A DNA stretch of 64,000 nt from a virus (taxonomy: Duplodnaviria > Caudoviricetes): the IMG/VR virus record IMGVR_UViG_3300012041_000023, positions 6,159 to 70,158 of that record; one strand, given 5' to 3'. The notes under the pieces were generated by a model, which was not told the DNA's origin, did no database searches, and worked only from the letters and a program-made list of their open reading frames with translations. The position numbers were made by a program, and so were the translations under genes. Numbering within the stretch: position 1 is the first letter of the stretch; each line of letters begins with the position of its first letter. This document shows, piece after piece, positions 1 through 64,000 of the stretch.

Positions 1-16
1 TTACAAAGTGTGCCCG

Positions 17-3000
17 CTAGTTCATCGGTTGGACGGGCGGCAAGCGAGGCTCCGCAGGGCTGGGAGTCAAGCTAGCGGCGAACACGGGAAACCTCAGGAC
101 CTCGTTGCCGCCTCGTCCATCGGGCTTCCGCTGGATCAGGTGCGGCGCGCTGTCGGCCGAGAAGTGGAGCTTGCCCTCGCGGATCATGGCGTCGATTTTG
201 GACCAGTAGGCTTTGCTCTTATTGAGCTGCCCGACCGCCCAGTAACCAATCCTATCCTTGCCTACTATCTTCACGGAGCCAATCACGGGATCGTCCTGCG
301 TGTCGGCGTCCATCGCGTGGTGGAAAAGCAAGGGCCTCTCTCCTTGGAACTCGTCCAGCCACAGATTTGAACGCTCGGTGAAGTGGTCGCGCATGGTACT
401 AATGTCCGGCTGGGAGGCGTCCCCGAATCGGATGAGATAGCCTGCAAACTGACCAGACGAGCCCGGCAACGCCTTCACCGCGCTTCCGATTACGCGCCAA
501 TCTGGCCAGTCCCACGCCTTCCCCCCGCCACTGCTAATGAACTGGTTGATCGGCTGCTGCCGCTGCTCGATGAGATACACGTCCATCAGGGCTTGGCGCT
601 GCTCGGGCGTAAGCTGGGAGACGGCGTGGGCGCGCTCCTCCTCGGGGATCTTCTCCAGGTAATCCCAGTAGCGCGAGAAAGGGCTCTCCGGCGCATAGCC
701 CGCCTCTTCGCCATACTGCTCGGCCAGCGCGCGGCGCTCGTTGCGGTCCATGTAGGTGCCCGGCGGATAGAACTCTTTCATCCGCTCTTCCCAGGTGTTT
801 TCGCGCGGCACCTCAATCGGCACTTCCTGCGGCCACCACGCCGGCATCTCGTCCTCGGGCGCGGCCGGCGGGGCCAGGTTCACCCGCGTGTTCCCTTCGG
901 AGGTGCGCGGGATGAGCGTGCCCGTGAGCGGGTTCCCGGCCGTGGTGCTGGGTGTGCCCCCGCCGCCTCCCACGGTGCCCCCGCCGCCCACGGTGCCGAT
1001 GGTGCCGAGCCCCCCGCGCTGCGTGGGAGGCGGCGAGGCGTCCTGCGCGTGGGCGGTGGGTGCGCTCAACCCGTAGACCGGCCCGTTCTGCATTTGCGGG
1101 TTCGGCGGCACGTAGGCCGGCGCGGTCGCGGCGGACGTCGGCTGCCCGTAGTCCGGCACCGGGAGGTCTCCCGCCCACGCGGGGACGGGCCCACTCGCGG
1201 GGAAGCTCGTCGACTGCGGGGTAGTGAGGGGCACGTTCTGCCCGTCGTCGAACACCTGCGTCACCCTGGGCGTGGAGGCGAAGCCCTCGGGGAGCTGCGG
1301 TCCCGCGGTGGCCGGGTGCGACTCCCCAAAGCCGACCGTGGGCACGTTGATGTTCTCCACCCGCGGTCGGAGCTGCACGTTAGTGCCCACCCGCTCCGTC
1401 TCACCGCTCCAGGGGATGTTGGCGAGGTCGGCGGGGAACCGCTGGGAGAAAGCGTCCACCGGCTTCCCGCCCTGCATGTGAGCGTTGCGGGCGTCCACCT
1501 GCTGCTGCTGCCACTGCGACTCCGCCACGATGTCAGGCCACGGGTCCTGATCGCTGCCCCACATCCCGCCCACGTTGTAATAGTCCGGCTCGCGGATCTC
1601 GTGGGGAATCTTCAGCTTCTCCTCCATGTCCCAGGTGTTCGCCACGATGTTGTTCCAGGGGTCCCCCTCGATGGCGCCGCCAAAGCCCGTCCTGATCTTG
1701 CCGCGCTGGTCCTTGTAGGGATCGGCATTGACCGTACCGGCCGGTGGTTTCCCAATCGTCATGCTCGGGCTGTTCTCCTTGTAGGCCACGCCCTGCAACA
1801 GATCGTTCACCCGGTCCAGCGCCCGGCGCGTCCGCCCGTGCCGCGAGGCTTTCACGCTGTGGTAGAGCCCCTCTATCGCGTCATCAATCCCCATCACCGC
1901 CCCCTTCGCGAAGAAGTCTGGTTTTTGCTTGCCCTGCAACTGCTCGAGCCGGTCCATCCCGCCCTCGGGAAAGAACGGATGAATGCCCCGCCCGTAGCCC
2001 GGCATCGGCTCCCAGCCGTCCCGCACCGTGTAGGGATGCTGTGCCTTCCACCGCGCTACCTGCGCCCGCGACGGCGGTGGCCACACGCCGTAGTCCGGCT
2101 CGCGCCAGTCGCTCTGGATGCGCTTCCGCGCGTCGGTGGTGAGGTTCACCGAGTCCAGCACCGCCACGGACTGCCCCTGCCCCGGCGCGGGCACCGTGCC
2201 CTGCGGGCGCTCGAGGTCCTGGGCTCTGATCCGTGCCCCCGGAATCTGGCGGACGGGATAGGTTCGCTGCGTGGCCACCCGTGGCGGCGCGGCGTTGGTG
2301 CGCGTCCGCGTGGCCACCGCGCCCCGGCTGCCGCGCTGGAGGGGCGCCACCGCCTGGCGCTCTTGCCGCTGCCGCGGCGGCGCCTCCCCGCGTGGCACGA
2401 AGCCTCGGCCGCGCAGGTCGTATTCCTGCATCCCCGCGTAGATGTCGCGGAAATTCTGCGCCAGATCCCCTGGGATCTCCCACGGGTGGGTGAGCTGGTG
2501 GCCGAGATTCCCGAAGAACTCCCCCGTGCTGCGCGGCAGAATGTTGGCGCGCGTAAGGGCTGCGCCGAGCGGGGTCCTGGGCGCGGCCTTGATCTGCACG
2601 TAGCCCGGCGGCATCCGCACCGGTCGCCCTGGCGGCAAGAGCTGGCGGTTGGGCGGGATGGGCTGTCCCACCCCGAAAAAGTCTGTCACCCGCCCGAGCG
2701 CGTTGCCCACCCGCGAGATGAGCCCCGACTGCGGCATCGGCGTGGGCTTGGGCGCCTGGAGCTGCATCTGCCGCCGCCGTGCCACCTCCCCGGGCGTGGG
2801 CACGTTCGGCCGCGGTCGCAGGGGGCTGTCCGGCCCGTAGCCGCCCTTGTCCTTTGAGAGCCGCGGCCCGAACCCGTCCAACCCAAAGCGCTCGGGATGT
2901 TCCAGCCGCTCCTGCCGCTCCGCCTGGTTGTAAGCATCGAGCGCATTCCGCCGCCGTCCCGCCTCCACGCTGCCCCGCTGGGTGCGGCTGATGAGCGGCA

Positions 3001-3709
3001 CGCCACTCGGTTGCCCCGCGGTGCCCTGCTGCCACTCGTCCCAGCCCATGCCGATCGGGGGCTGCTGGCGCCCGCCGAGCGGGGTGAACAGCCACGGCTG
3101 CGCGCGCTGGATGTCGCGCTTCGCGTCCTTGTCGATGTCCACCCACGCGGGCGGCGTGGCGCTGCCGTCCGGCTGCGTGGCCGGCGCGTTCGGCTGTCCC
3201 GGGCGACGGGTGGCGGAAAGCGACTGCTGCCCGGAGAGATACCAGTCCTCGAAGGTATCGAAGTTTTTGGGGATCTTCCTCATCCGCCCGGTTTCGCTCG
3301 TCGAGAAGTATTCCGGGCTGCGGCGCTTCACGTCCAGGATCACGTCGCGGAGCGCCTGGTTGAGATACTTGCTCGTCGGTCCCTGCCCGCGGGTGTTGTA
3401 GGGGAATGTCCCGTAGGCGTTCGGCACCCCGCGTATATCCTGCGTGTCGCCCGGTGTGGCCACCGCTGTGCCGCCGCTGCGCCACTGCTCCCACGTCGTC
3501 CCCGCCGGCGGCTTGGCCCGCCCGCCCGAGGGGGTGTAATACCGTGGGTTCTCCTGCCGGTCGAGAAACTGGGCGTTCTTGCGCTGGACCGGGTTGGCGC
3601 CCGAAGGCGGACCGGTGAGGATGTCCTGCCGCCGCGCCGCGTTCTGCTGCTGCAGCCGATGGTATTCCTCTAGCTCGCCGGGTGTCAGTGTTCCGTCTGC
3701 ATTAGGCAC
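17..3709 (-). CDS. HK97-type prohead protease domain (last ~150 aa) fused to a ~1080-aa Pro/Arg/Gln-rich N-terminal region
   Basis: C-terminus FAGYLIRFG...LLFHHAMD...HFSADSAPHLIQR...ASLTPSPAEPRL resembles phage prohead proteases. It lies downstream of the portal, and the domain starts right after SAVK|A (~nt 472). Confidence 0.75.
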   Translation of the reverse strand: MPNADGTLTPGELEEYHRLQQQNAARRQDILTGPPSGANPVQRKNAQFLDRQENPRYYTPSGGRAKPPAGTTWEQWRSGGTAVATPGDTQDIRGVPNAYGTFPYNTRGQGPTSKYLNQALRDVILDVKRRSPEYFSTSETGRMRKIPKNFDTFEDWYLSGQQSLSATRRPGQPNAPATQPDGSATPPAWVDIDKDAKRDIQRAQPWLFTPLGGRQQPPIGMGWDEWQQGTAGQPSGVPLISRTQRGSVEAGRRRNALDAYNQAERQERLEHPERFGLDGFGPRLSKDKGGYGPDSPLRPRPNVPTPGEVARRRQMQLQAPKPTPMPQSGLISRVGNALGRVTDFFGVGQPIPPNRQLLPPGRPVRMPPGYVQIKAAPRTPLGAALTRANILPRSTGEFFGNLGHQLTHPWEIPGDLAQNFRDIYAGMQEYDLRGRGFVPRGEAPPRQRQERQAVAPLQRGSRGAVATRTRTNAAPPRVATQRTYPVRQIPGARIRAQDLERPQGTVPAPGQGQSVAVLDSVNLTTDARKRIQSDWREPDYGVWPPPSRAQVARWKAQHPYTVRDGWEPMPGYGRGIHPFFPEGGMDRLEQLQGKQKPDFFAKGAVMGIDDAIEGLYHSVKASRHGRTRRALDRVNDLLQGVAYKENSPSMTIGKPPAGTVNADPYKDQRGKIRTGFGGAIEGDPWNNIVANTWDMEEKLKIPHEIREPDYYNVGGMWGSDQDPWPDIVAESQWQQQQVDARNAHMQGGKPVDAFSQRFPADLANIPWSGETERVGTNVQLRPRVENINVPTVGFGESHPATAGPQLPEGFASTPRVTQVFDDGQNVPLTTPQSTSFPASGPVPAWAGDLPVPDYGQPTSAATAPAYVPPNPQMQNGPVYGLSAPTAHAQDASPPPTQRGGLGTIGTVGGGGTVGGGGGTPSTTAGNPLTGTLIPRTSEGNTRVNLAPPAAPEDEMPAWWPQEVPIEVPRENTWEERMKEFYPPGTYMDRNERRALAEQYGEEAGYAPESPFSRYWDYLEKIPEEERAHAVSQLTPEQRQALMDVYLIEQRQQPINQFISSGGGKAWDWPDWRVIGSAVKALPGSSGQFAGYLIRFGDASQPDISTMRDHFTERSNLWLDEFQGERPLLFHHAMDADTQDDPVIGSVKIVGKDRIGYWAVGQLNKSKAYWSKIDAMIREGKLHFSADSAPHLIQRKPDGRGGNEVLRFPVFAASLTPSPAEPRLPPVQPMN

Positions 3710-3710
3710 G

Positions 3711-3932
3711 TCAGTACCTCAACCTCGGAATGGGCGGAATCTTCGCCAGCGTCAGCCCCCGCCGCCTGACCCCGTAGGCGCCGAAGGGATCGGCCGCGGG
3801 ACGCGGCAGCCCCGCCGGCAGCCGGGACGTGCGGATGCGCGGCGGTCCTCCGTAGAGGCGGCCGTAGGGGGCGGCTTTCGCGGACTGCACGATCTCTCGG
3901 AGCGCGGCGCTGATGGCGGTGGAATTTGGCAT
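3711..3932 (-). CDS. small basic protein with N-terminal helix-KA leader (putative internal head protein)
   Basis: 73-aa ORF packed between neighbours; N-terminus AISAALREIVQSAKA. Confidence 0.55.
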   Translation of the reverse strand: MPNSTAISAALREIVQSAKAAPYGRLYGGPPRIRTSRLPAGLPRPAADPFGAYGVRRRGLTLAKIPPIPRLRY

Positions 3933-3935
3933 GAT

Positions 3936-4295
3936 TTAGAACCTACCGCGATAGCGGTTGTTGGGCGCCGGCAGCTTCGGCGCGGGTGGGGCACGGCGGG
4001 CGTCCGGGAACTGCGCATAATACTGATCGGCCGGCATGGGATCGCCGCCGGTGCGGAAGCGTCTGGGCATCTCCACCGTTCGCTCCGCCTGCGCGATGTT
4101 CCAGTCGGAGGGGTCAATCCCATTTTTCCGCAGGTAGGCATTCACGCGGTTATTCCACCAGTAGGGATCCCTATCGTGTGAGACGAAGCGCCCGCCCCCG
4201 CTCATACTCTGCTGCCGCCCCGCTGCCTTCACCCCATCCACCAGATCCCGCAGCGCCGCCTTCACGCACGCCCTGGCCGTCTCGTTGTCCATCAT
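3936..4295 (-). CDS. small basic protein, paralog of 5692..6072
   Basis: GAGGAG RBS before ATG at 4295; ACVKAALRDLVDGVKA leader; ends PNNRYRGRF. Confidence 0.65.
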   Translation of the reverse strand: MMDNETARACVKAALRDLVDGVKAAGRQQSMSGGGRFVSHDRDPYWWNNRVNAYLRKNGIDPSDWNIAQAERTVEMPRRFRTGGDPMPADQYYAQFPDARRAPPAPKLPAPNNRYRGRF

Positions 4296-4306
4296 CGTCG
4301 TTCTCC

Positions 4307-4672
4307 TCACGCCGGCAACAGCAGAAACTCGACCTGACACACCGCGGTGTCCGCGATCCAGAAAGGGGCCACGCTGCTTGCGTGGATGCGGAAGCAGCAA
4401 ACCTCGCCCGCGTTCAATCGAATGAAGTCCGTTCCGCCGGTCGCCTGGCGGATACTGACGAAGTTCGTGGGGTCGCGGTTGATAGCGCAAAAGTATCCGC
4501 CCGTGGAGACCTCCCCGATGTCGATGGCTTCCTCACTCGTCCCCACGCTCTGCCGCTGCCAGGCGAACTGGTTCCCCGAGACGTCCACCTGCAGGTTGTC
4601 TGCCCCGAGTTCAACGACCGTTGAACCCTTGACGAACCGCACCGAGGCGAAGATGGTCGCTTCATCGGCCAT
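4307..4672 (-). CDS. beta-rich hypothetical phage structural protein
   Basis: 121-aa ORF with globular composition, tightly packed in the head operon. Confidence 0.6.
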   Translation of the reverse strand: MADEATIFASVRFVKGSTVVELGADNLQVDVSGNQFAWQRQSVGTSEEAIDIGEVSTGGYFCAINRDPTNFVSIRQATGGTDFIRLNAGEVCCFRIHASSVAPFWIADTAVCQVEFLLLPA

Positions 4673-5692
4673 CTAGCGCCGCCTCCTCGCGGTCGGCTGC
4701 TGCTGCGCCGGCGACGTCGTCCGCGGCAGCGGTCCCGTTGGGGGCACCTGCTTCTGGAGCCGGAGCAAGTCTTCCATCGCTCGCTGGTTGGCGCCGAGCG
4801 GTCCGCCCGTGCCGCCCTGCCCCGGACGCGCGCCCCCGCGTGGCTGGCGGAAGGTGGTGCCGGGCGCCCCGTAGAGGTCCGGGCGCTGCATCTGCATCTG
4901 CAGCCGCTGCTGCTTGAGGTTCTCTTCGAGGATCTGGCGCTGCAGCCGCTGCTGCTTGAGCTGATCCTCCTGGGTGGGCTTGCCCATATAGCCGCCGAGA
5001 TACATCTCTTCGAGCGTGATCGGCGTGCCGTCGTCCCATTTGGCGTTCCTTTGCTCCTCCGGGGTGAACTCCCGCGGACGCAGGGCCGTGCCGCGGAAGA
5101 AGAGATTCGGCGCCTTCGAGCGGAGCTGGAGCATCTGGTCGCGCAGGTTCTGCGACATATACTTTTCCGTGGGACCGTGCCCATACCGGTCGTAGGGATA
5201 GGTGCCGTGAACGTTCGCCCGTCCCCGGTTGCCGGCGTTGAGCAAGTCCGCCTCCTGCCGCGCCCGCTCCAGGTCCGCCGCGGTCGGCGCCCCGCTCGCG
5301 GGCGGCGTCGCACGCCCGTCCGTCGTGGCGGGGGCGTTCGGCTGCCGCGTCTGCGGTGGTGGCACCACCCGCAGCGCGGGCGGTCCGGTCGGCCGCGTGG
5401 GCTGGTTCGGCCGAATCTCTCCCGCGCGTCCCGGTGGCCCAGCGGGGGGCAGCGCCGGCGGCGGTCCCGTGGGTGGGATCATGCGCGGGATGGGGATGCC
5501 CGGCCCCAGATCCCCCTCGCGCAACTGCGGCCGCAACTGCGAGCCCCGCTGCGTGTCCGGGTGCGGCAAGGGCTGGATGCCCCGTCCCACGGGTGCACGC
5601 ACGGGCGGCTTCCCCATCGGCGCCTGCCCCTTCTTCTGCTGCTTCGCCGCTTTGCTCCAGGCGTCTACGCTGGCTACTAGTCGCTCAAGCAT
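4673..5692 (-). CDS. Pro/Gln-rich protein sharing segments with the protease extension
   Basis: TGATG coupling at 5690-5694; shares GTYPY..G.GPT.KY and QPNAPAT..ATPPA motifs with 17..3709. Confidence 0.6.
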   Translation of the reverse strand: MLERLVASVDAWSKAAKQQKKGQAPMGKPPVRAPVGRGIQPLPHPDTQRGSQLRPQLREGDLGPGIPIPRMIPPTGPPPALPPAGPPGRAGEIRPNQPTRPTGPPALRVVPPPQTRQPNAPATTDGRATPPASGAPTAADLERARQEADLLNAGNRGRANVHGTYPYDRYGHGPTEKYMSQNLRDQMLQLRSKAPNLFFRGTALRPREFTPEEQRNAKWDDGTPITLEEMYLGGYMGKPTQEDQLKQQRLQRQILEENLKQQRLQMQMQRPDLYGAPGTTFRQPRGGARPGQGGTGGPLGANQRAMEDLLRLQKQVPPTGPLPRTTSPAQQQPTARRRR

Positions 5693-6072
5693 CAGAACCT
5701 CCCCCGATAGCGATTGTTGGGCGACGGCAGGGGAGGCTTGCCGCGATACTGCACCCACGTGGGGGCTGGCAGTCTTGTTCGCATCGAATCGGCGTAGTAG
5801 ACGGGGTTCAGGTTTATCGGTCCTTGGCGGCTGTAGCGCTGCGGAGTGTAGATTGGCTCACGGCGCCCACCTGCCCACCAATTGGCATACCACCCCTCCC
5901 CCTCCCCTTCATCGTTAGCATTCGGACGCGGCATCGCGTTGCCCGCGTTGGGCGTGTTCAGGATCGGCCCCAACCGCCCCGGCGCACGGCTCACCGGATT
6001 TGCCTTGACACTCGCCACCATCTCGGCGAGCGCACACTTCACTGCCCACACCATCTCATCATTGCTATACAT
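5692..6072 (-). CDS. small basic protein, paralog of 3936..4295
   Basis: AVKCALAEMVASVKA leader; ends PNNRYRGRF. Confidence 0.65.
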   Translation of the reverse strand: MYSNDEMVWAVKCALAEMVASVKANPVSRAPGRLGPILNTPNAGNAMPRPNANDEGEGEGWYANWWAGGRREPIYTPQRYSRQGPINLNPVYYADSMRTRLPAPTWVQYRGKPPLPSPNNRYRGRF

Positions 6073-6271
6073 CCCCGTCTCCCTCCCGTGGCGGCTGCAC
6101 CACCGTCAGCACGTCCCGCAGTCCCGGCGTCAGCTTGTATCCGAGCATGGCGAGCGCCTGGATCAGCGGCACCTTCGCGTTCCGCAGTGCCACCAGTGCC
6201 CCCGCCCGTTGATCCTCGGTCACGGTGTGGCACGGGCAGCGACAGTCTTTGACGGTGCAGCAGGTGGCCAT
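6065..6271 (-). CDS. 68-aa Cys-rich protein resembling the portal C-terminal helical segment
   Basis: TGATG coupling at 6269-6273; QRAGALVALRNAKVPLIQALAMLG versus portal QRAGALLAYRNAGIPLLLACEILG. Confidence 0.55.
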   Translation of the reverse strand: MATCCTVKDCRCPCHTVTEDQRAGALVALRNAKVPLIQALAMLGYKLTPGLRDVLTVVQPPREGDGDV

Positions 6272-6879
6272 CAGCCTGTCACCGCCACCCGCGTGGGCGT
6301 CACCACCTCGGCCGGCAGCTCCGGCGCCTCCACCGCTCCGTGCCCGTTGGCGCTCTCCTGCTCGAAGGTTGTCTCCCGCGGCTGCTGCAGCTCCTCGACG
6401 CTGCCGTCCGCGAAGACGATGCGGTAGGCGATGAAGTAGCCCTCCAGCACCGCGCCGCGTGCCACGGGGGGCGCCTGCGACATCTGCGCGATCAGCGCCG
6501 CGTGGGCATCGAAGCCCGCCGCCTGCTCCTCGGCCGCGGCGCGGTCCAGGGTTGGCGCTTCGAGTGGCACGAAGTCGCCGGTCTGCTCGTTGCATACGAC
6601 GGGTTGGAACATCTCTACGGTCAAAGGATTCTCCTGTGTATTCGAACTGGCGGCGCCAGGCGTGTGCGTCTCATCCCACGTCCGCCTGGGATCGGGATCC
6701 GGCCGCACCTCGCACACGCCATCCGTCCAGTGCGCGATTTGCCCCTCTGCCGCCTTGATCGTCAGCCGCCGGCCATCCGTGCAGACGATAGGCCCCTGCC
6801 AACGCCCCGGCGTGAGGACGACCGTTCCGCCATCAGGCGCCCCGTCCACGAGCGGTTGCACCCTTCTCTCCACGCTCAC
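6271..6879 (-). CDS. hypothetical protein with a beta-helix-like N-terminal start
   Basis: QPLVDGAPDGGTVVLTPGRW resembles the lead-in to parallel beta-helices; start overlaps the portal stop. Confidence 0.5.
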   Translation of the reverse strand: MSVERRVQPLVDGAPDGGTVVLTPGRWQGPIVCTDGRRLTIKAAEGQIAHWTDGVCEVRPDPDPRRTWDETHTPGAASSNTQENPLTVEMFQPVVCNEQTGDFVPLEAPTLDRAAAEEQAAGFDAHAALIAQMSQAPPVARGAVLEGYFIAYRIVFADGSVEELQQPRETTFEQESANGHGAVEAPELPAEVVTPTRVAVTG

Positions 6880-8531
6880 GCCTCCCAGCCTCGTCCGAGC
6901 CCGTTGTTCATCACGCTCGTGCGCCCACCGGCGCCCTGCACCTTCTCCAGAATCTCTGCCACGCTCGCCACCCGCCCCTTGGGCTGCGCGATCCTGCGCC
7001 TACGCCTTGCCCCCCTGGGCGCCATGAGCGGCAGCCTCGGCGGCAACTGCGGCAGCTCGGGCGGCAGCTCGGGCAGCGGTGGCGGCACGCCCGGCGCCGG
7101 TCCCGTGATCCCTGGCGGCTGCCCCTCCGCGGTCGGCATCAGCCCCGGCGGAAGCTGGGGCGGTCCCTGCCGCGGTCCCTGCTGCGGAGGAGGAGGCTCC
7201 AGACCCGAAGCCTGCGCCTGCGCCAACTGCTGCTGCCGCACGTTCGCCAACTGCTGCTGCAGGTGGGCCTCGGCCTGCTGGTCGATGATCGCTTTCCGCT
7301 TCGCTTCCTCTTTCTCCAGCTCGTCCTTCACGTGCGGTGGAATATCGACGCCCAAAATCTCACAGGCCAGGAGGAGCGGGATGCCAGCGTTGCGGTAGGC
7401 GAGGAGGGCGCCCGCGCGCTGCACCTCGTCCTCCTGCATGATCTCGGTCTCGTCCGGGTGGAACGTGAGCTCGTAGCCCAGATCGTGCAGGAGCTGCTCG
7501 TTCAAGACTTCCGCGATCAGGTCACACTCGGGGATGATCGTTTCCGAGTAGAAGCTCTTGCGGTGCTCCTTGGCCGTGGCAAAATTGGCCGCGTCTTCAA
7601 GCAAGCTCACGGGAATGCCGAACGCCACGCAAATCTTCCGCCGGCTCGCCTCCTCCAGCCCCGGCATCCCCAGGTCCCGAATCGGGGAGCCGAGCACGAT
7701 GGGCTTCACGTCCTCGCCAATGGCCATCACTTTCCAGGCGTTCCTGACCCCCGAGAGCATCCGCTTCCAACCGCTCTCAAGCTCCTTCTTGTCCGCGTCG
7801 CTCGGGTTGCCTTTGACCTGCAGCAAGGTCAAGGGGATGGCTTGCCTCTCGAAGAATTTGGTCGCAAACACCCCCGAGGCGCGCACGAGCTGGGCACTCT
7901 CCAGTGCGACGGCGGCGGGGGAGCGGCCCGGGCCCACTTCCACGAGGGGGTCCGGCAAATGGAAGTAGATCACTTCGTGGGGCTCAAGCGAGTCCTCGCC
8001 CTGCCCCCCGCCCGCGATCTGCCCCTTGTCGCGCAGTCCCCCTTCCTCGAACCACCCCGTCTGCTGGTCGTCGTCGAGGTTCTGTGACTGCCGCCCCCGG
8101 CCAAGCACCCGGGTGAATCCCGCGATGCCGTTGTCCTTGTTGTATTTCTCCCGGATCGTGGTGGCCAGCAAGAACTGCAAGCCCAGCGTCTTGGTGTTCA
8201 GGATGTTCTGCTTCTTCCACAGGTAGCCCCGCCCGAAGAGGCAGAGGCTCGCCTCGATCCGCCACAGGATGCCTTTGAGCTGTCTCTTCCACGGGATCTC
8301 GGCATCGTCCGCCTCATCGCTGGTGCCGATGTGGCTGATCATGAACGGCATCGAAGAGACGGCCTGCGCTCGCTCCTGCGTGCAGCGATACGTCCACGCC
8401 ACCAGGCGATAGCTCTGGGTGACGGTCTTGGCCAGCTCATCCGAATCCCGGCGCAGGAAGGCGGAGTTCAGCTCCAGCGCCTTGACGCCGTCGTAGAGAT
8501 AGAGATTCTTGAAGCTGCCGAAGAGTGCCAC
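6876..8531 (-). CDS. HK97-family phage portal protein with a long Pro/Gln-rich C-terminal tail
   Basis: VAWTYRC..ERAQAVSSMPF, SLCLFGRGY, GRSPAAVA, FFERQAIP, ICVAFGIP..LL motifs; position in the head operon. Confidence 0.85.
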   Translation of the reverse strand: MALFGSFKNLYLYDGVKALELNSAFLRRDSDELAKTVTQSYRLVAWTYRCTQERAQAVSSMPFMISHIGTSDEADDAEIPWKRQLKGILWRIEASLCLFGRGYLWKKQNILNTKTLGLQFLLATTIREKYNKDNGIAGFTRVLGRGRQSQNLDDDQQTGWFEEGGLRDKGQIAGGGQGEDSLEPHEVIYFHLPDPLVEVGPGRSPAAVALESAQLVRASGVFATKFFERQAIPLTLLQVKGNPSDADKKELESGWKRMLSGVRNAWKVMAIGEDVKPIVLGSPIRDLGMPGLEEASRRKICVAFGIPVSLLEDAANFATAKEHRKSFYSETIIPECDLIAEVLNEQLLHDLGYELTFHPDETEIMQEDEVQRAGALLAYRNAGIPLLLACEILGVDIPPHVKDELEKEEAKRKAIIDQQAEAHLQQQLANVRQQQLAQAQASGLEPPPPQQGPRQGPPQLPPGLMPTAEGQPPGITGPAPGVPPPLPELPPELPQLPPRLPLMAPRGARRRRRIAQPKGRVASVAEILEKVQGAGGRTSVMNNGLGRGWEA

Positions 8532-9710
8532 TTACAGTTGTCCCACCCGCGCGTAGACCGGCCGCGCCAGGAGTGCCCCCGTGTTACTCCGCATCACGGG
8601 ATCGAGCCGCTGCCGGTAGCGCGCCCGCTCGCCCCGCGTGGGGATCCTCACCAGCGGCTGGTCCGTGTCGTCGCGCCAATTCGTATTCATCCGCGCCGCA
8701 AACTCCGCCGGTGCCCGGCCCTCCACCCAGTTGGCGATGCCCTGCCGGTAGAGGGGCACGAGTGCCCGAGCGCTTCGGATGTCCTGGACCGCGAAGGGCT
8801 TGCGCGTCATGCCCGGATCCGCCGACGCATCGCCCGCGGTGCGGAAGATGGCGAGATCCCCACCCGCAAAGCGCGCGGACTGTCCTCCCCGCGTACGCAC
8901 CCGTCCCCGGTCCCCGCCGGGCATCCCTGTCTTGAACGGTCCCGCGCGCCGCAGGAACGCCGCCACGCGGGCGAGCACCGATTCCGTGGGTTTTGCCTGC
9001 TGCAGCGCCTGCCGTACCGGGATGCGCGCCGGCACCGCGAGGCTCTGCGGGCCTGGGACCAGTCGCACGCTCTCGGGGGTGCGCGGCAGTTGCAGCCGTC
9101 GCGACGGAGGTGCGGGCTGGTCCAGGAAAAACCCCTCTTCTTTCGCTAATCGCGCACCCGCGGTGTCTCGCCAGGGGCGGAAGGAACCGCGAGTTATGAC
9201 AGCTTCGTGTGGATCAGTAAAGGGCGCGAAGCGCGCATCCGCTGTCACCTGGGCGTTTCTCTCGGGCACCATATACGTCTGGTAACGCCGATCCATGGAA
9301 TCGACGTGCAGCTTGCCGCGCAGCCCCGCCTTGTCCGGGTTCTTACCATGGCGGTAGCCGCCGCGATCGTACGCCTTCGTCGCCCGCTGCAGCCGCGCGC
9401 TGCCATAGCTCCCCACGGGATACAGCGGCTGATCGGGCGCCATGTTGGCCGGCTTCGGTCCCCGTCCCTGGCGCCACTGCGCGCGGTCGTGCAGTTCGCC
9501 GAGCCGGGCGACGATACGCTGGCCGAGCGTCATCTGCTGCGATGGGCGCGCGTTCAGGACGAAGGGGCGCCCCCACTGGGCGAAGCGGGGGTCGTATTCC
9601 CAGCGGTCGCCACGTAGGGGGCGCTCCACGTAGGAGACGGACTCGCCACGGCGGAGACGCACGGGCGCCTTCACCGCACCCATTTGCGCGATCTCGCCCC
9701 ACACGCTCAT
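8532..9710 (-). CDS. Arg-rich protein carrying the helix-K(T) module boundary
   Basis: ATGA overlap at 9707-9710; contains SVLARVAAFLRRAGPFKT and N-terminal GAVKA. Confidence 0.6.
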   Translation of the reverse strand: MSVWGEIAQMGAVKAPVRLRRGESVSYVERPLRGDRWEYDPRFAQWGRPFVLNARPSQQMTLGQRIVARLGELHDRAQWRQGRGPKPANMAPDQPLYPVGSYGSARLQRATKAYDRGGYRHGKNPDKAGLRGKLHVDSMDRRYQTYMVPERNAQVTADARFAPFTDPHEAVITRGSFRPWRDTAGARLAKEEGFFLDQPAPPSRRLQLPRTPESVRLVPGPQSLAVPARIPVRQALQQAKPTESVLARVAAFLRRAGPFKTGMPGGDRGRVRTRGGQSARFAGGDLAIFRTAGDASADPGMTRKPFAVQDIRSARALVPLYRQGIANWVEGRAPAEFAARMNTNWRDDTDQPLVRIPTRGERARYRQRLDPVMRSNTGALLARPVYARVGQL

Positions 9711-12700
9711 CGCGCGCCTCCCATACCGTGGCATCTCTGGGCGACAGCCAGCCGAACTCGCCGCTTCTCATCGCTCGAACCGAATCTCGCTACCATCTGC
9801 AGAGCCGCACGACAATGCGCGGGATCGTGCACGGGATAGCGCCGCCCCGGCAGGGCGAAGGCGCTATCGGGCAAGCGGTTCCTCATGCGTGCGGTCAGCT
9901 CGGCCTTGAAGGGGTTGTTCAACAGCCGCGCCGCACCGCGCAAGATGCGTGTGAGTGCCGGCCCCTCCTGCATAAGCGGTCCCGCCGTCTCCTGCAGAAC
10001 ACGACTCACGGGCACTCGGACTGGCACGCGCCCCGGAGGTGCTAGAGAGAGTGCGTCAGTTCTGGGGGCGTTGAACACGGTGCCATCGGGATCGAAACGC
10101 CAGCTCCTCACGATACGCCCTGAAGGAATCGCGTTTTTAGCCTTGGGGAAGCCATCCCGAGGATCGACCTGAATATCCGGCCCCTGTGCCACCTCGACCA
10201 CAAAAGTGGGGTGTCCCGTGCGTCCTGGATTGTCCCGTCCGAAATTGACCGTAGATTCCGCAATCCCAAATTGGGGAGCGAAACTCGTCCCCTCGCTTGG
10301 GTGCGAAAAGCGCCCGGTGCTTCTGATCTTCCCGTGCGTCACGATGGAAGCCGCCTCCGCTGCCGTGAGCCCACGAAACACGGTATTTGGGCTTCGCTGT
10401 AGATCAAAGGACGGGCCGTGTCGAAGTCTCAATACGTCAAAGTAATCTCGATCTGACGCCTTCGCGCCGCTGCGCAGGAACCGCACCACGCCGCGCAGGA
10501 TGGCCTGGGCCGCACTCGGCTGCGCCGTGGGTGGGATGGTGCGCTCCAGCTCCGCCACCGGCACGCGGGCCGGGAACGCCTCCGGCGGCAGCGTCCGCTC
10601 CACGGCGGGCGGTGTCGCTCGCCCTCCCGTGGTCGCGGGGGCGTTGGGCTGCGCGGTCCTGGTCCTGCTGCCCGGCGCGGCGCCCATCGTGTAGCGGCTG
10701 TCATCCGTGCGCGGCAGCACCCGTCCGCGCCGCACCCAGCCCGCCGTGCCCTGCGTCCGCCGCGGATCGCCGAGGGGGAGCTTCCGGTAATCCTCGGGCT
10801 CCAGCGCGGGGTTGATGAGCCGCCCGCCGGGACCCACGTGGGTGTCGGGCGGCGGTGGCGTCTCACCCGGCTTCACCGCGCCCATAACCTCGCCCGTGCG
10901 GCTGTCCACGATATTGCCGTCCGCCATCAGGTGATAGCGGGGCGCGGCCTGTGTGGGCCGCGCCGCCGTGGGGCCGTGGGGCGGATCGCTCTGGCGGGTG
11001 AAATACGATTCCGGGGGTTGCTCCTGGTTACGCAGCGCCCGATAGCGCGCTTCTGCCTCCAACCGCCCCCGCTCAATCTGCTCGGGCGTGGCGGTGGGAC
11101 CGGGCGGACCGAGGCGGCTCCGGCGTGACTGCCCCGAAAAGATCGAGCGCGGCTCGATCAACTGATGGGGTCGGTTGACGGGCTCGTCTGGAACTGCGTC
11201 TGGAAAGTGTTGGGCAGTCTCCTTGACCTTGGCGACTAAAGCCTCCCACTCCGCCCGCAATTGTTGTGTCTCGGGTGAGTAAGCGCGGGTCGGAAGGCGT
11301 CTGCCCGCTGCCGTGTTTTCCTTGGCGTAGTTGTTATTCAAGCGCCCGGTCACATCGTGGAGTTCTTGTCGAAGTCTTCGATACTCTGGATTCTCCGCCT
11401 TCATCCCGCCGTAGCAGTCGTGGTCATCGTGCCGCCGCTTCCGCCGGATGGGCCGCACCCCGCGGCCGCGCACCACCAGCGCTTCCTGGCTCGTGGTGCT
11501 CATATCCTTGTAGGCGGTGGCGTCATGGGGATCCCAGTCGAAGCCGTGGGGGCCGAGGTCACTCTTCAGGGCGCGAGGCGCGAGGCGCAGCACCTCCGCG
11601 GCCCGTGACAGGAGCGAGGGCGGCGGGGGCTTGGCGATGCGGGCAGCCGCGCCGAGCGGAACATGCGACGGGTAGCCCGGCACCCAGTTCGCCGCGTCCA
11701 GGTTGGAGGCGAGCGAGCCCGGCCGCCACGGCGGATCGAGAATGTGATCGGCGAGCGCTCCCGTGGCACGCGCCACGCCCCTGGTCCGTGCGAGGATGCC
11801 CGGCTTCGGGCGCACGGTCGCCGGCGGCAGGTCCCGCAGGGCTGGATGGTAGGGCACCTGCCGGCGCACCATGTCGACCGGGCCTCCCACGAAGCGGTTC
11901 TCCTTGCGGCGCGGATCGAGATACCCCGCCGGCTGCGAGGCGTGGCGGAGGAGATCGTCGAGCGGTTGGCCCGAGACGCGGCGGCGGATCAGGTCCTCGA
12001 TCTGCCTCCCCTGCTCGGCACGGCGCTGGTCGCCGATGAGTGCCATGCGCTTGGTGGTGCGGGAGAGTGCCGGGTAGAGCATAAATCCCAGCGATCCCGC
12101 GTAGATGTCGACGTTTTGCCGCCGCGCATCCCGCATGGGGTCCTTGCCCTGCGCCAGCACCTGGCGCACCGGCACCCGCTCGCGGGTGTCATACGGGGCG
12201 GGGGCAATCACGTCGCCCATCCGCTGCACCGCCGCCTTGGTGGCGAGGAGTGCCGCCCGCGTTGGGGATGCGAGGGAGGTCCGCGGCACAGGGGACGGGG
12301 ACGCGAACATATTCATCCGTCCCGCCGCGCCCAGATTCCGGCTGATCGCACGCGCCACCGCGAGGTGTCCCGGATAGGGGATCTTGGGCAGTGCGTTCGC
12401 GGGCAGGTTCAGTCCCGGCACGGGGCCGTAGGGACCTAGCGGCGAAATCCAGTCGCGGTAGTCGCCGCCGTGCATGGCGTCCTGATAACCCACGGCAAAC
12501 TGCAGCGCACCCAGCCCTGCGTGGACCGGTCGGCTGGAGAGCACGCGGCCCAGCCCGCGCGCCACCCCACCCGCCGCCTGCCCCACCCGCGCGAGCTGCT
12601 GACGGCGTGCGGCGCGTGCCGCCTCGTCCGCGAGATACGCCTGACGCGCCGAGAGGATGCGGGGCTGCTCCGCCTTCACACCCCCCGCCCTCCGCAAGAG

Positions 12701-15463
12701 GCCCGCCACCCGCGCCAGCAGCGGCTCCGGCGGGGTAGCGCGGAAGGCGTTCGGCGGGGGTTTCGGCACGCGGAACCCGGGCGGCGCGTTCGGCGGCGCT
12801 TCATAGCCCACGGGCACGGCGGGCTGTCCGTAGGGCACGCGCCACACGGCGACGGCGCGGGCCTTGGAAGGCTTCGGGGATCCTGGCGGCACTTCTTTCT
12901 CCCATGCCTGCTTCAAGCGGTCCAGATACGACCGTCCCAGCCATTCCCAGTCCGTGGAGGCGGCCGGCGTCGGCGGCCGGTCGAAGAGACGGCCGCGCTC
13001 GAGCCGCAGGTGCTCGGGAACCGGATCGCCCACGGGCACCGGGGGACCGAGCAACTGGTCGGCGTAGGGGCTGCCGCTCGTCCCGGGCGGAGGCGCGTAG
13101 ACCTCCCAATCGTAGCGCCGGGGATAGTGGCGGGTAAAGCGCGCTTCCTTCTCCTTCTTCAGCCGGTGCGCCATCAGCCCCGTCGCGGCGACCGCACCGG
13201 CCCCGACGACGGCCCGGTCGATCTCTTTGCGGTTGGGCTGCTGGTCGATCCAGTTATTGATGAAGTCCACCTCCGTGCGCGGTGCGACCTGGATCGCGGG
13301 GGTGGGATAGAAGCGCACGCCCACGTGGGCGGGACTGCCCTGCCAGGGATACCAGCCGCCGTAGATGTGCGGGGCCAGCGGCGAGAAGCGCAGGCCCACC
13401 GTGCCGGGCGCGGAGATCGAGGTCTGCGGGATCCCCGTCACCCCGATGTTCGGGTTGCGAATGCGGATCTTGTCGCCGATCTGGTAGCCGGTCTTCCCCC
13501 GCTTGATGAGGGGCTTGGGCTTCGGCCGGGTGTCGAACGGCAGCGGTGCCTCGACGTCCGCCTTGACGGGGCTGCGGCGCAGGAGGCTCCCCACGCGCTG
13601 CAAGAGGGAGGTCGGCGGTCCCGTCGCGGGCTTGCGCTGCAGGAGATTGCGGATCAGTCCTGGGTTCCCGCCCTCGTAGCCCATGAACACCGGTTTCCCG
13701 GTAGGGCCCTGCCGCCACACCGCCACGGGCGCGTCCGGCTTGGGCTCGGGCGGCACCTCGGCCTGGTAGGCGTTCTTGATCCGCCGCTTCACGTCATCCA
13801 TGTAGAGCGCCCAGTCGCCCACCTGCGGCGGGTTCTGGGCGGTGGGCAGACGGGCCTCCACGTCCCCCACGCGGAGCACCCCGTTCGCGTCCACCGTGTC
13901 CACCCGGCGGGGGTAGTCCCCGATCCGGTGGACGGCGGGATCCCACTGCTGATAGAAACGTCGCGCTCCCAGCGTGCCGAGCAGGGCGCTACCGCCGATG
14001 GCAAGGGCCGCGTCGCGGCGGGCGTCCGGGTTCTGGTCCAGCACCCGGTTGATCTGCTTGCCGGGTATCCTGGCGAACACGGTGGGGCCCGGCTGCGGGT
14101 AGAGCCGGAATCCATAGCCGACCGGGTTCTTGCGCCACGCATCCAGCGGGCTCATGTTCTCGGGCGGCGGCCAGCCCCGCGGGTAGAGCGTCACCTGCTG
14201 GATGGGCAAGCCTCGCTCAAAGGGCGTGACCTGCAAGCTGGCGGTGGACGGGAAGCGCACCGGGAAGCCGAGCCGCCCAGAGTCCGGCTGCACGTCGGGC
14301 CACGGGAAGCGCACCTGCCCCACGCGCCCGATCTCGGGGCGGGGCTCGGGGCGACCGGCCTTGCGGGGCTTTACCTGGCGTGTGGGCGCCTGCCGCGTGT
14401 CGTGGGGCGGCGGCGCCTCGATGTCGCCGAAGCGCTGCACCTCCGCCTTGAAGGGTCCCTTCCCCACAAACCTCGACACCCCGTGCAGAACCCGTGTGAG
14501 GATCGGTTCCTCGTGAACAGCCATGCGCCCCGCCTGCTCAAGCACCGTTCGCGCCGGGACGCGGTGTGTCAAGGGGGGCAGGTTGTACTCGGCCCGCACA
14601 TGAGGAGGCACGAGGCGGCCCTCCTGAATGGCTCGTTCCACCGACCGTCGATGCAGTAACGGCGGCGTCGTCGTGGGATGGAACACGACGAACTCGTTCT
14701 GTGCCTCATGCACACCAATAAACCCTTGACGCTGCGCGGCTGCAGCCGCCTTGTCGATCAGCCGCTGCAGCCCGTCCGTATCGTACATGTGCCTCGGGGC
14801 CAACTCGGGGTGTGCCGCCTCAACGTCCCGCTTGAGCCGCTGCCACTCTAGTGCCGGCATTAGCTTGGTTCGGTCCACACGCGTCGCGACGACCGCCCCA
14901 CCGCCGCGATCAGCCGCGTTGGCATCCGGCCGCGCTCCTGCATTGGAGTAGAGGCTCCTGGCATAATCTCGATCCGGCGTAAAATAGACGCCCCGAGGCT
15001 CGGGGGCGGGGCGTCCGCCACGAAGCAGCATTTGGCGCAAACCGAAGCGGTTCGGATCGAAACCGTGTTGCTCAATCCGCCCTGCGTTGTCGCGCCCAGT
15101 CCCATGAAAGACCGCGTCCGCCTCAAACTCCTTGCGCGTCATTTGCCACGGCTCTTTGCGCTGCGCCTGGCGCGGATCGTTCGGAGGCGGCGCCTCCACG
15201 TAGCGATCCACCGGGGCCTTCGCCGCACTCGCGACCGCCTGCCAGAAGTCGCTTTTCGCGCCGCCGGGTCTCACGCCGACAATCCCCACTCTCGGATCCA
15301 CAACGGGCTGACCGCCGACGATCCCCGTGATGCCCCCTGCGCCGCCCTGGAAGGCGGGGTTCCCGGAAGGACCCTGGCCCTGGCCCGAGCCCCCGAAGCC
15401 CCCGCCGCCGCCGCCCGGGAGTCCCGGTAACGAGATACGTCGCCCGCCCCGACCGCCCATCAT
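9707..15463 (-). CDS. ~1918-aa modular polyprotein with two ADP-ribosyltransferase-like domains, paralogous modules and a C-terminal DUF6582-like domain
   Basis: GGAGG RBS and ATGA overlap at 15460-15463. Motifs VFHGT...GVYFTPDRDYA...NEFVVF and VFRG...GTSFA. C-terminus RNRLPDSAFALPGRRYPVHDPAH. Confidence 0.7.
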   Translation of the reverse strand: MMGGRGGRRISLPGLPGGGGGGFGGSGQGQGPSGNPAFQGGAGGITGIVGGQPVVDPRVGIVGVRPGGAKSDFWQAVASAAKAPVDRYVEAPPPNDPRQAQRKEPWQMTRKEFEADAVFHGTGRDNAGRIEQHGFDPNRFGLRQMLLRGGRPAPEPRGVYFTPDRDYARSLYSNAGARPDANAADRGGGAVVATRVDRTKLMPALEWQRLKRDVEAAHPELAPRHMYDTDGLQRLIDKAAAAAQRQGFIGVHEAQNEFVVFHPTTTPPLLHRRSVERAIQEGRLVPPHVRAEYNLPPLTHRVPARTVLEQAGRMAVHEEPILTRVLHGVSRFVGKGPFKAEVQRFGDIEAPPPHDTRQAPTRQVKPRKAGRPEPRPEIGRVGQVRFPWPDVQPDSGRLGFPVRFPSTASLQVTPFERGLPIQQVTLYPRGWPPPENMSPLDAWRKNPVGYGFRLYPQPGPTVFARIPGKQINRVLDQNPDARRDAALAIGGSALLGTLGARRFYQQWDPAVHRIGDYPRRVDTVDANGVLRVGDVEARLPTAQNPPQVGDWALYMDDVKRRIKNAYQAEVPPEPKPDAPVAVWRQGPTGKPVFMGYEGGNPGLIRNLLQRKPATGPPTSLLQRVGSLLRRSPVKADVEAPLPFDTRPKPKPLIKRGKTGYQIGDKIRIRNPNIGVTGIPQTSISAPGTVGLRFSPLAPHIYGGWYPWQGSPAHVGVRFYPTPAIQVAPRTEVDFINNWIDQQPNRKEIDRAVVGAGAVAATGLMAHRLKKEKEARFTRHYPRRYDWEVYAPPPGTSGSPYADQLLGPPVPVGDPVPEHLRLERGRLFDRPPTPAASTDWEWLGRSYLDRLKQAWEKEVPPGSPKPSKARAVAVWRVPYGQPAVPVGYEAPPNAPPGFRVPKPPPNAFRATPPEPLLARVAGLLRRAGGVKAEQPRILSARQAYLADEAARAARRQQLARVGQAAGGVARGLGRVLSSRPVHAGLGALQFAVGYQDAMHGGDYRDWISPLGPYGPVPGLNLPANALPKIPYPGHLAVARAISRNLGAAGRMNMFASPSPVPRTSLASPTRAALLATKAAVQRMGDVIAPAPYDTRERVPVRQVLAQGKDPMRDARRQNVDIYAGSLGFMLYPALSRTTKRMALIGDQRRAEQGRQIEDLIRRRVSGQPLDDLLRHASQPAGYLDPRRKENRFVGGPVDMVRRQVPYHPALRDLPPATVRPKPGILARTRGVARATGALADHILDPPWRPGSLASNLDAANWVPGYPSHVPLGAAARIAKPPPPSLLSRAAEVLRLAPRALKSDLGPHGFDWDPHDATAYKDMSTTSQEALVVRGRGVRPIRRKRRHDDHDCYGGMKAENPEYRRLRQELHDVTGRLNNNYAKENTAAGRRLPTRAYSPETQQLRAEWEALVAKVKETAQHFPDAVPDEPVNRPHQLIEPRSIFSGQSRRSRLGPPGPTATPEQIERGRLEAEARYRALRNQEQPPESYFTRQSDPPHGPTAARPTQAAPRYHLMADGNIVDSRTGEVMGAVKPGETPPPPDTHVGPGGRLINPALEPEDYRKLPLGDPRRTQGTAGWVRRGRVLPRTDDSRYTMGAAPGSRTRTAQPNAPATTGGRATPPAVERTLPPEAFPARVPVAELERTIPPTAQPSAAQAILRGVVRFLRSGAKASDRDYFDVLRLRHGPSFDLQRSPNTVFRGLTAAEAASIVTHGKIRSTGRFSHPSEGTSFAPQFGIAESTVNFGRDNPGRTGHPTFVVEVAQGPDIQVDPRDGFPKAKNAIPSGRIVRSWRFDPDGTVFNAPRTDALSLAPPGRVPVRVPVSRVLQETAGPLMQEGPALTRILRGAARLLNNPFKAELTARMRNRLPDSAFALPGRRYPVHDPAHCRAALQMVARFGSSDEKRRVRLAVAQRCHGMGGAR

Positions 15464-16143
15464 GATTCCTCCATGGCGCGGCGCGCGTTGTGCCAGGTGG
15501 GCAGGAAATAGTACTTGGGACCGTAAGGCAGGATCGGCCGCACCCAGTCCTCGTGCTCCTCGCCGCCGTAGATGAACATCCTTTGCGGCGCGACGACGTG
15601 CACCGCCGCGGCAAGCCCCGCCTTGAAGCGCGCTCGGCTCTCGGGATGCGCCGCCGTCTGACACTCACACGCCGCCATCGGCGGGTTCTTCGGGATGCCC
15701 TGGAAGGCGAAGGAGTAACTCTCCGCGGTGCTCCAGTTGAGGGAGGGGATTACTTTGAGACCAGCACCCTGGAACAGTCGCCCGAGCGTCCGCGTCCGTA
15801 CGATCGCGGCCTGCTGCGCGGGGAGCGGATCATCCGCCCACACACTGAAGTCGGGCTCCACGACGCTCTCCCATCCCTGGCGCTTAATCTCCGCGGTCTT
15901 GCCTTGCGGATCCCGCGCCAGATCGTTGAAACGCTCGTCGTCCACGTAGAAGCAAAGCACAGACCCAGCCGCCACTCGCCCTCTGGGTTCGCCAGCGCCG
16001 AACGTACTCCACACGCCCAGCGCGCCCGCCGTCAGGGGATAGCCGAACCCCGGATGCGTGTGCGTCGGCAGCGTGCGGCCCAGCTTCCCCGGATCGAGCG
16101 CGGGGATCGGCGGTGCCGTGGGGCGCTGGAGGGGGAGCGGCAT
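15460..16143 (-). CDS. DUF4417-family protein
   Basis: CFYVDDERF...VVEPDFSVWAD...KVIPSLNWS pattern; followed by an MGGRG-start gene. Confidence 0.75.
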   Translation of the reverse strand: MPLPLQRPTAPPIPALDPGKLGRTLPTHTHPGFGYPLTAGALGVWSTFGAGEPRGRVAAGSVLCFYVDDERFNDLARDPQGKTAEIKRQGWESVVEPDFSVWADDPLPAQQAAIVRTRTLGRLFQGAGLKVIPSLNWSTAESYSFAFQGIPKNPPMAACECQTAAHPESRARFKAGLAAAVHVVAPQRMFIYGGEEHEDWVRPILPYGPKYYFLPTWHNARRAMEES

Positions 16144-16200
16144 CAGGAGGAGCCTCCGAGCGTGGGGGTGAACTTACGATTGGCTCTCACGCATGAGAGA

Positions 16201-16231
16201 GCACCCGCGATGGCTGGAACCATCCGGGTGC
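16201..16231 (+). promoter_or_regulatory. HNH leader hairpin, copy 1
   Basis: GCACCCG-C-GA-TGG-CTGGAA-CCA-TC-CGGGTGC, upstream of AAGGAG and ATG 16257. Confidence 0.7.
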
Positions 16232-16256
16232 GTGTCACCAGAGAAAGGAGACTCTG

Positions 16257-16847
16257 ATGAGCAACAAGTATATCCCACCCCGTCAAAAGAAACAAGGGTT
16301 CCCTCCCTACGGATCCATCTGCCTGCCCAGCGGGCGATGGTGTCCCCGCAAACTCCACCCCCGTGATGGCTACTTCTACTTCCACACCGGCGGGCGGGTC
16401 GTTCTGGAACACATCTGGCTCTGGGAGCAGTGGAACGGCCGCGCTGTTCCCGACGGGTGCGTGATCCATCACCGAGACGAAAACCGCACGAATAATGCGC
16501 GCCCGAACCTCCAGTGTCTGACGAAGGCCGAACACAACTCGCTTCACAAACTGAAGTGGACCGGTCCCTGTTCGTTTGAAGGGTGTCGTGACAAAGCCGT
16601 ATGCAAAGGTCTCTGCGACCGGCATTACCATCAAGCGTTCCCACCCAAGGCGAAGGGCACGCCCGAGTTCAAGGCGCGGGCGAACGCCCGCGCGAGGGCT
16701 TATGCCGCGCGTCGCGCGGCACAGAAAGCCCTTGTCCAAATTCCGCCTCAAGACGTTAACGGCCAATTACAGCTCCTGCTCTGCCCAGCAATGGCCGAAG
16801 TAGGTCGAATCAGTACCAGTGTCACCTTCCAAGCAACCGAACACTAG
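16257..16847 (+). CDS. HNH endonuclease (HNH_3-like), antisense to the late operon
   Basis: LEHIWLW...VIHHRDENRTNNARPNLQCLTKAEHNSLH. Confidence 0.85.
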   Translation: MSNKYIPPRQKKQGFPPYGSICLPSGRWCPRKLHPRDGYFYFHTGGRVVLEHIWLWEQWNGRAVPDGCVIHHRDENRTNNARPNLQCLTKAEHNSLHKLKWTGPCSFEGCRDKAVCKGLCDRHYHQAFPPKAKGTPEFKARANARARAYAARRAAQKALVQIPPQDVNGQLQLLLCPAMAEVGRISTSVTFQATEH

Positions 16848-17483
16848 GCCGGTGCTCACGGAATCTGGGCACATGCTGGTGGCCGTGGCTAGAACCAGCG
16901 TGGGCGCGGCGAGGGCGACACTCGCGTAGACCTTCACGAGCGCGGTGCCGGAGACCGAGGCATCCGGCTGCACGACTACGTCATAATCCACCCAGGTGTC
17001 GTTCGCGTGCGTGAGGCCAAGCGCCACGGTTTCCGCCGTCCCTGATGCCTTGCGGGTGCGCAGGCGGGGAATCAGCGAGCCCGACAGCTTGTGGATGAGC
17101 AGGAAATCGGTGGAAGGGGTGCCGCCGCTCTCCATGTTGGCGGTGATGGTGGTCGAGAGGATGTTGAACCCACACACCCAGGCGTGATTCGTGGCGTCGG
17201 CATTGCGCACCGAGAAGGCGAACCTGGTTTGCTTGCCGGCCACGAAGCGATGACTCGCCGCGGCCTGGCAGTAGTTGTTTCCGTCAGTTGCGGCTCCCGC
17301 GCCGGCGATCCCGATACAGGCCCGCCCCCCCAGATTCTGCAGGGTAACGGTTCCATTCACGCTCGTGATGGTCCAGGGGTGGAGCGTGATCGGCAGGCGG
17401 TTGAAGTCCATGCCGATGGTATTCATCCGCGAACGAGCCGCTCCCGGGGCCACATCGAACAGGCTGTAGGTCTGTCTACTCAC
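16767..17483 (-). CDS. beta-rich hypothetical virion protein
   Basis: 238-aa Thr/Ala/Gly-rich ORF in the head operon. Confidence 0.55.
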   Translation of the reverse strand: MSRQTYSLFDVAPGAARSRMNTIGMDFNRLPITLHPWTITSVNGTVTLQNLGGRACIGIAGAGAATDGNNYCQAAASHRFVAGKQTRFAFSVRNADATNHAWVCGFNILSTTITANMESGGTPSTDFLLIHKLSGSLIPRLRTRKASGTAETVALGLTHANDTWVDYDVVVQPDASVSGTALVKVYASVALAAPTLVLATATSMCPDSVSTGLVFGCLEGDTGTDSTYFGHCWAEQEL

Positions 17484-17498
17484 CGCGTCCCTCCCTCC

Positions 17499-17876
17499 CT
17501 ACTCTGGATGTTCCAAGCACAGCACCGGCGCCACCGGACGCTCCCCGCCGGTGCAGCCGTAGTCCACGAACAGCACGCTCCGAGCGCCGGGCCCAACGCG
17601 CGGCATCGTCTCATCCTCACGCACCGGGCAGCCGAGCAGCGTGATCGGCGGCATCTCCGAGAGATCCCCGTAGACGTAGCGGCCGTCGCCCGTCTTGATG
17701 CTGATAATCAGCGCCATCGTCTCGGGGTGCAGGATGAACACGCAGTCGCCGCGTTGGCGCTGGTTGTAGGGCATGGCGTAGTAGAGGTGGATCAGGTCGT
17801 CACCCACCATCCAGTCCTGCGCCATCGCCATCACCGCCACCGTGGCGCCCTTCAGCAGGTCCATGCCCCTCCTCAT
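17499..17876 (-). CDS. hypothetical protein
   Basis: 125-aa ORF whose start overlaps the terminase stop. Confidence 0.5.
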   Translation of the reverse strand: MRRGMDLLKGATVAVMAMAQDWMVGDDLIHLYYAMPYNQRQRGDCVFILHPETMALIISIKTGDGRYVYGDLSEMPPITLLGCPVREDETMPRVGPGARSVLFVDYGCTGGERPVAPVLCLEHPE

Positions 17877-19315
17877 GCTCCAAAGAGGAGCAGCCTCCCA
17901 CTCACCGCCAGCTTTGCGAACGCCCCCGATGCCGCATCAATCGCGTCATCATGGGCACCCGAGGGGAAGAGTCGGAACTCCTCCAGCAGATCCGCGTTCC
18001 AGCGCGCCTTGAGGAGCTTCACGTTCCCCGCCTCGCACTGCGCCGCGAAGGGCTGGGCGCGCACTTCCTTGCTGCCCGTCACCCGCTCGGCGTGGATGCT
18101 GTGTCCCGCGAGCAGCCGGACCAGCACCTCCGCCACTTCCTTGCCCGCGGCGCCGGGATCCTGGGGAACCCAGGTCGTCACCTCGCCCGCGTAGCGTTCC
18201 TTGTCCCGCTGGGCGGTCTCCACCAGGCGGGAGTTGCGTTCCCCGGCCGACCACTGCCCGGCGGTGAAGTCCTCCACGTAGAAGAGGTCGCCCGCCCGCG
18301 CCATCAAGATCGACGCACTCCTATCGCCGCCCGCCTGGGTAGCGGCCAGGTCCCAGTACCTCACCCGCCGCGCGGACCTTGGCACCACATCCACGGTCTC
18401 GATCTTGTCGGTGCGGATCGCGCCACCTTCGAGTGGCTGCGGATCGCCCTGATAGAGCGCCGCAAACGACCGAGCCCCCAGCACCGTGCGGATCCCCGCC
18501 AGCGCCGTCTCATCGAAGCGCGCGGGGCAGAGCGCCTGCCCGGGCGCACGTCCCAGGAGGTCGCCGGGCTCGGCCAGCGCCGGCAGCCGCAGCACCGTCC
18601 AGTTCGGGCCGTCTTCGCTGTCAAGGATGCGGCCGGCGAGGTCCATCTCGTGCCAGCGGGTCATGGTGAGCACGATGGAACCGCCGGGCTCGAGGCGGGT
18701 ATACAGGTCGTCGCGATACCAGTCCCACACCCGCTCCTGGTAGGCCGGGCTGTCGGCTTCCTCGCGGTTCTTGACCGGGTCATCGATCAGGATCAGCTCG
18801 GCGCCCTGGCCGGTCACACCCCCGCCCACCCCCACCGCGCGCACGCCCCCGCCTTCGGTCGTCTCCCAGTCCTCCGCGGCGTTGCGCTCCTTGGAAAGCG
18901 GCAGCCCCACCTGCGTGGCCACCCGCCGCGCCTTACGGCTAAACTTGTTCGCGAGCGTCTGGTTGTAGGCGCCGATGATAACCCGCAGCGCCGGGTCCTG
19001 CTCGAGCCTGTGGATCGGATAGCGGACCGTGCCACACTCCGACTTGCCACTCCGCGGGTGCAGGAACAGCATCAGCCGCTTACACCTACCCCACGTCACC
19101 CGGTCCAGGAGACTCGTCAGGATCTGGAGGTGCAGCCAATCCCAGTCCCAGGTCGGTGAGACACTCTGCAACCAGGGGCGGAACCTGGGCGGCATCCCCC
19201 GGAGAATCTGGTCCAGCTCCGCGGCCGTGTCCGTTCCGAACCAGGAGCTCGGAGACGCCGCGCCAGCGGTCGCTGTCCGTGAGGGGCGCGTGCGCCTTGC
19301 CTCGGTCGCTGCCAT
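17873..19315 (-). CDS. terL: terminase large subunit
   Basis: Walker A HPRSGKS, Walker B LILIDDP, nuclease WDLA and HDDAIDA motifs. The start may be downstream of 19315. Confidence 0.92.
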   Translation of the reverse strand: MAATEARRTRPSRTATAGAASPSSWFGTDTAAELDQILRGMPPRFRPWLQSVSPTWDWDWLHLQILTSLLDRVTWGRCKRLMLFLHPRSGKSECGTVRYPIHRLEQDPALRVIIGAYNQTLANKFSRKARRVATQVGLPLSKERNAAEDWETTEGGGVRAVGVGGGVTGQGAELILIDDPVKNREEADSPAYQERVWDWYRDDLYTRLEPGGSIVLTMTRWHEMDLAGRILDSEDGPNWTVLRLPALAEPGDLLGRAPGQALCPARFDETALAGIRTVLGARSFAALYQGDPQPLEGGAIRTDKIETVDVVPRSARRVRYWDLAATQAGGDRSASILMARAGDLFYVEDFTAGQWSAGERNSRLVETAQRDKERYAGEVTTWVPQDPGAAGKEVAEVLVRLLAGHSIHAERVTGSKEVRAQPFAAQCEAGNVKLLKARWNADLLEEFRLFPSGAHDDAIDAASGAFAKLAVSGRLLLFGA

Positions 19316-19640
19316 CCTTCTCCAGCATCTTCAGAGCGATACTCTTATCCGTGAGAATGCCGAACGCGGTCGCCAGTTGGTGGGGCGGCGCGCCGGCGAG
19401 TGAGCCGGGGATCTTCTCCAGCACCAGCGCCGCCACTTCCTCGATACGGGCCAGCATCAGCGTGCGGCCCTCGTCGCGCATCTCCCCGAGCTTCGCCACC
19501 ACGCCCTCGCCGTTCGCCCAGCGACGCAAGGTGCCCCGGGGAATGCCGATCTCCTTCGCGGTGCGCTCCACGTTATCGGCGTTGGCATCGAGGGCCGCGA
19601 GCGCCGCCGCCCGCTCGGCATCGGTGTAGACTCTGGCCAC
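19086..19640 (-). CDS. terS: terminase small subunit (HTH)
   Basis: N-terminal HTH (NVERTAKEIGIPRGTLRRW) directly upstream of terL and overlapping it. Confidence 0.65.
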   Translation of the reverse strand: MARVYTDAERAAALAALDANADNVERTAKEIGIPRGTLRRWANGEGVVAKLGEMRDEGRTLMLARIEEVAALVLEKIPGSLAGAPPHQLATAFGILTDKSIALKMLEKDGSDRGKAHAPLTDSDRWRGVSELLVRNGHGRGAGPDSPGDAAQVPPLVAECLTDLGLGLAAPPDPDESPGPGDVG

Positions 19641-19643
19641 CGG

Positions 19644-19808
19644 CTACCCCGTGATCGGGCCGCCGAACAATTTTAGGCCGGCGATAAAGAGCAAGATGGC
19701 CAGGATGAGACTCGATCCGCCCCAGCCCCAGCGTGCTTCAGCCGGTCCACGGTAGCCCCACCAGCAGCCCCACAGGATGAACAGCACGTAGAACACCCAC
19801 CACCACAT
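19644..19808 (-). CDS. 54-aa Trp-rich two-TM membrane protein (not in the ORF track)
   Basis: Manual translation: MWWWVFYVLFILWGCWWGYRG...LILAILLFIAGLKLFGGPITG. Confidence 0.5.
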   Translation of the reverse strand: MWWWVFYVLFILWGCWWGYRGPAEARWGWGGSSLILAILLFIAGLKLFGGPITG

Positions 19809-19888
19809 GGCTAGTGGAATGGCACACCGTCCTTTCTCGTCGCGAAGGATACGCAGGCACGAAAGGCGAACTTAAAACCGATGATTAT

Positions 19889-19918
19889 GCCCCGCGAGCG
19901 CGGCAAACGCTCCGGGGC
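19889..19918 (+). promoter_or_regulatory. HNH leader hairpin, copy 2
   Basis: GCCCCG-C-GA-GCG-CGGCAAA-CGC-TC-CGGGGC, upstream of AAGGAGG and ATG 19950. Confidence 0.7.
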
Positions 19919-19949
19919 TTGGCCGAAACCTTTGAAGGAGGTCTCGACG

Positions 19950-20504
19950 ATGTCCCGTTCGCCACGCCCCAGCTTCCCCCCTGTCCAGGTCGGTGACCGG
20001 AGCGGTATCCGCACGGTGGTTGCGATCCCGACAGCCAAAAACTATCAGGGCTTTGTAACTCTCAAATGCGCCTGCGGTGCCCGCGCTAATCTCACGATCC
20101 GCGACTTCTACCGCATTCCTCCGACGCGATGCAAAATCTGCCAGCCGAACCGCCGCACCCACGGCGCCACCGGAACCCCTGAATATACTTGCTGGCAAAG
20201 AATGCTTGCTCGTTGCTATCGGCCTAGCCATCATACCTATCAGTATTACGGCGCGAGGGGCATCACGGTTTGCCCTGAATGGCGCAACAGCTTCGATGCC
20301 TTCCTCCGCGATGTCGGCCCGCGTCCATCGCCGGACCTCTCCATCGACCGGATCGACGTCAACGGCAATTACGAGCCCGGCAACGTTCGGTGGGCGAGCC
20401 GCCTGATTCAATCCCAAAACCGACGCCCCAGAACTCCCAAACCAAAGGATGAGGCATCTCGACCACCTTCCCATCAAACGCAAAAAGGCGCCACCGAGGA
20501 CTGA
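19950..20504 (+). CDS. HNH endonuclease (YGxRGI subtype), antisense to the late operon
   Basis: WQRMLARC...YYGARGITVCPEW...SIDRIDVNGNYEPGNVRWA. Confidence 0.85.
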   Translation: MSRSPRPSFPPVQVGDRSGIRTVVAIPTAKNYQGFVTLKCACGARANLTIRDFYRIPPTRCKICQPNRRTHGATGTPEYTCWQRMLARCYRPSHHTYQYYGARGITVCPEWRNSFDAFLRDVGPRPSPDLSIDRIDVNGNYEPGNVRWASRLIQSQNRRPRTPKPKDEASRPPSHQTQKGATED

Positions 20505-20775
20505 TTCCTCGTGTGGCGCCTTGAGCGCTGGCTAATCAATGCAGACCGGACGGATGCCGGTCATTGTATTTTCGGGCGGACCGCGCCTCCCCACCGAGCG
20601 CGGCCCCGTCCGGTTGGGGAGGGCACAGCGCCGGTCTGGTAGACGGAGAGGCGGCCCCGCCCGAAAGGTTACTGGCCGCGTTTGGGCGGGTGGGGCTTGA
20701 TACCCACTCGGGTTTCACCCCGGCGAGGCGTCGTTAGCGTTCTCCCCGCGTCCTTCCGCGGTGCCGCCCGAAAGG

Positions 20776-20847
20776 AAGGGCCTCCCGGAATCTAACCGAG
20801 TCCCTCGCAGTACGCCCGCGAGATGCTGGACATTACAACAAAGCCCT
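20776..20847 (-). ncRNA. 72-nt tRNA-like cloverleaf with a non-canonical anticodon loop
   Basis: Acceptor AGGGCTT/AGGCCCT, D-stem GTTG/CAGC, stem CTCGC/GCGAG with a 9-nt loop, T-arm CTCGG-TTAGATT-CCGGG; no CCA. Confidence 0.5.
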
Positions 20848-20862
20848 ACGGTCTTTCTTGGC

Positions 20863-20892
20863 ATTTTATCGCAGCGGCCTCTTGCGTGTCAA
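20863..20892 (-). promoter_or_regulatory. sigma70-type promoter for the packaging/head operon
   Basis: TTGACA-18 nt-TAAAAT on the minus strand. Confidence 0.65.
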
Positions 20893-21054
20893 GCAAAGCG
20901 CGAATATCCACCCACACCCGCACCCATTTGCGCCGCACCCGCCACGCCTTCACGCGCAGGAGCTTCGTCGCCGGGTCGTAGTGCCCGACGACGCGCCCGG
21001 TCATCTCATCGTGGACCGGAACGAGCGACGGCGGCTCCTCGGGCGGGGGATTGG

Positions 21055-21348
21055 TCAACGCGCGCGCCCCCACGCTTGGGCTGTCTCGTAGTCGGCTGCA
21101 TCCTTCGCGGGCCGCGAATAGCCCGTCAAGCAGTCCGTGCAGCCGCAGTCCACCGGATCCACCCACTCACTCCCGGACAGGAGATCGGCGCGCTGCGGTG
21201 CCAGGAGCCGCCCGTCGATCTCGTCCGCGACAAAACGATAGGTGAAGGCGTGCGCCTGCGGGCCCGCCTGGTCGGCCCTCGCCCGCAATTCCGCCACGTA
21301 GCCCCGCAATCCCTGCTCCAACTTCGCCAGCCGCTCCGCTGCCGTCAA
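21055..21348 (-). CDS. hypothetical protein
   Basis: 97-aa ORF with a CGCTDC motif. Confidence 0.45.
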   Translation of the reverse strand: MTAAERLAKLEQGLRGYVAELRARADQAGPQAHAFTYRFVADEIDGRLLAPQRADLLSGSEWVDPVDCGCTDCLTGYSRPAKDAADYETAQAWGRAR

Positions 21349-21484
21349 CCCTCGTCCTCCCTCTCCAATCCCATCTCCTCGGCTCCCGGCAGCGCCAGCA
21401 CCTCGCGCGCCACCCTCACGAACTCATCGAACGCCCAGTAGGCCCCGTGGAATATCTGTATCCCCCCGTGCTCATAGTAAGGCG

Positions 21485-21721
21485 TCACCCCTCCACCTCA
21501 AACCGCGCCACGAGCGCGCAGTGCCAGTCCTCCCCGGGAACCTCCCGCACCGGCACGCGGTCGATGGCCACCAGTCCGTTGGCCGCGAACCCCCGCACGG
21601 TGCAGCGCGGGGGTTCGGTCGGCACGACGTGGGTGACGATGCCGGGCAGGGGATGCCCGCCCGGCCCGTAGAGACGCACGAAGTCCCAGACGCGGGGGAC
21701 TTCCACTGTATCGGCGGTCAC
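21485..21721 (-). CDS. hypothetical protein, paralog of 22098..22601
   Basis: D(F/Y)V..(Y/H)GP.G..LPGIV...EDW.C.L.ARFE shared by both. Confidence 0.5.
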   Translation of the reverse strand: MTADTVEVPRVWDFVRLYGPGGHPLPGIVTHVVPTEPPRCTVRGFAANGLVAIDRVPVREVPGEDWHCALVARFEVEG

Positions 21722-22098
21722 GACCCCGCCCCCTGATAGATAGGCGGAACGGGATCTGGATTCGCCCACGGATCGTCACCCGAAAGCCCGTCCGGCGTCC
21801 AGTAACCCAGCAGCCCTATCACCACGTTCTGCGCCATCGCATCCGGGTCGAAGTCAACCTCCTTGCCGTTCCGCGTAGACGCCTTGATAGCCCAACGCGC
21901 CGCGGTGCGCACCTTGGCGGCCATCTCGGTGCGGGCGGGGCCCTCGCCCATTCGCAACGTCATCGGCGGCGGTCCCGTAAAACCCTCCGCGTCCGTCTGA
22001 TAAAGCCAATGATCCTCCGGAAGCGGCATGGAGAACACACCGAAGGCCGAGCCGTCAGGTAACACGGTGATAGTGTCGATTGGTCGGGGGACTTCCAT
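21718..22098 (-). CDS. phage hypothetical protein
   Basis: Coupled ORF containing SMPLPEDHWLY and DFDPDAMAQN. Confidence 0.5.
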   Translation of the reverse strand: MEVPRPIDTITVLPDGSAFGVFSMPLPEDHWLYQTDAEGFTGPPPMTLRMGEGPARTEMAAKVRTAARWAIKASTRNGKEVDFDPDAMAQNVVIGLLGYWTPDGLSGDDPWANPDPVPPIYQGAGS

Positions 22099-22601
22099 TA
22101 CTCTTTCTCTTCCTCCAGCTTCGCCGCTTCGAAGCGCGCTTCGAGCGTGCACCACCAATCCTCGCCCTCGGTCTTTTTCGTCGGCAGGTTCGCGAACTGC
22201 TCCAGCCCGTAGGCGGAACAGGCCTGGACCTGGCAGAGGGGAGGACCTCCGGCCACAATCGGTTCCACGACCGCGCGCACGATACCCGGCAACTGCTCAC
22301 CATTGGGACCGTGAACGAACACGTAGTCATAGATGCGGGGGGCGCCTCTCGGCACGGCCGCCTTCGTCGCCGGCGGCAGCGTTTCGGCGAGCATCGGACG
22401 CGTGGTTTCGTCCGTGTCCGTCTCGATCTTCATACCGTAGGCGTAGATCGGCTCCGATTCCCGCTCCTGGGTCTCCGTCTTCGGATGCGAGGGTTCTCCG
22501 GGTGGGGAGGGCGGCGTGGCGGCCGGGGGCACCGCCTTCTCCTCGTGCTTCGGGCTCGCGGTCTTCTGCGGTTGGTCCTTCTTCTCGGTTTTTCCTAACA
22601 T
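22098..22601 (-). CDS. hypothetical protein, paralog of 21485..21721
   Basis: GGAG RBS; shared C-terminal domain. Confidence 0.55.
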   Translation of the reverse strand: MLGKTEKKDQPQKTASPKHEEKAVPPAATPPSPPGEPSHPKTETQERESEPIYAYGMKIETDTDETTRPMLAETLPPATKAAVPRGAPRIYDYVFVHGPNGEQLPGIVRAVVEPIVAGGPPLCQVQACSAYGLEQFANLPTKKTEGEDWWCTLEARFEAAKLEEEKE

Positions 22602-22650
22602 GATGGCTCTCCTTTCAAACGAGGGACGGCATTAGCGCCGCCCCTTTCCC

Positions 22651-23382
22651 TCACAACGCCAGTTCTACCTGCCGCATCTCCGGGGCAGGCTCCGTCTCCG
22701 TGAACAGCGGGAGCGTCTCCTGCTGGAGGCGCCGGGCAGCGATCTCGCAGTAGCGTTCCTCAATCTCGATGCCGATGGCGGGGCAACCCGCCATCTTCGC
22801 GGCCACGAGCGTCGAGCCCGAGCCGAGGAAGGGATCGAGGACGAGGCCGCCCCCGCTCTCCTCGATCAGCTTGCGTAGGAGCGGCACTGGCTTCTGTGCG
22901 GGGTGAAACTCCTTCTCTCCGCACCATTTCGACTGCCACACGTCGGGCAACCCCCGGTTTCCGATGGCGAACTCTGGGCACACGAACAGCGCGGCGAGTT
23001 CATACGACGGGCGCAATCCCCGATGCCCGCCGGGTCCGATCCACACCTTATCCCAGACAAGGAGGCTTTCAATGGGCCACCGGGCTTCATAGCTGGCTCG
23101 CGCCAGAACAGGAAACGACCGCCATGAATTGAACACCCAGGCGGCTCCGCGCTGATTAGCCAGAAGCCGCCGGAATTCAACGAGCAGCGCCGCATAGAAC
23201 GACGCGCTGTTCATCAGGTCTCCCCAGCCGCCGCCCGCCTTCCAGTCCTGGCCGGTCGATGCGATGCCGAACACGTAGGGCGGATCCGTCACGACCAGAT
23301 CAATACTCACCAGATCGGCCATAACCTCCCGGCAGTCCCCATGATAAATCGTCACGCCCCCATGCTCGTAGTAGCGCTTCAC
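22651..23382 (-). CDS. N4/N6 DNA methyltransferase (orphan)
   Basis: TDPPY, HPAQKP and DPFLGSGST motifs; GTG start at 23382. Confidence 0.9.
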   Translation of the reverse strand: MKRYYEHGGVTIYHGDCREVMADLVSIDLVVTDPPYVFGIASTGQDWKAGGGWGDLMNSASFYAALLVEFRRLLANQRGAAWVFNSWRSFPVLARASYEARWPIESLLVWDKVWIGPGGHRGLRPSYELAALFVCPEFAIGNRGLPDVWQSKWCGEKEFHPAQKPVPLLRKLIEESGGGLVLDPFLGSGSTLVAAKMAGCPAIGIEIEERYCEIAARRLQQETLPLFTETEPAPEMRQVELAL

Positions 23383-23678
23383 CGTCTCCCCTTCTTCCGC
23401 ACCCGCGCCTCGTGCTCCATCGCCAGCGCCCGCCCGAGAGGCAGCCCGTCCCCCTCGTCCAGCATCGCCGGTCGGCTGGCGGCGCTCTGCCCCTTCATGA
23501 TCCACTCCGCGATCTGCTGGGCGAGTTCTTCCAGCGTCACCGCCTCCTCCCACTCCCCGCGTCCCCGGCACTCGGGGCAGAGGATGGCGTGTCCCTCCTG
23601 GGGGACGTAGCCGGCACCGCTGCAGTTGGAGCAGCGGTGCTTGACGGCGAGGGTCAGGGTGGGGGTGAGGTCAGGCAT
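23379..23678 (-). CDS. CxxC zinc-finger protein
   Basis: CSNCSGAG...CPECRGRG. Confidence 0.5.
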   Translation of the reverse strand: MPDLTPTLTLAVKHRCSNCSGAGYVPQEGHAILCPECRGRGEWEEAVTLEELAQQIAEWIMKGQSAASRPAMLDEGDGLPLGRALAMEHEARVRKKGRR

Positions 23679-23688
23679 TGGTATCTTC

Positions 23689-23919
23689 CTAATGGTCAAT
23701 GTGAGAACTAAACTGGTTGCCGTATGAGCTTTTAAGCGTTGACCAGCAATGCGGACACACCCAGTGCGTGCCGCGCTCCCCGCTGATGCTGATGAAGTAG
23801 GCATCCTTCAAGGGATGGTCGCAGCGAGCGCACCTGCTGCCGTCCGTCACCACCGCCTGGTAGTCGTGAAGGATAAGTTGTCGGGTGGGGCGCATCCCCC
23901 GCCGAGCAAACTCGTCCAT
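23689..23919 (-). CDS. small CxxC protein
   Basis: CARC...CPHC. Confidence 0.4.
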   Translation of the reverse strand: MDEFARRGMRPTRQLILHDYQAVVTDGSRCARCDHPLKDAYFISISGERGTHWVCPHCWSTLKSSYGNQFSSHIDH

Positions 23920-24171
23920 CGCACTAGTCGTCCACCTTCTCCAACACCACGCCCACCTTCCACCGCTCCCCGTGGATGCGGGCCTTGACGAGACCCGGGA
24001 TGATCTTCTGCACGCCGGGCTTCAGGTCGGCGTATTCTTCCGCTTCCTCAGCTATCTTTGAGGCTAGCACGAGCGCGTCAGCGATCTTCATGACGGGGTT
24101 CTCCCCGAGAGTAGGTGCGTCGTCACGCAGACGGGACAGGTCAGCATTGGCATATCACCGCCTCCAGCAGG

Positions 24172-24579
24172 CTAGGCTTTCTTGCCGTTTCCGTTCTTGC
24201 GGTCGATCACGACGCGCCAGATGGTGCCGATGAGCTGCGCGATGACCGCCAGTCCGATAGCGTTCAGGATCAGTTTCGCCTGATCGGCACTCGTTTCCAG
24301 GCGCACCAGCCGCTCACTCAAGCCACGCCACTCCACCTCGCCGACGCGTTTCTCGATAGCGATGAGCCGTGCCTCCTGCCTCTCCAAGCCATTCTTCATC
24401 GCCACGAGTTGCTCGGTATTCGCGGCCTGCCGGGTGCTGTAGACATCCAGCCGCTGATCCATCGCGGTCAGGCGCGTCTCAATCGCCGTGATACGCCAGC
24501 CCATGACCTGCTCGTTCTGCGTGAGCAGTGGGGCCACGTGCACGGGGGAGGCTAGTAGCCCCAGCAGGAGCAGGAGCAC
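24172..24579 (-). CDS. membrane and coiled-coil protein (lysis-region candidate)
   Basis: Hydrophobic N- and C-termini around a coiled coil; GGAGG RBS. Confidence 0.55.
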   Translation of the reverse strand: MLLLLLGLLASPVHVAPLLTQNEQVMGWRITAIETRLTAMDQRLDVYSTRQAANTEQLVAMKNGLERQEARLIAIEKRVGEVEWRGLSERLVRLETSADQAKLILNAIGLAVIAQLIGTIWRVVIDRKNGNGKKA

Positions 24580-24662
24580 GCTACCCGCCCTCCACGATCA
24601 TGACGGCGGGATCTTCATGTAGGACATCCCCAGGCACGAAGAGAACTTAACTTCAAGAGATT

Positions 24663-24690
24663 GCCCCGCGACGCTTGCAACGTCCGGGGC
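24663..24690 (+). promoter_or_regulatory. HNH leader hairpin, copy 3
   Basis: GCCCCG-C-GA-CG-CTTGCAA-CG-TC-CGGGGC, upstream of AAGGAG and ATG 24716. Confidence 0.7.
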
Positions 24691-24715
24691 TCGGCACCAG
24701 AAGGAGAAACTTCGG

Positions 24716-25330
24716 ATGCACACTCATTCTATCACCCCTACTCACGCCTGCCTGAACTGCGGACTGCCGATCACCTCTAGACACGCGCGGTTGTATTGCA
24801 GCCTCGCTTGCTACGACGCCACGCGAAACATGCGTGTTCTGGAAAACTTCCTTGCCAAAGTTCGCGTCACCGAAGGCTGTTGGCTTTGGGACGGACTTAC
24901 GGCGCACGGAGGCTACGGGAAGGTGAAGGCCAATGGCAAGACCATCGGCGCACACCGCCTCTCGTGGGAAATCCACCATGGCGAGATTCCCGATGGGCAG
25001 TGCGTCTTGCATAAGTGCGACGTTCCGCTGTGCGTCAACCCCGATCATCTGTTCCTCGGTACGAACCTGGACAACATCGCCGACCGGCATCGGAAAGGAC
25101 GCGATGCTCGTGGCGAAACCAGTGGCCGCCAAACAAAGCCTGAACGAACCGTACGCGGCGAGCGCGTCAACACCGCCAAGCTGACGGCCGCTCAAGTCAC
25201 CCTCATTCGAAAGCGCGTCGCCGAGGATCGCGCCTCGATGGCTTCTCTCGCTCGCGAGTATCACGTGAGCCCGCAATCCATCCAAAGGATTATTGATGGC
25301 CGCTCCTGGAAACACTTGCTTGATCCTTAA
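24716..25330 (+). CDS. HNH endonuclease (HNH_3) with a C-terminal HTH, antisense
   Basis: CWLWDG...AHRLSWEIHHG...VLHKCDVPLCVNPDHL...N...N...AKLT. Confidence 0.9.
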   Translation: MHTHSITPTHACLNCGLPITSRHARLYCSLACYDATRNMRVLENFLAKVRVTEGCWLWDGLTAHGGYGKVKANGKTIGAHRLSWEIHHGEIPDGQCVLHKCDVPLCVNPDHLFLGTNLDNIADRHRKGRDARGETSGRQTKPERTVRGERVNTAKLTAAQVTLIRKRVAEDRASMASLAREYHVSPQSIQRIIDGRSWKHLLDP

Positions 25331-25333
25331 CCT

Positions 25334-25687
25334 TCACGCCGGCGGCCCCCGCCGCTCCTTCGCCATGTCCGCCACGATCTGGCGCAGCTCCGCGATCTCC
25401 GCTTTCGCCTCGGCCAGTTTATCGCTCGTCGCCACGAAGCGTTCATCGGAGCGGTTGGACAGGTCCGCCGCCACATCATCGGCCTTCACCGTAAGCGTTG
25501 CCGCGACGCTGTCCGTGCGGTCGGCCAGGTCCATCGCGTTGGCGTCTGCTTTCACGCCCGCGGCTTTGACATCCCGCGAGACGGAGCGCAGTTCCCGGAT
25601 GACCATGACAACCCCCGCCGCCAGTCCCCCGACGAGGGCGGTCACGGCGGTCAAGATCTGTAGGATCCCGCTGACGTCGATTGTCAC
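25334..25687 (-). CDS. holin-like protein (one TM plus coiled coil)
   Basis: N-terminal hydrophobic helix followed by a charged coiled coil. Confidence 0.45.
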   Translation of the reverse strand: MTIDVSGILQILTAVTALVGGLAAGVVMVIRELRSVSRDVKAAGVKADANAMDLADRTDSVAATLTVKADDVAADLSNRSDERFVATSDKLAEAKAEIAELRQIVADMAKERRGPPA

Positions 25688-25860
25688 TTCTTACCGTTTC
25701 TCTTACCAAACCAGTAACCGACGACCGCTAACAACAAGCCGAACACCTCCGTTGAGAGTTGCGGACGGAGGACAATGATCGTTCCGCCGCCGATCAGGAT
25801 CACGAGCGATAAATAGAAATCGTGCCTGGAAACGCCCGGCGATTCGTCATTGAGACTCAT
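25684..25860 (-). CDS. small two-TM holin-like protein
   Basis: Two hydrophobic segments and a basic C-terminus (KRNGKK). Confidence 0.45.
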   Translation of the reverse strand: MSLNDESPGVSRHDFYLSLVILIGGGTIIVLRPQLSTEVFGLLLAVVGYWFGKRNGKK

Positions 25861-26389
25861 GCCAGATCGCTTCCCCAAAAATGAAAAATCCTATCCCAGC
25901 GTGCGGAGCAATCGGCTGATAACCCCCCCAGTTCAAGAGTTGGATCCCAAACAGATAGCCGATCAGGATCATCGTCATCACCACCATCAGCGTGAGCCCG
26001 AGCACCATGGACGGCCGCACCAGCGCGAAAGCGCTGACGCAAAAACTGATTGCAGCCACAATCGCCATTCGGGTATCGTAGATTTCACCCGTCTGCGCCC
26101 AGGGACGAAAGTTCCAAAGCTGATCGTAACCGAACGCGTTGAGCAGATAGGCGAGCAGAACGACCGCACCGAGCGCGAAAGTCAGCAGCGCGGCAGGCCA
26201 ACGCAGGATATTCCAGGAGAGTCCCAGCGCGAGCAGGACAAACCCCACGGCGGTATCCAGCGCCATGGGCTTCAATCCCGAGGCAATCAGGATCGGCCGG
26301 GGATCGCGTAGCACCCATCCGCAGATGACGAGCCCTCCCAAAATGAACAGCGCGAGAGCACTGGGATTGAACCTATAGCGGAATCTCAT
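25847..26389 (-). CDS. polytopic membrane protein resembling the N-terminal TM region of sensor kinases
   Basis: Five or six hydrophobic segments; repeated (P/R)MA..(T/A)A..F pattern; no kinase domain. Confidence 0.5.
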   Translation of the reverse strand: MRFRYRFNPSALALFILGGLVICGWVLRDPRPILIASGLKPMALDTAVGFVLLALGLSWNILRWPAALLTFALGAVVLLAYLLNAFGYDQLWNFRPWAQTGEIYDTRMAIVAAISFCVSAFALVRPSMVLGLTLMVVMTMILIGYLFGIQLLNWGGYQPIAPHAGIGFFIFGEAIWHESQ

Positions 26390-26538
26390 AACAAGGACCC
26401 CCCTTATCATGAGGGGTTGGTAATGTAAAAGGCATCCACGCTACCCGCCGAAAGCGCGGAAAGATCATAACTGCGACGTAGCCCCTGCCCCGCCTCCTCG
26501 TCCGGCATTCGCGGCTACCCCCGTGGCCCCCGCCTCCC

Positions 26539-28347
26539 CTACCTCAACGCCTCCCGTGCGATGACGCCTGCCTGGAGGATGCTGGCGACACCCAGAAGCG
26601 CGGCCAGCACCCGCTCCCAGGGGACCGAAGACACGCAGGCGATCAAGATGCACAGCGCTCCCAGGATCAGACCGAGCAGCGTGAACGTCCAGCCGATGAC
26701 GAGAAAGAGGCAGCCGGGCGCGTCGCGCTTCACCCGCGCCCTCCCCGCTTCTCCCCCGCCTCGAGCCGCTCCACCCGCGCGAGCAGCCGCTCCCAGCGCG
26801 CTTCCTGCTTGGCGAGCCGCTGCTCGGTGCTCTGCGTGTCGTGGCACGCGGCGCGGCGGTTGAGCCTCGCGCTGCGCATCAGGTCCCGGTCGATCTCCGG
26901 CAGCGGCTCCTGCTCCTCGTCCTCCTCGTCGTCAAGCCCGTAGGTGGGGAAGTGGCGATGGAGCACGGCTGCCGCCTCGGGATAGATGCCGTCGAGGAAG
27001 CAGTTGCCGTGGCACAGCTCGCAGGCTCCTCCGCGCGGCTCGCGGCCCGTCCCGAGGCAGCGAATGCAAACGCAGCGGGCCATCAGGTGGGTTCCTCCAG
27101 ACCGCGGCGCTTGGCGTAGTCCGCGCTCCGCTCCAGGGTGAAGACGTAGGATTCGCCTTGATGATCGAAACCGAAGATTGCCATGGGACCGTCCGCGTTC
27201 GGGCCAATGCGGGTGATGTTGCTGAAGCCGACGTTTGACAGGCCCGCGTGCCCAAGCACAACAGCGAGCTGGATCGCCAGCCCGTAGAAGGGGCTCGGCG
27301 GGTTGTCCCACTCGGAAAGCTCAAAGCCCGCGATGCGTGCCAACTCCTGCCAGTCCTGGCGGTCTATCGTCTTCACCCGCGCACCTCCTCCGAACTCCTC
27401 GCCAGCTCCCTGACCTCCTCCGAGCTCCTCAGCATCTCCCACTCCGGTTCGATGGCGCCCGGGTAACGCCTGCGGATGCACGGCGCACACTCCCAGGCGT
27501 CCGGCTCCTCGCGGCTCAACTCGTCCACGCAGAACAGTTCGTCGGGCTCGGCGCCGCAGCGGGCGCAGGCGGTGAGGTGGTGGGCTTCGGCGTAGGTATC
27601 AGCCATCAAGTGCTTCCTTGGCGATACTCCACGGCGGCCACCGTGGGCCGATCCAGTCCGGGGCTGCGTCGTCGCCGCAATCACACTGCTCGTTGTGCGC
27701 CCAGTTCCCCCGCTCGGCGTAGACCGCAAGCGCCGCACGCAACTCCACCACCTCGCGCTCGGGTGACCGATTCTGCCATGCCATCCAGCAATCCATGCAG
27801 CAGCCATCATTGCCGGTCTGCGTTGCCGTCTCGCAGACGGCGCAAGCAATGATGCGCCCTTCAGCCCGGACGCTCTGCGAACGGCGAAGCATAGCGTTCT
27901 CCGTCCGCAGCCCGTCGCACTCGCACTTCAGGCGCTCAATCGTCGCCAGGTCGCGCTCGTCAATGCTACGTAACTGCTTGCCGCTGTCGCTCATCCTTCC
28001 GTCCCCCGCCGCACGACGCGCACCTCCTTCAGGAAGAAGCGGTTGCCCTGTATCTCCGCGCTGTCACCCGTCACGGTGGCCTCCACGTCGTCTCCCGTTT
28101 CCGCGCCGGCCCGCAGCGACCTCGGGACATCGACGGAGAGGACCGTCCCCGGCGGGAGCGGTTCCCCTCCCCAGGTTAGCGGCACCTCGGCGGGGCTGCC
28201 AAGCAGGATGTTCCACAGTCCGGCGATGGCGTTGTCGCACTGCTGGACAACGCCTTCCACGGTGAGCGTCAGAGCGCGTGTGATCTTGGGCATAGTTAGG
28301 TAGGGCAGTGGGCCAGGCTGCCACCCGGCCCACTGCTGGGCTCCCAC
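26539..28347 (-). other. cluster of about six small coupled hypothetical ORFs (TM peptide, CxxC zinc fingers)
   Basis: Chain of overlapping start/stop ORFs (parts of 26539..26847, 26730..27311, 27083..27490, 27373..27849, 27599..27994, 27991..28347). Confidence 0.45.
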
Positions 28348-28376
28348 GCCAGGAGACGAACGGCGCGGAAGGGGTG

Positions 28377-28649
28377 CTAGATGCGGCGGGCCTGAGCCAA
28401 GGCAAGGACGACACCATGGAGCTGCTCAACGGCCTGGATCAACCCTCCCGTAATCTGCTCCAGACGCAGAAGACGGTCAGGGTCGAGGCCCTCGTCCATC
28501 AAGCGCTCTTTGATGATCGACCGGAACTCCTCCAGGACCTGCTGATGCGTCTGCTGCTGGGTATCCAGCGCCGCCAGCCGACTCTCGACCGCCAGAAGTC
28601 GCACCTCGGCATCGAGCGTCGGCTCGGGTGCTACCTCGACTTTCGCCAT
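28377..28649 (-). CDS. coiled-coil hypothetical protein
   Basis: 90-aa helical ORF downstream of the endolysin. Confidence 0.55.
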   Translation of the reverse strand: MAKVEVAPEPTLDAEVRLLAVESRLAALDTQQQTHQQVLEEFRSIIKERLMDEGLDPDRLLRLEQITGGLIQAVEQLHGVVLALAQARRI

Positions 28650-28650
28650 C

Positions 28651-29136
28651 TTACTTGGTGAGATCCTTGAGGGTTCCGAGCAACGCGCCTACCTCGGCCA
28701 GGCTCTGGTAGAGTGAGCTACCCGTCCCCGAAGCAAACGCCCCGCCCGTGCCCGTTTGCGGGGGCGTGGTGTTTGCCGTCTTGGCTTGCTGCTGACCGGC
28801 CGCCAGCAAACCCTCGATGTTGGCGAGCTTGGTCTCCAATCCCGCCGCCATGGTCTTGTCGAAGGCGGATGCCTCCTGCCCCACGTTGAAGATGTCCCGA
28901 ATGGCTTTCGACCGCACGGCCCGGCCGATGTCCACGCTGCCGGCCATAATCTCACGGTGGAAGGTGATCCCCGACTGCAAGGCCTCGCGCATGATCGCGT
29001 CGACCGCCTGCTGATTCGTGACCTGGTTCTGGATAGCGGTGTTGGCCGACCGGATCGGCCCATCGCTCTCGACTTTCCAATTGAGCGCCCCCTGGTCGTT
29101 CGCGACCTGGGCGCTGTTTACGGCATCGACTGCCAT
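28651..29136 (-). CDS. Ala/Gln-rich helical hypothetical protein
   Basis: GAAAGGA RBS; 161 aa. Confidence 0.6.
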   Translation of the reverse strand: MAVDAVNSAQVANDQGALNWKVESDGPIRSANTAIQNQVTNQQAVDAIMREALQSGITFHREIMAGSVDIGRAVRSKAIRDIFNVGQEASAFDKTMAAGLETKLANIEGLLAAGQQQAKTANTTPPQTGTGGAFASGTGSSLYQSLAEVGALLGTLKDLTK

Positions 29137-29228
29137 CGGTTCGTGTCCTTTCTCTAGCCCTATGGGTGAGGACTGATGTTCCGCGGGTGTCTACGGATCG
29201 CGCCCCGCGGTGCGCTAGTTGAGACTTC

Positions 29229-29621
29229 CTAGCCCCTCCATAGAGCAGGCTCTCCGTCCCTTCTGTCGATGTGCGTGAAGCCGCGGTACGACCCCAGCCC
29301 TTTTATCAGATTCGGCCACCGGGCCTTGAGCATTTTCTGCACGGTCGCGGGTGAGAGGTCTTTGAGGGTAAAGTCGATGGCCTTGCCCCACAAGTGCTGG
29401 GAGTTCGTGGCGCCGCCCACCTGCTTATTCCACGCGGCGCACCTGTACCAGGAGTTCACGCGCATAGGCCAGTTACCGAGCGCGGCACGCACCTCTTCCG
29501 CCCACTCGGCCGTCTGGCGGATCGAATCCTCAATGTGGGGATCCCCCCATCCGGTGCATTTTCCGCACTGGCAGCGGGCTTCACCCCATGAAAAATGTTC
29601 TGTAATAGCCCCGGTTGGCAT
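29229..29621 (-). CDS. peptidase M15-family endolysin
   Basis: HFSWGE...SWYRC...N..VGGA..SQHL.G.AID...GLGSY..FTHID. Confidence 0.88.
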   Translation of the reverse strand: MPTGAITEHFSWGEARCQCGKCTGWGDPHIEDSIRQTAEWAEEVRAALGNWPMRVNSWYRCAAWNKQVGGATNSQHLWGKAIDFTLKDLSPATVQKMLKARWPNLIKGLGSYRGFTHIDRRDGEPALWRG

Positions 29622-29636
29622 GGGGTCCGCCCCCTC

Positions 29637-29720
29637 AACAAAGAAAGCGCCGCCGCCCCGCCCCGGAGGAGTCCGCCGTGCCGATGGCGGGTGGTTTGGA
29701 AGCGACTACGGGCGGCGGCG
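29637..29720 (-). terminator. terminator- or attenuator-like stem just upstream of the endolysin
   Basis: 11-bp inverted repeat (29648-29658 / 29710-29720) followed by CTTTCTTTGTT on the minus strand. Confidence 0.4.
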
Positions 29721-30183
29721 AAGGTCAGTAGGTTCATCGTCGATTGTCGGTAGAACGTTGCGTTTCTGTCCAGCCAGATCCGCAACTTAAGAGGCGTTTC
29801 GCAAAGCGTGGGGCAGATTCCTTCCTCGGTTTGCGGGACGTGGGGAGGATTGGTTGCGAGGCAAATAAAGCGGCGGGACGGAGCGCCCGCCGGCTTGCTG
29901 CATACCAATCTGCAAACCACCCCGCATGGTTGCGTCACTGCATTTGCAGACACGCAACAAGTGACGCCACTAGAAGTGTATCATCGCAACAATTGCGCCG
30001 TCCGCGTGGCGAAAGCGTGCGCCAGCCCGCCGCGTGGCCAATTGCGAGATACATCAGGCACTCCTCCGCGGTCCGTTCCTCCCCTGATTCCAGGCACGAA
30101 ACCGCGAGCGCCTGGTGGGTTGCTGCAGGCGGGACTGCAGACGGGTTTTCAATGTCCTGCTCCGCCGCCCAGGAACCGTCTGG

Positions 30184-30399
30184 TTAAGGCGGAATCCCGT
30201 GATCCCATGGATCATAATCCGGATCCGCATTCATCTCAGCAAGCCAGTCATCATAGTCCGGCCCGAGCAGCGCCCGCACAACCTGGTCGAGCAACCATTG
30301 CTTGTGGTGGCCTCCGTCGATGCTGCCGTACTGCTCGATGAGATCGAGTGCATCGCGAACCGCATTAGGCAGCTTACTCCGATCCATCCCATCGCTCAT
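30184..30399 (-). CDS. phage hypothetical protein
   Basis: YGSIDGGHHKQWLLDQVVRALLG; 71 aa. Confidence 0.55.
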   Translation of the reverse strand: MSDGMDRSKLPNAVRDALDLIEQYGSIDGGHHKQWLLDQVVRALLGPDYDDWLAEMNADPDYDPWDHGIPP

Positions 30400-30613
30400 C
30401 CGACCCTCCGCAGTCCTTCATCACCCGCTCCCCGTCTGCATCCTCGGGCATCTCGCCATGCTCCAGCGTCGGCACCGGAAGCGGCTGCCCGTCCGCATCG
30501 ACACGCCTCACGACGCCGCCCAGCGTCCCATCAGCCCTCATGCTATGATCGTGGGGCCCGATCCACACCGCGCAGTAGGGACACGGCGGATCCAGGATCG
30601 TCTGCCAGTTCAT
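30374..30613 (-). CDS. small hypothetical protein
   Basis: ATGA overlap with the integrase stop. Confidence 0.4.
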   Translation of the reverse strand: MNWQTILDPPCPYCAVWIGPHDHSMRADGTLGGVVRRVDADGQPLPVPTLEHGEMPEDADGERVMKDCGGSDERWDGSE

Positions 30614-31749
30614 CCCCCACCTCCCGCCACCTTCTGCAGCGCCCCCTCCAGCGCCGCCGCGGCGCCCTCCGCCTCGCCGCCGAGCAGGTGCCCGTAGATC
30701 AACGTCGTCGTCGTGATGCTGGCGTGCCCCATGAGGTGCGACACCAGGTAGGCGCTCACCCCCGCGGAGAGCAGGGAACTGGCGTAGGTGTGGCGCAGGC
30801 TGTGCATGGTCACCGCCGGCAGCTCGTGGCGCCGGCGGAAATCGCTCCAGGCGTGCCAGAACTGGCCGAGGGTGTAGGGCTTCCCGTGGTGGAGGAACAC
30901 CGCCGGCGCGTCCGGCCGTCTCTCGCGCAGTTCCTGAAGCGCGGTGCGCACCAGCGGGGGCAGGGGCACGGTGCGCCGGCCCTTGTCCGACTTCGGGCCC
31001 TTGGTGACGACCGCGCCGGGGATCTGCGTCACGGCGCGCGAGACGGAGAGCACGCCGCGGGGGAGGTCGACATCCTCCCAGGTGAGCGCCAGGAACTCCC
31101 CCAGGCGCAGGCCCGTGCCGAGCGCGGTGAGGAGCAGCGGATACCAGTCCCCGTCGCCTTTCGCGGCGGCCAGCACCCGCGCGAGCGTCTCCACCGAATG
31201 CGCCACCCCGCGGGGGCGCGGAGCTTTGGGCGCGGGCACTTCGACGAGCGGGCTGCGTGCGAGCAAGCGCTGGCGCACGGCGGCGTTCATGATGGCGGAC
31301 AAGAGCATCCAGGCGTTCCGCAAGGTCTGCGCGGAGACGCCGCCCTTGACGCGCCGGCCGTCCTGGGTGGAGAGATCGAGGATGAGCCGCTCCAGGCGCG
31401 CGGGGGTGATGGCGTCGAGGGTGAGTGGCCCGAGATGCGGCAGCAGGTAGAGCCGCAGCACCGTCTGGTAGTCGTAGGCGGTGGTGACACTCCACGCGGA
31501 GAGCACCGCCTGCTCCCGGAGGTAGCGCTCGGCGTAGGCGGCGAAGGTCGTGCCGCGGGCGTCGCTGTGCGCCTGGGTGTCCAGCTCGCGCAGTGCCTTC
31601 GTCACCGCCTGCTGCGCCTGCTTCTTGGTGGCGAACGAGCCCAGCCACTTCGTGCGGCGCTCGCCGTCGGCGCCTTTGGGCAGGGGGACGCTCGCGGTGT
31701 GCTTGTTGCCGCGCTGGCGGACGTGGCCGCGTGTGGTGGGTTTGTTCAA
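30610..31749 (-). CDS. int: tyrosine recombinase / phage integrase
   Basis: TGLRLGE (R), PKSDKG (K), HSLRH (HxxR), LMGHA...TLIYGH (H/Y); arm-binding and SAM-like N-terminus. Confidence 0.95.
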   Translation of the reverse strand: MNKPTTRGHVRQRGNKHTASVPLPKGADGERRTKWLGSFATKKQAQQAVTKALRELDTQAHSDARGTTFAAYAERYLREQAVLSAWSVTTAYDYQTVLRLYLLPHLGPLTLDAITPARLERLILDLSTQDGRRVKGGVSAQTLRNAWMLLSAIMNAAVRQRLLARSPLVEVPAPKAPRPRGVAHSVETLARVLAAAKGDGDWYPLLLTALGTGLRLGEFLALTWEDVDLPRGVLSVSRAVTQIPGAVVTKGPKSDKGRRTVPLPPLVRTALQELRERRPDAPAVFLHHGKPYTLGQFWHAWSDFRRRHELPAVTMHSLRHTYASSLLSAGVSAYLVSHLMGHASITTTTLIYGHLLGGEAEGAAAALEGALQKVAGGGG

Positions 31750-32369
31750 GGGTTAGGCCCCTTTCCCCGCGCCTTCCGCATCCGCTCTTTGCCGCCGCAG
31801 CCGGGCGCGTGATACTTCTTATGCTGCCAGCCGATGAACAGCTTCCCGCAGCCCACGGTGGGGCAGACCTTGAGGGTGTAGCCCCCGGACACCATGCAGG
31901 CGAGCTGGAACCACGCCGCGTCGATCAGCGCCGCGAACGCCCAGCGCCGCGGAGCGTTCGGCGCGAGCGACAGCGGGTAGGGGTGGACGCGGGCGAGGTA
32001 GCCCTCGGGCGGCTCCGGGGCGCGGCCGGCCGCCAGGCGCTCGCAGACCTCGCGGAAGACGCCCGCGGCGCGGCGGAACTCCGCGAGGGGCTCGGCGTCC
32101 CCCTCGGTGGTCAAGAGGCCCCACGCCTCCGCGAAGCCGCGCTCCTCCCAGGGACCGCCGGCCGCCACCTGCGCGACGGCGTCGACGAGCAGCGGGGAAT
32201 CCTTCTCCCACGGCGAATACTCGTGGGGGATCTCCTCGGCGTCCGGCATGGGCGCGTTGGGCGAGAATGGATCGTAGAGCGCGGTGCCGCCGGCGAAGCA
32301 GAGCGTGCCGTCGCGCACGCCGGCGGGCCCGCGCCGCCAGAGACCGCGGGCGCCGGGGTTAGCGCTCAT
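31746..32369 (-). CDS. protein with a C-terminal CGNR-type zinc finger
   Basis: CPTVGCGKLF...KKYHAPGCGGKERMRKAR; ATGA overlap at 32366-32369. Confidence 0.55.
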   Translation of the reverse strand: MSANPGARGLWRRGPAGVRDGTLCFAGGTALYDPFSPNAPMPDAEEIPHEYSPWEKDSPLLVDAVAQVAAGGPWEERGFAEAWGLLTTEGDAEPLAEFRRAAGVFREVCERLAAGRAPEPPEGYLARVHPYPLSLAPNAPRRWAFAALIDAAWFQLACMVSGGYTLKVCPTVGCGKLFIGWQHKKYHAPGCGGKERMRKARGKGPNP

Positions 32370-32896
32370 GGATTCGCCGCCTCCCAGAACGTGGCATCGC
32401 GCGGCGTCGCCACCCCACCTGGCCCCATCACGGCCGAGAAGGCGTGCCCACTCCTGGCAAACGCCTCCGCTGCTCCGCGATCCCAGCCGCGCCCATCGTC
32501 CCAGTCCGTGCCGTGCGCCACCAGATGATCGATCAGCTCGTCCAGCGTGGCAAACACGGGCGTGATCGGGGTTCCTGACGTCACTGTCTCGTAGACCTGG
32601 AAGTGCGTCGCTTCCTCGGGCTGCCAGGCTCGCTCGCGACAGGTCTCCGAATCGGGTGGATGGTCCCACTCATGATACCAGCGCGAGTGGGGCGTCAGTT
32701 CCTCCTTCTGATCTGGGTGCTCCCCGCGACACCAGAGCGCGGCGTTGGCATACCACTCGCGGCACGCCCCCTCGTAGTCCCGGTCGAAGCACGGTCGATA
32801 CTTCCCCAGTCGCCCATACTGCGAGGCGGTAAGCTCCTCGTGACGCCAGCGCGGGTGCTCCCAATCGCCGGGGACTCTACGGATCTCTCTCCCCAT
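32366..32896 (-). CDS. phage hypothetical protein
   Basis: MGREIRRVP..WEHP...FQVYETVTSGTPITPVF. Confidence 0.6.
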   Translation of the reverse strand: MGREIRRVPGDWEHPRWRHEELTASQYGRLGKYRPCFDRDYEGACREWYANAALWCRGEHPDQKEELTPHSRWYHEWDHPPDSETCRERAWQPEEATHFQVYETVTSGTPITPVFATLDELIDHLVAHGTDWDDGRGWDRGAAEAFARSGHAFSAVMGPGGVATPRDATFWEAANP

Positions 32897-32948
32897 GTTT
32901 CGTCATCTCCTCCAGTTGTCGTCGTCCATCCGCCGTCAGCGGTCGGCG

Positions 32949-33383
32949 TTAGTCATCGTCGCAGCCACTGGTTAGGCAACGTGCGCACACCGTCCGCCAC
33001 CCGTCCACGAGCGGCGCCACGGTGAGCGCCCCGCAAAAGAAGCAAGAATCCGGCGCCCCCGGCTCGCAATCCTGCATAGCATAATCCCACGCACGCCGGA
33101 TGACCTCCTCCGTCATCGCCTCCTGCGCCGCGCGCTGGCGGTCCACCTCGAAGGTGACGCTCGCGGGGCCGTCCGTGAGGGCGCCGTCCTCGGCTTGAGC
33201 GAGGAGCTCCAGCGAATGCTCGCACGGCGGGCCGGCGAAGAGGGACAGGGCACACGAGCAGGCGGTCAGGCTGGTCTCGACCGTGACGCCGCGGGGGTCG
33301 TGGCAGTCGTAGGCGCCGACGAGGCGGTTCCACACGAATTGGAAGCGCGGGAGGATTCCGGGTAGGGTGCGGACAAAGTTCAT
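32949..33383 (-). CDS. SWIM zinc-finger protein
   Basis: CSC...PCEH motif; C-terminal CxxC pairs. Confidence 0.5.
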   Translation of the reverse strand: MNFVRTLPGILPRFQFVWNRLVGAYDCHDPRGVTVETSLTACSCALSLFAGPPCEHSLELLAQAEDGALTDGPASVTFEVDRQRAAQEAMTEEVIRRAWDYAMQDCEPGAPDSCFFCGALTVAPLVDGWRTVCARCLTSGCDDD

Positions 33384-33451
33384 GACAGTCTCCGTTTGGG
33401 GATTGGGGCGGTCACTGGCTTCGCAGGCGAGGTGACCGCCCTTGCTGCGTG

Positions 33452-33749
33452 TCAGGGCGTGACGACCTCGGACTCGTGGCGCTCTCTGCAGTCGGCGCAC
33501 ACCCAGCAGGTATCCGTGCCCCCGTCCGGCGCGGTGGGGCCAATCGTGAACCCCACGCAGGGCTTGAACTCTTGGCAGTCTTCGCAGGTTGTGAGGCACG
33601 TCGGCTGCTGCTGGCGGCGGGCGTGCAGCTCGCGCAGGAGATCCAGGGATTGGAAGGCAGCGGGCATGGCAGTGTCCTTTCTCGTTAGCGATTGACCAGG
33701 CTCTCGGCACGCTTCTGCGCGTCGGCGCGGGTGGGCGGCTTCGTCCGTC
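33452..33749 (-). CDS. small zinc-finger protein (start uncertain)
   Basis: CEDC...CADC. Confidence 0.4.
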
Positions 33750-33806
33750 ATAAGTGGCTCCTTTCGCATGTTGCGCCTCTGGAATTCTACGTCCACAACC
33801 AGTTAG

Positions 33807-33835
33807 ATTATAAACAGAACCGCCCGCAACGTCAA
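33807..33835 (-). promoter_or_regulatory. leftward early promoter
   Basis: TTGACG-17 nt-TATAAT on the minus strand. Confidence 0.8.
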
Positions 33836-33989
33836 GAAGATTTTTGGCGCACAAGAAAAGGAGTAGAACCCACAGTCCACCGCCGGCCGGAGTTTGCAAG
33901 CCACAACAGCGACCGGCCGGGGTGGGTGCCGAACCTGCGCCGCCAGAGGCGCGGCGACGCGCCTAGCGCAAGTGGTGCGGAAAATAGCG

Positions 33990-34018
33990 TTGACAGTGGC
34001 CTTCCTTTGGTTTATAAT
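33990..34018 (+). promoter_or_regulatory. rightward early promoter
   Basis: Perfect TTGACA-17 nt-TATAAT. Confidence 0.85.
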
Positions 34019-34068
34019 CCAACCAGTCAACGCAATGAAGGAAAGAAACGAGCGGAGGGATAACTGCT

Positions 34069-34377
34069 TTGGAACGAACTCTACAGGAGGACCGCAGAGG
34101 TCTTACCGACGAGGAATGGAACGATCCGGACTTGTGGTGTTCCGTGAGCGAGGCTGCCTACCTCGCGGGCGTGAGCCAGGTATGGATCCAGAAGATCGCG
34201 GCCCAGCCGAACAGCCCTCTGATTCGCAAGGTCGTGACGCGAGGCAGCGTGCAACAAGCCGTGAGGATTTATGAGCCGTCGTTGAAGGCGTGGATCGCGT
34301 CACGACCCCCCAGGCGGGGGGCCACAACGGACAGTGAAATGCCGGGCCAGGCGGTTTCAGCATCTGCGTGCGGTTGA
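34069..34377 (+). CDS. HTH DNA-binding protein (excisionase/Cro-like)
   Basis: SVSEAAYLAGVSQVWIQKI; first gene after the rightward promoter. Confidence 0.6.
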   Translation: MERTLQEDRRGLTDEEWNDPDLWCSVSEAAYLAGVSQVWIQKIAAQPNSPLIRKVVTRGSVQQAVRIYEPSLKAWIASRPPRRGATTDSEMPGQAVSASACG

Positions 34378-34572
34378 CGCCAATCTAACTCACGCAGCGC
34401 CCCGACCGCCCGACCCATTCTGTGGACAAGGCCGGCTCCGAGTGGAGCCCGACGCCGGCCTTGTTTGCCCGAGTAAGCCCGACGAGCGGGTGCCCGTTGT
34501 GCTGTACCCGTCAAGGCTATTTTACCACAACTCCGAAATTCGGAGAAGTAGAACGACAGTTCGAGGTTACCG

Positions 34573-34908
34573 ATGGAGCGTGAGAACGACAACGCCTCCG
34601 AGGCGTTGGACTTGCTCGCGGGTTGGATGATGGGCCTCCAGATCCAGCAGATCCGGATCGCGGTTTACATGCTGCAGCGCGGCTACATCGACGGGGAGGG
34701 GATGTCCCACTCCGAACTTGCCACGCTGGGAGAACGGTTCTGCCGCAGTAGTAAGACCGTCGATGACTGGCTCCGGGGGATGCGACAACTCGGCCTCGTT
34801 CGCCAGGACGCTATCGGTGAGGAAGCCCAGTATACGCTGGTCCGCGACTGGACGCCCGCCACCAAGCCGCGCAGTCTGCGACGCGGACCAAGGGCGGGAG
34901 TGAGGTAG
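34573..34908 (+). CDS. winged-helix-like DNA-binding protein
   Basis: MSHSELA...SKTVDDWLRGMRQLGLV. Confidence 0.5.
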   Translation: MERENDNASEALDLLAGWMMGLQIQQIRIAVYMLQRGYIDGEGMSHSELATLGERFCRSSKTVDDWLRGMRQLGLVRQDAIGEEAQYTLVRDWTPATKPRSLRRGPRAGVR

Positions 34909-34946
34909 CTCATAAACCCCAAACACCGCTACGAAGGAGACACCCC

Positions 34947-36107
34947 ATGACCGAAGCCCTGACCCTCGCCCTCGCCGCCTACGTCTGCGGGGGCCTCGCC
35001 ACCTTCGCGTGGTTCCGCAAGCAGCGTGAATACCTGGAGCTGCTGCGAGACGCGGGCGCCCGCGGGGTCGCCCCCTGGCGTGCCGCGGGCGCCATGCTCC
35101 TGGTGACGCTCGTCTGGTGGCCGATGATCCCGGCGTGCGGGCTGCTGCGCTACCTGGCGCGACAGAAGGAGTCCACGCCATGACGCTCACTCCCGGCGAC
35201 CGCGTCACCGTCCACGCCCCGTGCAGTCCGTGGCTCCCCTGGACCTGTGTGGGATCGCTCGCGGAGGTCGTGCGAGCGAACGCCGAGGGTGTCACGGTGC
35301 GCCTGCTATCGCCCGTTCACGCGGACCGTGCCCTGCGTTATGTTCCCGGCGCGATGGCACTGCACTGCCTGGCGCTGGCGCGAAAGGAGACACCTTGATG
35401 CCCGAGATGCTGCCCCACGACGAGCGAGACATCCACCTGGAGCAAATGCTGCGCGAGCGGCTGGGCGATCTGCCGCTCACGATTGAGCACGCGGAGCCCC
35501 TGGAGATCGACTGGCAGCGCGTCATCAGCGAGGCGCACGAGATCTGCCGCCAGGACCAGTGCGGCACGACGGAGGCGCTGACGGAGGCGCTGGCGCGGGA
35601 GAAGGCGCTGGTCAGGAAAGCGAATGCGTTCCGGGGGGCCAGGTGATGAGAGAGGTTACGTCCGCCACACCTGAGCCGGAAGGGGAGGCGCTGGCGGAGT
35701 GGATCACCGAGACGGTGCTCGCGTTCCACAGCGACGCGGAGCGCTACGGACAGCGGCTCTTGCAATGTGCGCACTGGTCGATGAAGGCGAAGATCCAGCT
35801 CCTCGACGCGCTGCCGCCGCTGTCGGCGCCTTCGGACGAGGAGCGGGAGGGGCTGCCGTTCGGGCAAATCTTACGCGCGGTGCGGGTGCCGGCGTCGGTC
35901 CTGGGCGCTGTGCCGACCTGCGCGGGACCGTGCGACTGCGCCGAGTGCCGCCGTGCCGCGGCCGCGCTGCGCCGCGAGCGCATCCGGGAGGAGGCTCTGC
36001 GGCTGATGGAAGCGCAGGGCTGGCCGGCGGCCCACGCGGTGAAGGAGATCGTGGCGCTCGAGGCGGCGGTGGCGAGGCTGCCGGATATTGGGGAGCCCGG
36101 CGTGTGA
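34947..36107 (+). other. four small coupled hypothetical ORFs
   Basis: 34947..35183, ~35180..35398, ~35398..35646 and ~35646..36107, with overlapping start/stop codons. Confidence 0.45.
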
Positions 36108-36244
36108 GCAGCACGCCGGGCCCCGTCCCGTAACCGGTAGCGATACCGGTCAAATTCTATCACACTTTGTCAACATTGGGCGAGCAGTAGGTCACGGCCA
36201 AGCCGCAGCGATACCGAAGTTCACCCCACGTCCCGCATCAGGGA

Positions 36245-37141
36245 GTGGCACCGATGAACCACAGTTTTGACGTCGAGCACGCGAAGACCTACGGAGTTGA
36301 AGAGGCGATCCTGATCCATAGCTTTCAGTTTTGGCTGGAAAAGAACCGAGCCAACGGCCGGCACATCCACGACGGCCGCGCGTGGACATATAACAGCGTC
36401 CGTGCGTTTGAGCGTCTCTTTTCTTACTGGACACCCAAGCAGATTCGGCGCATCCTCGACTCCCTGGAGACACAGGGGGTTGTGATAACAGGGCATTGGG
36501 GGAGCGACGAGGGACGCGATCCGCTCGACCGCACCCTCTGGTATGCGTTTTACGATGAGAGTACCTTTCTTCCAACGTCCCAGCCCACACTGGGGGGCGA
36601 GCTAGACGATTTGCCCAAACGGGCAAATGCATCTGACCCAAAGGGCAAATCGTCCACGGCTACCATTTGCCCAAACGGGCAAATGCATGTGGCCAAAAGG
36701 GCAAATGAATCTAAGGAACAGTTAAGTACGGGTACAGTTCGGAACGTGCATGTAGAAACAGCAGCAGCAGCAGCAGTCCCCCCGCGCACGCGCGCGCATG
36801 AGGGACCGCCGCTGCAGACTGCTGCTGCTGCTGTTGCTTCGCACTCACCCGATACGGAACCCGACACGTACGCTCTCCCCTACACCCTGACGCCCGAGGA
36901 GATCGCCTTCCGCGACGCGGCACGCGAAGCCCACGTGGAGCGCGCGACCGCCCAGCTTCTCGCACTGGGGTGCGACAACGAGTTCGACGCCGAGCGTTAC
37001 GCCCGCCGGCACGCCTGGTTCATCAACGACTATCTGGACCAGGCGCGTCGGCTACCCCTCAAGAACCGCTTCGGCTGGATACGCAAGCGCCTGGATGAGC
37101 TGGCCGCCGAGCAGGAAAGGGCGCGTCATGGATCGCGGTGA
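36245..37141 (+). CDS. phage replication initiator (replisome-organizer-like N-terminal wHTH)
   Basis: HSFDVEHAKTYGVEEAILI...W...N...HDGRAWTYNS...IRRILDSL...DRTLWY; internal iterons. Confidence 0.75.
   Translation: MAPMNHSFDVEHAKTYGVEEAILIHSFQFWLEKNRANGRHIHDGRAWTYNSVRAFERLFSYWTPKQIRRILDSLETQGVVITGHWGSDEGRDPLDRTLWYAFYDESTFLPTSQPTLGGELDDLPKRANASDPKGKSSTATICPNGQMHVAKRANESKEQLSTGTVRNVHVETAAAAAVPPRTRAHEGPPLQTAAAAVASHSPDTEPDTYALPYTLTPEEIAFRDAAREAHVERATAQLLALGCDNEFDAERYARRHAWFINDYLDQARRLPLKNRFGWIRKRLDELAAEQERARHGSR
36609..36706. repeat. iteron array (putative replication origin)
   Basis: ATTTGCCCAAACGGGCAAAT at 36609 and 36665, plus two degenerate copies ending GGGCAAAT; followed by a more AT-rich stretch. 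Confidence 0.75.
36762..36833. repeat. 17-bp perfect inverted repeat of CAG/CTG triplets
   Basis: CAGCAGCAGCAGCAGTC (36762-36778) / GACTGCTGCTGCTGCTG (36817-36833). Confidence 0.7.
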
Positions 37142-38102
37142 GCCTACCGAGGGCGGGCTCGTGCTCTGGGGCGATGGTCAGGGCATCGACGGCATCTCTC
37201 GCGCTGAGGAGTTGGCCGAGGGGCACCCCGTCGAGTTGCTGCGGTTCCTGGTGTCGCGCTGCAAGGCGGACATGGCCAAGAAGGGCAAGAGTGAGTGGGG
37301 CGGGCTGGCTCACCACTACCTGACGACGCCGGGGAAGATGGAGGATCTGCGGATGACGTGGGAGGCGCGTTTCCGCACCGGCGACGCGCTCGCCGTGGCG
37401 CCGGCCCAGCCCGCCGCGCTCCCCTACCGCAAGTGGGACGACAACACCCTGCCGGACGGCACGAGCCTGGCGAGCCCGAACCTGCCCCTGCGCGTCGAGG
37501 AGTGGCTGGCGCGGATGGCAGCCAAGCAACGCGCCATCGACCCGCGTTACCTGCAGCTCGCCCGCTCTCTGCGCGTGCAGATCCCGGAGTGGTTCGCGAA
37601 CGGGGCGGTGCCGGCCGGCTACACCACGCCCGAGACCGACCCGCCGGTGTGGACCGCGCCGACCGATCCCGCGGACGACGAAGCGGCGTATCTCCTGGCG
37701 CGGCAGTGGCTGGCGCTGCCGCAGCAGGTGGAGGTGCTGCAGGACGATTCCGTGCGGCGGTTCACACCCCGCCCGTCGCGCTGGACGGACGCCCAAGCGA
37801 CGCTGCTCGCGGAGGGGATGGAGCGCGACCCCTTTCCGGGACCGTCGCCGCGTGAGCAGGTGAAGCGCACGCTGTCCTCGACCGTGTTGGAGGGAATCAT
37901 GGCGGCGCGGCTGCCACTCGCGGAGCTCGGCGCGGAGGAAGAGGACGACGAAGAGTTGCCGCGCCGTCCCGTGCGCGTGGCGCTGCCGCCGGCGGTCGCG
38001 GTGCCGCAGCCGCCGGTGATGGCGGACGCGCTGCGGGAGTTGCGCGGGGATGATGGGTGGTGGGCGGCGGTCGTGAACGACACGCCGCCGATGGACGAGT
38101 GA
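37128..38102 (+). CDS. hypothetical protein in the helicase-loader position
   Basis: Overlaps the initiator stop; no Walker motif seen. Confidence 0.55.
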   Translation: MDRGEPTEGGLVLWGDGQGIDGISRAEELAEGHPVELLRFLVSRCKADMAKKGKSEWGGLAHHYLTTPGKMEDLRMTWEARFRTGDALAVAPAQPAALPYRKWDDNTLPDGTSLASPNLPLRVEEWLARMAAKQRAIDPRYLQLARSLRVQIPEWFANGAVPAGYTTPETDPPVWTAPTDPADDEAAYLLARQWLALPQQVEVLQDDSVRRFTPRPSRWTDAQATLLAEGMERDPFPGPSPREQVKRTLSSTVLEGIMAARLPLAELGAEEEDDEELPRRPVRVALPPAVAVPQPPVMADALRELRGDDGWWAAVVNDTPPMDE

Positions 38103-38114
38103 GAGGAGGAGAAG

Positions 38115-39071
38115 ATGCGTGAAAGCATTCCCATCGAACAAATCAAGATCGCTGATCGGGTGCGCAAGGACCTTGGCGACATCGAAAGCCTGGCCGCGAG
38201 TATCCAGCGGTTGGGACAACTCCAGCCGGTGGGCATCGACGCCGAGAACCATCTGCTGTTTGGCGAGCGGCGCATCGCAGCGTTGAAGTCGCTCGGTCGA
38301 ACCGAGGTGTGGGCCGCGCAGTTCACAGACTTGGATAGTGCGCTCAAGTGCTTGCAGGCGGAGAGTGACGAGAACACTGAGCGAAAAGCCTTTACGCCGG
38401 AGGAACTGGTGCTTCAGGGTCGTCGGCTCCTGCCTTTGGAACAAGAAGTTGCAGCACAACGGCGTCGCGATGCGCTACGGAAGGCGGCGGCGAGGCGTAC
38501 CCGGGGCACGAACGGAGCCTTCGAGCCAGAAGGGGATAATTTATCCCCTTCTGGAGAGTCAAGCACCGCAGGCGCGAGAGCGCGAGAGCGCGTTGGGGTT
38601 GTCCTGGGTGTTTCCGGTTGTACCTACGAGCGCGCCCGCCACGTGGTGGAGGCGGCGGAGAAGGACCCGTCCCTGCGTCCTCTGGTCGATCAGATGAACC
38701 AGACCGGCCGGGTCACCCCGAGCTACTTCAAGATGATGCGAGAAACGGGACGGGGCGGCGGTCCGCCTGGCACAGCGAAGCGGGGACCCAAGCCGAAGAA
38801 GCCGCCCGTCACGAAGCGCCCCAAAGTGCTAGCACTGGAGGGATTTGAGACGCTGATCGATTCCAAGATGGAGGCGTTTTTGGACGTCGCCCATGCGTTG
38901 TTCGAGATCCGGGAGCAGCGACTGTTTACCGAGCAGTATGGAGAGTTTCACCGCTATCTGAAGGAGCGCTGGGGTGTGAGCTTCCGCATGGGGCGATCCC
39001 TCACCTGCGCCCTCGACGGCTTCGGGTTCATTCAGGCGTTGAACGCAAAGGAGAAAGATCATGCCCGCTAA
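38115..39071 (+). CDS. ParB/Srx-like N-terminal domain protein
   Basis: LAASIQRLGQLQPVGI...LLFGERRIAALKSLG. Confidence 0.8.
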   Translation: MRESIPIEQIKIADRVRKDLGDIESLAASIQRLGQLQPVGIDAENHLLFGERRIAALKSLGRTEVWAAQFTDLDSALKCLQAESDENTERKAFTPEELVLQGRRLLPLEQEVAAQRRRDALRKAAARRTRGTNGAFEPEGDNLSPSGESSTAGARARERVGVVLGVSGCTYERARHVVEAAEKDPSLRPLVDQMNQTGRVTPSYFKMMRETGRGGGPPGTAKRGPKPKKPPVTKRPKVLALEGFETLIDSKMEAFLDVAHALFEIREQRLFTEQYGEFHRYLKERWGVSFRMGRSLTCALDGFGFIQALNAKEKDHAR

Positions 39072-39942
39072 CACAACCGACCGGCTCGCCTCCACCGCCA
39101 AAACGATCCTTGACGCCCATCCGTCGCGCTGGGAGATGCTGCGCGCAGGCGATCTCAAGATCGATCACGAGCACTACCAGCGCCCACAGGACCGACAGCA
39201 AATCCTTGCGATCTCGCGCGCCTACAACCCGGATGCCATGGGAATCCTCGCTGTCAGTCGGCGCGCCGATGGCGACTACCTCATGGACGGCGCACATCGC
39301 GCCCTCGGTGTGATTGACCGCTTCGGCCCCGATCACCCTGTTGCCTGCGAGGTCGCCCTCGGGCTCACCATTGCGGAGGAGGCCCAAATATTCTATGACC
39401 GCAACAGCCGCCGCAATCCTGTTAAGACGCTAGACAAGTATCGCGCCGCTTGGATGGCAGCCGATCCCAACATCGCCGAGATTGCTGCGGTCCTGGAGGA
39501 GATTGGACTTGCCTATCCCTGGCACGGCACCGGCGGAGCGGAGCGCTCGATCATCTGTTGGGGCCAGCTCACGGTGATCCACCGACGCAAAGGAGCCGAG
39601 CATCTGCGAATCCTCCTCCAGTTGATCGAGCGCGCCTGGGGATCGCCCAGCACTGCCCTCCAGGCACAGTTCGTCAAAGGCGTGGACCTCCTGGTGCGTT
39701 TCCATAACCAGGATGAGTTCTGGTCGCTGGACGAGGCCGCGGCGCGTCTATCCCAAGTGTCGGCGAGCCGTATCTACCAGGACTCAACAACGCTGCGTGG
39801 CGGGCCATCAGGCAAGAGTAAGTCAGCCCAACAGGCGATTTACGAGATGCTCCACTTCTACTACAACAAGGGACGCCGACTCCATAAGCTCGACGACCTT
39901 CGCAGTCGTGAGCCTCTCAAGAAGACCGAGCCGGCTCCGTGA
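39061..39942 (+). CDS. ParB-like (DUF6551 / DGQHR-type) protein
   Basis: LKIDHEHYQRP...YLMDGAHR. Confidence 0.65.
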   Translation: MPANTTDRLASTAKTILDAHPSRWEMLRAGDLKIDHEHYQRPQDRQQILAISRAYNPDAMGILAVSRRADGDYLMDGAHRALGVIDRFGPDHPVACEVALGLTIAEEAQIFYDRNSRRNPVKTLDKYRAAWMAADPNIAEIAAVLEEIGLAYPWHGTGGAERSIICWGQLTVIHRRKGAEHLRILLQLIERAWGSPSTALQAQFVKGVDLLVRFHNQDEFWSLDEAAARLSQVSASRIYQDSTTLRGGPSGKSKSAQQAIYEMLHFYYNKGRRLHKLDDLRSREPLKKTEPAP

Positions 39943-40058
39943 GTGGCGACCCCCGCACCCGCATCCTGTCCGCCATGCGCGACTACGAGCAAGCGCACCC
40001 GGATGCCGTGCAGAGATTCATCCGGGACAACCCGGACCAAGAAGGAGGAGAACGAGAA

Positions 40059-41150
40059 ATGAACACGACCGCATTGGACCGCGCCGAGCACCTACCCGAG
40101 CGCATCGACCGCTTCCCCGTGAACCCCACCAACCCGGAAGCGGTGCGCCCGCGCTACACGCTGTCCGAGATGGCGAAGATCGCGGAGCTCCTCGCCGCGT
40201 CCGGCTTCTTCCCGGACTGCAAGCAGCAGAGCCAGGCGTTCGCGAAAATCTTGAGAGGCGCCGAGTTAGGGCTGGAGCCCGCCACATCCCTCGCCGAGAT
40301 CCAGATCGTGCAGGGGCGCCCGGTGCTCTCCAGCAACCTGGTCGCCGCCCTGATTCAACGCAGCGGGCGCTACGCCTACCGCATCCGCCGCCACGACAAG
40401 GAAGCGTGCGAGATCGAGTTCTTCGAGCACGGCGAGAGCGTGGGCACGAGCGTGTTCAGCATGGAGGACGCCCGCCGCGCCAAGCTCGCCGGCAAGGACA
40501 TCTGGCAGGCCTACCCCGAGGCGATGCTCTTTGCCCGCGCCATCTCCCAGGGCGGCAAGCGCTTCTGCGGCGCCATCCTGATCGGCGTGTATGTCGAAGG
40601 CGAGATCGAGCCCGACTACCCCAAGCCCGTCGCTCGCCCCGCCATCACGGAGACCGCGCACGGCCCCGTGGACCGCGCCACCGGCGAGGTCCTGCCACCG
40701 CGCACCCCGGCGCTTTCGCCCGCCACTCCCGTCGTCGACGCCGCCGCCCTCGAAGCGCAGAGGCACCACTCCGCCACCGTGCTCCTGCGCAGCCTGCTCA
40801 CCCAGGCGCGCGTCGGGGACTGGACCGCCGCGGACCTGGACCTCGGGCTTGGCACCACGCTCGGCAGCCTGCTCGCGATCGCGGAGGAGAAGCAGCAGCC
40901 CTTCGATGAGATCGACCTCGCGGGCTACGACGCCGCCGAACTGCGCGAAGACGGTCGCCGACTGCGCGTGCGCCTGGCCGAGTTGTCCGCGTCGACCGAG
41001 ACGCCCTCGGGACCGCCGGCGCCCGACGTGCCCACCGGCACCCACTGCACCGCCTGTGGCAAGTCGCTCACGAAGGCACGGCAGACGCTCTGCCAGCACG
41101 CGGGGAAAGCGCCGCTGTGCGTGGAGTGCGACGAAGCGGGGAAGGCGTGA
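40059..41150 (+). CDS. RecT/Red-beta-like single-strand annealing protein
   Basis: GAELGLEP...IQIVQGRP.LS...W..YPEAML.ARA; GGAGGAG RBS. Confidence 0.75.
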   Translation: MNTTALDRAEHLPERIDRFPVNPTNPEAVRPRYTLSEMAKIAELLAASGFFPDCKQQSQAFAKILRGAELGLEPATSLAEIQIVQGRPVLSSNLVAALIQRSGRYAYRIRRHDKEACEIEFFEHGESVGTSVFSMEDARRAKLAGKDIWQAYPEAMLFARAISQGGKRFCGAILIGVYVEGEIEPDYPKPVARPAITETAHGPVDRATGEVLPPRTPALSPATPVVDAAALEAQRHHSATVLLRSLLTQARVGDWTAADLDLGLGTTLGSLLAIAEEKQQPFDEIDLAGYDAAELREDGRRLRVRLAELSASTETPSGPPAPDVPTGTHCTACGKSLTKARQTLCQHAGKAPLCVECDEAGKA

Positions 41151-41671
41151 GCCTCGTCTGCCTGGACCTTGAGACGACCGGGTTCAAGCCCCACAGCGCC
41201 GGCATCGTAGAAATCGGCGCCGTTCTCGTACGGGACGGTGTGATCGTCGGCGAAGGCTTTTCGACGCTGGCGTGGCCCGGCTACGAGATGGTGTCCGGTG
41301 ACGGGCACTGGAAGGCGCTGGAGAAGAACCAGGTGCCGCTCGATCAACTGAAGGACGCCCCGCGGGTGGCGGACGCGATGGAGCAGCTCGCGCGGTGGCT
41401 GGACGTGGGGGACGGAGGGCGGGTGGCGGTGACGAGCTTCAACGTGGCGTTCGACCGCCCGTTCCTCGAGGCGGCGGCACCGTGGGCGTGCGAGCTCCTC
41501 GACTGGCAGGAGTGCCTGATGCAGCGCGCGCAGCGCCACCTCGGCCTCGCCCGCTCGCCGTCGCTCGCCCGTGCCTGCGAGATGCTCGGGATCGCGCGAG
41601 ACGGGGAGCACCGGGCACTCGCGGATGCCCAGGCGGCTGCGCGGATCTGGCTGGCGCTGGAGGGGCGGTAG
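41147..41671 (+). CDS. DEDDh 3'-5' exonuclease
   Basis: LDLETTG, FNVAFD and HRALADA motifs. Confidence 0.9.
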   Translation: MSLVCLDLETTGFKPHSAGIVEIGAVLVRDGVIVGEGFSTLAWPGYEMVSGDGHWKALEKNQVPLDQLKDAPRVADAMEQLARWLDVGDGGRVAVTSFNVAFDRPFLEAAAPWACELLDWQECLMQRAQRHLGLARSPSLARACEMLGIARDGEHRALADAQAAARIWLALEGR

Positions 41672-42065
41672 GGTTGGACCTGGGCGTTTGACAGCGTGCC
41701 GGAATAGTCCGGTACGGGAAGCGCCTCCTTGGGAGAGAGAGGCACTTCCTCCTTCGCTAATCTGCGCAATCGCCCCGGCGCCCGCCGGCTGGGGCATTCT
41801 TTCCGGGAGCACACGATGCAGCTAACCTTTGAGCCCGAAGCACAGACTGCCCCACAGCACACCCACGAGGCGGAGGAAGGCGCCTCCGCCCCCGTTGCGG
41901 CACTGGAGGGCGGGAGGCGCAACAAGAGAGGGACAGCGCCGGTCCCTAGAATGCCCGCGCAACGGCACGTAGAAGCCCGCCAGCGCGTTTTAGACGCCGG
42001 GGTGGGACCTACACCGCACCCGCCAGTTTAGCGCGTCACAGCGCCTTTAGAGAGGAGTTAACCAA

Positions 42066-42305
42066 ATGTCACGCCATAACCTGAAACACCTGGAGCCCTA
42101 CCGCGATACCAAGCCCCCGCCCTCCTGGTCGGCGCTCGACGCGGAATACTATACCGAGTGCAACCAGGACACCCGCGAGGTGCTCTACCTGCGCGACGAG
42201 CCCACGCTGGCCCAGACCACCGCGCGCTGGCTGTGGGGCATCAGCGGCTTCGTGCTGGGGCTCGTCACCGCCACCGTGCTGTTCGCGACGGGAGGCGGCA
42301 AATGA
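42066..42305 (+). CDS. small protein with a C-terminal TM helix
   Basis: GAGGAG RBS; hydrophobic tail. Confidence 0.5.
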   Translation: MSRHNLKHLEPYRDTKPPPSWSALDAEYYTECNQDTREVLYLRDEPTLAQTTARWLWGISGFVLGLVTATVLFATGGGK

Positions 42306-42775
42306 GCCGGCGCCCGCGTGTGGATGAAGATCTGCGCCAACTCATCCTCGCGACCTACGACGCCGGCGCCTCCTACAAGGAGACCGCGGAGCGGCTCGAC
42401 GTCGCCTTCGCCACTGTGGGGCGCATCGTCACCCGCTACGGCACGCCGCGCACCAAGGATGAAGGGCTGGCGCTCTTTAATCAGCGCGCACTCACCGAGG
42501 AGGGGCGTCGGCAGCGGTCCGAGGCCGGCGCCCGCGGCGGGACTGCCTGCCGCGACCGCCACGACGCCGAGTTCTACCAACGCATCGGCCGCAAGGGTGG
42601 ACTGGCCAACCTCGCAGCCCACGGCTCGGAGCACTTCGCCGCGATGGGGAAGCGCGGCGGCAGCGCCACCTCGGCCCGCCACGGACTGGACTTCTACCGC
42701 GAGATCGGCAACCGGGGTGGGGCACGTGTGCGGGAGATGTGCGCCAAGGCGCGGGCGATGGAGGAGCAAGGATGA
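42302..42775 (+). CDS. HTH plus KGG-repeat (GsiB/Con-10-like) protein
   Basis: FYQRIGRKGG, FAAMGKRGG, FYREIGNRGG. Confidence 0.65.
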   Translation: MSRRPRVDEDLRQLILATYDAGASYKETAERLDVAFATVGRIVTRYGTPRTKDEGLALFNQRALTEEGRRQRSEAGARGGTACRDRHDAEFYQRIGRKGGLANLAAHGSEHFAAMGKRGGSATSARHGLDFYREIGNRGGARVREMCAKARAMEEQG

Positions 42776-43116
42776 GAACCGGCATCGATCAGATTGAGTT
42801 TAGCGGCGAAGGTCGGAGCGTCACCCTCGACCGCGAAGGCGCCGACCGCATCACCGAGAACCTGGATCGCCTGAAGCGGCGCACGGATCTCGACTTCGAC
42901 ACTCGCATCTGGGACCGCTTCCGGGACCAGGTCAACGAGCGCTATGCCCAGGTGGCCGGCGGCACGCGGCGCGCGGGGAAGGTCACGCTCTCCGCCACCG
43001 TGGCCGTAGACAGCGACGGTATCCCCTGCGTGAAACTCACCCTCGACGACGCCAGCAAGCGGCTCGGGACGTGGAGCAGCGCGGAGGGCGGGCAGTTGAC
43101 ATTGGAGGGGATCTGA
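42772..43116 (+). CDS. hypothetical protein
   Basis: ATGA coupling with the upstream gene. Confidence 0.5.
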   Translation: MRTGIDQIEFSGEGRSVTLDREGADRITENLDRLKRRTDLDFDTRIWDRFRDQVNERYAQVAGGTRRAGKVTLSATVAVDSDGIPCVKLTLDDASKRLGTWSSAEGGQLTLEGI

Positions 43117-43517
43117 TGACCGCGCCCGTCACGCTTGTGGTGCACTGTGACGTTGCTCGCACCTCTCCTAACGAGCGTGCGAACAAGTGGGAGATGACGC
43201 ACCGCCGCGGCGTGATGCGCCTCGCGGCGCTGCAGGCATTGGCTGCCGCCGGCTACCCCGAGAGCACCGTGCCGGTGCGCCTGGACATCCTCGCGCGACG
43301 CGCTACCGCGATGGACGACGACAACATCGTCGCGGGGAGCAAGGTGGCGAGGGATATTTTGACTAACCGCGCCAAGAACGGCAAAGGGATCGTGCCCGAC
43401 GACACCCGGAAGTGGGTACGCTTGGGAAAAGTGGAACAGGAGATCGCGCCGTGCTGGAAAGGAAGAGAGCAACTTTGCCTGACGGTAACCCCGATCATGG
43501 AGGAGCCCCCGCCATGA
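43116..43517 (+). CDS. RusA-like Holliday junction resolvase
   Basis: MDDDNIVAGSKVARDIL...GIVPDDT pattern. Confidence 0.7.
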   Translation: MTAPVTLVVHCDVARTSPNERANKWEMTHRRGVMRLAALQALAAAGYPESTVPVRLDILARRATAMDDDNIVAGSKVARDILTNRAKNGKGIVPDDTRKWVRLGKVEQEIAPCWKGREQLCLTVTPIMEEPPP

Positions 43518-43732
43518 GCCACTGGACCACGCGCCGCCTGCTGACCAGCCTGGCCGACCTGCTGCAGAATGAGATCGCCACCACACACAGAGACTACACC
43601 ATCCGCCTGAACCTCTCCCGCACGTTCGCGGAACGCATCGCCGCGGCAGCACAAGCGGCGGCGGACTGCTCGGAAATGATTCTCGACGAAGTGCCACCCG
43701 ACGCGGACAACTGGGAGAACGCCCTGCCATGA
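43514..43732 (+). CDS. hypothetical protein
   Basis: ATGA coupling on both sides. Confidence 0.45.
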   Translation: MSHWTTRRLLTSLADLLQNEIATTHRDYTIRLNLSRTFAERIAAAAQAAADCSEMILDEVPPDADNWENALP

Positions 43733-44091
43733 CCGACCACCGCAACGCCCTCCGCATCGAGCTACTCCTGCTCGTGCTTTTCCTGGCCGTCGTGCTCGCC
43801 GTGGCCCTCACGCCGCGCGCCACTCCCGCCCAGGACGACCCCACCACCCCCGTCGTCTCCGCCGCCGCGCGCTATGACGTCGCCGTGGAAACCCTGCGCG
43901 TCCGCACCCGCACGCTCGCCGCCTGCCAGTCCGCGCTGCACATTAGCCTCGTCGAACAAGAGCGCGGGAACCGCATCCGGGCGCTGGCCGGGACGCTCTT
44001 GTTCGCCAAGGGGGAGGAGGACGCCGCGAGGCGCGAGGTGGCGGAAGCGGAGCGGGTGCTGGCTACCGCGCTGCTGGTGGCAGCGCGTTAA
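43729..44091 (+). CDS. N-terminally anchored coiled-coil protein
   Basis: Hydrophobic N-terminal helix followed by a helical region. Confidence 0.5.
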   Translation: MTDHRNALRIELLLLVLFLAVVLAVALTPRATPAQDDPTTPVVSAAARYDVAVETLRVRTRTLAACQSALHISLVEQERGNRIRALAGTLLFAKGEEDAARREVAEAERVLATALLVAAR

Positions 44092-44301
44092 CCCCGTGAC
44101 GGCCGCGCGTGGTCCGAGCCCGTGTGGCCGTCCGTAAACGCCGCACTCTCGCGGCATCCCGTGCAGCCGAAAGGACATCACTCCCACAACAACCTGACTG
44201 ACGCCGGCCCCCGCCACTCGCACGGGAGGCGGGGGGCCGGCACCGATTGCGAGGAGGACTCCCCACCGGCGCCGGCGAACCCCGGAACAGGAGACACCGC
44301 T

Positions 44302-44481
44302 ATGCCCTTTATCGCACGCGAAAATCAACCCGGCTTCTATCTCGCCTGCGCCTTCCTCGCTATCGTCCACGGCTTTCGCGGCGGCTGGTATCAGCTCTCG
44401 TGGGTGTTCGCGGCGCTGCTCTTGCTGTGCGCGCTGGTTAGCTGGCTGGTGGAGAAGGGGGAGCCGAGGGAAACGCCGTGA
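44302..44481 (+). CDS. small two-TM protein
   Basis: GGAG RBS and ATG at 44302; hydrophobic. Confidence 0.45.
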   Translation: MPFIARENQPGFYLACAFLAIVHGFRGGWYQLSWVFAALLLLCALVSWLVEKGEPRETP

Positions 44482-44482
44482 G

Positions 44483-45409
44483 CTACCGCACCGGATAGCC
44501 TTTGCTGTCCAGGATCGCCAGCCCGCCCGCGGAATACATCCGCTTGCCCCACAAGAAGTCGTTGGCATCCACCGTCTGCTCGAAGCGCCGCCATTGGGCA
44601 TGACCATCGGCAAACGTGTAATTGGCGCCGCCGGTGTGCCGGTCGGGCTGGATGTAGGCGATCTGCACGTAGTCCGGCCCCGGCGCCGTGCGGCAGCCCG
44701 CGAAGGCCGCCGCCGCAATGGCCGGCGTCACCGCGTAGACCGCCGTGGTGGTCGGTGGAAACTCCCGGGGATCCTCACCCCTCCACTTCGCCCCGCCCGC
44801 GCTCGCCATCACCGCGTTGACGCTGCGGTGCGATTTGTTCTTGAACCCCGTGCTCTGCTGGTTGCTGGTGTCGTTGACGCAACTAGGCGAGTTCGAGAAC
44901 TCCGCCACGAGGATCGTGGACGCGGGGGCGTCGACCGCACCGAGCGCCACGACGTTCGCGGGATCGACGGAGCGCCGCTTGCGCGGCAAGAGGGCTGCGT
45001 TCACGGTGTAGGAGAGGCGGGGCGCCTGGCTATCGAGGGCGGGTGTCGTGGGCGTCGTGCCGTAAGCGGGATCGGGGGGATTCGTCGGCACCAGTCCCCG
45101 CCCCGCGTCCGAGGGGCAGACGTAGACCTGCTCGCTCTTGACATACGGGCGGATCATGCCGCTCCATTGCACGTAGCCGTTCAGGTCCCCCGCGTTGTTT
45201 TTGTACCAGTAGGCTTGAGGATAAGTCTCGTCGTGGTCCTGGGCATACATCATGACCGCCGTGCCCAACTGCTTCATGTTGGACAGGCACGAGGACTGAC
45301 GCGCCTTCTCCCGGGCCTGGGCGAAGACGGGAAAGAGGATCGCGGCGAGGATAGCGATTATCGCTATCACGACGAGCAGCTCGATCAGGGTGAAGGCGTT
45401 GCGTTTCAT
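44483..45409 (-). CDS. prepilin-type N-terminal cleavage/methylation protein (DUF1559, H-X9-DG C-terminal motif)
   Basis: MKRNA|[44 protein letters not shown]...[14 protein letters not shown]. Confidence 0.92.
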
Positions 45410-45548
45410 GCCGACAGGGTAGCACCGGCGCCTAAAGCCCGCGTTAAAGGAGGCTTAAACGTTGCTTAACCCGTGCCCGTGAGCGGCGAATGTTACGCAT
45501 GTGGGAGGACAGAGACGCAACAAGGTGGAATCTAAAGACAAGGTAAAA

Positions 45549-45575
45549 CCCCGCGATCGTTAGAGCGATCCGGGG
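45549..45575 (+). promoter_or_regulatory. HNH leader hairpin, copy 4
   Basis: CCCCG-C-GA-TCG-TTAGAG-CGA-TC-CGGGG, upstream of AAGGAGG and ATG 45606. Confidence 0.7.
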
Positions 45576-45605
45576 CGTGGTCCGCGCCGAAGGAGGGCGC
45601 AGACG

Positions 45606-46313
45606 ATGGCAGATTCCACGCAACTCACCCTCTTCCCTTCCCTCGTTGGTCAACGGTTTGGCAGCCGCGTCGTCGTAGACCTCGCACCTCGCCAGAAGTC
45701 GCGTGAGCGCGCCGTCGTTCAATGCGACTGCGGCAAGTCGGACGAAATCGACGTTCGCAGACTGTTGGCAGGGAGCGCTCCGCGGTGTCGAAACTGCGCT
45801 GCCAAGAGCAAGCCAATGCTGCACGGTGGGTACCGCGATGGGAAGGCATCTCCGGAATACAGTTCCTGGCGGGCGATGCTGAAGCGAACCGAAAACCCCA
45901 ACCATGAAGCCTATGAACGCTATGCTGGACGGGGAATCCACGTCTGCCCGGAATGGCACGACTTCAAGGTGTTTCTTCGCGATGTCGGACCTCGACCGAG
46001 TCTTGAGTATTCGCTTGAACGGATCGATAATTCGCTTGGCTACCATCCAAGCAATGTCAAGTGGGCCACATCGGCTGAACAAAATAACAACACCCGATCT
46101 AATCGCCTCCTTGAACTCAACGGACGGACGCAGACACTTGTCCAATGGGCGCGCGAACTCGGAGCAATACCAGAGACGATCACGCAACGATTAAAACATG
46201 GGTGGTCTGTCAAGCGCGCACTGACCACCCCCGTGCGACCCATAAAGCGCCAGGTGCCTCAACCACCAAAGTCTACAACCCAAACCGTACCGGATATCCC
46301 AACGCCTATGTGA
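45606..46313 (+). CDS. HNH endonuclease (YxGRGI subtype), antisense
   Basis: SWRAMLKR...YAGRGIHVCPEW...SLERIDNSLGYHPSNVKWAT..EQNNN. Confidence 0.88.
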   Translation: MADSTQLTLFPSLVGQRFGSRVVVDLAPRQKSRERAVVQCDCGKSDEIDVRRLLAGSAPRCRNCAAKSKPMLHGGYRDGKASPEYSSWRAMLKRTENPNHEAYERYAGRGIHVCPEWHDFKVFLRDVGPRPSLEYSLERIDNSLGYHPSNVKWATSAEQNNNTRSNRLLELNGRTQTLVQWARELGAIPETITQRLKHGWSVKRALTTPVRPIKRQVPQPPKSTTQTVPDIPTPM

Positions 46314-48661
46314 GTAAAGGCAGGGTTGAGCACGTTCGCGGCATGTCCGGAACTGCCCATCCACGCTCGCATGACAGCCTCGGCCGAACTAAATCCGCGG
46401 GCGATGTTCTCGCCCAGTGTCCTCCCCGTGTATCCCGCCGCCGCGATCCGCTGCCATGGAGTGCCGCCGTCCGGTGACGTGTGGCTGAAGAAACCCTCCT
46501 TGGCCATCCGCTCGGCGTAGTCTTGCGCGGCCTTTCTCAACTGCGCCTGATCTGCTAGAGGTCCGGCTGCCGCTGCCGCCTCCCCTTCGCGGGTTAGCGA
46601 CATCTCGCGTGGGGATACCTGCCCCGTCCACGGCTCGCCGATCTCCCCCTCTTCCGCTGCCATCCCCATCGCCGCCAGCGGCGGAAACACGGCTCCTTGG
46701 CGTAGATCGTTGTGGATCCTGATTATCTCTCTCACCGCCTCTGGAAGATCCCCGGGCGGCGGCTCGACCGGCGGCACCGGCGTATCCCCCGCCACCATCG
46801 CCTCCGCTATCGCCGTGCGACCGTCCGTCGTGCGCGCCAAGACGCTGATCCTGACCGGCCGCTCGCTGCAAACGCCCGAGAAGGTGGCCCCCTTCCCACT
46901 GCTCGGCACGGCGACCAGGCTGACCGTCAGCTCGGACGCGGGCGGTGGGATCGGCGGCACCGGGGGATCGGGTGGCACGGGCGGCGTGCTCCCCGTCCGC
47001 GTGAACACGAGCGGATTGGAGAGGAGGCTCCCGTTCCTCACCCTCACCTCTCCCGTCACCACGTCGGCCGGCATGTTCCAGCTCACCTCGGTATCCGTCC
47101 CCCCAGGTGGTGAGAGCCGCCGCGCCCCGTCCGGCACCGGGACCAGCACCTCCGGCCCGCTGCCGAACCGCTCCCCCGTCGCCGTGACGCGGACGCCAGG
47201 AGCCCCGCTGATGGGCACCAGAGCCCGAAGGACGGGCCTGTCGCCCGTTGGTGGGGGGATCGGCGGGATCGGGGGAATGGGAGGCGTGGGTGACGTGCCG
47301 GTCGGCGGCTCGGTGAGACTGCTCCCCGTTCCCGGCAGCGGTCCGCTGCTGCAGTCCGAGAGGATCACGCCGCGGTTGGTGCTGCCGACGACCTGGCAGT
47401 GCACGAGCTTGTTGCTGGCGTGGTCCCCCGCCCCGGCGTAGAACAGCGCCACGTCACCCTTGATGATGCAGTCCCGCCAGGTGTTCCGCTCCAGCCGCCC
47501 GGCCGGCGCATACTCCTGCCCCTCCACGGCGCCCGCCTCGGATCCCGAGAAGGTGCAGTGGTCAAACTGGTTATCGCTGCAGACCGGATTGCTGTCTGGG
47601 TTCCCGTCACTACTCGCCAGGATGTCTTTCCCGTTATCGCGAAAGACACAGTTTCTGAAGACGTGGTTTTTGCCCGAAAGTTGGACACCCGCGTGCGGAA
47701 CCTTGTGCGCGTCCACGGCGGTGGACTTGGCCGCGTCCGCCAACCAGCAGTCTTCGACGAGCAGGCCGTTGACGTTGCGCTTCAGGGTGAGGAGAGAGCC
47801 GCCCATGGCGTGGCCGTAGCACCTGCGCAGGACGATCTTCCCCGCAACGCCGTCGAGCATGATGATCCCCGAATGTCCGCCGTAGGAGAAATTGAGGCCC
47901 TCGAGCCGCAGGTTCCCCACGCGCGAGACGTGGATACAGTCCTCATAATGCCCCTCCCAGCTCCCCGCGCCCTGTACCACGCAGCCCACCATCGAGGCGT
48001 CGGAGAGCCCCACCAACCACACGGCCGTCGAGCCGCAGAAGGTGAAGCGGCAGCCCTTGAAGTGGATGCCCGTTCCCCCGTTGGTCGCGACCGCGTGCTT
48101 GTGCCCGCGCGTCACGATGCCCTCCACGTTGACGTGAGAGCGGCCGTTGAGGTTGATCGCGACTTCCGTGATAGCGGCGAACAGCGGCTCGGCCTGGGGC
48201 GTTGAGGGGATCGCGTTCAGGCGCAGGCTGCCGCCAGCCCACTTGAACTCGGCGGGGGTGCCGTGAAGGTCGAGCCGCGGGTTGCTGCCGTACTGGTTGA
48301 AGTCCCGGTTATTGAAGTTCGCGCGCTTCCCGTCACTCTCGAAGGTGCGTTGAAAGACGTTGAAAGCGAGGCGGGAGAACGGCGTCTGGAAGCCCTTCGC
48401 AATGCGCGTCCAGCCGAGGCCGTCAATCCGCACGCTGCCGTCCACGGTCACGGTGCCGGGCTCCTTGGCGCGCAGGGTGATCGGCGCGGCGGCGGTCCCC
48501 GAGGGCGGCGCGAAGGTGCCGGTGATGGTGCCGGGGAGGGCCGTCAGCGTGTCGCCGGGCTTGAGGCGCGTGGAGTTCGCCAGCGACTTCCAGGCGGTGG
48601 CTTCGCTCGTGCCGCTGGCGGTGTCACTCCCTCGCGCTCCGTCCACAAAATAGTCAGGCAT
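46259..48661 (-). CDS. beta-helix (polysaccharide-lyase-like) + IPT/TIG + CAP/SCP multidomain protein
   Basis: YFVDGARGSD..SGTS...WKSL; IPT-like PISGAPGVRVTATGERFG; CAP motifs FFSHTSP, GENIA, WMGSSGH.AN, IGVG. Confidence 0.8.
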   Translation of the reverse strand: MPDYFVDGARGSDTASGTSEATAWKSLANSTRLKPGDTLTALPGTITGTFAPPSGTAAAPITLRAKEPGTVTVDGSVRIDGLGWTRIAKGFQTPFSRLAFNVFQRTFESDGKRANFNNRDFNQYGSNPRLDLHGTPAEFKWAGGSLRLNAIPSTPQAEPLFAAITEVAINLNGRSHVNVEGIVTRGHKHAVATNGGTGIHFKGCRFTFCGSTAVWLVGLSDASMVGCVVQGAGSWEGHYEDCIHVSRVGNLRLEGLNFSYGGHSGIIMLDGVAGKIVLRRCYGHAMGGSLLTLKRNVNGLLVEDCWLADAAKSTAVDAHKVPHAGVQLSGKNHVFRNCVFRDNGKDILASSDGNPDSNPVCSDNQFDHCTFSGSEAGAVEGQEYAPAGRLERNTWRDCIIKGDVALFYAGAGDHASNKLVHCQVVGSTNRGVILSDCSSGPLPGTGSSLTEPPTGTSPTPPIPPIPPIPPPTGDRPVLRALVPISGAPGVRVTATGERFGSGPEVLVPVPDGARRLSPPGGTDTEVSWNMPADVVTGEVRVRNGSLLSNPLVFTRTGSTPPVPPDPPVPPIPPPASELTVSLVAVPSSGKGATFSGVCSERPVRISVLARTTDGRTAIAEAMVAGDTPVPPVEPPPGDLPEAVREIIRIHNDLRQGAVFPPLAAMGMAAEEGEIGEPWTGQVSPREMSLTREGEAAAAAGPLADQAQLRKAAQDYAERMAKEGFFSHTSPDGGTPWQRIAAAGYTGRTLGENIARGFSSAEAVMRAWMGSSGHAANVLNPAFTHIGVGISGTVWVVDFGG

Positions 48662-48687
48662 CTTTTTTCATTCCTCCCGGATCCCAC

Positions 48688-48716
48688 TTGACAATCTGTT
48701 GCGCGTGCACTATAAT
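48688..48716 (+). promoter_or_regulatory. consensus sigma70 promoter of a plus-strand island
   Basis: Perfect TTGACA-17 nt-TATAAT. Confidence 0.85.
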
Positions 48717-48730
48717 AAGAGTGTAAGCAG

Positions 48731-49027
48731 ATGAAGGCCGACGACGACAAGGAGACGACGATGATCCACTTTACCCACATGCCGACCGCCGAGGAGTTAT
48801 TCACCGAGCGCAGTATCGCGGTCGGCACCTTCGAGTATCCCGTCCGCGAAGCCTTCCGCGTTGACGGCGAACTGGACGAAGGCGCTTATGCCGATGCCTG
48901 CGCCGACACAGAGATTGAAGTCCACTTCGCTGTCGCCGAAGCGCTCAACAATCACGGCATCGACACCACCAACTTTGAGGTGCGCCTGTCCGAGTTCACG
49001 CCCGGCGAGATTCGCCTCTATGCCTGA
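48731..49027 (+). CDS. acidic hypothetical protein
   Basis: First ORF after the promoter; AAGGAG precedes an internal ATG. Confidence 0.5.
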   Translation: MKADDDKETTMIHFTHMPTAEELFTERSIAVGTFEYPVREAFRVDGELDEGAYADACADTEIEVHFAVAEALNNHGIDTTNFEVRLSEFTPGEIRLYA

Positions 49028-49038
49028 CGAGAGACACG

Positions 49039-49275
49039 ATGCCCAAACCCGAAAACCTGCTGGAGCTAGACCAAACCGCGACCGGCCTTTGCAGCGACCC
49101 CTGGAATGAGGACGTGCTCGCCGCTCTCCAGGGAGAACGCGATTGGGCTGAGCCCTATGCCCAGGCCGGCCACGGCGAGTATATTGCAAACACCGAGGCG
49201 ATGGCGGAATGGTGCCGCCGCTATCACCTCACGCCCGACCAGGCCCGGCAGGATGTGGTCTGGGTGTTTCGCTGA
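49039..49275 (+). CDS. hypothetical protein
   Basis: 78-aa ORF in the island. Confidence 0.5.
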   Translation: MPKPENLLELDQTATGLCSDPWNEDVLAALQGERDWAEPYAQAGHGEYIANTEAMAEWCRRYHLTPDQARQDVVWVFR

Positions 49276-49472
49276 TGCCTGACACCCTCCTATTGACCGT
49301 CGCCCAGGCCGCCCTCCGCCTGGGCGTCTCCCCCGCTCGCGTGCGCGTGTGGCTCGCCGAGGGCCGCGTGAAAGGCGAGCGCGTCGGCCGCGATTGGGTC
49401 GTGCGCGCCGAGGGGCTCACGCGCCCCATCCCGAAGCCCGCCGGCCGCAAGTCGAAAGGAACCCCGCCATGA
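49275..49472 (+). CDS. excisionase-like HTH (HTH_17)
   Basis: LLTVAQAALRLGVSPARVRVWLAEGRVKGERVGRDWVV. Confidence 0.75.
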   Translation: MPDTLLLTVAQAALRLGVSPARVRVWLAEGRVKGERVGRDWVVRAEGLTRPIPKPAGRKSKGTPP

Positions 49473-49587
49473 TCCACCACCGCCGCGTTGAAAACTTCTA
49501 CCTGAACCAGCGCCCCGAGCAGCCCCGCGACCCCCAGAAGGAATTGCAGACCGCGCGCGAACTGGCGCAACTGACCCGCCGCCAGGG

Positions 49588-49955
49588 CCGCCACGAAGAC
49601 GCCCGCTATTGGGAGCAGCGCGCGGCTCACCTGGAATCGAGGTCTAATCTCTCACGAGCGTCCCGGCTGGGGCGCACTCCCTCCCACGAAAGGATACGAT
49701 GATGAAGACCGAAATCATTCAGCACTACATGACCAACGAACGCTTTACGATCCTGCGCGACGGCGAGCACGAGGGTTGGCGTGGCTATCTGCGGCTTCGT
49801 GACCGCCTCGGTCGTGAGTTCTGGGCGTCCAAGCGCAATGTCGCCTTCAATTCAACGCCGGTGCAATCGAAGCGATGAACTCCCCGCCCCCTGACCGGGG
49901 CGCCCTCCGCCACGAAGACGCCCGCTATTGGGAGCAGCGCGCGGCGCACCTAGAA
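49588..49955. repeat. 49-bp direct repeat, 2 mismatches (49588-49636 and 49907-49955)
   Basis: CCGCCACGAAGACGCCCGCTATTGGGAGCAGCGCGCGG identical in both copies. Confidence 0.85.
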
Positions 49956-49998
49956 GCACAAGCCCTGGCCCCTACATCACCCGCCGCGGCACCGCCAC

Positions 49999-51987
49999 CT
50001 AGGGCATAACCTCCACGACTATGTGAAACGTCACGACGCCCTGCGTGCAGGCGTTGGTATCGGCCGTCGTTGTTGTGAGACGCGCCTTGAGCGCCGTCGT
50101 GCCCGTCCACGAAGGCAGATCGCCGCCCTGGATCGCCGTGGCGCGAGCGAGTGACGTGCCAAGGTCCGCATCCGCCAGCCCCTTCGTCACCGCGGCCGTG
50201 AACACGTCGAAGTCGAGGAGGTATTCCTCGCCGCCCGTCGTCTTGCCGAAGCGCAAAACCGCCGCCGAGACCGCGCCCCCGAGGAAGGTCGTCGTCACGT
50301 CGGCTACGACGCTCACAACCTTGGCCTTTGCCGGCAGCGTGCAGACCGTGGCGTCGGCGGTCGTGGCGGCGGCAGCGAACTGGCGATAGTCCAGCGTGTA
50401 TTTCGCGACGACGCGGCGCACCTCGCCGGCGGAAGCGGTCGTGAACCCCGTGCCGCTCCCGGCCGTGGGTTGGGCGTCTACAATCTGGAAAGTTTTCAAT
50501 GTCTCGATACGAAAAGCATGTTCAACGATATGCGCTACGGGGTTGTTGACGAACAGGTCACCGTAAAAGGCCACTCCATCCCGAGCACCAAGCTGCAAAT
50601 CGCTGTTATCCGCCCCTACCCGAAACGATTCGTTGCTGGCCGGCGAGTACAGAGTCCCGGCAACTGTTAAGCCGGAAGGTCGCAGCCATTGTATCTTAAC
50701 GCCGCTGGGGATCTGGCGCACGACCGGATCTTCTACAGAAAGTCGCTCCAGAACGATTTTCGCAGCGGCCTGCTGCAGGAACCGCTCGGTCGGCCAGAGC
50801 GTGCCAACACCGGCATAATCGTCCGTGTTGCCCCACTTGCTAACCGCCCAATTGTAACTGCCAGCCACCATCTCCAACTCCGTCGTGGGATCCGTGATGG
50901 TGTTGTTCTCCAGCGCCAGCGAGCTGTTGACGGTATTCCCGGACATCACCGCCACATGGCCGTCCTGCAAGGTATTGCAGTGAATTTTGTAGTGTCCCGC
51001 TTTCCCCAGGATAATGGCGCGATTGGTCGTCGGGTCCGAGCCCGTCAGACGGCAGCCGGAAACCTCGGCGGTTGTAGGAGAGCTTGACCCACCGCCCGCC
51101 ACTCCACCAAAAACCACGGCCGGCTTGTTGCTCTCGGAGCGAAACCCGTAAACGCCAAAAGCGCCACTTTGCTCGAAAAGCAAATCGCACGTTAACGAAC
51201 CACTGGCGGATCCACCGTAAACCCAACTACAATCACTCTCGACGTTATCAAGCCCCACATCGCAGCCGCTGAAGCCGCAGTCATAAAACGCCGTATCGAG
51301 CGAGTTGGCCCCATAGATCGCGCAGCCTTTCCCGCAGGTATTGAAGATGGTCGAAAGAAAAACGATCTCCGAGGCGCTCTCACCCGTCGTCGGCGTGCCG
51401 ATCCGAATCCCTTCGTTAAAATTCCCCACGGTGAGCCGATCCAGCAACCCCGGCCCGGTGTCCGAGCCCGGATTCTGCGCCGTGATCTGAAGCCCGATGG
51501 TCGTCCCCTCTGCGACGTGGTTCTCGATTGAGAAGCGAGCAAACGTAAAATGGCCCAAATGCCGAGCCAGTAACATCGTGCCACTCGTGCTGCCAAACCA
51601 CATCAGGCGCGTCGAGGAACCGGAATCACCCAGGATCGACGCATGAAAAGGAGCAGCCGCTCGCTCAAAAACAAGTGTATCCGTGATCTTGTAGTCACCG
51701 GCCGGAATGTAAACCGTGCCCCCCTGCCCGCTTGCGGATGGGATGGCATCAAAAGCGGCCTGGATTGCCGCCGTGTCGTCGGCTACCCCGTCCCCGACCG
51801 CGCCGAAATCCTTGACGGAAAGCCGTTCCCCAGCCTTTGCGGCGAGCGTGCGCGCCACCGCGCCCGTTTCCGCGCGCTGGTAGCCGACAAGCGCCGCGCC
51901 GCCCGTCGCCGCGAGCGTCGCGAGATCGGTGTCCGCGCCGCCGCCACTGCCGCCGCTCCCTGGCCGGGTGGGTGTCTGGTAGGGCAT
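49999..51987 (-). CDS. tailspike-like beta-helix protein (pectate-lyase-like)
   Basis: [22 protein letters not shown]...[11 protein letters not shown]. Confidence 0.8.
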
Positions 51988-52265
51988 CAGGGCACCCCCT
52001 GCACGGAATAGGCCGGCGTCCCCGCGGAGATCAACCGCACGCGCCTGGTCGGCACCCGGTGGTAGTAGACCTCGCTCACAGGCACGTAAAGGGTGTTATC
52101 CCCCGCCACGGTGGGCACCGGGCCGTCAAAGGTCACGTAGATCACAGAGCTCGCGTCGTGGTTGATAACCTCCACACCCTGCTCATGCGCCGTGAGGTTG
52201 ACGGTGTCCACCACCCCGGCGCCGAGCGTGGCGTGCTTGCTGCGTGAGACTGTGTAGCTAGCCAA
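51987..52265 (-). CDS. 92-aa cassette leader/adaptor protein, copy 1
   Basis: MASYTV...PTVAGDN...[12 protein letters not shown]; TGATG coupling. Confidence 0.75.
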
Positions 52266-52289
52266 TTGCTTGCCTTCCTTCCGCCACCG

Positions 52290-54557
52290 TCATGTTGCCG
52301 TCCATCCAGCGCCGACGAGATTCGTGGCCACCCACTCAGTATCATTGATCGCCACCAGAGTCACGCTGTCCCCGATGGTGGTGGAGTCGATGTGACCCGC
52401 CGTGCCGCTCACACTCGCGGCAATACGGATCGTGTCCCCCGCCGCCGCCGTGACACGGATCCCGTCCGCGTCCTGCACCACGAAGGAATACTCCAGTCCC
52501 GCCACCGCCGTGGGCAGGGTGTGATAGTTGGCTGCGGTCGTGCCCTCGTTCGTCAGCACCTTGCGCACCTCGGCCGCGAGCAGCACGTTCGGCGCGCCCA
52601 CCCCCGCGGTGTTGGCCTCCACGGGCAGCACGAGCGTGCCCCCGAAGGGCTCCCAGTCGCCCGGCGTCCCCGCCCCCGTGCACATCCAGCCCGCGCTGCC
52701 TCCCGCTACAGGGTCCACGTTCCACACGATGTCCCCCACGATGTGCGCGCCCGCGACCGGCGCCGCCGTCCCCACGCCCCAGAAGCGGCGGGTGGTATCG
52801 TTCCCCAGGTAGAACCCGAAGGGGATGGCCAGATACCCCGCCCCCACATCGGCCGCCTCACCGCTCATCATGAACGGCACCCGCGTGCTCTGCAGGTTGT
52901 GGATCCACGACCACCAGCCCGTGGCGATCCACCCGTAGTTGAGGCGATAGGCCGGCGTCGGCCAGCCCGACTCATCCCCCGAGGACAATCCGAACGCCGT
53001 CTTGGCGTCGTCGTTCGCGCCCAGGAATCCCGCCACGGTGTTCGCGCCGTCGTCTTCGCCGATGCGTGTGGCCCCGAGCGTGCGCCGGAAGCGGATCGCG
53101 GAGACGTCCGCGGCGTGGGGGACGTTCCCGGCCTGGAGGACGAGCCCCTCCGTCTCGGTGCTGATCCCCGCGCCGTGGTCGCCGCCCATGATCTGGGAGT
53201 TCTGCCCGAAGCGCGAAGCCGGCTGCCCGCCTTCCGAGTAGCAGGAGAGCCAGGTGTTCCACCCCAGCACCGAGGGCGCGATGTAGGCCCCCTGCGCGTT
53301 GTAGGCGGTGTGGCAGCCCACGTAATGGTTGCCGAGGAACCCTTCCTCCCAGACGCCCGCGCCCTTGTTATTCGAGAAGTCGCAGCCGGTGACGGTGCCG
53401 TTGTTGGAGTTCACGCCCCGCGCGAAGAAGCCGTGTCCGTGGCAGAAGTAGGCGCCCGAGCGGTGCACCGCGAAATTGTTGGCGTTGGTGTCCTGCGAAG
53501 CGAGCCCCTTCGCCTCGGTGTCGAAGTGGAAGCCGTTCCCGCCGAACCCTGTCACGAACACCCCGTCGAGACGGCAGGAGACGTAGCTCTGCACGCCGTG
53601 GTAGACATTGGCGCGGTAGACCGCCCCCGTCTGCGTGCCGATCCCGAGCAGGATGAACTGGCCTTCGCTCGTCGTCTCCTCGGCGTAGACGGAGTTTAGC
53701 GTGAGCGAGAGCCCGTCCACCGCCACGGCGCTGATGGTGTGCGCCTCGCCGTTGATGGTGACACTCGCTCCCACCCACGCTTCCTGAAAGGGCGCCGCGC
53801 TCCCCGTCGTCACGGTGGCCGAGTTGTTCGTGGCGGTGACGACGGTGCGCCAGGGATGGACGGTCAACTCCTCGTCGTCCGCGATCTCGTCCACGACGTA
53901 GGTGGCCGAGCCGATCAGGATGGTGATGAGCCCGCCCCAGTGGGTGGGGCCGGTGCTCACGTTGAACTTCGTGCCGCTCACCCACGTCACCGTGAGCCCC
54001 GAGGTGTTGACGGTGCCCACCGTGCCGGACGCCGACCCCTGGATGGCGACGTTCCGCAGCGTGGCCCAGGACGCCGAGACCTCGTTGTCCACCAGCGTGT
54101 GGTCGTCGTGGAGCACGACGCCCTTCGTGTTGGCGGGGAAGGAGAGCACCGCGGCGGCGAATCTATCATCGCCCGCCGGTCCCTGGAGGGTGAGGGGGCG
54201 CGTGATGTGGAGCGTCCCCGACAACAGGTAGTTCTTCGCGCCGAGCATGAGCGTGCGCCCGCGCGTGTAGGCGCCGCCCACGCCGTGGTAGCCGGCGGCG
54301 GTCATCGCCGCAATCGCCTCATTGAACGCCGCCAGGTCATCCGTCACCCCGTCGCCCACCGCCCCGAAATCCTCCACGCTCCAGAACTCGCGCAGCTTGT
54401 CCTCCACCGCCTGGGACGCCGCACCCGCCTCCGCGCGCGCGTAGCCGATGAGGGAGGAGCCGGCGTCCGCGGCGAGCGTCGCGTATGTCGCGTCGCCCGA
54501 GCCGGCGCTGCTGCCAACAACAACCGGTGAGCCATTGGTGGGCGAGACGTAGGGCAT
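52290..54557 (-). CDS. tailspike-like beta-helix protein with the shared ~110-aa C-terminal domain
   Basis: [19 protein letters not shown]; C-terminal [14 protein letters not shown]...TNEGTT..NYHTLP. Confidence 0.8.
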   Translation of the reverse strand: MPYVSPTNGSPVVVGSSAGSGDATYATLAADAGSSLIGYARAEAGAASQAVEDKLREFWSVEDFGAVGDGVTDDLAAFNEAIAAMTAAGYHGVGGAYTRGRTLMLGAKNYLLSGTLHITRPLTLQGPAGDDRFAAAVLSFPANTKGVVLHDDHTLVDNEVSASWATLRNVAIQGSASGTVGTVNTSGLTVTWVSGTKFNVSTGPTHWGGLITILIGSATYVVDEIADDEELTVHPWRTVVTATNNSATVTTGSAAPFQEAWVGASVTINGEAHTISAVAVDGLSLTLNSVYAEETTSEGQFILLGIGTQTGAVYRANVYHGVQSYVSCRLDGVFVTGFGGNGFHFDTEAKGLASQDTNANNFAVHRSGAYFCHGHGFFARGVNSNNGTVTGCDFSNNKGAGVWEEGFLGNHYVGCHTAYNAQGAYIAPSVLGWNTWLSCYSEGGQPASRFGQNSQIMGGDHGAGISTETEGLVLQAGNVPHAADVSAIRFRRTLGATRIGEDDGANTVAGFLGANDDAKTAFGLSSGDESGWPTPAYRLNYGWIATGWWSWIHNLQSTRVPFMMSGEAADVGAGYLAIPFGFYLGNDTTRRFWGVGTAAPVAGAHIVGDIVWNVDPVAGGSAGWMCTGAGTPGDWEPFGGTLVLPVEANTAGVGAPNVLLAAEVRKVLTNEGTTAANYHTLPTAVAGLEYSFVVQDADGIRVTAAAGDTIRIAASVSGTAGHIDSTTIGDSVTLVAINDTEWVATNLVGAGWTAT

Positions 54558-54558
54558 C

Positions 54559-55242
54559 CTAGGCTACCTCCATCGCCAGGACTGGCTGCGCGGTCACGAC
54601 GGGCCGCTCGACGTCGAAGAGGGGCATTACTTCTTGGCTGAGTCTTTTGGCAGCGATCTCGCAGTAACGTTCCTCGATTTCCACCCCCACCGCACGTCGG
54701 CCGAGTTGCTTGGCGGCCACGAGTGTCGTGCCGCTGCCCATGAAGGGATCGAGGACCGTGTGCCCCGCATCAGTCGCCTGCTCCACCAGCCAGGAAAACA
54801 GCTTGAGTGGCTTCGGGCATGGGTGCTCCTCCGTGTCTTTTTGCGGCTTCGCGCTCGTGGGCGGAGGTAAATAGTAAAAATCCTGGTAGATTCGCCGCTT
54901 CCCCCACATCAGCACCGGCTCCCAGCAGTTGAAGCCGCCCAGACCGCTGCGCCCTGTCGAGCCAGGCTTGGCCCAACACAACATCCACGTCGGAGGCGGG
55001 TAAATCCCCACGTTGCAAATCCCCGGCGTCAGCAAGACGAGCGGCGCCGCCTCACGCATCAGCGCAAAGATCGGCGTGATCCAAGCCCGATAGCCGGTCT
55101 CATCGTCCTCGTAGGCTGCGCCGTACTTGAAGCCCACACCGTAGGGCGGATCGGTAAGCACTACGTCGCCCGCGAGGCCCGGCAGCACCTCCCGCGCATC
55201 GCCGTGATAGATGGTGATTCCCCCGTGCTCGTAGTAGGGCAT
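54559..55242 (-). CDS. N4/N6 DNA methyltransferase inserted in the tail array
   Basis: TDPPYG, HPCPKP and DPFMGSGTT motifs; starts MPYYEHGG. Confidence 0.9.
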   Translation of the reverse strand: MPYYEHGGITIYHGDAREVLPGLAGDVVLTDPPYGVGFKYGAAYEDDETGYRAWITPIFALMREAAPLVLLTPGICNVGIYPPPTWMLCWAKPGSTGRSGLGGFNCWEPVLMWGKRRIYQDFYYLPPPTSAKPQKDTEEHPCPKPLKLFSWLVEQATDAGHTVLDPFMGSGTTLVAAKQLGRRAVGVEIEERYCEIAAKRLSQEVMPLFDVERPVVTAQPVLAMEVA

Positions 55243-55520
55243 CAGGCTACCCCCTGCACCGAGTAGGCCGCGTTCCCCGACGAGATCAGCTTCACCAGCG
55301 TTCCGGGCACGCGATGATAGTAGGTCTCCCCGGGCGCCACGTAGTAGGTGTTGTCGCCCGCCACGGTGGGCGTCGTGGTGTCGAAGCGCACGTAGATGGC
55401 ATCCGTATCGGAGCGGTTGCGCACCTCCACCCCTTTCTCGTGCCGAGCGATGGTTACCGTGTCGTGGGTGTTCGCCACCAGTGTGGCGTGCTTGCATCTG
55501 GGCACCGTATAACTAGCCAA
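55242..55520 (-). CDS. 92-aa cassette leader/adaptor protein, copy 2
   Basis: Paralog of 51987..52265 and 60504..60782. Confidence 0.75.
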   Translation of the reverse strand: MASYTVPRCKHATLVANTHDTVTIARHEKGVEVRNRSDTDAIYVRFDTTTPTVAGDNTYYVAPGETYYHRVPGTLVKLISSGNAAYSVQGVA

Positions 55521-55544
55521 CTGCTTCTCCTCTCGGGCCTCCTG

Positions 55545-57767
55545 CTACAGCTCCACCTCAATCGTCGCGCGCACGTCGGCTGTGGTCGGTAGCCACCCGC
55601 CATCGGTGGTGATTCGGATGTCGAGCTCATCGCCGACCACAAACGTATCCAGCCCCGCCCCCTGGTAGGTGGACTTGGACGTCGTGTTCACGGCATCGAG
55701 CACCGCCGTGAGCCCCGTCGTCGAGCCGTTCTTGAACACCGTCACCGTGAGCGTCCCTGCCGCTCTCGCCGCGTTGGCCTTGACGGACACCCCCAGGATG
55801 TGCCCCGGTCGCGGCGCCACCCACACCGTGGGGAAGGCCGCGCCCGTGCCGGCGCGGGTGAGGGCCACGTCGGTCTGCGAGGCGGCGACGTCGTCCTGCC
55901 ACCAGCCCTCGAGGATGAGGTGGTCACCGGTAAAGGTTTTCGTGGCGTAGCTCGGATTGACAAGCGAGTCAGCCACCCCGGAATGGATGTTGCCGGACAA
56001 GGTCAGCTCATCCACGATGCCGGCCGCGGACAGTTGGATGTCCGCGAGGTCCTGCTGCCCGCCCGTGGGGCAGGAGAAGTTATTGTTGGTGATCGCGATT
56101 TTACCGTTGTGGACGCCCCCAATCGTTCCTTCGCTGGCGATCTGGACGCCATAGTTGCGGTTGTTGACGATCATATTGTCGTGGATGCGCACCCGGTCCA
56201 CGTTGGAGAGGAGGATGCCCGGCTTGAAGCGCGTCTCCGTGATGATGTTGCCGCTGATGTCGATGTCCCTGGTGAGCGACGGTCCCGCCACGCCCGCCGT
56301 CTGTTCCACCACGGTGGGGGTGCCGCCCGTGAGTCCCGTGCCGTCGATGCCGAGGAGCCCCACCGCCTTGTTGCCCAGACGGTCCCGGAAGGTCACGTCC
56401 CAGGTGCCCGGTGAGATGAGCTCCACCGAGACGTCGTTGGGCCCTATCACGAGCAGGTCCACCAAGGCTTCCTTGACGGTGGCGGCGGAGGCGTCGAACG
56501 CGATGGGGACGGTGGGCTCCGCGTCCTGGTCATTCCCCTCAAGGAGGAACGTCCCCGCCGACGCCGCGCCCACGGACACCCGCTGCACTTCATTGGCGCT
56601 CGTGCCGGCGCCGTAGACGCCTTGTACGATGATCCCGTAGCCCCGCACATCGCTAATCAGGTTGTCCGCGATGCGGATGCGGTAGACGCCCGGCTCGTTC
56701 GTGCTGCCGCCGAGATAAATCCCCGCCGTGCTGCTCCCCTCCGCGGAGTAGACGCCCCGGATGCTGTTCCCCTGGATCACGCACTCGTGGACGTCCTTCG
56801 CGAAGCCGATAGCGGCGTTTTTGCCGCCATCGAAGGTGTTGCCGATGATGGAGAGGCGGTCGGCTCGGAAGGCCAGCAGACACTCCGAAACGGAGAGCCC
56901 CGTGGTCGTCTTGGTCTTGAAGCGGTTGCCCACGATCAGCATATCGCGCGGCCGGCCGGTGCCGTTCCCCGCGCCCACGAACCCGATCCCGGTGGCGGTG
57001 TTCAAGATGGAGTTGTTCGCGATGACGACACCGTAGCGGTCGGCGTCGCCGTCGTTCATTTCCATTTTGACCCCCCAATTCTCATAGAGGTCGCGGATGG
57101 TGTTCCCGTAGACCACCGACTCACACAGCCCGTTGATATTTATCCCGACGCGCGTCTCATCGGGATCGGTGTCGATCCCCCAGACGTGGCACCCCGAGAC
57201 GAGCACCTGATAGCACAATCCCCACGAGCCGGAAAAGTAGATGCAGTCCCCTTGCGTCCGGTAAATCCAGAGATGGTCGAGCGTGATGTTCCGGGCGTTG
57301 CTGAAGAAAACACCGTGCATCTGCTGCCAGTTGTTGATCTCGCCCAGGGACTGCCCCGCGTTGTTGCCGTCGATCTTGAAGTAGCCGAGATAGATGTCCG
57401 AGATCGCGCCGTCCGCCTCGATGTTGGCGACGATGCGACTGCTCTCCGGCTGATCGGCGGCGAGCTTTAAGACCGAGTTCACGCCGCTCCCCACGATGTG
57501 GACGCCCGGTCGCAGCCTCACACACGCCGCCCAGTCATCGCTCTTGGTGAGAAGATAGGTGCCCGGTGGGATGTAGACTGTGCCGCCTCCGGCCGTATAC
57601 ACCGCGTCGACACACGCCTGGATCGGCACGCGGTCGTCGGTCGTGCCGTCGCCCACCGCGCCGAAGTCCCTGACGCTCCGCGCAAGATCCGAGATGCGGT
57701 CATGTATCGTGCGCGTGATCGCCCCCGTGTCGGTGGGCTTGTAGGCATCCACAGAAACCCTCGCCAT
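55545..57767 (-). CDS. tailspike/depolymerase-like beta-helix protein
   Basis: [20 protein letters not shown]...GGTVYIPPGTY; many parallel beta-helix repeats. Confidence 0.82.
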   Translation of the reverse strand: MARVSVDAYKPTDTGAITRTIHDRISDLARSVRDFGAVGDGTTDDRVPIQACVDAVYTAGGGTVYIPPGTYLLTKSDDWAACVRLRPGVHIVGSGVNSVLKLAADQPESSRIVANIEADGAISDIYLGYFKIDGNNAGQSLGEINNWQQMHGVFFSNARNITLDHLWIYRTQGDCIYFSGSWGLCYQVLVSGCHVWGIDTDPDETRVGININGLCESVVYGNTIRDLYENWGVKMEMNDGDADRYGVVIANNSILNTATGIGFVGAGNGTGRPRDMLIVGNRFKTKTTTGLSVSECLLAFRADRLSIIGNTFDGGKNAAIGFAKDVHECVIQGNSIRGVYSAEGSSTAGIYLGGSTNEPGVYRIRIADNLISDVRGYGIIVQGVYGAGTSANEVQRVSVGAASAGTFLLEGNDQDAEPTVPIAFDASAATVKEALVDLLVIGPNDVSVELISPGTWDVTFRDRLGNKAVGLLGIDGTGLTGGTPTVVEQTAGVAGPSLTRDIDISGNIITETRFKPGILLSNVDRVRIHDNMIVNNRNYGVQIASEGTIGGVHNGKIAITNNNFSCPTGGQQDLADIQLSAAGIVDELTLSGNIHSGVADSLVNPSYATKTFTGDHLILEGWWQDDVAASQTDVALTRAGTGAAFPTVWVAPRPGHILGVSVKANAARAAGTLTVTVFKNGSTTGLTAVLDAVNTTSKSTYQGAGLDTFVVGDELDIRITTDGGWLPTTADVRATIEVEL

Positions 57768-57776
57768 TATCGTCTC

Positions 57777-58343
57777 CTAAACAACGTCCCACACCCCCGA
57801 CATGTGCGTGGCTACCCACTCCACGCTGTTGATCGCCAGGAGACGCAGCGTGCTCCCGACCTCCGTGCTCTCGGCATAGCCGGCCGTGGCCGATACGACC
57901 GTGCCGAGGCGGATCGTGTCGCCCGTGTCCGCCACGACGCGCAGCCCGTCCGTGTCTTCCACGACGAACATAAACTCATACCCCGCCGCGGCGGTGGGCA
58001 GCGTGTGGTAATTCTTCGCGGTCGTCCCTTCGTTCGTCAGCGCTTTCCTGCTCTCCCCCGAGATCAGCACGTTCGGCGCCCCGACGCCCGCGGTGTTGGG
58101 CTCCACCGTGATGTCTCCCGCATCCGCTCCATCCGCACCCGCCGGTCCCGTCGCGCCCTGCGGTCCCTCGGGACCGGTCGCACCCTGCGCCCCGGCAGCA
58201 CCGGCGGCCCCGGCGGCACCCGTGGCACCCGTTGCTCCCTGCGGTCCCGTCGCGCCCTGCGGTCCCTCGGGACCGGTCGCGCCCTGCGGTCCCTCGGGTC
58301 CCGGATCCCCGCCGCCGGTCCCCCCGCCGCCTTTGTAGGGCAT
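57777..58343 (-). CDS. short collagen-repeat fibre protein with the shared ~110-aa domain
   Basis: Gly-X-Y run ([10 protein letters not shown]) followed by [11 protein letters not shown]...WDV. Confidence 0.75.
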
Positions 58344-60231
58344 GGCTTTCCTCTCTTCAGGTGACGAGCGTCACCGAGTCGTCACTCTCCAGCACAACGT
58401 AGAACGCGCCGGCCTTGGGCACGTCGATCAAGATGTCGCCGTAGCCCGGCACCGTCACCGTCACGTCCGTGCGGTCTTCAATGGGGGAGTGGGCGTAGAC
58501 CAGCCACTCCTGGCTCGGCGTCGTCCCCCGCGTGCGGGCCAGCGCGAAGACGGGAATCACCGTCTCCGGGGTGGCGGGCGGCCAGGCGGGATCAAGGTCC
58601 GTGGTCAAGAGCCAGTTGCGATCCTCGCCCGCCCACTCACCCTGGCCCCCCGCGTTGTGGGGTGGATCGCGGGCCTCGTTGTTGACGAGCGTCGAGCTTC
58701 TCCACCAGCTCTTCAAGGTGGCGTTGGTGTGGACGCGGTCCACGGCGTCGATCACCGCCAGGTAGTAGTCAACGCTTCCCGTGATGTCCTCCGATGCGCT
58801 CCGAAAATCGCGCACGACGCGCGGCTGGAGCATCCACATGCCGAACTGCACCATTCCGACGTAGCGCGCCGTGGTAAACGCCGGCTGCCCGATGGAGGCG
58901 TAATAGGCCCGCACGTCCTGGTCAGTCGTGAAAGTGACGGGGCCTCCCTCCTGGTAGCCATCCCAGACGGACAACTCATACCAGTAGTCCGGGTTCTCCG
59001 AATAGGAGAAGTCGATCATGAACTTCTGGGCCATAAAAAACAACTGTGGGCTTGCCAGGTTGAAATCTAGAATGCCGGTTCCGGGAAAGGCGTAGAAGGG
59101 CGGCGATGAGCCGTCCCAGGCCCGGTGCCAGGAGGTGATGTTCCCCGCGTAGGCGTAGGTGAAGTAATTCCAGATCGGGCTCACGGCAAAGTCGCGGGAG
59201 CCCGCCGCCTCGTAGGCCACGCAGATCGAATTGTCGCGCCACAAAGCTGCCGAGAAGCCCGCCTTCATGGCGTCCGTGAGCGCCTTGTAGCGCGTCACGT
59301 AGCCCTCCGCGAACTCCTGCTGCATAAACGCCTCGGTCTGCCCCGTGCCGTGAGCCGTGATCCAGCGTTGGGACTCCTCCGAGTGGATCCAGGTGGGTTT
59401 GGGATACTCGTTATTCGAGATCAACAGCACCAGCGGCGGATTGGGATAGGCGGTGATGAGGTCCGCCAACTCCGGCGGATCCTCATTCCAGAATGCCGCG
59501 ATCTCGCTCCACTTATCCAACGGCCCCAGCGGATCGGACTTCGCCTCGAACAGGTTGGTGGCGTCGTCCATCCAGTTCGGGTTGGTCAGAAGCGGCAGGT
59601 CGATGTAGCCCGCGGTGTTGAAGTAATCTTCCCACTGGCTGCCGCGCAGCGAAATGGGCAGGTTGAGCGCGGCACAATCCGCCATCGGATCGAAGTAGCC
59701 ATCCGGGTAGTTCTCCGATGGCGTTGTGTAGGGCCAGTGGAAGCAGGGCAGCAGGTGATGCCCCTCCGCGATGCGCGCCAACTGCCACTCCGGGGTAAAA
59801 CCCGGCGCCAGCTCATACTCTCCCACGTTCCAGTTGGACGCGAGCGGCAGCGGCCGCCCCACGACATCGTCATTCGAGCGCGTCGCCTCGGCGGTGATCT
59901 CGAGCGCCGTCTGCTCCAGCAGGGAAAGCTCCGTGCCCACATCCCACACCCCTGTCATATAGGTGGACACCCACACCGTACTGTTCACGGCCAGGAGGCG
60001 CAGCGTGCTCCCGACATCCGTGCTCTCGACGTAGCCGGCCGTGGGGCTCACCACCGTCGAGAGGCGGATGACGTCATTCGCGGCGGCGGTGACACGGAGG
60101 CCGTCCGTGTCTCTCACGACGAACATGAACTCCAACCCGACCGCGGCGGTGGGCAGCGTGTGGTAATTCTTCGCGGTCGTCCCTTCGTTCGTCAGCGCTT
60201 TCCTGCTCTCCCCCGAGATCAGCACGTTCGG
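57986..60231. repeat. 91-bp identical direct repeat (57986-58076 and 60141-60231)
   Basis: The DNA encoding [30 protein letters not shown] is identical in both genes. Confidence 0.85.
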
Positions 60232-60504
60232 TGCCCCGGATCCCGCGGTGCTCGCTTCCACCGTGATGTCTCCCGCGCCCTCTCCATCCGCACCCGCCGG
60301 TCCCTCGGGACCGGTCGCACCCGTGGGACCGGTCGCACCCGTGGCACCCGTCGCACCGGTAGCGCCGGCGGCACCGGCGGCACCCGTGGCCCCCGTCGCA
60401 CCGGCGGCACCCGTGGCGCCGGCGGGACCCTGCAGTCCCGTTGGTCCCTGCGGTCCTGGGGCACCTACCTCACCGCTGCCGCCCCCGCCTCCCTTGTAGG
60501 GCAT
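58357..60504 (-). CDS. collagen-repeat fibre protein: shared domain plus a large aromatic-rich C-terminal domain
   Basis: MPYKGG start by TGATG coupling; Gly-X-Y run; ~500-aa Trp/Tyr-rich C-terminus. Confidence 0.75.
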
Positions 60505-60782
60505 CAGGGAACCCCCTGCACCGAGTAGAGCGCCGCACCTGAGGAGATGAGCTTGATGGTGTCGGTGGGCGCCGGCCACTCGAATGCCATCCCCGCCGGT
60601 ATCACCCGCGTGTTGTCACCCGCCACCGTGGGGTTCGTGCCGTTAAAGGTCACGTAGAGCACCTCCGCGGTGTCGCGGTTGACCACCTCGACGCGGCTCA
60701 CGCGCTTGGTGAGCCGGACGGTGTCCACCGTCGCCGCCCCGAGCGTCTTGTGGACTGCCTCGCTCGCCGTATAGGTTGCCAT
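60504..60782 (-). CDS. 92-aa cassette leader/adaptor protein, copy 3
   Basis: MATYTA...PTVAGDN...LISSG...YSVQGVP; AAGGAG RBS. Confidence 0.75.
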
Positions 60783-60839
60783 ATCGTTACTCCTTGCGTA
60801 TCTTCGCGTTCTTTTTTAGCCGGCGCGGCCGCGCCGTTC

Positions 60840-62228
60840 TTATCCGCCGCCCGTCCCGTAGCCCTGCGCCCGGCGGATGTGCTTCTGCCACGCGTCATAA
60901 CCCGGTTGTCCGTAAACCGGAACCAGCGAGGGGTTCGCCTGGTAATACTGTAAGCGTATCGCGTCCATCTGCTGCTGCGTCATCCGTCGCTCCGGTGGGA
61001 GCGTCCGGTTGTAGCGTTCCGGCAGGCGCGGGTCGATCCTCAAGTGCTCCTTGTCCGCGTCCAGCCCCGGTCGGTAATTCTCCTCATTCGCATAATCTAG
61101 CACGCGCGGGTCGCGGATCTGCGCGTTGGGATTAATCGCGTGCTGGCCGTACCATGTCAGATTGTTCGCGGCCTTCTTCCGGTACGCTGCACGAACCTCC
61201 ACGGGAGTCGGTGGGCGCTCCAGGTCCCAGCTCAACTCTTCCCGTACCTCCGGGTAGTAGTAGCGTAACTGGGGGTTAGTCATCGTATTGGGATACCTTA
61301 GGTGTATCCTGTCCTCGGTTCCCCAGTTCGCCTGCTCTCCGCCAGGTCCGAAGCTGGGCGGCCGGTTGTCGGGATTGATGGCCACGAACGGCTGCCCCGC
61401 GTCCCGTGCCAATTGCCTGCGCACCTGCATTCCCGCGCGGATTTCCTCCTGCGTGGGCCGGCGACCCAGGAGGTTCCGCAGTTGCTCCTTGTTCTCGGTG
61501 CGTGCCCAATTGAGGGCAGTCGGTGCGCTCGTCCCCACGGATACCCCCGAGTTGCGGGGCGTTGGCTCGATGCCCCCGCCTCCCAGCCCCGGCGGCAGTG
61601 AGCGGCCGGTCTGACGCGCTGCGCTGATGGGCGGCGTGGAAGCGTAGCCAGGTGTCCCCGCTAGATTCCTGCGCAGCGTGGCTTGAAGTGCTGGGATGTT
61701 GGGCTGCGTCCCGTAGAGGGGTGCGCCCGGTATCGCACCCGGTGACTGCTTGATCCACCCGCCTTTCACCGCCGCCACAATCCCCCGCAGCGCCGCGTTC
61801 ACACCCTTGACGCCTTGCGGTCTAGCCCCGCGTAGGAGTTGCCCAAAGTCGAAACCGTGCAGCGCCGCATCCCCGTAGGCGGGGTTACGCAGCGCGTCGT
61901 ATTCCAGCCGCCCCGCCAATCCCTCGACGCGGTTCCAGTCCTCATCCGTGCCCTTGTCGCGCCACGGATCAAGCCACGCATCCCGCATCTGCCCAATGCG
62001 GTCGATACGGGCGGCGCCTTGCAACGGCAAGGGCCGTGCCACGGGCGGCGCCTTCACGCGCGGATCCCCGAACCCACTGCGCGCCTGCCCGAACTGCCGC
62101 ACCCGTTGCTGCCGATGCGCGGGCGTCTCCCGGCTCCGCGCCACGGCTGCCCCCGACGCATCGAGCGCCTGGCGCAGCCGACCGAGCGCCGCGTCTACCC
62201 CGTCCCCCTGTGTTCGCCGTGCTGCCAT
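60840..62228 (-). CDS. Arg/Pro-rich protein resembling the helix-K module family
   Basis: VNAALRGIVAAVKG and RVKAPP; composition like the head-region cargo ORFs. Confidence 0.55.
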   Translation of the reverse strand: MAARRTQGDGVDAALGRLRQALDASGAAVARSRETPAHRQQRVRQFGQARSGFGDPRVKAPPVARPLPLQGAARIDRIGQMRDAWLDPWRDKGTDEDWNRVEGLAGRLEYDALRNPAYGDAALHGFDFGQLLRGARPQGVKGVNAALRGIVAAVKGGWIKQSPGAIPGAPLYGTQPNIPALQATLRRNLAGTPGYASTPPISAARQTGRSLPPGLGGGGIEPTPRNSGVSVGTSAPTALNWARTENKEQLRNLLGRRPTQEEIRAGMQVRRQLARDAGQPFVAINPDNRPPSFGPGGEQANWGTEDRIHLRYPNTMTNPQLRYYYPEVREELSWDLERPPTPVEVRAAYRKKAANNLTWYGQHAINPNAQIRDPRVLDYANEENYRPGLDADKEHLRIDPRLPERYNRTLPPERRMTQQQMDAIRLQYYQANPSLVPVYGQPGYDAWQKHIRRAQGYGTGGG

Positions 62229-63835
62229 CAGCTCTCCCTGTTCTCCCGCTCCAGCGCCGTCCTCAAGAACGCCTCACGCGCGTCGTCCGCCGTGCCCGGC
62301 AGCGGAACGTCCGCAATCGCAATGCGCGGCCGGGTGCGCAGCAGATACTGCTCCCCGAACTGGATGAGGAGATCCGCGTCGTGCGAAGGGATAGTCCAGG
62401 TCGTCGCGTCCGAGGTGGGGTAGAGATGGTCCGCCGCGTAGCGGATGCCGATACTCTCCCCGGTCGTGGGCTTCTGCCCGATCACCAAAGTCGTCGGCTC
62501 CGTGCCGCCGAGGAGGTGGAAATACGCCTGCCCCCAGAACCCCTCGGGATCGTCCACGCTGCGCGGGTCCAGGTAGGCCGGCGGGTCCTGGCTCATGGGA
62601 TACTCCACCCGCCGGATACTGCGCAGGTTGGGATACGCGGCGAGCGGATACTCCCGCTGGTCCGCCACCGCGGGGATCGTCGCCGTCGCCACCCTGGGAT
62701 ACTTGCGATTGTATTCGCTAAACGCCACCCAGCAGGCATCGTTCAACTGCGCGTTGGTGTAGCGCACCCCCTGCGGATCCCCGAGGCGCCGGCGCATGAT
62801 GGCGCGGAAGCCGGCTCGGGTCGTGGGGGGCGCGTCCGCAAGCGAGGTGTCCTCCTCGCGCCGGGCCCGGTCGAGGATGGCGTCATACTCGAACTGGCGC
62901 CCCTGGGACGCCGTGCGCAAGGAGGTCGCCGTGCCGAAGAACGGGTTGGGATTGTTGTCGTCGCTGGCTTCCGCGACCGCCGCGGCGGCGGTGAGGATCA
63001 GCGCCTGCACCCGCTGCATCTCGGCGTGGGTCAGGAGCGTGATCCACGGCGCCGAGAGCACCTTCGCGGCGTAGAACCCTTCCGGCAGATCGTTCTCCAT
63101 CTCCGCGTTGGCGCGCTGGGTCTGCCGCTCGATGAAGGCGTTCATCTGCGCCTCGGTAGTAAAGCGGCTCTCCCACCCCGCAATGCTCCAGTTGCCGTCG
63201 TCCCGCACCTCGCTCGGCGTGTTCAAGGCGGAGGGCGCGAGCGCCACCAGCACCCCGATGTTCACCGCCGCGGTCGACAATACGGCGGTCTTCGTGCCGC
63301 TCGCTCCGAACGTCCCCTGCTTGACATCCGCCACGGAGAGGCCCAGCGCCGCGCCCTGGATGTCGAGGCGCTCCACCCAGCCCGAGGGCGGTGTCGCGGT
63401 CGGCGTGCCGGTCGCCGCGGCGAAGAAGCCAAAGAGCTGCGCGTCGGTCTTGGTCGTCACCACCGAGGGCGCCACGCAGTTGGCGCTCGAGGCGTTCGCC
63501 TGCCCGCCCGAGACGTCGATGACGCTGACCTGATCGGCGCCACCCGCCACAACCAGGCACGCCAGCGCCGCCGCCGAGGTGATCGTGAACACCACCGGCG
63601 TCACGCTCGCGGTCAGGTAGCGGTGGCGGTAGACGGCCACGCTGATGACGGTCGTGCTATCCGTGCGCAGCACCAGCTCCCAATCGGTGGGGGGCGTGAT
63701 GGTGATGCCCGTGCCGCCCGCGACGAGGAGGCCCGCGAGGATGGTGTCCCCGTATTCCGCGCCCGTGGGGATGGCGAGGGAGAGCGACGTGCCGGTCGCC
63801 GATACTAAAGTTGTCTTCGCGCGGTAGGCAATCAC
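62228..63835 (-). CDS. multidomain neck/adaptor-like virion protein
   Basis: N-terminal beta-rich domain; helical TPSEVR segment; C-terminal RRRLGDP...YTNAQLND pattern like head-tail adaptors. Confidence 0.5.
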   Translation of the reverse strand: MIAYRAKTTLVSATGTSLSLAIPTGAEYGDTILAGLLVAGGTGITITPPTDWELVLRTDSTTVISVAVYRHRYLTASVTPVVFTITSAAALACLVVAGGADQVSVIDVSGGQANASSANCVAPSVVTTKTDAQLFGFFAAATGTPTATPPSGWVERLDIQGAALGLSVADVKQGTFGASGTKTAVLSTAAVNIGVLVALAPSALNTPSEVRDDGNWSIAGWESRFTTEAQMNAFIERQTQRANAEMENDLPEGFYAAKVLSAPWITLLTHAEMQRVQALILTAAAAVAEASDDNNPNPFFGTATSLRTASQGRQFEYDAILDRARREEDTSLADAPPTTRAGFRAIMRRRLGDPQGVRYTNAQLNDACWVAFSEYNRKYPRVATATIPAVADQREYPLAAYPNLRSIRRVEYPMSQDPPAYLDPRSVDDPEGFWGQAYFHLLGGTEPTTLVIGQKPTTGESIGIRYAADHLYPTSDATTWTIPSHDADLLIQFGEQYLLRTRPRIAIADVPLPGTADDAREAFLRTALERENRES

Positions 63836-63838
63836 GCG

Positions 63839-64000
63839 TTACCTCGTCTTCGGCCAGATCGTGACGTTGTCGAAGCTGTTGGGCTTCGGGCCATAATTAA
63901 AAATCCAATGCACGGTGTTATACTGACCGAGGGAGGCCACCATCACCTCCCTGACCCCCTGCGCGCGGCCCACGTAGCCCTTGAGCGTCAGCCCCGGGGC
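63839..64000 (-). CDS. partial ORF (3' end)
   Basis: Open frame from the window edge ending ...FNYGPKPNSFDNVTIWPKTR*. Confidence 0.35.
   Translation of the reverse strand, partial: APGLTLKGYVGRAQGVREVMVASLGQYNTVHWIFNYGPKPNSFDNVTIWPKTR

Follow-up and report, generated by a model that had tools for sequence, protein, structure and literature searches.

The maturation cut in gp5 of phage HK97 falls at K103|S104, after a lysine, and no cargo polyprotein is known to serve as an extra protease substrate in HK97. The HK97 scaffold domain comprises 102 residues (PMC12749128). There are prohead proteases that process numerous head proteins through a single consensus site, and propeptides that direct proteins into the head (PMC10052503, PMC9026906, PMC9024508). 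In phages of the T4 and SPN3US type, head proteins lose short leaders (20-24 residues) or long propeptides, the propeptides addressing their proteins to the prohead, and the T4 cargo includes an ADP-ribosyltransferase, Alt (PMC9026906, PMC10052503). Polyvalent proteins, in turn, carry 2-15 distinct and recognisable effector domains in a single phage or plasmid polypeptide (Iyer, Burroughs, Anand, de Souza, Aravind 2017; PMC5512222). Their packaging and delivery with the DNA have been predicted and their splitting into products has been proposed (PMC5512222). The N4 vRNAP and similar large virion proteins are packaged uncut (PMC5512222).

Here, we analysed a stretch of 64,000 nucleotides (the window) from an IMG/VR fragment of an uncultured phage, which is 62% complete by CheckV. 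The host may be a planctomycete. It contains a giant ORF that, together with the next ORF (P0002), may encode head cargo polyproteins cut by the phage maturation protease after the lysines of a recurring joint cassette. We assign this reading a probability of about one half.

Giant open reading frame in the head operon

The giant gene was located between those of TerL (17873-19315) and the portal, on the same strand and with coupled starts (Table 1). According to the coordinates, its start and the stop of the DUF4417 gene lying upstream overlapped as ATGA, the Met9 start of P0002 (9710) overlapped the giant's stop as ATGA, and the stop of P0002 abutted the start of the portal gene. The longest giant frame starts at GTG 15664 and codes for 1985 aa; residue numbers refer to this frame. 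At full length, the giant is a 200-kDa protein. Its net charge was +101, with 56 lysines versus 222 arginines. As delimited by cassettes and paralogy, the giant ORF appears to be a chain of about 9-10 modules, and P0002 comprised two modules with cassette c7 as the joint.

The giant ORF gave no family match in Pfam, NCBIfam or PADLOC and no phmmer match against the PDB. When single modules were searched with hmmscan, no family was found except for the tail, and none of these profile searches (Pfam, NCBIfam, PADLOC and single-module hmmscan) detected a peptidase domain. Homologue searches showed that the ORF is an orphan at full length, since both the full-length and the "shorter" searches returned the giant itself and one 255-aa relative, and nothing further. 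The sole relative found for the giant was L004, a metagenome contig of 2.1 kb (JGI sample 3300014205). No Kyte-Doolittle window of 19 residues exceeded 1.3 in the giant, and transmembrane segments in the modules were dropped as candidates on this basis.

Table 1. Coordinates in the window of the genes, cassettes, sites and motifs described in the text
Feature	Position	Strand	Remarks
Giant ORF, 1918 aa from ATG 15463	9707..15463	minus	stop at 9707
Next ORF, P0002, 400 aa (392 aa from Met9 at 9710)	8532..9734	minus	
Portal gene	6876..8531	minus	
Probable prohead protease domain, C-terminus of the 1230-aa P0004	17..475	minus	includes the preceding K1079 codon, 473-475
N-terminal helix + K149|A	15212..15253	minus	after the 70-residue Gly-rich start
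Cassette c1, residues 366-409, K406|A	14438..14569	minus	after module 1; leave-one-out marginal
Cassette c2, residues 666-704, K701|A	13553..13669	minus	joins paralogous modules 2 and 3
Cassette c3, residues 962-1000, K997|A	12665..12781	minus	closes module 3
Cassette c4, residues 1332-1370, K1367|S	11555..11671	minus	weakest copy
Cassette c5, residues 1698-1738, K1735|A	10451..10573	minus	precedes the second module labelled ART-like
Cassette c6, residues 1881-1923, K1920|A	9896..10024	minus	precedes the DUF6582-like tail
Cassette c7 in P0002, residues 235-271, K268|T	8922..9032	minus	leave-one-out 37 bits
Short site K1143|A	12230..12253	minus	followed by the downstream motif and a copy of RVPVRQVL
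Short site K1422|A (Met-Lys|Ala-Glu)	11393..11410	minus	
Downstream motif (D/Y)(V/I)(E/I)APxPxD(T/P)R, copy 1	15170..15202	minus	DNA repeat families D1, D2
Remaining copies of the downstream motif	14393-14425, 13526-13558, 12182-12214	minus	
C-terminal tail module, residues 1921-1985	9710..9904	minus	PHROG 16160 / weak DUF6582

A joint cassette at module edges

The preliminary description had listed seven boundary strings, two extra K|A sites and two flanking motifs, and all of them were confirmed on the minus strand (Table 1). When the 70-kb contig was translated in six frames, these elements were confined to the giant and P0002. Each joint cassette extends over about 40 residues at the C-terminal end of a module. 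It begins with an extended RVPxRxVL element, which is followed by a Pro-rich spacer, an 11-13-residue amphipathic helix of basic character, a G/P turn and a hydrophobic-Lys|Ala/Ser/Thr boundary. In the alignment, the lysine was invariant in 9/9 cassettes, while the giant uses Arg four times more than Lys. Moreover, the hydrophobic-K-[AST] tripeptides present in the giant all coincided with proposed boundaries (6/6). Two cassette subtypes were distinguished, LLxRVxxLLRR and LTR(V/I)L(H/R)G..R, and the regions of c3 and c7 were 39% identical over 67 residues. The copies were 66-80% alike in DNA, indicating that they are not recent duplicates. At the start of the giant, a K137|S was seen slightly upstream of the N-terminal helix and its K149|A, and the leader of P0002 (nt 9669-9710) resembled this helix with its K|A.

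To evaluate the specificity of the cassette, the helix-K segments of all seven copies were combined into an HMM, with reversed sequences as control. The seven copies scored 14-26 bits, compared to at most 5.3 for the rest of the contig in six frames and at most 8.1 for the reversed sequences. The same HMM, based on the window only, re-found two cassettes in the independent contig L004, with 23 and 26 bits. In leave-one-out analyses, c2, c6 and c7 were robust (21-37 bits) and c1 and c3 marginal, while c4 and c5 were not recovered, so that the membership of these last two rests on their visual likeness to the other cassettes. Regular expressions found four copies each of the upstream motif RVPxRxVL and of the downstream motif, and none of either elsewhere in 121,407 translated residues or in the reversed control. 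When 12-mers of the giant were ranked by hydrophobic moment, cassette helices accounted for five of the seven top positions, the c5 helix being second. The KA dipeptide was mildly enriched in the giant, about 2-fold (12 observed versus 6.3 expected).

The cassettes had also been claimed to fall at module edges, and this was borne out. Modules 2 and 3 are end-to-end paralogs that align over their full length up to the helix, with a cassette terminating each. The proposed boundary before the DUF6582-like tail held as well, since the PHROG 16160/DUF6582-like match (E=1.8e-12 for PHROG 16160) starts, at profile position 2, on A1921, right after K1920. The tail module was 55% identical to the C-terminus of gp231 from Streptomyces phage Kela. 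In contrast, the label "ART-like" given to some modules found no HMM support: PF18760 (ART-PolyVal) had no match in the contig at E<=10, and language-model look-alikes to ART families (0.88-0.89) stay at the level of a lead. The AF2 model of module 1 plus c1, predicted from a single sequence, reached a pLDDT of 39 and was unusable.

Comparison with L004 showed how one of these edges has been maintained. Within a region of 68% identity, c2 was identical at 17/17 residues between the window and L004 even though 7 codons differed synonymously, and the identity ended directly past K|A. Purifying selection on c2 therefore appears to end at the putative scissile position. L004 also carried an insert of 95 residues, a mini-module with its own cassette, between modules 2 and 3 and exactly at K|A. 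These comparisons suggest that the unit of evolution is the module plus its cassette. Altogether, the cassette is a genuine element that is restricted to these proteins, evolves under purifying selection, sits at the edges of modules and travels with them.

Regarding other carriers, the cassette profile was run against 1.84 billion representative proteins and returned only the giant itself and a junk tandem repeat (P0031), that is, no other multi-copy carrier; this null does not establish absence, because single-copy carriers would score below the threshold. The module 2-3 alignment retrieved L004 alone from metagenomes and IMG/VR, a degenerate DNA pattern for c2 produced 0 matches in viral and genome collections, and the capsid protein had no match in IMG/VR.

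Head maturation and the proposed cutting

An HK97-type capsid gene was located just outside the window, at contig positions 3969-5981. Its product matched Pfam PF05065 (E=1.3e-54) over residues 394-667 of 670, corresponding to the HK97-fold family with an N-terminal extension, and the best solved relative was the RcGTA capsid protein. The sequence Thr-Lys383|Ala-Ala was found about 10 residues ahead of the conserved GGYLVP N-arm. The four closest relatives all had Lys|Ala at the position of Lys383|Ala384 in the alignment, and GGYLVP was invariant in them; the matches to other phages started at residues 373-386. By analogy, Lys383|Ala384 is the putative maturation junction. A hydrophobic-Lys|Ala context is common to the cassettes and this putative capsid junction. 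Capsid residues 191-390 had a net charge of -42 versus +101 for the giant, i.e. the two are complementary in charge. Another site of the capsid protein, helix-K190|S, was dropped as a cassette family member because the cassette HMM gave it no score; by eye, the relative P0006 (JGI sample 3300071358) looks similar at this helix-K site.

As for the enzyme, the C-terminal domain of P0004 (positions 17-3709 for the whole protein) is a probable prohead protease, weak by sequence and strong by context. A search of the contig with Pfam S78 found none. The domain scored 12.6 bits (E=0.15) against S78 (PF04586) and P0007 19.6 bits (E=0.0011), the cut-off being 21 bits, and hhalign against a canonical S78 domain resulted in E=0.04. 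In protease-capsid fusions, the protease part was 41% identical to the domain (E=4e-40), with His68, Ser121 and His127 as invariant residues. Its AF2 model, built from 4 sequences, had a pLDDT of 51. Foldseek produced no match for it at E<=0.001, with T4 gp21 and the EBV protease at E of about 0.4-0.6 only, and the top VIA-align hits (Z 5.3) were unrelated beta-barrels. A Val-Lys|Ala-Leu sequence (K1079) precedes the domain and is also present in P0007. Likewise, the portal N-terminus carries Asp-Gly-x-Lys17|Ala, which is kept in the relative L002. In the second position past the lysine, Ala, Leu or Val is present at the capsid and protease junctions, versus mostly Glu or Asp in the cassettes. 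P0002, the portal and small head-module ORFs carried 14-24-residue candidate leaders with K|A at their end. Nevertheless, the leader helix plus K|A had no statistical support as one motif across head proteins in leave-one-out, and a universal N-terminal leader was not supported either, mutual support being restricted to three small paralogs.

According to the proposed model, the products of the giant ORF and P0002 would be polyproteins of strongly basic cargo located inside the head. The polyprotein would co-assemble with the capsid protein while the procapsid forms, possibly because its basic helices attach to the half of the capsid N-terminal extension that is scaffold-like and very acidic. 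The S78-like maturation protease that trims the capsid protein after a lysine would then also cut after the cassette lysines. As a result, about ten polypeptides of 55-313 residues would be freed, retained in the head and expelled with the DNA. Packaging, cutting, helix docking and injection are all inferred. The model is supported by the ATGA-coupled operon between terminase and portal, by the tail homology that begins one residue past K1920, by the insert with its cassette in L004 and by the recurrence of Lys|Ala at the capsid junction, before the protease domain and in the portal N-terminus. It is weakened by the low-scoring S78 match, by a KA enrichment of just about 2-fold, by the leave-one-out failure of c4 and c5, by the different residues that the capsid and protease junctions have two positions past the lysine, by the missing cassette HMM score at the helix-K site of the capsid protein, by comparative data that consist of one 2.1-kb relative and by the N4 vRNAP precedent of uncut packaging. 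Going one step further, the cassette could be a portable "load-and-cut" element, in which the helix docks on the acidic capsid scaffold domain, much as encapsulin targeting peptides do, and the K|A is subsequently cut to yield about 10 proteins per gene; we put this forward tentatively. Equally tentative is the idea that new cargo is gained by inserting a module plus its cassette, as in L004.

Alternatively, the cassettes could be multivalent capsid- or scaffold-binding peptides, akin to the capsid-targeting sequences of T4 or P1 or to encapsulin targeting peptides, that load one intact giant onto many capsid subunits, with no cuts or few of them. Basic amphipathic helices facing a very acidic scaffold-like part of the capsid protein would fit such docking tags, one copy (RVGSLLRR) is like the M. 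xanthus encapsulin targeting peptide LTVGSLRR (PMC7925596), and very large proteins such as N4 vRNAP and P1 DarB can be encapsidated (PMC5512222, PMC9024508). However, one tag per chain would suffice for loading, yet the tags sit at module ends and travel with the modules. In addition, electrostatics alone would leave unexplained both an invariant Lys in an Arg-rich protein and a conservation that ends at K|A. We consider that docking as the only function is rather unlikely.

It is improbable that the giant is a late-expressed multi-domain protein that remains unpackaged, for instance a counter-defence polyvalent protein whose cassettes act as linkers or oligomerisation elements. Known virion domains such as MuF were not found in it, and the 9-kb terminase-portal block is missing from L002 and contains a nuclease and a capsid-gene fragment, which makes it look like an accessory insertion. 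Against a role outside the virion, the giant is translationally coupled within the head operon, its extreme basic charge is typical for internal head proteins, and a short peptide is common to the giant, the protease-carrying protein and another head-module protein.

A function after ejection, with the helices binding a membrane or a target in the host and any cutting performed by the host or by the polyprotein's own protease, seems quite improbable. Although membrane binding is common for amphipathic basic helices and polyvalent proteins are predicted to be autoproteolytic, possibly after injection (PMC5512222), the giant contained neither a detectable peptidase domain nor a strongly hydrophobic segment, and the head protease is the enzyme suggested by the Lys|Ala context that the capsid, protease and portal junctions share. 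Finally, an origin of the cassette by chance or from the composition of a GC-rich, Arg/Ala/Leu-rich frame is refuted, because, even if 67% GC yields many Arg-, Ala-, Leu- and Pro-rich strings, nothing comparable occurred in the other five frames, the other genes or the reversed sequences, and the cassette was re-found in L004, conserved across synonymous change.

Comparison with known systems

The architecture had initially been regarded as undescribed. This does not apply to its general features, since polyvalent proteins and multi-substrate prohead proteases are known, but it stands for the repeated joint cassette inside one protein of an HK97-type system, which we did not find described in the literature searched. 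The case is limited by rarity, with one short relative of an uncultured phage. Polyvalent proteins are alike in being very long, with many unrelated shuffled modules, and in lying beside portal and terminase genes (PMC5512222), a head-gene context that the giant shares. On the other hand, their autoproteolysis has been proposed to occur through an embedded zincin-like (MPTase) domain, which HMMs did not detect in the giant, and their description includes no repeated cassette in which a lysine is invariant (PMC5512222). None of the typical polyvalent domains (ART-PolyVal, MuF, MPTase) was found in the giant by HMM.

T4, with gp21 acting on IPI-III and Alt, and SPN3US/phiKZ, with gp245/gp175, resemble the proposed system in having a single protease for numerous head proteins, all processed at a short consensus (PMC9026906, PMC10052503). 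Proteases of the T4 gp21 type cut after Glu (L/I-x-E or A-x-E), whereas the boundary residue of the cassettes is Lys; moreover, the T4 and SPN3US substrates lose N-terminal propeptides, whereas the sites of the giant are internal, between modules that would all be retained (PMC9026906, PMC10052503). A T4 gp21-type protease was rejected on the basis of the Lys found in every cassette and the resemblance of the protease domain to S78-type fusions. HK97 gp4/gp5 with its delta domain, and also phage D3, share the HK97-fold capsid with an N-terminal scaffold extension, which they remove with a protease encoded just upstream (PMC12749128); the probable protease described here would play the corresponding part. 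In the phage studied here, the capsid N-extension is about 390 residues long versus about 100 in HK97, and, unlike HK97 gp4, the probable protease forms the C-terminal end of P0004, which is 1230 aa long. If the cassette lysines were cut, the protein content of the mature head would be readable from sequence, and a tailed phage would be using a real polyprotein strategy for its injected proteins, which is undescribed for HK97-type phages in the literature searched.

Encapsulin targeting peptides are also short, with hydrophobic residues ahead of Arg/Lys, and bind to the inside of an HK97-fold shell; TVGSLRR, part of the native peptide from M. xanthus, resembles RVGSLLRR of c2 (PMC7925596). These tags are C-terminal, extended and uncut, whereas the cassettes are internal and helical (PMC7925596). 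The string likeness affects one or two cassette copies, and it is therefore a lead rather than a sign of membership. Were the proposed cutting true, the cassette could constitute a compact tag that can be transferred to foreign proteins in order to load them into HK97-fold shells and release them there, and, if loading and cutting were indeed combined, it might connect the cargo loading of phages with that of encapsulins in evolution.

A joint cassette in two proteins of the head operon

The results presented here suggest, at a probability of roughly 75%, that the 1918-aa ORF (giant) and the ORF that follows it (P0002, 400 aa; 392 aa from Met9) encode head-associated cargo proteins carrying a functional joint cassette. 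Every boundary string named in the preliminary description (seven in total) was present in the sequence, as were its two short K|A sites (K1143 and K1422; the bar marks the proposed cut). Together with its surroundings, each boundary string belongs to a cassette of ~40 residues composed of an RVPxRxVL element, a Pro-rich spacer of 3-12 residues, a basic amphipathic helix of 11-13 residues (LLxRVxxLLRR type or LTR(V/I)L(H/R)G..R type) and, according to the nine-cassette alignment, a Gly/Pro turn, a hydrophobic or small residue, Lys and then Ala/Ser/Thr.

A helix-K HMM gave 14-26 bits on the seven copies (c1-c7, in order along giant and P0002), compared with at most 5.3 elsewhere in the contig translated in six frames and at most 8.1 in the reversed control. 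Since this HMM scored the copies from which it had been built, which is circular, we performed a leave-one-out test. In this test c2, c6 and c7 were clearly recovered (21-37 bits), c1 and c3 were marginal, and c4 and c5 were not recovered. The HMM built from the window only also detected two cassettes in L004, an independent metagenome contig (23 and 26 bits). The upstream and downstream flanking motifs proposed earlier held up as well: each had four regular-expression copies, confined to giant and P0002 among 121,407 translated residues, with zero matches in the reversed control. Cassette helices accounted for five of the seven 12-mers with the highest hydrophobic moment in giant, and the KA dipeptide by itself was only ~2-fold enriched. 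At the DNA level, likeness among the copies was just 66-80% over short stretches, indicating that they are not recent duplications. When the profile of nine cassettes was compared with 1.84 billion representative proteins, the only matches were giant, at 242 bits with six copies, and an artefact of tandem repeats; pattern scans and locus scans revealed no further carriers.

The IMG/VR virus record, 70,158 bp long with the window at bases 6159-70158, is linear, 62% complete according to CheckV and has a GC content of ~67%. The nuclease stop and the giant ATG overlap as ATGA, the giant stop and P0002 Met9 do likewise, and the portal start abuts the P0002 stop; therefore, the genes from nuclease to portal constitute one translationally coupled head operon. 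In a distant relative (locus L002) the terminase gene directly adjoins the portal gene and the whole block between them is missing, indicating that the 9-kb block of giant is an accessory insertion of this lineage. The 125-aa ORF of this block was a truncated paralog of the A-domain region in the capsid protein: it shares 33% identity with residues 520-624 of that protein (E=6e-14) and covers Pfam Phage_capsid positions 147-229.

Coordinates of the head genes and of other ORFs referred to in the text
Feature	Coordinates	Strand	Remarks
Large terminase	19315-17873	-	Head gene
125-aa capsid-like fragment	17876-17499	-	3' of the terminase gene, followed by two ORFs without family match; in block 15460-17876
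DUF4417 nuclease	16143-15460	-	Directly upstream of giant
Giant	ATG 15463 to 9707	-	Between nuclease and P0002; residues numbered on the 1985-aa frame from GTG 15664
P0002	9734/9710 to 8532	-	Between giant and portal
Portal	8531-6876	-	Followed by several small ORFs
P0004, 1230 aa	3709-17	-	Last head gene in the window
Major capsid protein, 670 aa	Contig 3969-5981 (capsid locus L001)	-	Just beyond the window; Pfam Phage_capsid at residues 394-667, E=1.3e-54
Small basic paralog	5692-6072	-	
Small basic paralog	3936-4490	-	
Small paralog of the same family	3711-3932	-	
361-aa ORF	4673-5758	-	
Leader look-alike ORF	25334-25690	-	Far from the head module
L004, two overlapping ORFs	53-820 and 478-2097	+	Within 53-2097 of L004

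Modules and their relative on L004

Giant was an orphan at full length, as no full-length homologue was found; a search among shorter proteins identified P0029, encoded on the 2,099-bp contig L004, which holds modules 2 and 3 with ~66-69% identity to those of the window. All 17 residues of c2 were identical in L004 while 7 of the 17 codons differed synonymously, the same rate (41%) as in the remaining alignment (38%). This cassette was one of only two fully conserved 16-residue stretches among the 305 aligned residues, and the identity stopped immediately past K|A. Between modules 2 and 3, L004 carries a 95-residue insert that starts at K|A and closes with its own complete cassette. The L004 chain opens with a start codon of its own and a 49-residue leader whose last residues are Lys|Ala-Glu, followed by module 2; thus, it is free of the fusion to module 1 seen in the window protein. 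Modules 2 and 3 of the window were end-to-end paralogs, with 29% identity (E=5e-10) over a stretch that starts ~14 residues past the preceding K|A and reaches the helix. Together, the L004 insert and this paralogy indicate that a module plus its C-terminal cassette is the unit that was duplicated, moved and gained. The L004 reading frame shifts inside module 2, through a real frameshift or an error of assembly, and each of the two L004 modules follows Lys|Ala-Glu-x-Met-Gly-Ser-Thr-Ala-Pro, which as a post-cut motif is unlike that of the window.

The placement of the boundaries at module edges was borne out for modules 2 and 3, aligned up to the helix, and for the tail, where the PHROG 16160 profile starts at its position 2 on A1921, right after K1920, the last joint. 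The labels given to the modules fared less well. Profile searches of giant provided no HMM support for ART-like domains; in language-model comparisons, which give leads only, residues 150-365 resembled ART-PolyVal (0.88) and residues 1736-1885 resembled Arr-ms, PARP and Tox-ART-HYD1 (0.89). Similarly, the tail described as DUF6582-like matched DUF6582 weakly (E=0.006), while its PHROG 16160 match was solid.

The boundary lysine, the capsid and a probable protease

One would expect a merely basic position to be mostly Arg in a protein with 56 Lys and 222 Arg, yet the boundary lysine was invariant (9/9 cassettes); with the capsid, protease and portal sites and the residues preceding Lys, this makes a protease site the best reading of the lysine. 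Over the cassette, capsid, protease and portal sites, Lys follows Val, Leu, Phe, Met, Thr or Ala. In giant, each of the six hydrophobic-Lys-[Ala/Ser/Thr] tripeptides coincided with a proposed boundary, and the other K-[AST] sites were preceded by Asp, Arg, Ser, Pro or Gly. Two residues past Lys, most cassettes had an acidic residue, whereas the capsid and protease junctions had an aliphatic one. The portal N-terminus reads Asp-Gly-x-Lys|Ala both in this phage and in L002. N-terminal leader and K|A candidates were commoner in the head module than elsewhere; a common leader helix plus K|A over many head proteins failed the leave-one-out test, where only three small paralogs supported one another. 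These three share the C-terminal 9-mer PNNRYRGRF, and their leaders of 19-24 residues end in Lys|Ala. The sole clear look-alike beyond the head genes has a 14-residue helix from an internal Met, ending in Val-Lys|Ala-Ala.

HK97 gp5 is matured at K103|S104. In the HK97-type capsid protein, Thr-Lys383|Ala-Ala lies ~10 residues upstream of the invariant GGYLVP in the alignment with relatives, the four closest ones (P0006, P0007, P0024 and P0026) share the Lys|Ala pair, and alignments to every other phage capsid protein start at residues 373-386. By analogy with gp5, the Lys383|Ala384 region is probably the maturation junction. The N-terminal extension of this capsid protein spans 390 residues, ~4 times that of HK97, whose scaffold domain has 102 residues (PMC12749128). 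A helix-Lys190|Ser site conserved in P0006 resembles the cassette by eye and was discarded as a member because the cassette HMM does not recognise it.

The C-terminal 154 residues of P0004 shared 41% identity (E=4e-40) with the N-terminal domain of P0007, in which this protease-like domain is joined to a capsid protein; P0024 and P0026 have the same arrangement. Val-Lys|Ala-Leu precedes this domain in both P0004 and P0007, and His68, Ser121 and His127 were invariant in its alignment. Peptidase_S78 matches were weak (P0004, E=0.15; P0007, E=0.0011), hhalign against a canonical S78 domain aligned the His region (E=0.04), and a PF04586 search of the contig gave zero matches. The AF2 model reached a pLDDT of 51, and Foldseek and VIA-align returned no informative match to a protease fold. 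Residues ~1-1075 of P0004 form an extension without family match in which Pro, Gln, Arg and Gly abound; it contains a poly-Gly/Thr tract around residue 900 and, around residue 340, one cassette-like helix that lacks the lysine. A second short tag connects proteins of the head module: a ~15-residue peptide (QPNAPAT...GRATPPA type) occurs in giant (~1672-1687), P0004 and the 361-aa ORF. This ORF and the N-terminal portion of P0004 appear to be paralogous.

Proposed cargo processing and known systems

Giant and P0002 have net charges of +101 and +36, respectively, and the capsid extension splits at helix-K190|S into a basic, Gly/Pro-rich part (residues 1-190, +23) and a very acidic one (191-390, -42). 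The basic amphipathic helices of the cassettes may bind this acidic scaffold-like region, so that the cargo would be co-assembled; such docking would explain conservation of the helix and not of the dipeptide alone. One cassette copy resembles the encapsulin targeting peptide of M. xanthus (PMC7925596), in string likeness only. The chances that the phage head protease cuts the cassette lysines appear evenly balanced. Altogether, the observation in the preliminary description is confirmed, and its reading as packaged, protease-cut cargo is supported in part.

In T4 and SPN3US, one prohead protease cuts many head proteins at a single consensus site and so trims off both long propeptides and leaders of only 20-24 residues; propeptides serve as head-addressing signals in T4 (PMC10052503, PMC9026906). 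The working principle is alike; unlike T4 and jumbo phages, which have N-terminal sites, this phage would combine internal sites with Lys at P1 in a system of the HK97 type. The closest published class to giant is that of the polyvalent proteins, long, shuffled multi-module phage proteins beside head genes, for which packaging and possible processing through an embedded metallopeptidase have been predicted (PMC5512222). No embedded peptidase or polyvalent signature domain was detectable in giant. Unlike polyvalent proteins, giant carries at its joints a dedicated cassette that matches the site inferred for the head protease.

Follow-up and report, generated by a model that had tools for sequence, protein, structure and literature searches.

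The DNA analyzed here, referred to as the window, is a 64,000-nucleotide (nt) stretch of the phage record IMGVR_UViG_3300012041_000023. It contains four HNH endonuclease genes on the plus strand (Table 1). As the initial annotation had stated, they belong to two subtypes; these match HNH_3 (ORFs at 16257 and 24716) and phrog_374/phrog_3377 (ORFs at 19950 and 45606). At all four sites the neighboring genes, among them a nuclease gene, TerL, and a pilin-like gene, lie on the minus strand, so that the HNH ORFs are indeed antisense to their surroundings. The initial annotation had also described a hairpin in the leader of each HNH ORF. We searched the window for the motif CCCGCGA-N(6-20)-TCCGGG and found exactly four matches, at 16204, 19891, 24665, and 45550, all on the plus strand. 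The chance expectation was 0.3, and four matches were reached in none of 100 shuffles. The 3' end of the hairpin is 25, 31, 25, and 29 nt from the HNH ATG in copies 1 to 4, and a GGAG-type Shine-Dalgarno (SD) sequence is located in between. As annotated, the inner stems vary yet remain paired, and the outer stem of copy 1 carries the compensatory change ACCCG/CGGGT. The annotation was also right, in the literal sense, that copy 4 has a loop core reverse-complementary to that of the other copies, although we could attach no meaning to this. In every copy the first hairpin (hairpin 1) is followed by a second one (hairpin 2), which encloses the SD sequence.

Table 1. Features of the four cassettes in the window (window positions; the -10 boxes were read from the sequence).
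Feature	Position	Strand	Details
HNH endonuclease 1	16257-16847	+	196 aa; Pfam HNH_3, 1.2e-13
HNH endonuclease 2	19950-20504	+	184 aa, phrog_374 type; phrog_374, 4.7e-43
HNH endonuclease 3	24716-25330	+	204 aa, HNH_3 plus C-terminal HTH; Pfam HNH_3, 2.6e-13
HNH endonuclease 4	45606-46313	+	235 aa, phrog_3377/374 type; phrog_3377, 4.9e-50
Copy 1 bipartite motif, putative sense promoter	16148-16176	+	AGGA-N18-GAACTTA
Copy 2 bipartite motif	19846-19874	+	AGGA-N18-GAACTTA
Copy 3 bipartite motif	24621-24649	+	AGGA-N18-GAACTTA
Copy 4 bipartite motif	45506-45534	+	AGGA-N18-GAATCTA
Copy 1 predicted antisense RNA	16193-16261	-	Minus-strand fold -36.0 kcal/mol (plus strand -30.1), z -6.2; CM R1 50.4 bits; terminator hairpin, complement of 16201-16231, with the predicted tail UCUCUCAU; anti-SD hairpin, complement of 16236-16259
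Copy 2 two-hairpin unit	19881-19954	-	Minus-strand fold -37.5 kcal/mol (plus strand -30.1), z -4.8; CM 39.9 bits; terminator hairpin, complement of 19889-19918; anti-SD hairpin, complement of 19922-19948
Copy 3 predicted antisense RNA	24655-24720	-	Minus-strand fold -30.6 kcal/mol, z -3.1; CM 32.6 bits; terminator hairpin, complement of 24663-24690; anti-SD hairpin, complement of 24694-24719
Copy 4 predicted antisense RNA	45540-45610	-	Minus-strand fold -35.2 kcal/mol (plus strand -36.9), z -4.4; CM 43.9 bits; terminator hairpin, complement of 45548-45576; anti-SD hairpin, complement of 45580-45604; tail UUUUACCUU
Copy 1 -10 box	16267-16272	-	TATACT, codons 4-6 of the HNH ORF
Copy 3 extended -10 box	24726-24731	-	TGaTAGAAT, codons 4-6
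Copy 4 degenerate -10-like box	45613-45618	-	TGGAAT, at +13 to +8, the canonical position in the family

A fifth copy was found outside the window (G000:C1:2844-2868, plus strand). It is accompanied by GAACTTAA and followed by AAGGAGG and the ATG of a 348-aa HNH protein of a third subtype (phrog_2255). Like the others, this cassette is antisense to its adjoining genes. In the complete 70-kb record, all five hairpins precede HNH genes and all five HNH genes have the hairpin; searches of the record with HNH_3, HNH, and phrog_374 revealed no further HNH genes. Thus, a portable, self-contained cassette of approximately 110 bases heads each HNH gene of this virus, in agreement with the proposal that the hairpin marks a family of nuclease cassettes.

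The hairpin of the window belongs to a large family, within which it is divergent. We analyzed 125 unique copies from IMG/VR, and further members were present in Actinomycetota genomes and in Arthrobacter phages that are in culture, for example Persistence (gp41) and ArV2 (gp26). A scan anchored on the SD hairpin alone and made without the use of hairpin 1 yielded 80 leaders. Hairpin 1 was present in all 80, and its outer stem again covaried. Outside this virus, the cassette also precedes integrase, Rep, and helicase genes. The cassette is clearly portable between unrelated ORFs, and the earlier suggestion that a covarying hairpin is conserved independently of the ORF holds. Whether Rfam already includes this hairpin had been left open; it does not. 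At gathering thresholds, Rfam gave no matches in the window. When the five loci (15 kb, both strands) were searched at E ≤ 1, the sole match was a chance similarity to Tymo_tRNA-like (E 0.11) away from the leader.

We then asked which strand carries the structure. On the minus strand, which is opposite the nuclease gene, 94.9% of the cells in the structure were paired, compared with 76.3% in shuffles and 36 to 47% in slid controls, and none of 500 shuffles reached the observed value. Changes on both sides were present in 17 of 18 pairs. In 69 of 79 copies, the better fold of hairpin 1 was that of the minus strand. In a set not selected on hairpin 1, this hairpin had 117 G·U pairs on the minus strand versus 11 on the plus strand, a preference of about 10:1; in a set not selected on hairpin 2, the corresponding numbers for hairpin 2 were 29 and 8. 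In four of the five copies in this virus, the minus-strand fold was the more stable one, and the minus strands of the window copies formed two clean hairpins (z -3.1 to -6.2), the loop of the first containing the anti-SD sequence. The slightly better plus-strand fold of copy 4 (Table 1) counts against an antisense reading.

The minus-strand hairpin 1 has the architecture of an intrinsic terminator, with a G+C-rich stem of 12 to 13 bp and a U tract directly behind it. Over the 8 nt downstream of the hairpin, the mean number of U is 3.9 on the minus strand versus 1.1 on the plus strand, and U is found in 60 to 66% of copies at positions 2 to 4 and in about 50% at positions 7 and 8. The shortness of this tail (about 4 U in 8 nt) counts against the antisense reading, and a simple terminator scanner made no call for the minus-strand hairpin 1 in the window. 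The initial annotation had considered a generic minus-strand terminator. The hairpin does resemble a terminator on that strand, but it is specific to the cassettes and not generic.

A promoter-like signal is present at the other end of the minus-strand structure. In 87% of the copies (109/125), a minus-strand -10 box, GGTANNNT, is located inside codons 3 to 6 of the ORF. Read on the plus strand, ANNNTA is placed at exactly +8 to +13 in 88 of 125 copies and within +6 to +18 in 109 (background, 0.4% per position). The box is preceded by GG or TG, which is the same GGTANNNT form as that of the sense -10 boxes, and it was detected in 29 of 37 unrelated protein clusters. Its position in the codons forces the N-terminus M-x-[KDEQN]-x-T. 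No conserved -35 element was seen for this putative antisense promoter, which counts against the antisense reading. In this virus, copies 1, 3, and 5 have proper minus-strand -10 boxes (that of copy 5 is TAAGAT). Two copies weaken the case: the ORF of copy 2 has no recognizable minus-strand -10 box and its U tail is poor, and the -10-like box of copy 4 has G instead of the key A.

On the sense side, GAACTTA had been noted upstream of three copies. All three of its occurrences in the window are at these sites, and copy 4 has GAATCTA instead. This element is one half of a bipartite motif: AGGA-N(17-19)-GAAYYTA was found four times in the window versus 0.1 expected, only at the cassettes, and five times in the 70-kb record. 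The bipartite AGGA-N18-GAAYYT is probably an unusual sense promoter of the five cassettes. A canonical promoter, TTGACA-N17-TATAAT, is located at 48688-48716 in the window, which we took to indicate that the host uses canonical promoters.

Together, the anatomy of the cassette argues, with somewhat better than even confidence, for a cis-antisense RNA of approximately 65 nt with an anti-SD hairpin and a terminator, which would repress the nuclease in a manner similar to IS10 RNA-OUT. The proposed order is a sense promoter, a 5' UTR of about 60 nt, the nuclease ORF, and the opposite-strand promoter (-10 box TANNNT) within codons 3 to 6, pointing back at the UTR. Transcription of the antisense RNA would begin near the start codon; the RNA would display the anti-SD sequence CUCCUU in the loop of its first hairpin and end with the conserved hairpin (7 bp, a bulged G, 5 to 6 bp, and a tetraloop) and the U-rich tail. 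Since such an RNA would pair with the entire 5' UTR, the SD sequence, and the AUG, ribosome binding would be blocked or cleavage triggered, and the convergent transcription might add interference. In this way, a potentially toxic selfish nuclease would be kept at a low level.

A broader proposal, which we advance tentatively and with slightly less than even confidence, is that the cassettes represent an uncatalogued, widespread class of small RNAs in phages. In this view, every homing endonuclease, together with certain integrases and Rep proteins, would receive its own cis-antisense RNA from a portable module with two promoters, and the promoter in codons 3 to 5 would dictate the N-termini of dozens of unrelated proteins. 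In the virus studied here, the module would have been rewired to the non-canonical AGGA-N18-GAAYYT, possibly read by a phage sigma factor, and a constitutive antisense RNA would gate a sigma-timed nuclease.

The initial annotation had proposed a structured RNA for control. RNA-level control of expression indeed appears most plausible, but the assumption of a sense leader is not supported: judged by their G·U counts, both hairpins pair better on the opposite strand, where the -10 box and the U-rich tail frame a transcript of about 65 nt. Nevertheless, hairpin 1 could be a 5'-terminal stem-loop of the mRNA, serving its stability or as a protein site, and hairpin 2 could mask the SD sequence and the AUG, with no role for an antisense RNA. 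This is consistent with the sense -10 box, whose end is 12 to 13 nt upstream of hairpin 1 in 59% of the family and which would place the hairpin at the mRNA 5' end, and with the fold of copy 4; T4 I-TevI/II/III and segB and Aeh1 mobE provide a precedent (PMC2988022). In plus-strand folds, the conserved CRTG that follows hairpin 1 pairs with part of the SD sequence and often with the AUG. At least half of the SD sequence is paired in 51% of copies, and all of the AUG in 33%; the plus-strand folds of hairpin 2 are no better than shuffles (mean z -0.7). A promoter inside the sense hairpin, as in the T-even type, was not found; the sense -10 box is upstream of both hairpins, and no plus-strand box is present between hairpin 1 and the SD sequence. 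Such a leader is unlikely, because plus-strand A·C mismatches at internal helix positions, corresponding to G·U on the minus strand, outnumber plus-strand G·U about 10-fold, and because it leaves unexplained both the A-rich run before the hairpin and the fixed TANNNT in codons 3 to 5 across unrelated proteins. A sense-strand role may coexist with the proposed antisense RNA, as the nuclease mRNA necessarily carries the complementary hairpins.

The antisense orientation of all five cassettes raises another explanation: the minus-strand hairpin could terminate or process phage transcripts running antisense to the inserted nuclease, and TAAGTTC could restart the next phage gene. A minus-strand promoter (TTGACA-N18-TAAAAT, 20892-20863) does read through copy 2 towards TerL, and the reverse complement of GAACTTA/GAATCTA, TAAGTT/TAGATT, is a TANNNT in five of five copies. 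We consider this insulator role quite unlikely. In the wider family, about 80% of the cassettes are co-oriented with their neighbors and would thus face no such transcripts, and a minus-strand TANNNT upstream of hairpin 1 is not enriched. Moreover, the fixed 18-nt spacing of GAAYYT and AGGA on the plus strand better fits a plus-strand bipartite promoter. In IMGVR_UViG_3300012041_000023, the cassettes are antisense to phage operons, so that minus-strand read-through transcripts are already present and the hairpin could act on these instead, a point against the antisense RNA. A role at the DNA level, as a single-stranded hairpin for cassette mobility or recognition, is highly improbable. The strand-specific tolerance of G·T and the portability among unrelated ORFs would fit it, but there is no partner structure at the cassette 3' ends and no HUH or transposase gene, homing does not need a hairpin, and the promoter box at a fixed distance, the U-rich tail, and the anti-SD loop are features of RNA. 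The missing 3' structure and the integrase, Rep, and helicase cargo elsewhere likewise speak against the guide-like element or mobilization hairpin suggested by the initial annotation. IS200/IS605-like single-stranded DNA hairpin ends were also considered and rejected, since no conserved structure follows the ORFs and these encode His-Me nucleases.

To our knowledge, the means by which free-standing homing endonucleases are kept from harming their phage have been explained for only a few T-even genes, which use sense hairpins and late promoters. If the antisense reading is correct, the cassette would solve the problem differently, by a cis-antisense RNA dedicated to the nuclease, as in IS10 or type I toxin-antitoxin systems, and RNA control would travel with the nuclease gene and recur in hundreds of phages of high-GC bacteria. 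This would explain why unrelated nucleases have a common leader and a common N-terminus, and would give annotators marks by which to recognize such cassettes. It would also add a new family to Rfam and offer phage engineers a compact, portable off-switch.

The closest parallels are IS10/Tn10 RNA-OUT/RNA-IN and IS200 art200, in which the gene for the enzyme of a selfish element is likewise served by two face-to-face promoters. In IS10, the antisense RNA-OUT is 69 nt long and is complementary to the transposase mRNA at its translation initiation region (PMC5006887). The phage cassette has, at the sequence level, the corresponding opposite-strand promoter in the 5' coding region facing the 5' UTR. 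Its predicted structured RNA of about 65 to 70 nt has a terminator, is complementary to the 5' UTR, the SD sequence, and the start codon, and resembles RNA-OUT in its stable stem-loop. In contrast to IS10, which encodes a DDE transposase, the phage cassette carries the gene of a homing endonuclease or, in some cases, of an integrase or Rep; the unit has two hairpins with the anti-SD sequence in the first loop, and the overlap covers the whole UTR. The two are not similar in sequence, the cassette is carried by phages of high-GC bacteria, and the phage RNA is a prediction from DNA. In SymE/SymR, a cis-encoded small RNA is located opposite the 5' end of the gene for a potentially toxic nucleic-acid-cleaving protein, whose synthesis it represses (PMC1891008). 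The phage cassette shares with this and other type I toxin-antitoxin systems the geometry only; the protein families are unrelated, and the likeness noted here does not include toxicity, differential RNA stability, or addiction. The homing endonuclease genes I-TevI/II/III, segB, and Aeh1 mobE of T-even phages likewise have a promoter of their own, together with RNA structure at the ribosome-binding site, by which expression is kept low (PMC2988022). There, a sense-strand hairpin is bypassed by a late promoter, whereas in the phage cassette the pairing fits the opposite strand and the promoter points backwards from within the ORF.

The pattern CCCGCGA-N(6-20)-TCCGGG matched the 64-kb window four times, always on the plus strand (the strand of the nuclease genes), with 0.3 matches expected by chance. 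All four matches precede the plus-strand HNH ORFs at which the initial annotation had placed the hairpin (hairpin 1 here), and the ATG follows 25 to 31 nt later, behind a GGAG-type ribosome site. A fifth copy, with the same upstream GAACTTAA, was found in the 6 kb of the record (70,158 bp, 66% G+C) beyond the window, where its HNH gene adjoins the major capsid gene. Family searches found no further HNH gene in the record, and therefore the hairpin and HNH genes are linked 5/5 in both directions. Neighboring genes (for a nuclease, TerL, a pilin-like protein, and others) are on the minus strand at all sites. A covariance model of the leader built here, R1, scored the five copies at 33 to 50 bits, showing that they are divergent family members, and detected no sixth copy in the window; a weak match (E 0.05) corresponds to the region of a canonical promoter, not to a copy. 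The same cassettes are present on contigs from a second sediment sample, none of which skips an insert. No GenBank phage gave a megablast match to 15 kb of this virus. No RNA run containing it is listed; the coverage of two "RNA?" runs is limited to conserved stretches of the TerL and methyltransferase genes of other organisms, and these runs are probably DNA. In copy 1, GAACTTA and hairpin 1 are separated by an additional small hairpin (CTCTCA-CGCA-TGAGAG), and in copy 5 the spacer is 12 nt longer at this place.

Positions of the cassettes and of the features discussed with them (window coordinates unless another record or locus is named; -10 boxes are on the minus strand and numbered from the ORF start)
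Feature	Position	Strand	Gene or product	Remark
Copy 1, hairpin 1	16204	+	ORF 16257, HNH_3	-10 box TATACT at +16 to +11, one codon deeper in the ORF than is usual in the family
Copy 2, hairpin 1	19891	+	ORF 19950, phrog_374/3377	no -10 box in ORF; tail poor
Copy 3, hairpin 1	24665	+	ORF 24716, HNH_3	-10 box TGaTAGAAT at +16 to +11
Copy 4, hairpin 1	45550	+	ORF 45606, phrog_374/3377	-10-like box TGGAAT at the canonical place; critical A replaced by G
Copy 5, hairpin 1	G000:C1:2844-2868 (virus record)		348-aa HNH, third subtype	-10 box TAAGAT at +16 to +11
Extra hairpin, copy 1	16184-16199	+
Shared spacer sequence, copies 2 and 3	19853-19862, 24631-24640	+
TerL gene	17873-19315	-	TerL
Stretches without convincing ORF	19316-19867, 20505-20892
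TTGACA-N18-TAAAAT promoter	20892-20863	-
Perfect TTGACA-N17-TATAAT	48688-48716	+	ORF 48731	15 nt ahead of the ORF
Weak R1 match	48714-48778
Sigma-70-family gene (L248)	G000:C1 about 1215-1916	-	~230-aa protein
Split in TerL match	L222:3460-4265		TerL	corresponds to window 18662
Persistence cassette (L230)	record 27605-28067		HNH gp41
Glutamicibacter MAG contig (L235)	1107-1189, 2552-2632			R1 25.5 and 85.9 bits

An IMG/VR scan anchored on hairpin 1 recovered at least 118 loci, among them at least 81 with a paired inner stem. A second, independent scan was anchored only on the start codon and on hairpin 2, the following hairpin, which encloses the Shine-Dalgarno (SD) sequence. It yielded 92 loci with 80 unique leaders, and hairpin 1 was present in every leader, though absent from the search pattern; its outer stem covaries among them (CTCCCG/CGGGAG, CCTCCG/CGGAGG, CACACG/CGTGTG, and others). 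Together, the loci listed in the two scans hold 125 unique leaders. In cultured Arthrobacter phages (ArV2 gp26, Persistence gp41, BillyTP, Tiff81, RadFad, and others), the same cassette (a putative sense promoter, a 5' UTR with both hairpins, and the ORF) is found at annotated HNH genes, with the leader ahead of the gene. It also occurs in genomes of almost exclusively Actinomycetota (Arthrobacter, Glutamicibacter, Microbacterium, Pseudoclavibacter, and Mycobacterium sherrisii). These copies, unseen by R1, scored 60 to 86 bits. The leader family is actinobacterial; the host of this virus may not be. The initial annotation had left open whether Rfam lists the hairpin. The family is absent from it: the window gave no match at gathering scores, and the leaders gave none at E ≤ 1.

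By a simple codon-position heuristic, cassettes are co-oriented with their neighbors in ~80% of the wider family, unlike in this virus, where 5/5 are antisense to the phage operons. In phage Persistence, the cassette and its HNH gene open a rightward operon in a divergent switch region, preceded by a 460-nt intergenic gap. In a Glutamicibacter MAG, one contig has two copies at a distance of 1.4 kb. A combined scan with GAACTTA plus hairpin returned the loci L006, L007, and L009, which are chance matches without a stem, and one real case, L008.

Among the 125 downstream ORFs, 71 fall into one His-Me/HNH similarity cluster (HNH_3, 31; HNH, 24; HNH_5, 20; Endonuclease_7, 6), seven belong to another endonuclease family (phrog_16945), and one encodes a LAGLIDADG nuclease. 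Among the others are two integrases, a rolling-circle Rep, a helicase, and a methyltransferase-like protein, along with numerous small ORFs without a known family. Non-nuclease cargo is seen, for example, at loci L092, L105, L021, L109, and L008 (two tyrosine integrases, the rolling-circle Rep, the helicase, and an ArdC-N-like protein). Thus, the cassette is conserved independently of the ORF, as was proposed from the four window copies, with a preference for nucleases and other enzymes that act on DNA and could be harmful.

The initial annotation had also proposed that the hairpin covaries, and had read it as a sense-strand leader, a guide-like element, or a DNA hairpin for mobilization. Covariation was borne out, on the opposite strand: in the minus-strand two-hairpin structure, 94.9% of cells were paired vs 76.3% in shuffles and 36 to 47% in slid controls, and both sides had changed in 17 of 18 pairs; 0/500 shuffles reached this. 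In a set not chosen on hairpin 1, this hairpin was more stable on the minus strand in 69 of 79 cases. A neutral hairpin finder, which treats A·C and G·T alike, returned 827 Watson-Crick pairs, 128 plus-strand A·C pairs (minus-strand G·U), and 15 plus-strand G·T pairs. The A·C cases are at internal helix positions directly after the bulge, with Watson-Crick pairs on either side. In the aligned family, wobble pairs numbered 117 (minus) vs 11 (plus) in hairpin 1 and, in a set not chosen on hairpin 2, 29 vs 8 in hairpin 2. The minus-strand hairpin is followed by a U-rich tail (60 to 66% U at positions 2 to 4; mean, 3.9 U in 8), compared to a mean of 1.1 U in 8 after the plus-strand hairpin. The opposite-strand pairing, this tail, and a minus-strand -10 box inside the ORF speak against the sense-strand leader. 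Most likely, hairpin 1 terminates a predicted cis-antisense RNA and does not serve as a sense leader, a guide, or a DNA mobility signal. Because the nuclease mRNA must also contain the hairpins in their sense form, they may have two roles. What stands of the first interpretation is the portable cassette, most plausibly acting at the RNA level.

On the plus strand, the -10 box reads ANNNTA and is followed by CC. Of the 125 leaders, 88 have it precisely at +8 to +13 of the ORF, and 109 have it between +6 and +18 (background, 0.4% per position). The minus-strand reading of the box, GGTANNNT, has the form of the sense -10 boxes (GGTAGAAT, TAGACT), which are located 12 to 13 nt ahead of hairpin 1 in 59% of leaders. 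The box forces the proteins to begin with M-x-[KDEQN]-x-T, and 73 of 125 have Thr at residue 5. It was found in 29 of 37 unrelated protein clusters, showing that the constraint is independent of protein family and therefore non-coding. From its position, a minus-strand transcript is predicted to start at about the start codon.

In the five copies of this virus, the minus strand is predicted to form a pair of clean hairpins, the first of which presents the anti-SD in its loop (z, -3.1 to -6.2). It is stabler than the plus strand by 2.4 to 9 kcal/mol in four copies; the exception is copy 4, in which the plus strand is better by 1.7 kcal/mol. Copy 2 lies between a minus-strand promoter and TerL, and the phage's own transcript would run antisense through it. 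TerL expression would suffer from a strong terminator at this site, which may be why this copy has decayed. TerL is located ~1.5 kb from this apparent promoter; between them lie HNH gene 2, in antisense, and two stretches lacking a convincing ORF. The alignment of TerL to its PHROG profile begins only at profile position 273. A perfect sigma-70 promoter elsewhere in the window shows that canonical promoters are used by the host; it lies in a divergent region adjoining an 800-aa minus-strand gene.

The second sequence noted initially, GAACTTA, was confirmed upstream of three copies, its only matches in the window (copy 4 has GAATCTA). It does not stand alone and is half of a bipartite motif, AGGA-N18-GAAYYT(A). 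The 70-kb record contains precisely five instances of this motif, one at each cassette and all on the plus strand (expectation for the window, 0.1). The internal spacing of the motif is fixed, and its distance to hairpin 1 varies from 10 to 22 nt. With two mismatches allowed, GGTGAACTTAA showed no enrichment in the rest of the window. Copies 2 and 3 have CAGGCACGAA in common within the 18-nt spacer despite their different nuclease subtypes. Our best guess is a putative sense promoter for a non-housekeeping sigma factor; the motif resembles what we take to be the Bacillus sigma-H consensus (AGGA…GAAT), a lead. A sigma-70 -10 box, a sigma-54 site, and an ECF -35 with its -10 inside the hairpin were rejected for GAACTTA, because critical bases or spacings misfit across the five copies. 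Alternatively, the minus strand of GAACTTA/GAATCTA, TAAGTT or TAGATT, conforms to TANNNT and could restart transcription of the phage operon, but the wider family showed no enrichment for such a minus-strand promoter. For the sense promoter, a candidate reader is a sigma-70-family protein (Sigma70_r2, 4e-11; region-4-like C-terminus) encoded among structural genes just beyond the window.

Comparison with relatives lacking the inserts, proposed initially, did not yield the element ends: the 17 TerL relatives fetched have only TerL in common with this virus and not its flanks, and the search turned up no close relative free of an insert. In one of them, IMGVR_UViG_3300029799_000004, the TerL match is split by ~800 nt, which may represent an intein, intron, or nuclease insert. 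The ends were therefore taken from where similarity among the five copies stops. On the left, similarity ends a few bases before AGGA; the right end is the stop codon, which abuts or overlaps the neighboring minus-strand gene. No conserved structure follows the ORFs, and only copy 2 has a terminator-like hairpin there.

The cassette is most plausibly a portable RNA-level control unit of homing nucleases, and it is absent from Rfam. We consider it fairly probable that control is exerted by a ~65-nt cis-antisense RNA. Two promoters would face each other about 85 to 90 bp apart, the sense promoter giving the nuclease mRNA with a ~60-nt 5' UTR. The antisense RNA would open with the complement of the start codon and continue with a 5- to 10-bp hairpin carrying CUCCUU (anti-SD) in its loop. 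After a short linker, it would end in a 12- to 13-bp hairpin with one bulged G and a tetraloop, followed by the U-rich tail. We found no description of antisense RNA for homing endonucleases in the literature searched; a 50-bp motif of Gordonia phage Vardy is a leaderless TATAAT promoter, different from the cassette (PMC9671010). The geometry predicted here is that of RNA-OUT/RNA-IN of IS10, in which a 69-nt antisense RNA complementary to the translation initiation region blocks ribosome binding (PMC5006887), and that of cis-antisense antitoxins such as SymR (PMC1891008). Homing endonuclease genes of T-even phages have hairpins over the ribosome site with a late promoter within (PMC2988022); this control acts on the sense strand and thus differs from the opposite-strand RNA proposed here.

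Follow-up and report, generated by a model that had tools for sequence, protein, structure and literature searches.

Upstream of the packaging genes of an uncultured, high-GC phage there is a non-coding interval, bounded by a sigma-70-type promoter and an intrinsic terminator, that is probably a self-contained transcription unit; its RNA would belong, as a reduced and recombinant member, to a small family of modular structured RNAs peculiar to the clade. The phage is represented by an IMG/VR viral contig of 70 kb with about 66% GC, and the window referred to throughout is the 64 kb stretch of DNA that was analysed, which makes up most of this contig. The features of the locus are listed in Table 1. 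The best reading of the window alongside the corresponding loci of three related phages, compared as sequences, is that the four represent a small and undescribed RNA family of this clade, in which the modules between promoter and terminator vary.

Table 1. Features of the unit and its neighbors, with positions in the window
Feature	Position	Strand	Remarks
70-aa ORF, basic, Arg/Trp-rich, no assigned function	20846..21058	-	GC3 periodicity; promoter within last codons
Sigma-70-type promoter, TTGACA-18-TAAAAT	20863..20892	-	11/12 consensus match
tRNA-shaped cloverleaf, 72-74 nt	20774..20847	-	7-bp acceptor, 5-bp T stem, T-loop UUAGAUU, no CCA
Direct repeat copy 1, 12 nt (CCUUUCGGGCGG in RNA)	20764..20775	-	exact match; window-specific
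Filler between repeats, 95 nt, window-specific	20669..20763	-	no structure or homology signal
Long irregular hairpin, ~100 nt, 37 pairs	20570..20668	-	5' arm starts with repeat copy 2
Short hairpin, GACCGG / CCGGUC stem	20544..20562	-	stem kept in relatives, loop variable
Intrinsic terminator	20482..20520	-	GC-rich hairpin 20520-20487 with one internal mismatch, then U5 20486-20482
HNH endonuclease gene, convergent	19881..20504	+	phrog_374, E 6.5e-43; 3' end runs into terminator hairpin
54-aa Trp-rich hydrophobic protein gene, probably membrane	19644..19808	-	alignment, blastn
terS-like HTH gene	19086..19640	-	Pfam HTH_23
Terminase large subunit (TerL) gene	17873 to called start 19072	-	Terminase_6N/6C; phrog_38, E 9e-95

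The transcription unit and its counterparts in related phages

The minus strand of this part of the genome carries, in order, a DNA methylase gene, small ORFs, the 70-aa basic ORF, the interval of interest, the 54-aa gene, the terS-like gene and TerL. No TerL of a cultured phage is more than 44% identical to that of the window, and the clade to which it belongs was found in a large protein collection at 69–81% identity. Three relatives with TerL proteins 77–81% identical (L100, L101 and L102) were compared with the window at the DNA level; two further records from other samples (L145 and L146) match the window at 100% identity and another (L148) is the same as L101, leaving four distinct sequences. 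Homologs of the 70-aa ORF are present at the matching position in all three relatives, and a profile search of a set of 5.8 billion proteins recovered only four members of its family. Neither this ORF nor those upstream of it matches a Pfam or PHROG family, and in the Atlas they fall into unnamed viral clusters only. The convergent HNH gene has lower GC and weak codon periodicity (as judged from GC by codon position), is absent from all three relatives, and is an insertion in the window.

The promoter reported in the initial annotation is present and is conserved in the relatives, as TTGACA-17-TAGAAT in L101 and L102 and TTGACA-17-TACGAT in L100, with transcription predicted to start near position 20856. 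There are four sites of this type with at least 10 of 12 matches in the 64 kb (at 33990 and 48688 on the plus strand, and at 33835 and 20892 on the minus strand), all scoring 11–12; the other three have a gene within 40–80 nt, and only that at 20892 precedes a long non-coding stretch. The terminator lies about 340 nt downstream of the promoter and abuts the 3' end of the HNH gene. (A simple terminator scan missed it, probably owing to its internal mismatch.) The predicted unit therefore occupies 20892–20482 on the minus strand and gives a transcript of about 375 nt, whose fold as a whole has a z-score of -5.2. Both the terminator and the convergent HNH gene had escaped earlier notice, and together they indicate that the RNA and terS do not simply adjoin one another. 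The distance from the terminator to the first late gene is about 670 nt in the window; in the insertion-free relatives L100 and L101 the terminator directly precedes the membrane-protein gene, there the first gene beyond it, by about 60–90 nt.

The interval between promoter and terminator is non-coding, in agreement with the earlier observation that it holds no convincing ORF. From 20500 to 20860 the GC content is flat over the codon phases (0.6–0.72 in all three), whereas the flanking genes are strongly periodic. Two ORFs of 49 and 60 aa were considered as genes and rejected because of this flat phase and because the ORFs are not kept in a relative, where the 60-aa ORF is interrupted by a 2-nt indel.

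The layout is the same in L100, L101 and L102: a small ORF with a promoter in its 3' end is followed by 355–665 nt, a terminator, and then the membrane-protein gene, terS and terL. The 355–665 nt contain no called gene and are made up of structured modules that differ from those of the window. Alignment of the window with L102 identifies homology at the promoter (20895–20852), of which the predicted transcript includes only about the first 5 nt, and again in a 3' block; between these blocks there are 184 nt in the window and 412 unrelated nt in L102. L101 and L102 have about 420 nt of 5' modules in common. An antitermination RNA of the HK022 put type, with two conserved stem-loops right behind the promoter, does not fit, because the homology ends so early in the transcript and the 5' modules are wholly different. 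The search for homologs upstream of terS that had been suggested at the outset was thus productive for promoter, terminator and position, which all three relatives keep, but not for the 5' modules. One module of about 110 nt, module B, is common to L100, L101 and L102 and has 31 pairs predicted by RNAalifold, 10 of them with double compensatory changes among these three sequences. A nhmmer profile of this module has no match in the window, and searching the entire 70 kb record at the DNA level gives only trivial matches. The window unit accordingly has the same promoter, terminator, short hairpin and position as its relatives and is without module B; by sequence comparison it appears to be the most reduced of the four copies, and it could be partly decayed, because the best-supported module of the family is the one that it lacks.

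Beyond these relatives the RNA was sought in several collections. BlastN comparison of the region and of its L102 version against 50,697 phage records gave nothing, and IMG/VR scans with exact and degenerate motifs of the T-arm, D-arm, module B and terminator tail gave either none or chance matches, as blastn comparison with the flanking sequences showed. GTDB genomes scanned for TerL yielded a single distant prophage, in an Oligoflexia MAG, and JGI metagenomes scanned with a terS profile yielded two loci, likewise distant, all without the RNA; TerL relatives at about 60% identity (L137–L140 and L002–L018) lack the locus and carry no tRNAs. The Rfam search proposed in the initial annotation assigned the window to no family: none of the Rfam 15 models, GOLLD, ROOL and HEARO included, matches it at gathering score, and the matches at E≤10 are noise, among them ncS037, S-element, sul1 and MEG3, which are far below their gathering scores. 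Two other candidates were discarded. Neither ARAGORN nor Rfam identifies a tmRNA in the window or in L100–L102, and a HEARO or omega-RNA serving the HNH gene would be on the wrong strand, next to a gene that the relatives do not have, and has no Rfam match.

The position of the unit raises the alternative that it is purely a late-operon leader of the lambda pR'-6S-tR' type, in which the terminator is a checkpoint overridden by a phage antiterminator and the body of the RNA is a functionless passenger. We consider this a serious but rather unlikely reading. Its promoter is the only strong one (at least 10/12) of the sigma-70 type that precedes the roughly 20 kb of late genes on the minus strand, and the window scan identifies no other from 33.8 kb to where the structural genes end; no other promoter of at least 10/12 is present in the 10–13 kb loci of L100 and L101, with their short distance from terminator to first late gene, and a small Arg-rich protein gene is located directly upstream. 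Lambdoid Stx phages such as 933W also have tRNA genes behind pR', in the late leader. However, several features speak against a pure leader. First, the upstream proteins match no Q, N or other antiterminator family. Second, three of the five clade members have antisense cassettes that separate the terminator from the late genes: the HNH gene in the window, a two-gene cassette at the same position in L102, and four genes at this position in a fifth clade contig. Third, the L102 cassette has its own promoter, and together with the cassettes themselves this suggests that the terminator is a true operon boundary. Finally, structural selection on the RNA modules is well above what a passive leader would need. 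The leader reading is compatible with membership of a modular RNA family, and does not exclude it.

The 3' structured block and the repeats

Sequence comparison supports well the view that the last ~190 nt of the window RNA form a constrained structure consisting of the long hairpin, the short hairpin and the terminator. There are three main observations. First, the block (20667–20475) is identical to L102 at 170 of 193 positions (about 88%), compared with 80% for the neighboring coding DNA. Of the 31 differing columns, 27 are unpaired, the other four make up two compensatory pairs, and none breaks a pair (in 194 columns that are 60% paired, with the structure predicted from the same two sequences). 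Second, the long hairpin has a predicted energy of -64.6 kcal/mol (z = -4.3) and is about 94% identical to L102 positions 4462–4560, the six substitutions being four unpaired positions and one CG-to-AU compensatory pair. Third, covariation among the four phages is seen in the short hairpin and in the stem of the terminator, although with four distinct sequences the statistics are thin. In the short hairpin it is the closing pair that covaries, between AU and GC, and all of the differences between the window and L102 are in the loop; the terminator is conserved in L101 and L102 with compensatory changes and the common tail TTTTTGCGTTTG, and L100 has a weaker T-tract. In these respects the general proposal, that the packaging operon is headed by a non-coding RNA or leader of the phage, is supported, with promoter and terminator conserved in three relatives, an interval that does not code, and 3' substitutions that preserve structure.

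The same is not true of the whole of the ~270-nt structured RNA that was initially described behind the cloverleaf. Its 3' ~190 nt are structured and conserved, but the middle segment of about 107 nt (20775–20669) folds no better than shuffled sequences (z = -0.65), with the antisense strand slightly favored over the sense strand, and it has no local alignment to L100, L101 or L102. A possible origin as a diverged duplicate of the long hairpin was rejected, since the alignment score is below those of shuffles.

This segment is bounded by the repeats that led to the initial suggestion of two mutually exclusive long-range helices. The repeats themselves are exactly as described: an exact-match search places CCGCCCGAAAGG on the plus strand only at 20657 and 20764, and its partner TTTCGGGCGG only at 20570. 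A riboswitch-like leader, in which the two RNA copies compete for the one partner and toggle the helices, is nonetheless very improbable. The helix formed with copy 1 is 6.7 kcal/mol worse than that with copy 2. Moreover, copy 1 and the 95 nt that follow it are specific to the window; L102, the sole relative with the long hairpin, keeps this hairpin with one copy only, the one that starts it. There is also no Rfam riboswitch or leader match in the window. Because copy 1 is window-specific and its helix disfavored, the repeats look like a recombination or insertion junction and not a switch.

The cloverleaf and the tRNA-like elements of the relatives

The cloverleaf is positioned about 9 nt past the predicted start site and immediately before the leading sequence of the hairpin. 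As described in the initial annotation it is tRNA-shaped, and the evidence on its nature is divided. For the 72 nt taken alone, the cloverleaf is the predicted fold both by minimum free energy and as centroid (z = -2.0), and ARAGORN calls it as tRNA-Thr(CGU) at c[20774,20847], although only at 95% of the default threshold, at which just two calls are made in 128 kb (both strands), this one included; at the default threshold there are no tRNA genes in the window. The Rfam tRNA model RF00005 (gathering score 29 bits) has no match at E≤10 on either 20765–20856 (92 nt) or 20300–21000. The element is without G18G19, U33 (there is a G at 33), C56 (an A) and CCA, and in the sequence and the ARAGORN drawing the set of canonical tRNA nucleotides (U33, a purine at 37 and the elbow) is not found. 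Its 9-nt anticodon loop has an alternative reading as one of 7 nt with a G:U closing pair. In the context of the full transcript, the cloverleaf is not the minimum-free-energy fold, costing +3.9 kcal/mol with a mean pair probability of 0.20. It can tentatively be described as real as a fold and weak as a tRNA.

Within the equivalent units of the relatives, L101 (4651–4722) and L102 (4375–4445) have tRNA-like elements that score 42.5 and 43 bits with the Rfam tRNA model, above its gathering score. These two elements are identical except for the anticodon arm, in which the stem keeps its pairing through a compensatory change, and their anticodon loops are abnormal, with 6 nt in L102 and A33/C37 in L101. 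L100 has a weaker acceptor/T-arm match of 17 bits, and on visual comparison its D-arm is similar to those of L101 and L102. The tRNA model is the only one in Rfam above threshold in these three relatives. A covariance model derived from these elements of L101 and L102 scores the window cloverleaf at 12.7 bits with E of about 1, below several chance matches; by this model the match is noise and homology is undetectable. Nevertheless, the slot that the window cloverleaf holds, before the long hairpin, is that of the L102 element, which ends 16 nt before its single repeat copy and hairpin. We therefore think it probable that the cloverleaf is a genuine tRNA-derived or tRNA-mimicking element, and put it no higher than this because the case is made mainly by its position and by what the relatives carry.

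These irregularities could also be those of a decaying tRNA island marked by recombination scars, with the tRNA-shaped elements as pseudogenes and the rest as non-functional spacer that folds through GC-richness. The anticodon loops are defective in all four tRNA-like elements, module content varies between close relatives, the 107-nt segment flanked by the 12-nt direct repeat has no structure signal, and the window cloverleaf lacks the nucleotides of tRNA tertiary contacts. Decay predicts scattered substitutions, however, and the L101 and L102 elements are identical outside an anticodon arm whose pairing is compensated; nor is it expected to leave not one pair-breaking change among the 31 differences in the 3' block, 10 compensatory pairs in module B, and a consensus promoter and terminator in four of four phages. 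On this evidence, decay of the island as a whole is improbable.

A different alternative is that the inverted repeats act in the DNA and not in RNA, as a packaging signal upstream of terS (a pac or cos site or a terS-binding region). The locus adjoins terS and terL, the HNH endonuclease gene is adjacent, and in known cos phages, HK97 among them, terminase is paired with an HNH protein; in addition, the antisense strand of the L102 long hairpin folds nearly as well as the sense strand (-63.1 versus -65.6). But L100 and L101 do not have the long hairpin, none of the relatives has the HNH gene, and other structures depend on the strand. The cloverleaf uses five G:U pairs and is favored on the transcribed strand (-29.7 kcal/mol, versus -19.4 for the antisense), and the full RNAs of the relatives have -320 kcal/mol in the sense and -287 in the antisense orientation, all of which favors RNA. 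Moreover, tRNA-like elements, a promoter and a U-tract terminator would have no role in a DNA site. With hairpin and HNH gene missing from some clade members and with folding biased to one strand, a DNA-level signal is quite unlikely.

Proposed expression of the unit and comparison with known systems

The modular RNA family thus remains the preferred reading, and it suggests the following course of events. Host RNA polymerase would start at the promoter within the final codons of the 70-aa gene and transcribe about 375 nt before stopping at the intrinsic terminator. In the relatives, up to five modules appear to be strung between the equivalent promoter and terminator; a tRNA-derived element is always among them, and its anticodon loop departs from the canonical form. 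Enzymes that process tRNAs may recognize the minihelix (7+5 bp) formed by the acceptor and T arms of the window cloverleaf, with RNase P cutting on the 5' side and RNase Z or E on the 3' side, and the products would be a small tRNA-like RNA and a stable 3' RNA of about 290 nt that includes the hairpins. The RNA would in this case accumulate as a stable product, and the tRNA-shaped element would be either an RNase P/Z handle or a tRNA mimic. An antitermination element and a decoy for anticodon nucleases, both suggested in the initial annotation, are further candidate roles. The strong terminator may also insulate the packaging operon, and the late genes, if read from this promoter, would require terminator read-through, as at lambda pR'-tR'. 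Because no other strong promoter precedes the ~20 kb of late genes, the unit may double as a checkpoint of this type; the antisense cassettes behind the terminator suggest that it usually stops transcription.

A bolder version of this proposal, which we offer as speculative and judge less likely to be right than wrong, is that the family is a new class of RNA, in which interchangeable structured domains, among them the long hairpin and a module B capable of forming a pseudoknot, are mounted on a tRNA mimic that does not decode and that draws in the host machinery for processing or binding tRNAs. The cassette in front of the packaging genes would then be a smaller analogue of GOLLD and ROOL with an active role late in infection, for example in control of late transcription or packaging, or in sequestering a host tRNA-directed factor. 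The natural variants swap modules yet keep an element with the shape of a tRNA, in which the anticodon loop seems to vary freely; this points to selection on the shape and not on decoding. The family is known from four distinct sequences of uncultured phages and from sequence alone. The locus is compact, clearly delimited by its consensus promoter and strong terminator, and fixed in position before the packaging genes, and its small size would make it a workable system in which to ask what such RNAs do and whether they are coupled to late-gene control.

Several known systems resemble the unit in part. As in tRNAs (RF00005) and mascRNA, the window cloverleaf has a 7-bp acceptor, a 5-bp T stem and a 7-nt T loop, and one relative's tRNA-like element has a weak match to the mascRNA model (25 bits); unlike a tRNA, the window cloverleaf fails RF00005 and is without the G18G19, U33, C56 and CCA of tRNAs, whereas the elements of the relatives pass. 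Species 1 and 2 of T4 (rnaC and rnaD) are small stable RNAs in a tRNA cluster, co-transcribed with tRNA-type elements and released by tRNA enzymes. The window unit is similar in kind, as a small phage RNA with a tRNA-type element, and no sequence relation is expected; the T4 RNAs, however, are amid real decoding tRNAs, and the only tRNA-type element of the window is non-canonical.

In lambda, the strong host-type promoter pR' before the late genes gives a short terminated transcript, 6S RNA, ending at tR', and late expression needs read-through. The window likewise has a host-type promoter and an intrinsic terminator directly upstream of its late genes. It differs in that no Q-family gene is identified immediately upstream by Pfam or PHROG, although a novel small antiterminator is possible, and in that no Q-binding or pause element was identified in the window. 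The clade RNA is also longer than 6S RNA and under structural selection, and antisense cassettes are located behind the terminator in several relatives.

The closest known kinds of RNA are GOLLD (RF01998) and ROOL (RF03087). To our knowledge, none of the tRNA-linked structured RNAs of phages (GOLLD, ROOL and the T4 stable RNAs) has an assigned function. GOLLD and ROOL are structured RNAs of phages and prophages, with no known function and typically beside tRNA islands; in GOLLD, tRNAs are sometimes present in the linker, and the 3' region is conserved and the 5' region variable (bioRxiv 10.1101/2024.12.08.627333; PMC5737381). The clade RNA matches neither model, is much smaller (355–665 nt, and 375 nt in the window), and has tRNA-like elements that do not look competent for decoding and a fixed position directly before terS. 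Like GOLLD, the RNAs of this clade appear to combine a common 3' end with variable 5' modules and an embedded tRNA-like element.

The terS/terL region

The position directly behind the terminator of the RNA unit is a hot spot for the insertion of antisense cassettes (see table). In the window this position holds an HNH endonuclease gene; in the relative L102 it is occupied by two small ORFs that have a promoter of their own (TTGACC-17-TAGAAT), and in a fifth relative (the ENA contig of P0008) by a four-gene cassette, DUF5131 among its genes. The HNH ORF of the window extends into the terminator hairpin, as does the final gene of the L102 cassette.

A gene for a Trp-rich hydrophobic protein of 54–58 aa is located immediately upstream of terS in all four phages compared (the window and its relatives L100, L101 and L102); the product, for which no family match was found, is probably a membrane protein. 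A short motif, CGCTC..GGGG.ATA.T, is shared with L101 and sits upstream of the small membrane-protein gene; the HNH ORF of the window contains its copy in the 5′-terminal part. The motif may represent a late promoter or a regulatory site, or be coincidental. In two close relatives the TerL proteins, P0004 (of L100) and P0008 (759 and 789 aa), contain an intein that bears a LAGLIDADG homing endonuclease; the window TerL is without one.

Features located in the window and its relatives
Feature	Location	Strand	Remark
Module B	L102 4128-4236
Module B	L101 4440-4552
Module B	L100 4860-4970
Consensus sigma-70 promoter	window 33835	-	gene begins within 40-80 nt downstream
Consensus sigma-70 promoter	window 33990	+	gene begins within 40-80 nt downstream
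Consensus sigma-70 promoter	window 48688	+	gene begins within 40-80 nt downstream
HNH endonuclease gene	window 19881-20504	+	antisense cassette
Two small ORFs	L102 4622-5124	-	antisense cassette
Candidate second cloverleaf	L101 4561-4632		directly upstream of L101 tRNA-like element
tRNA-Thr(GGU) call, 92 nt	window 44042-44133	+
Trp-rich protein gene	window 19644-19808	-	conserved
CGCTC..GGGG.ATA.T	window 19884-19900	-
CGCTC..GGGG.ATA.T	L101 5057-5075
Intein-bearing TerL (P0004)	L100 6001-8280

Further candidate structured RNAs

L100, L101 and L102 have a domain of ~110 nt (module B) in which 10 of 31 pairs covary, and a possible pseudoknot, spotted by eye, would join a 5′ GRUUCCC to the hairpin loop GGGGAUC/GGGAACC. 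Module B matched no Rfam family and was not found in the window. A possible second cloverleaf in L101 scores 16.4 bits (E 0.13, not significant) against the clade model, built from the L101 and L102 tRNA-like elements. Besides the window's own cloverleaf (20774-20847), the sole ARAGORN call at the 95% threshold is a tRNA-Thr(GGU), which may be a chance fold.

Other promoters and recurrence of the phage

Two of the three further sigma-70 promoters are perfect TTGACA-17-TATAAT and the third is an 11/12 match; 33835 and 33990 are divergently oriented promoters that together probably constitute the early control region. The window's phage recurs across samples, since two other public datasets (Logan SRR6448247 and ENA ERZ27267681) contain contigs, L145 and L146, that match window 19005-21330 and 20826-21500 at 100% identity.
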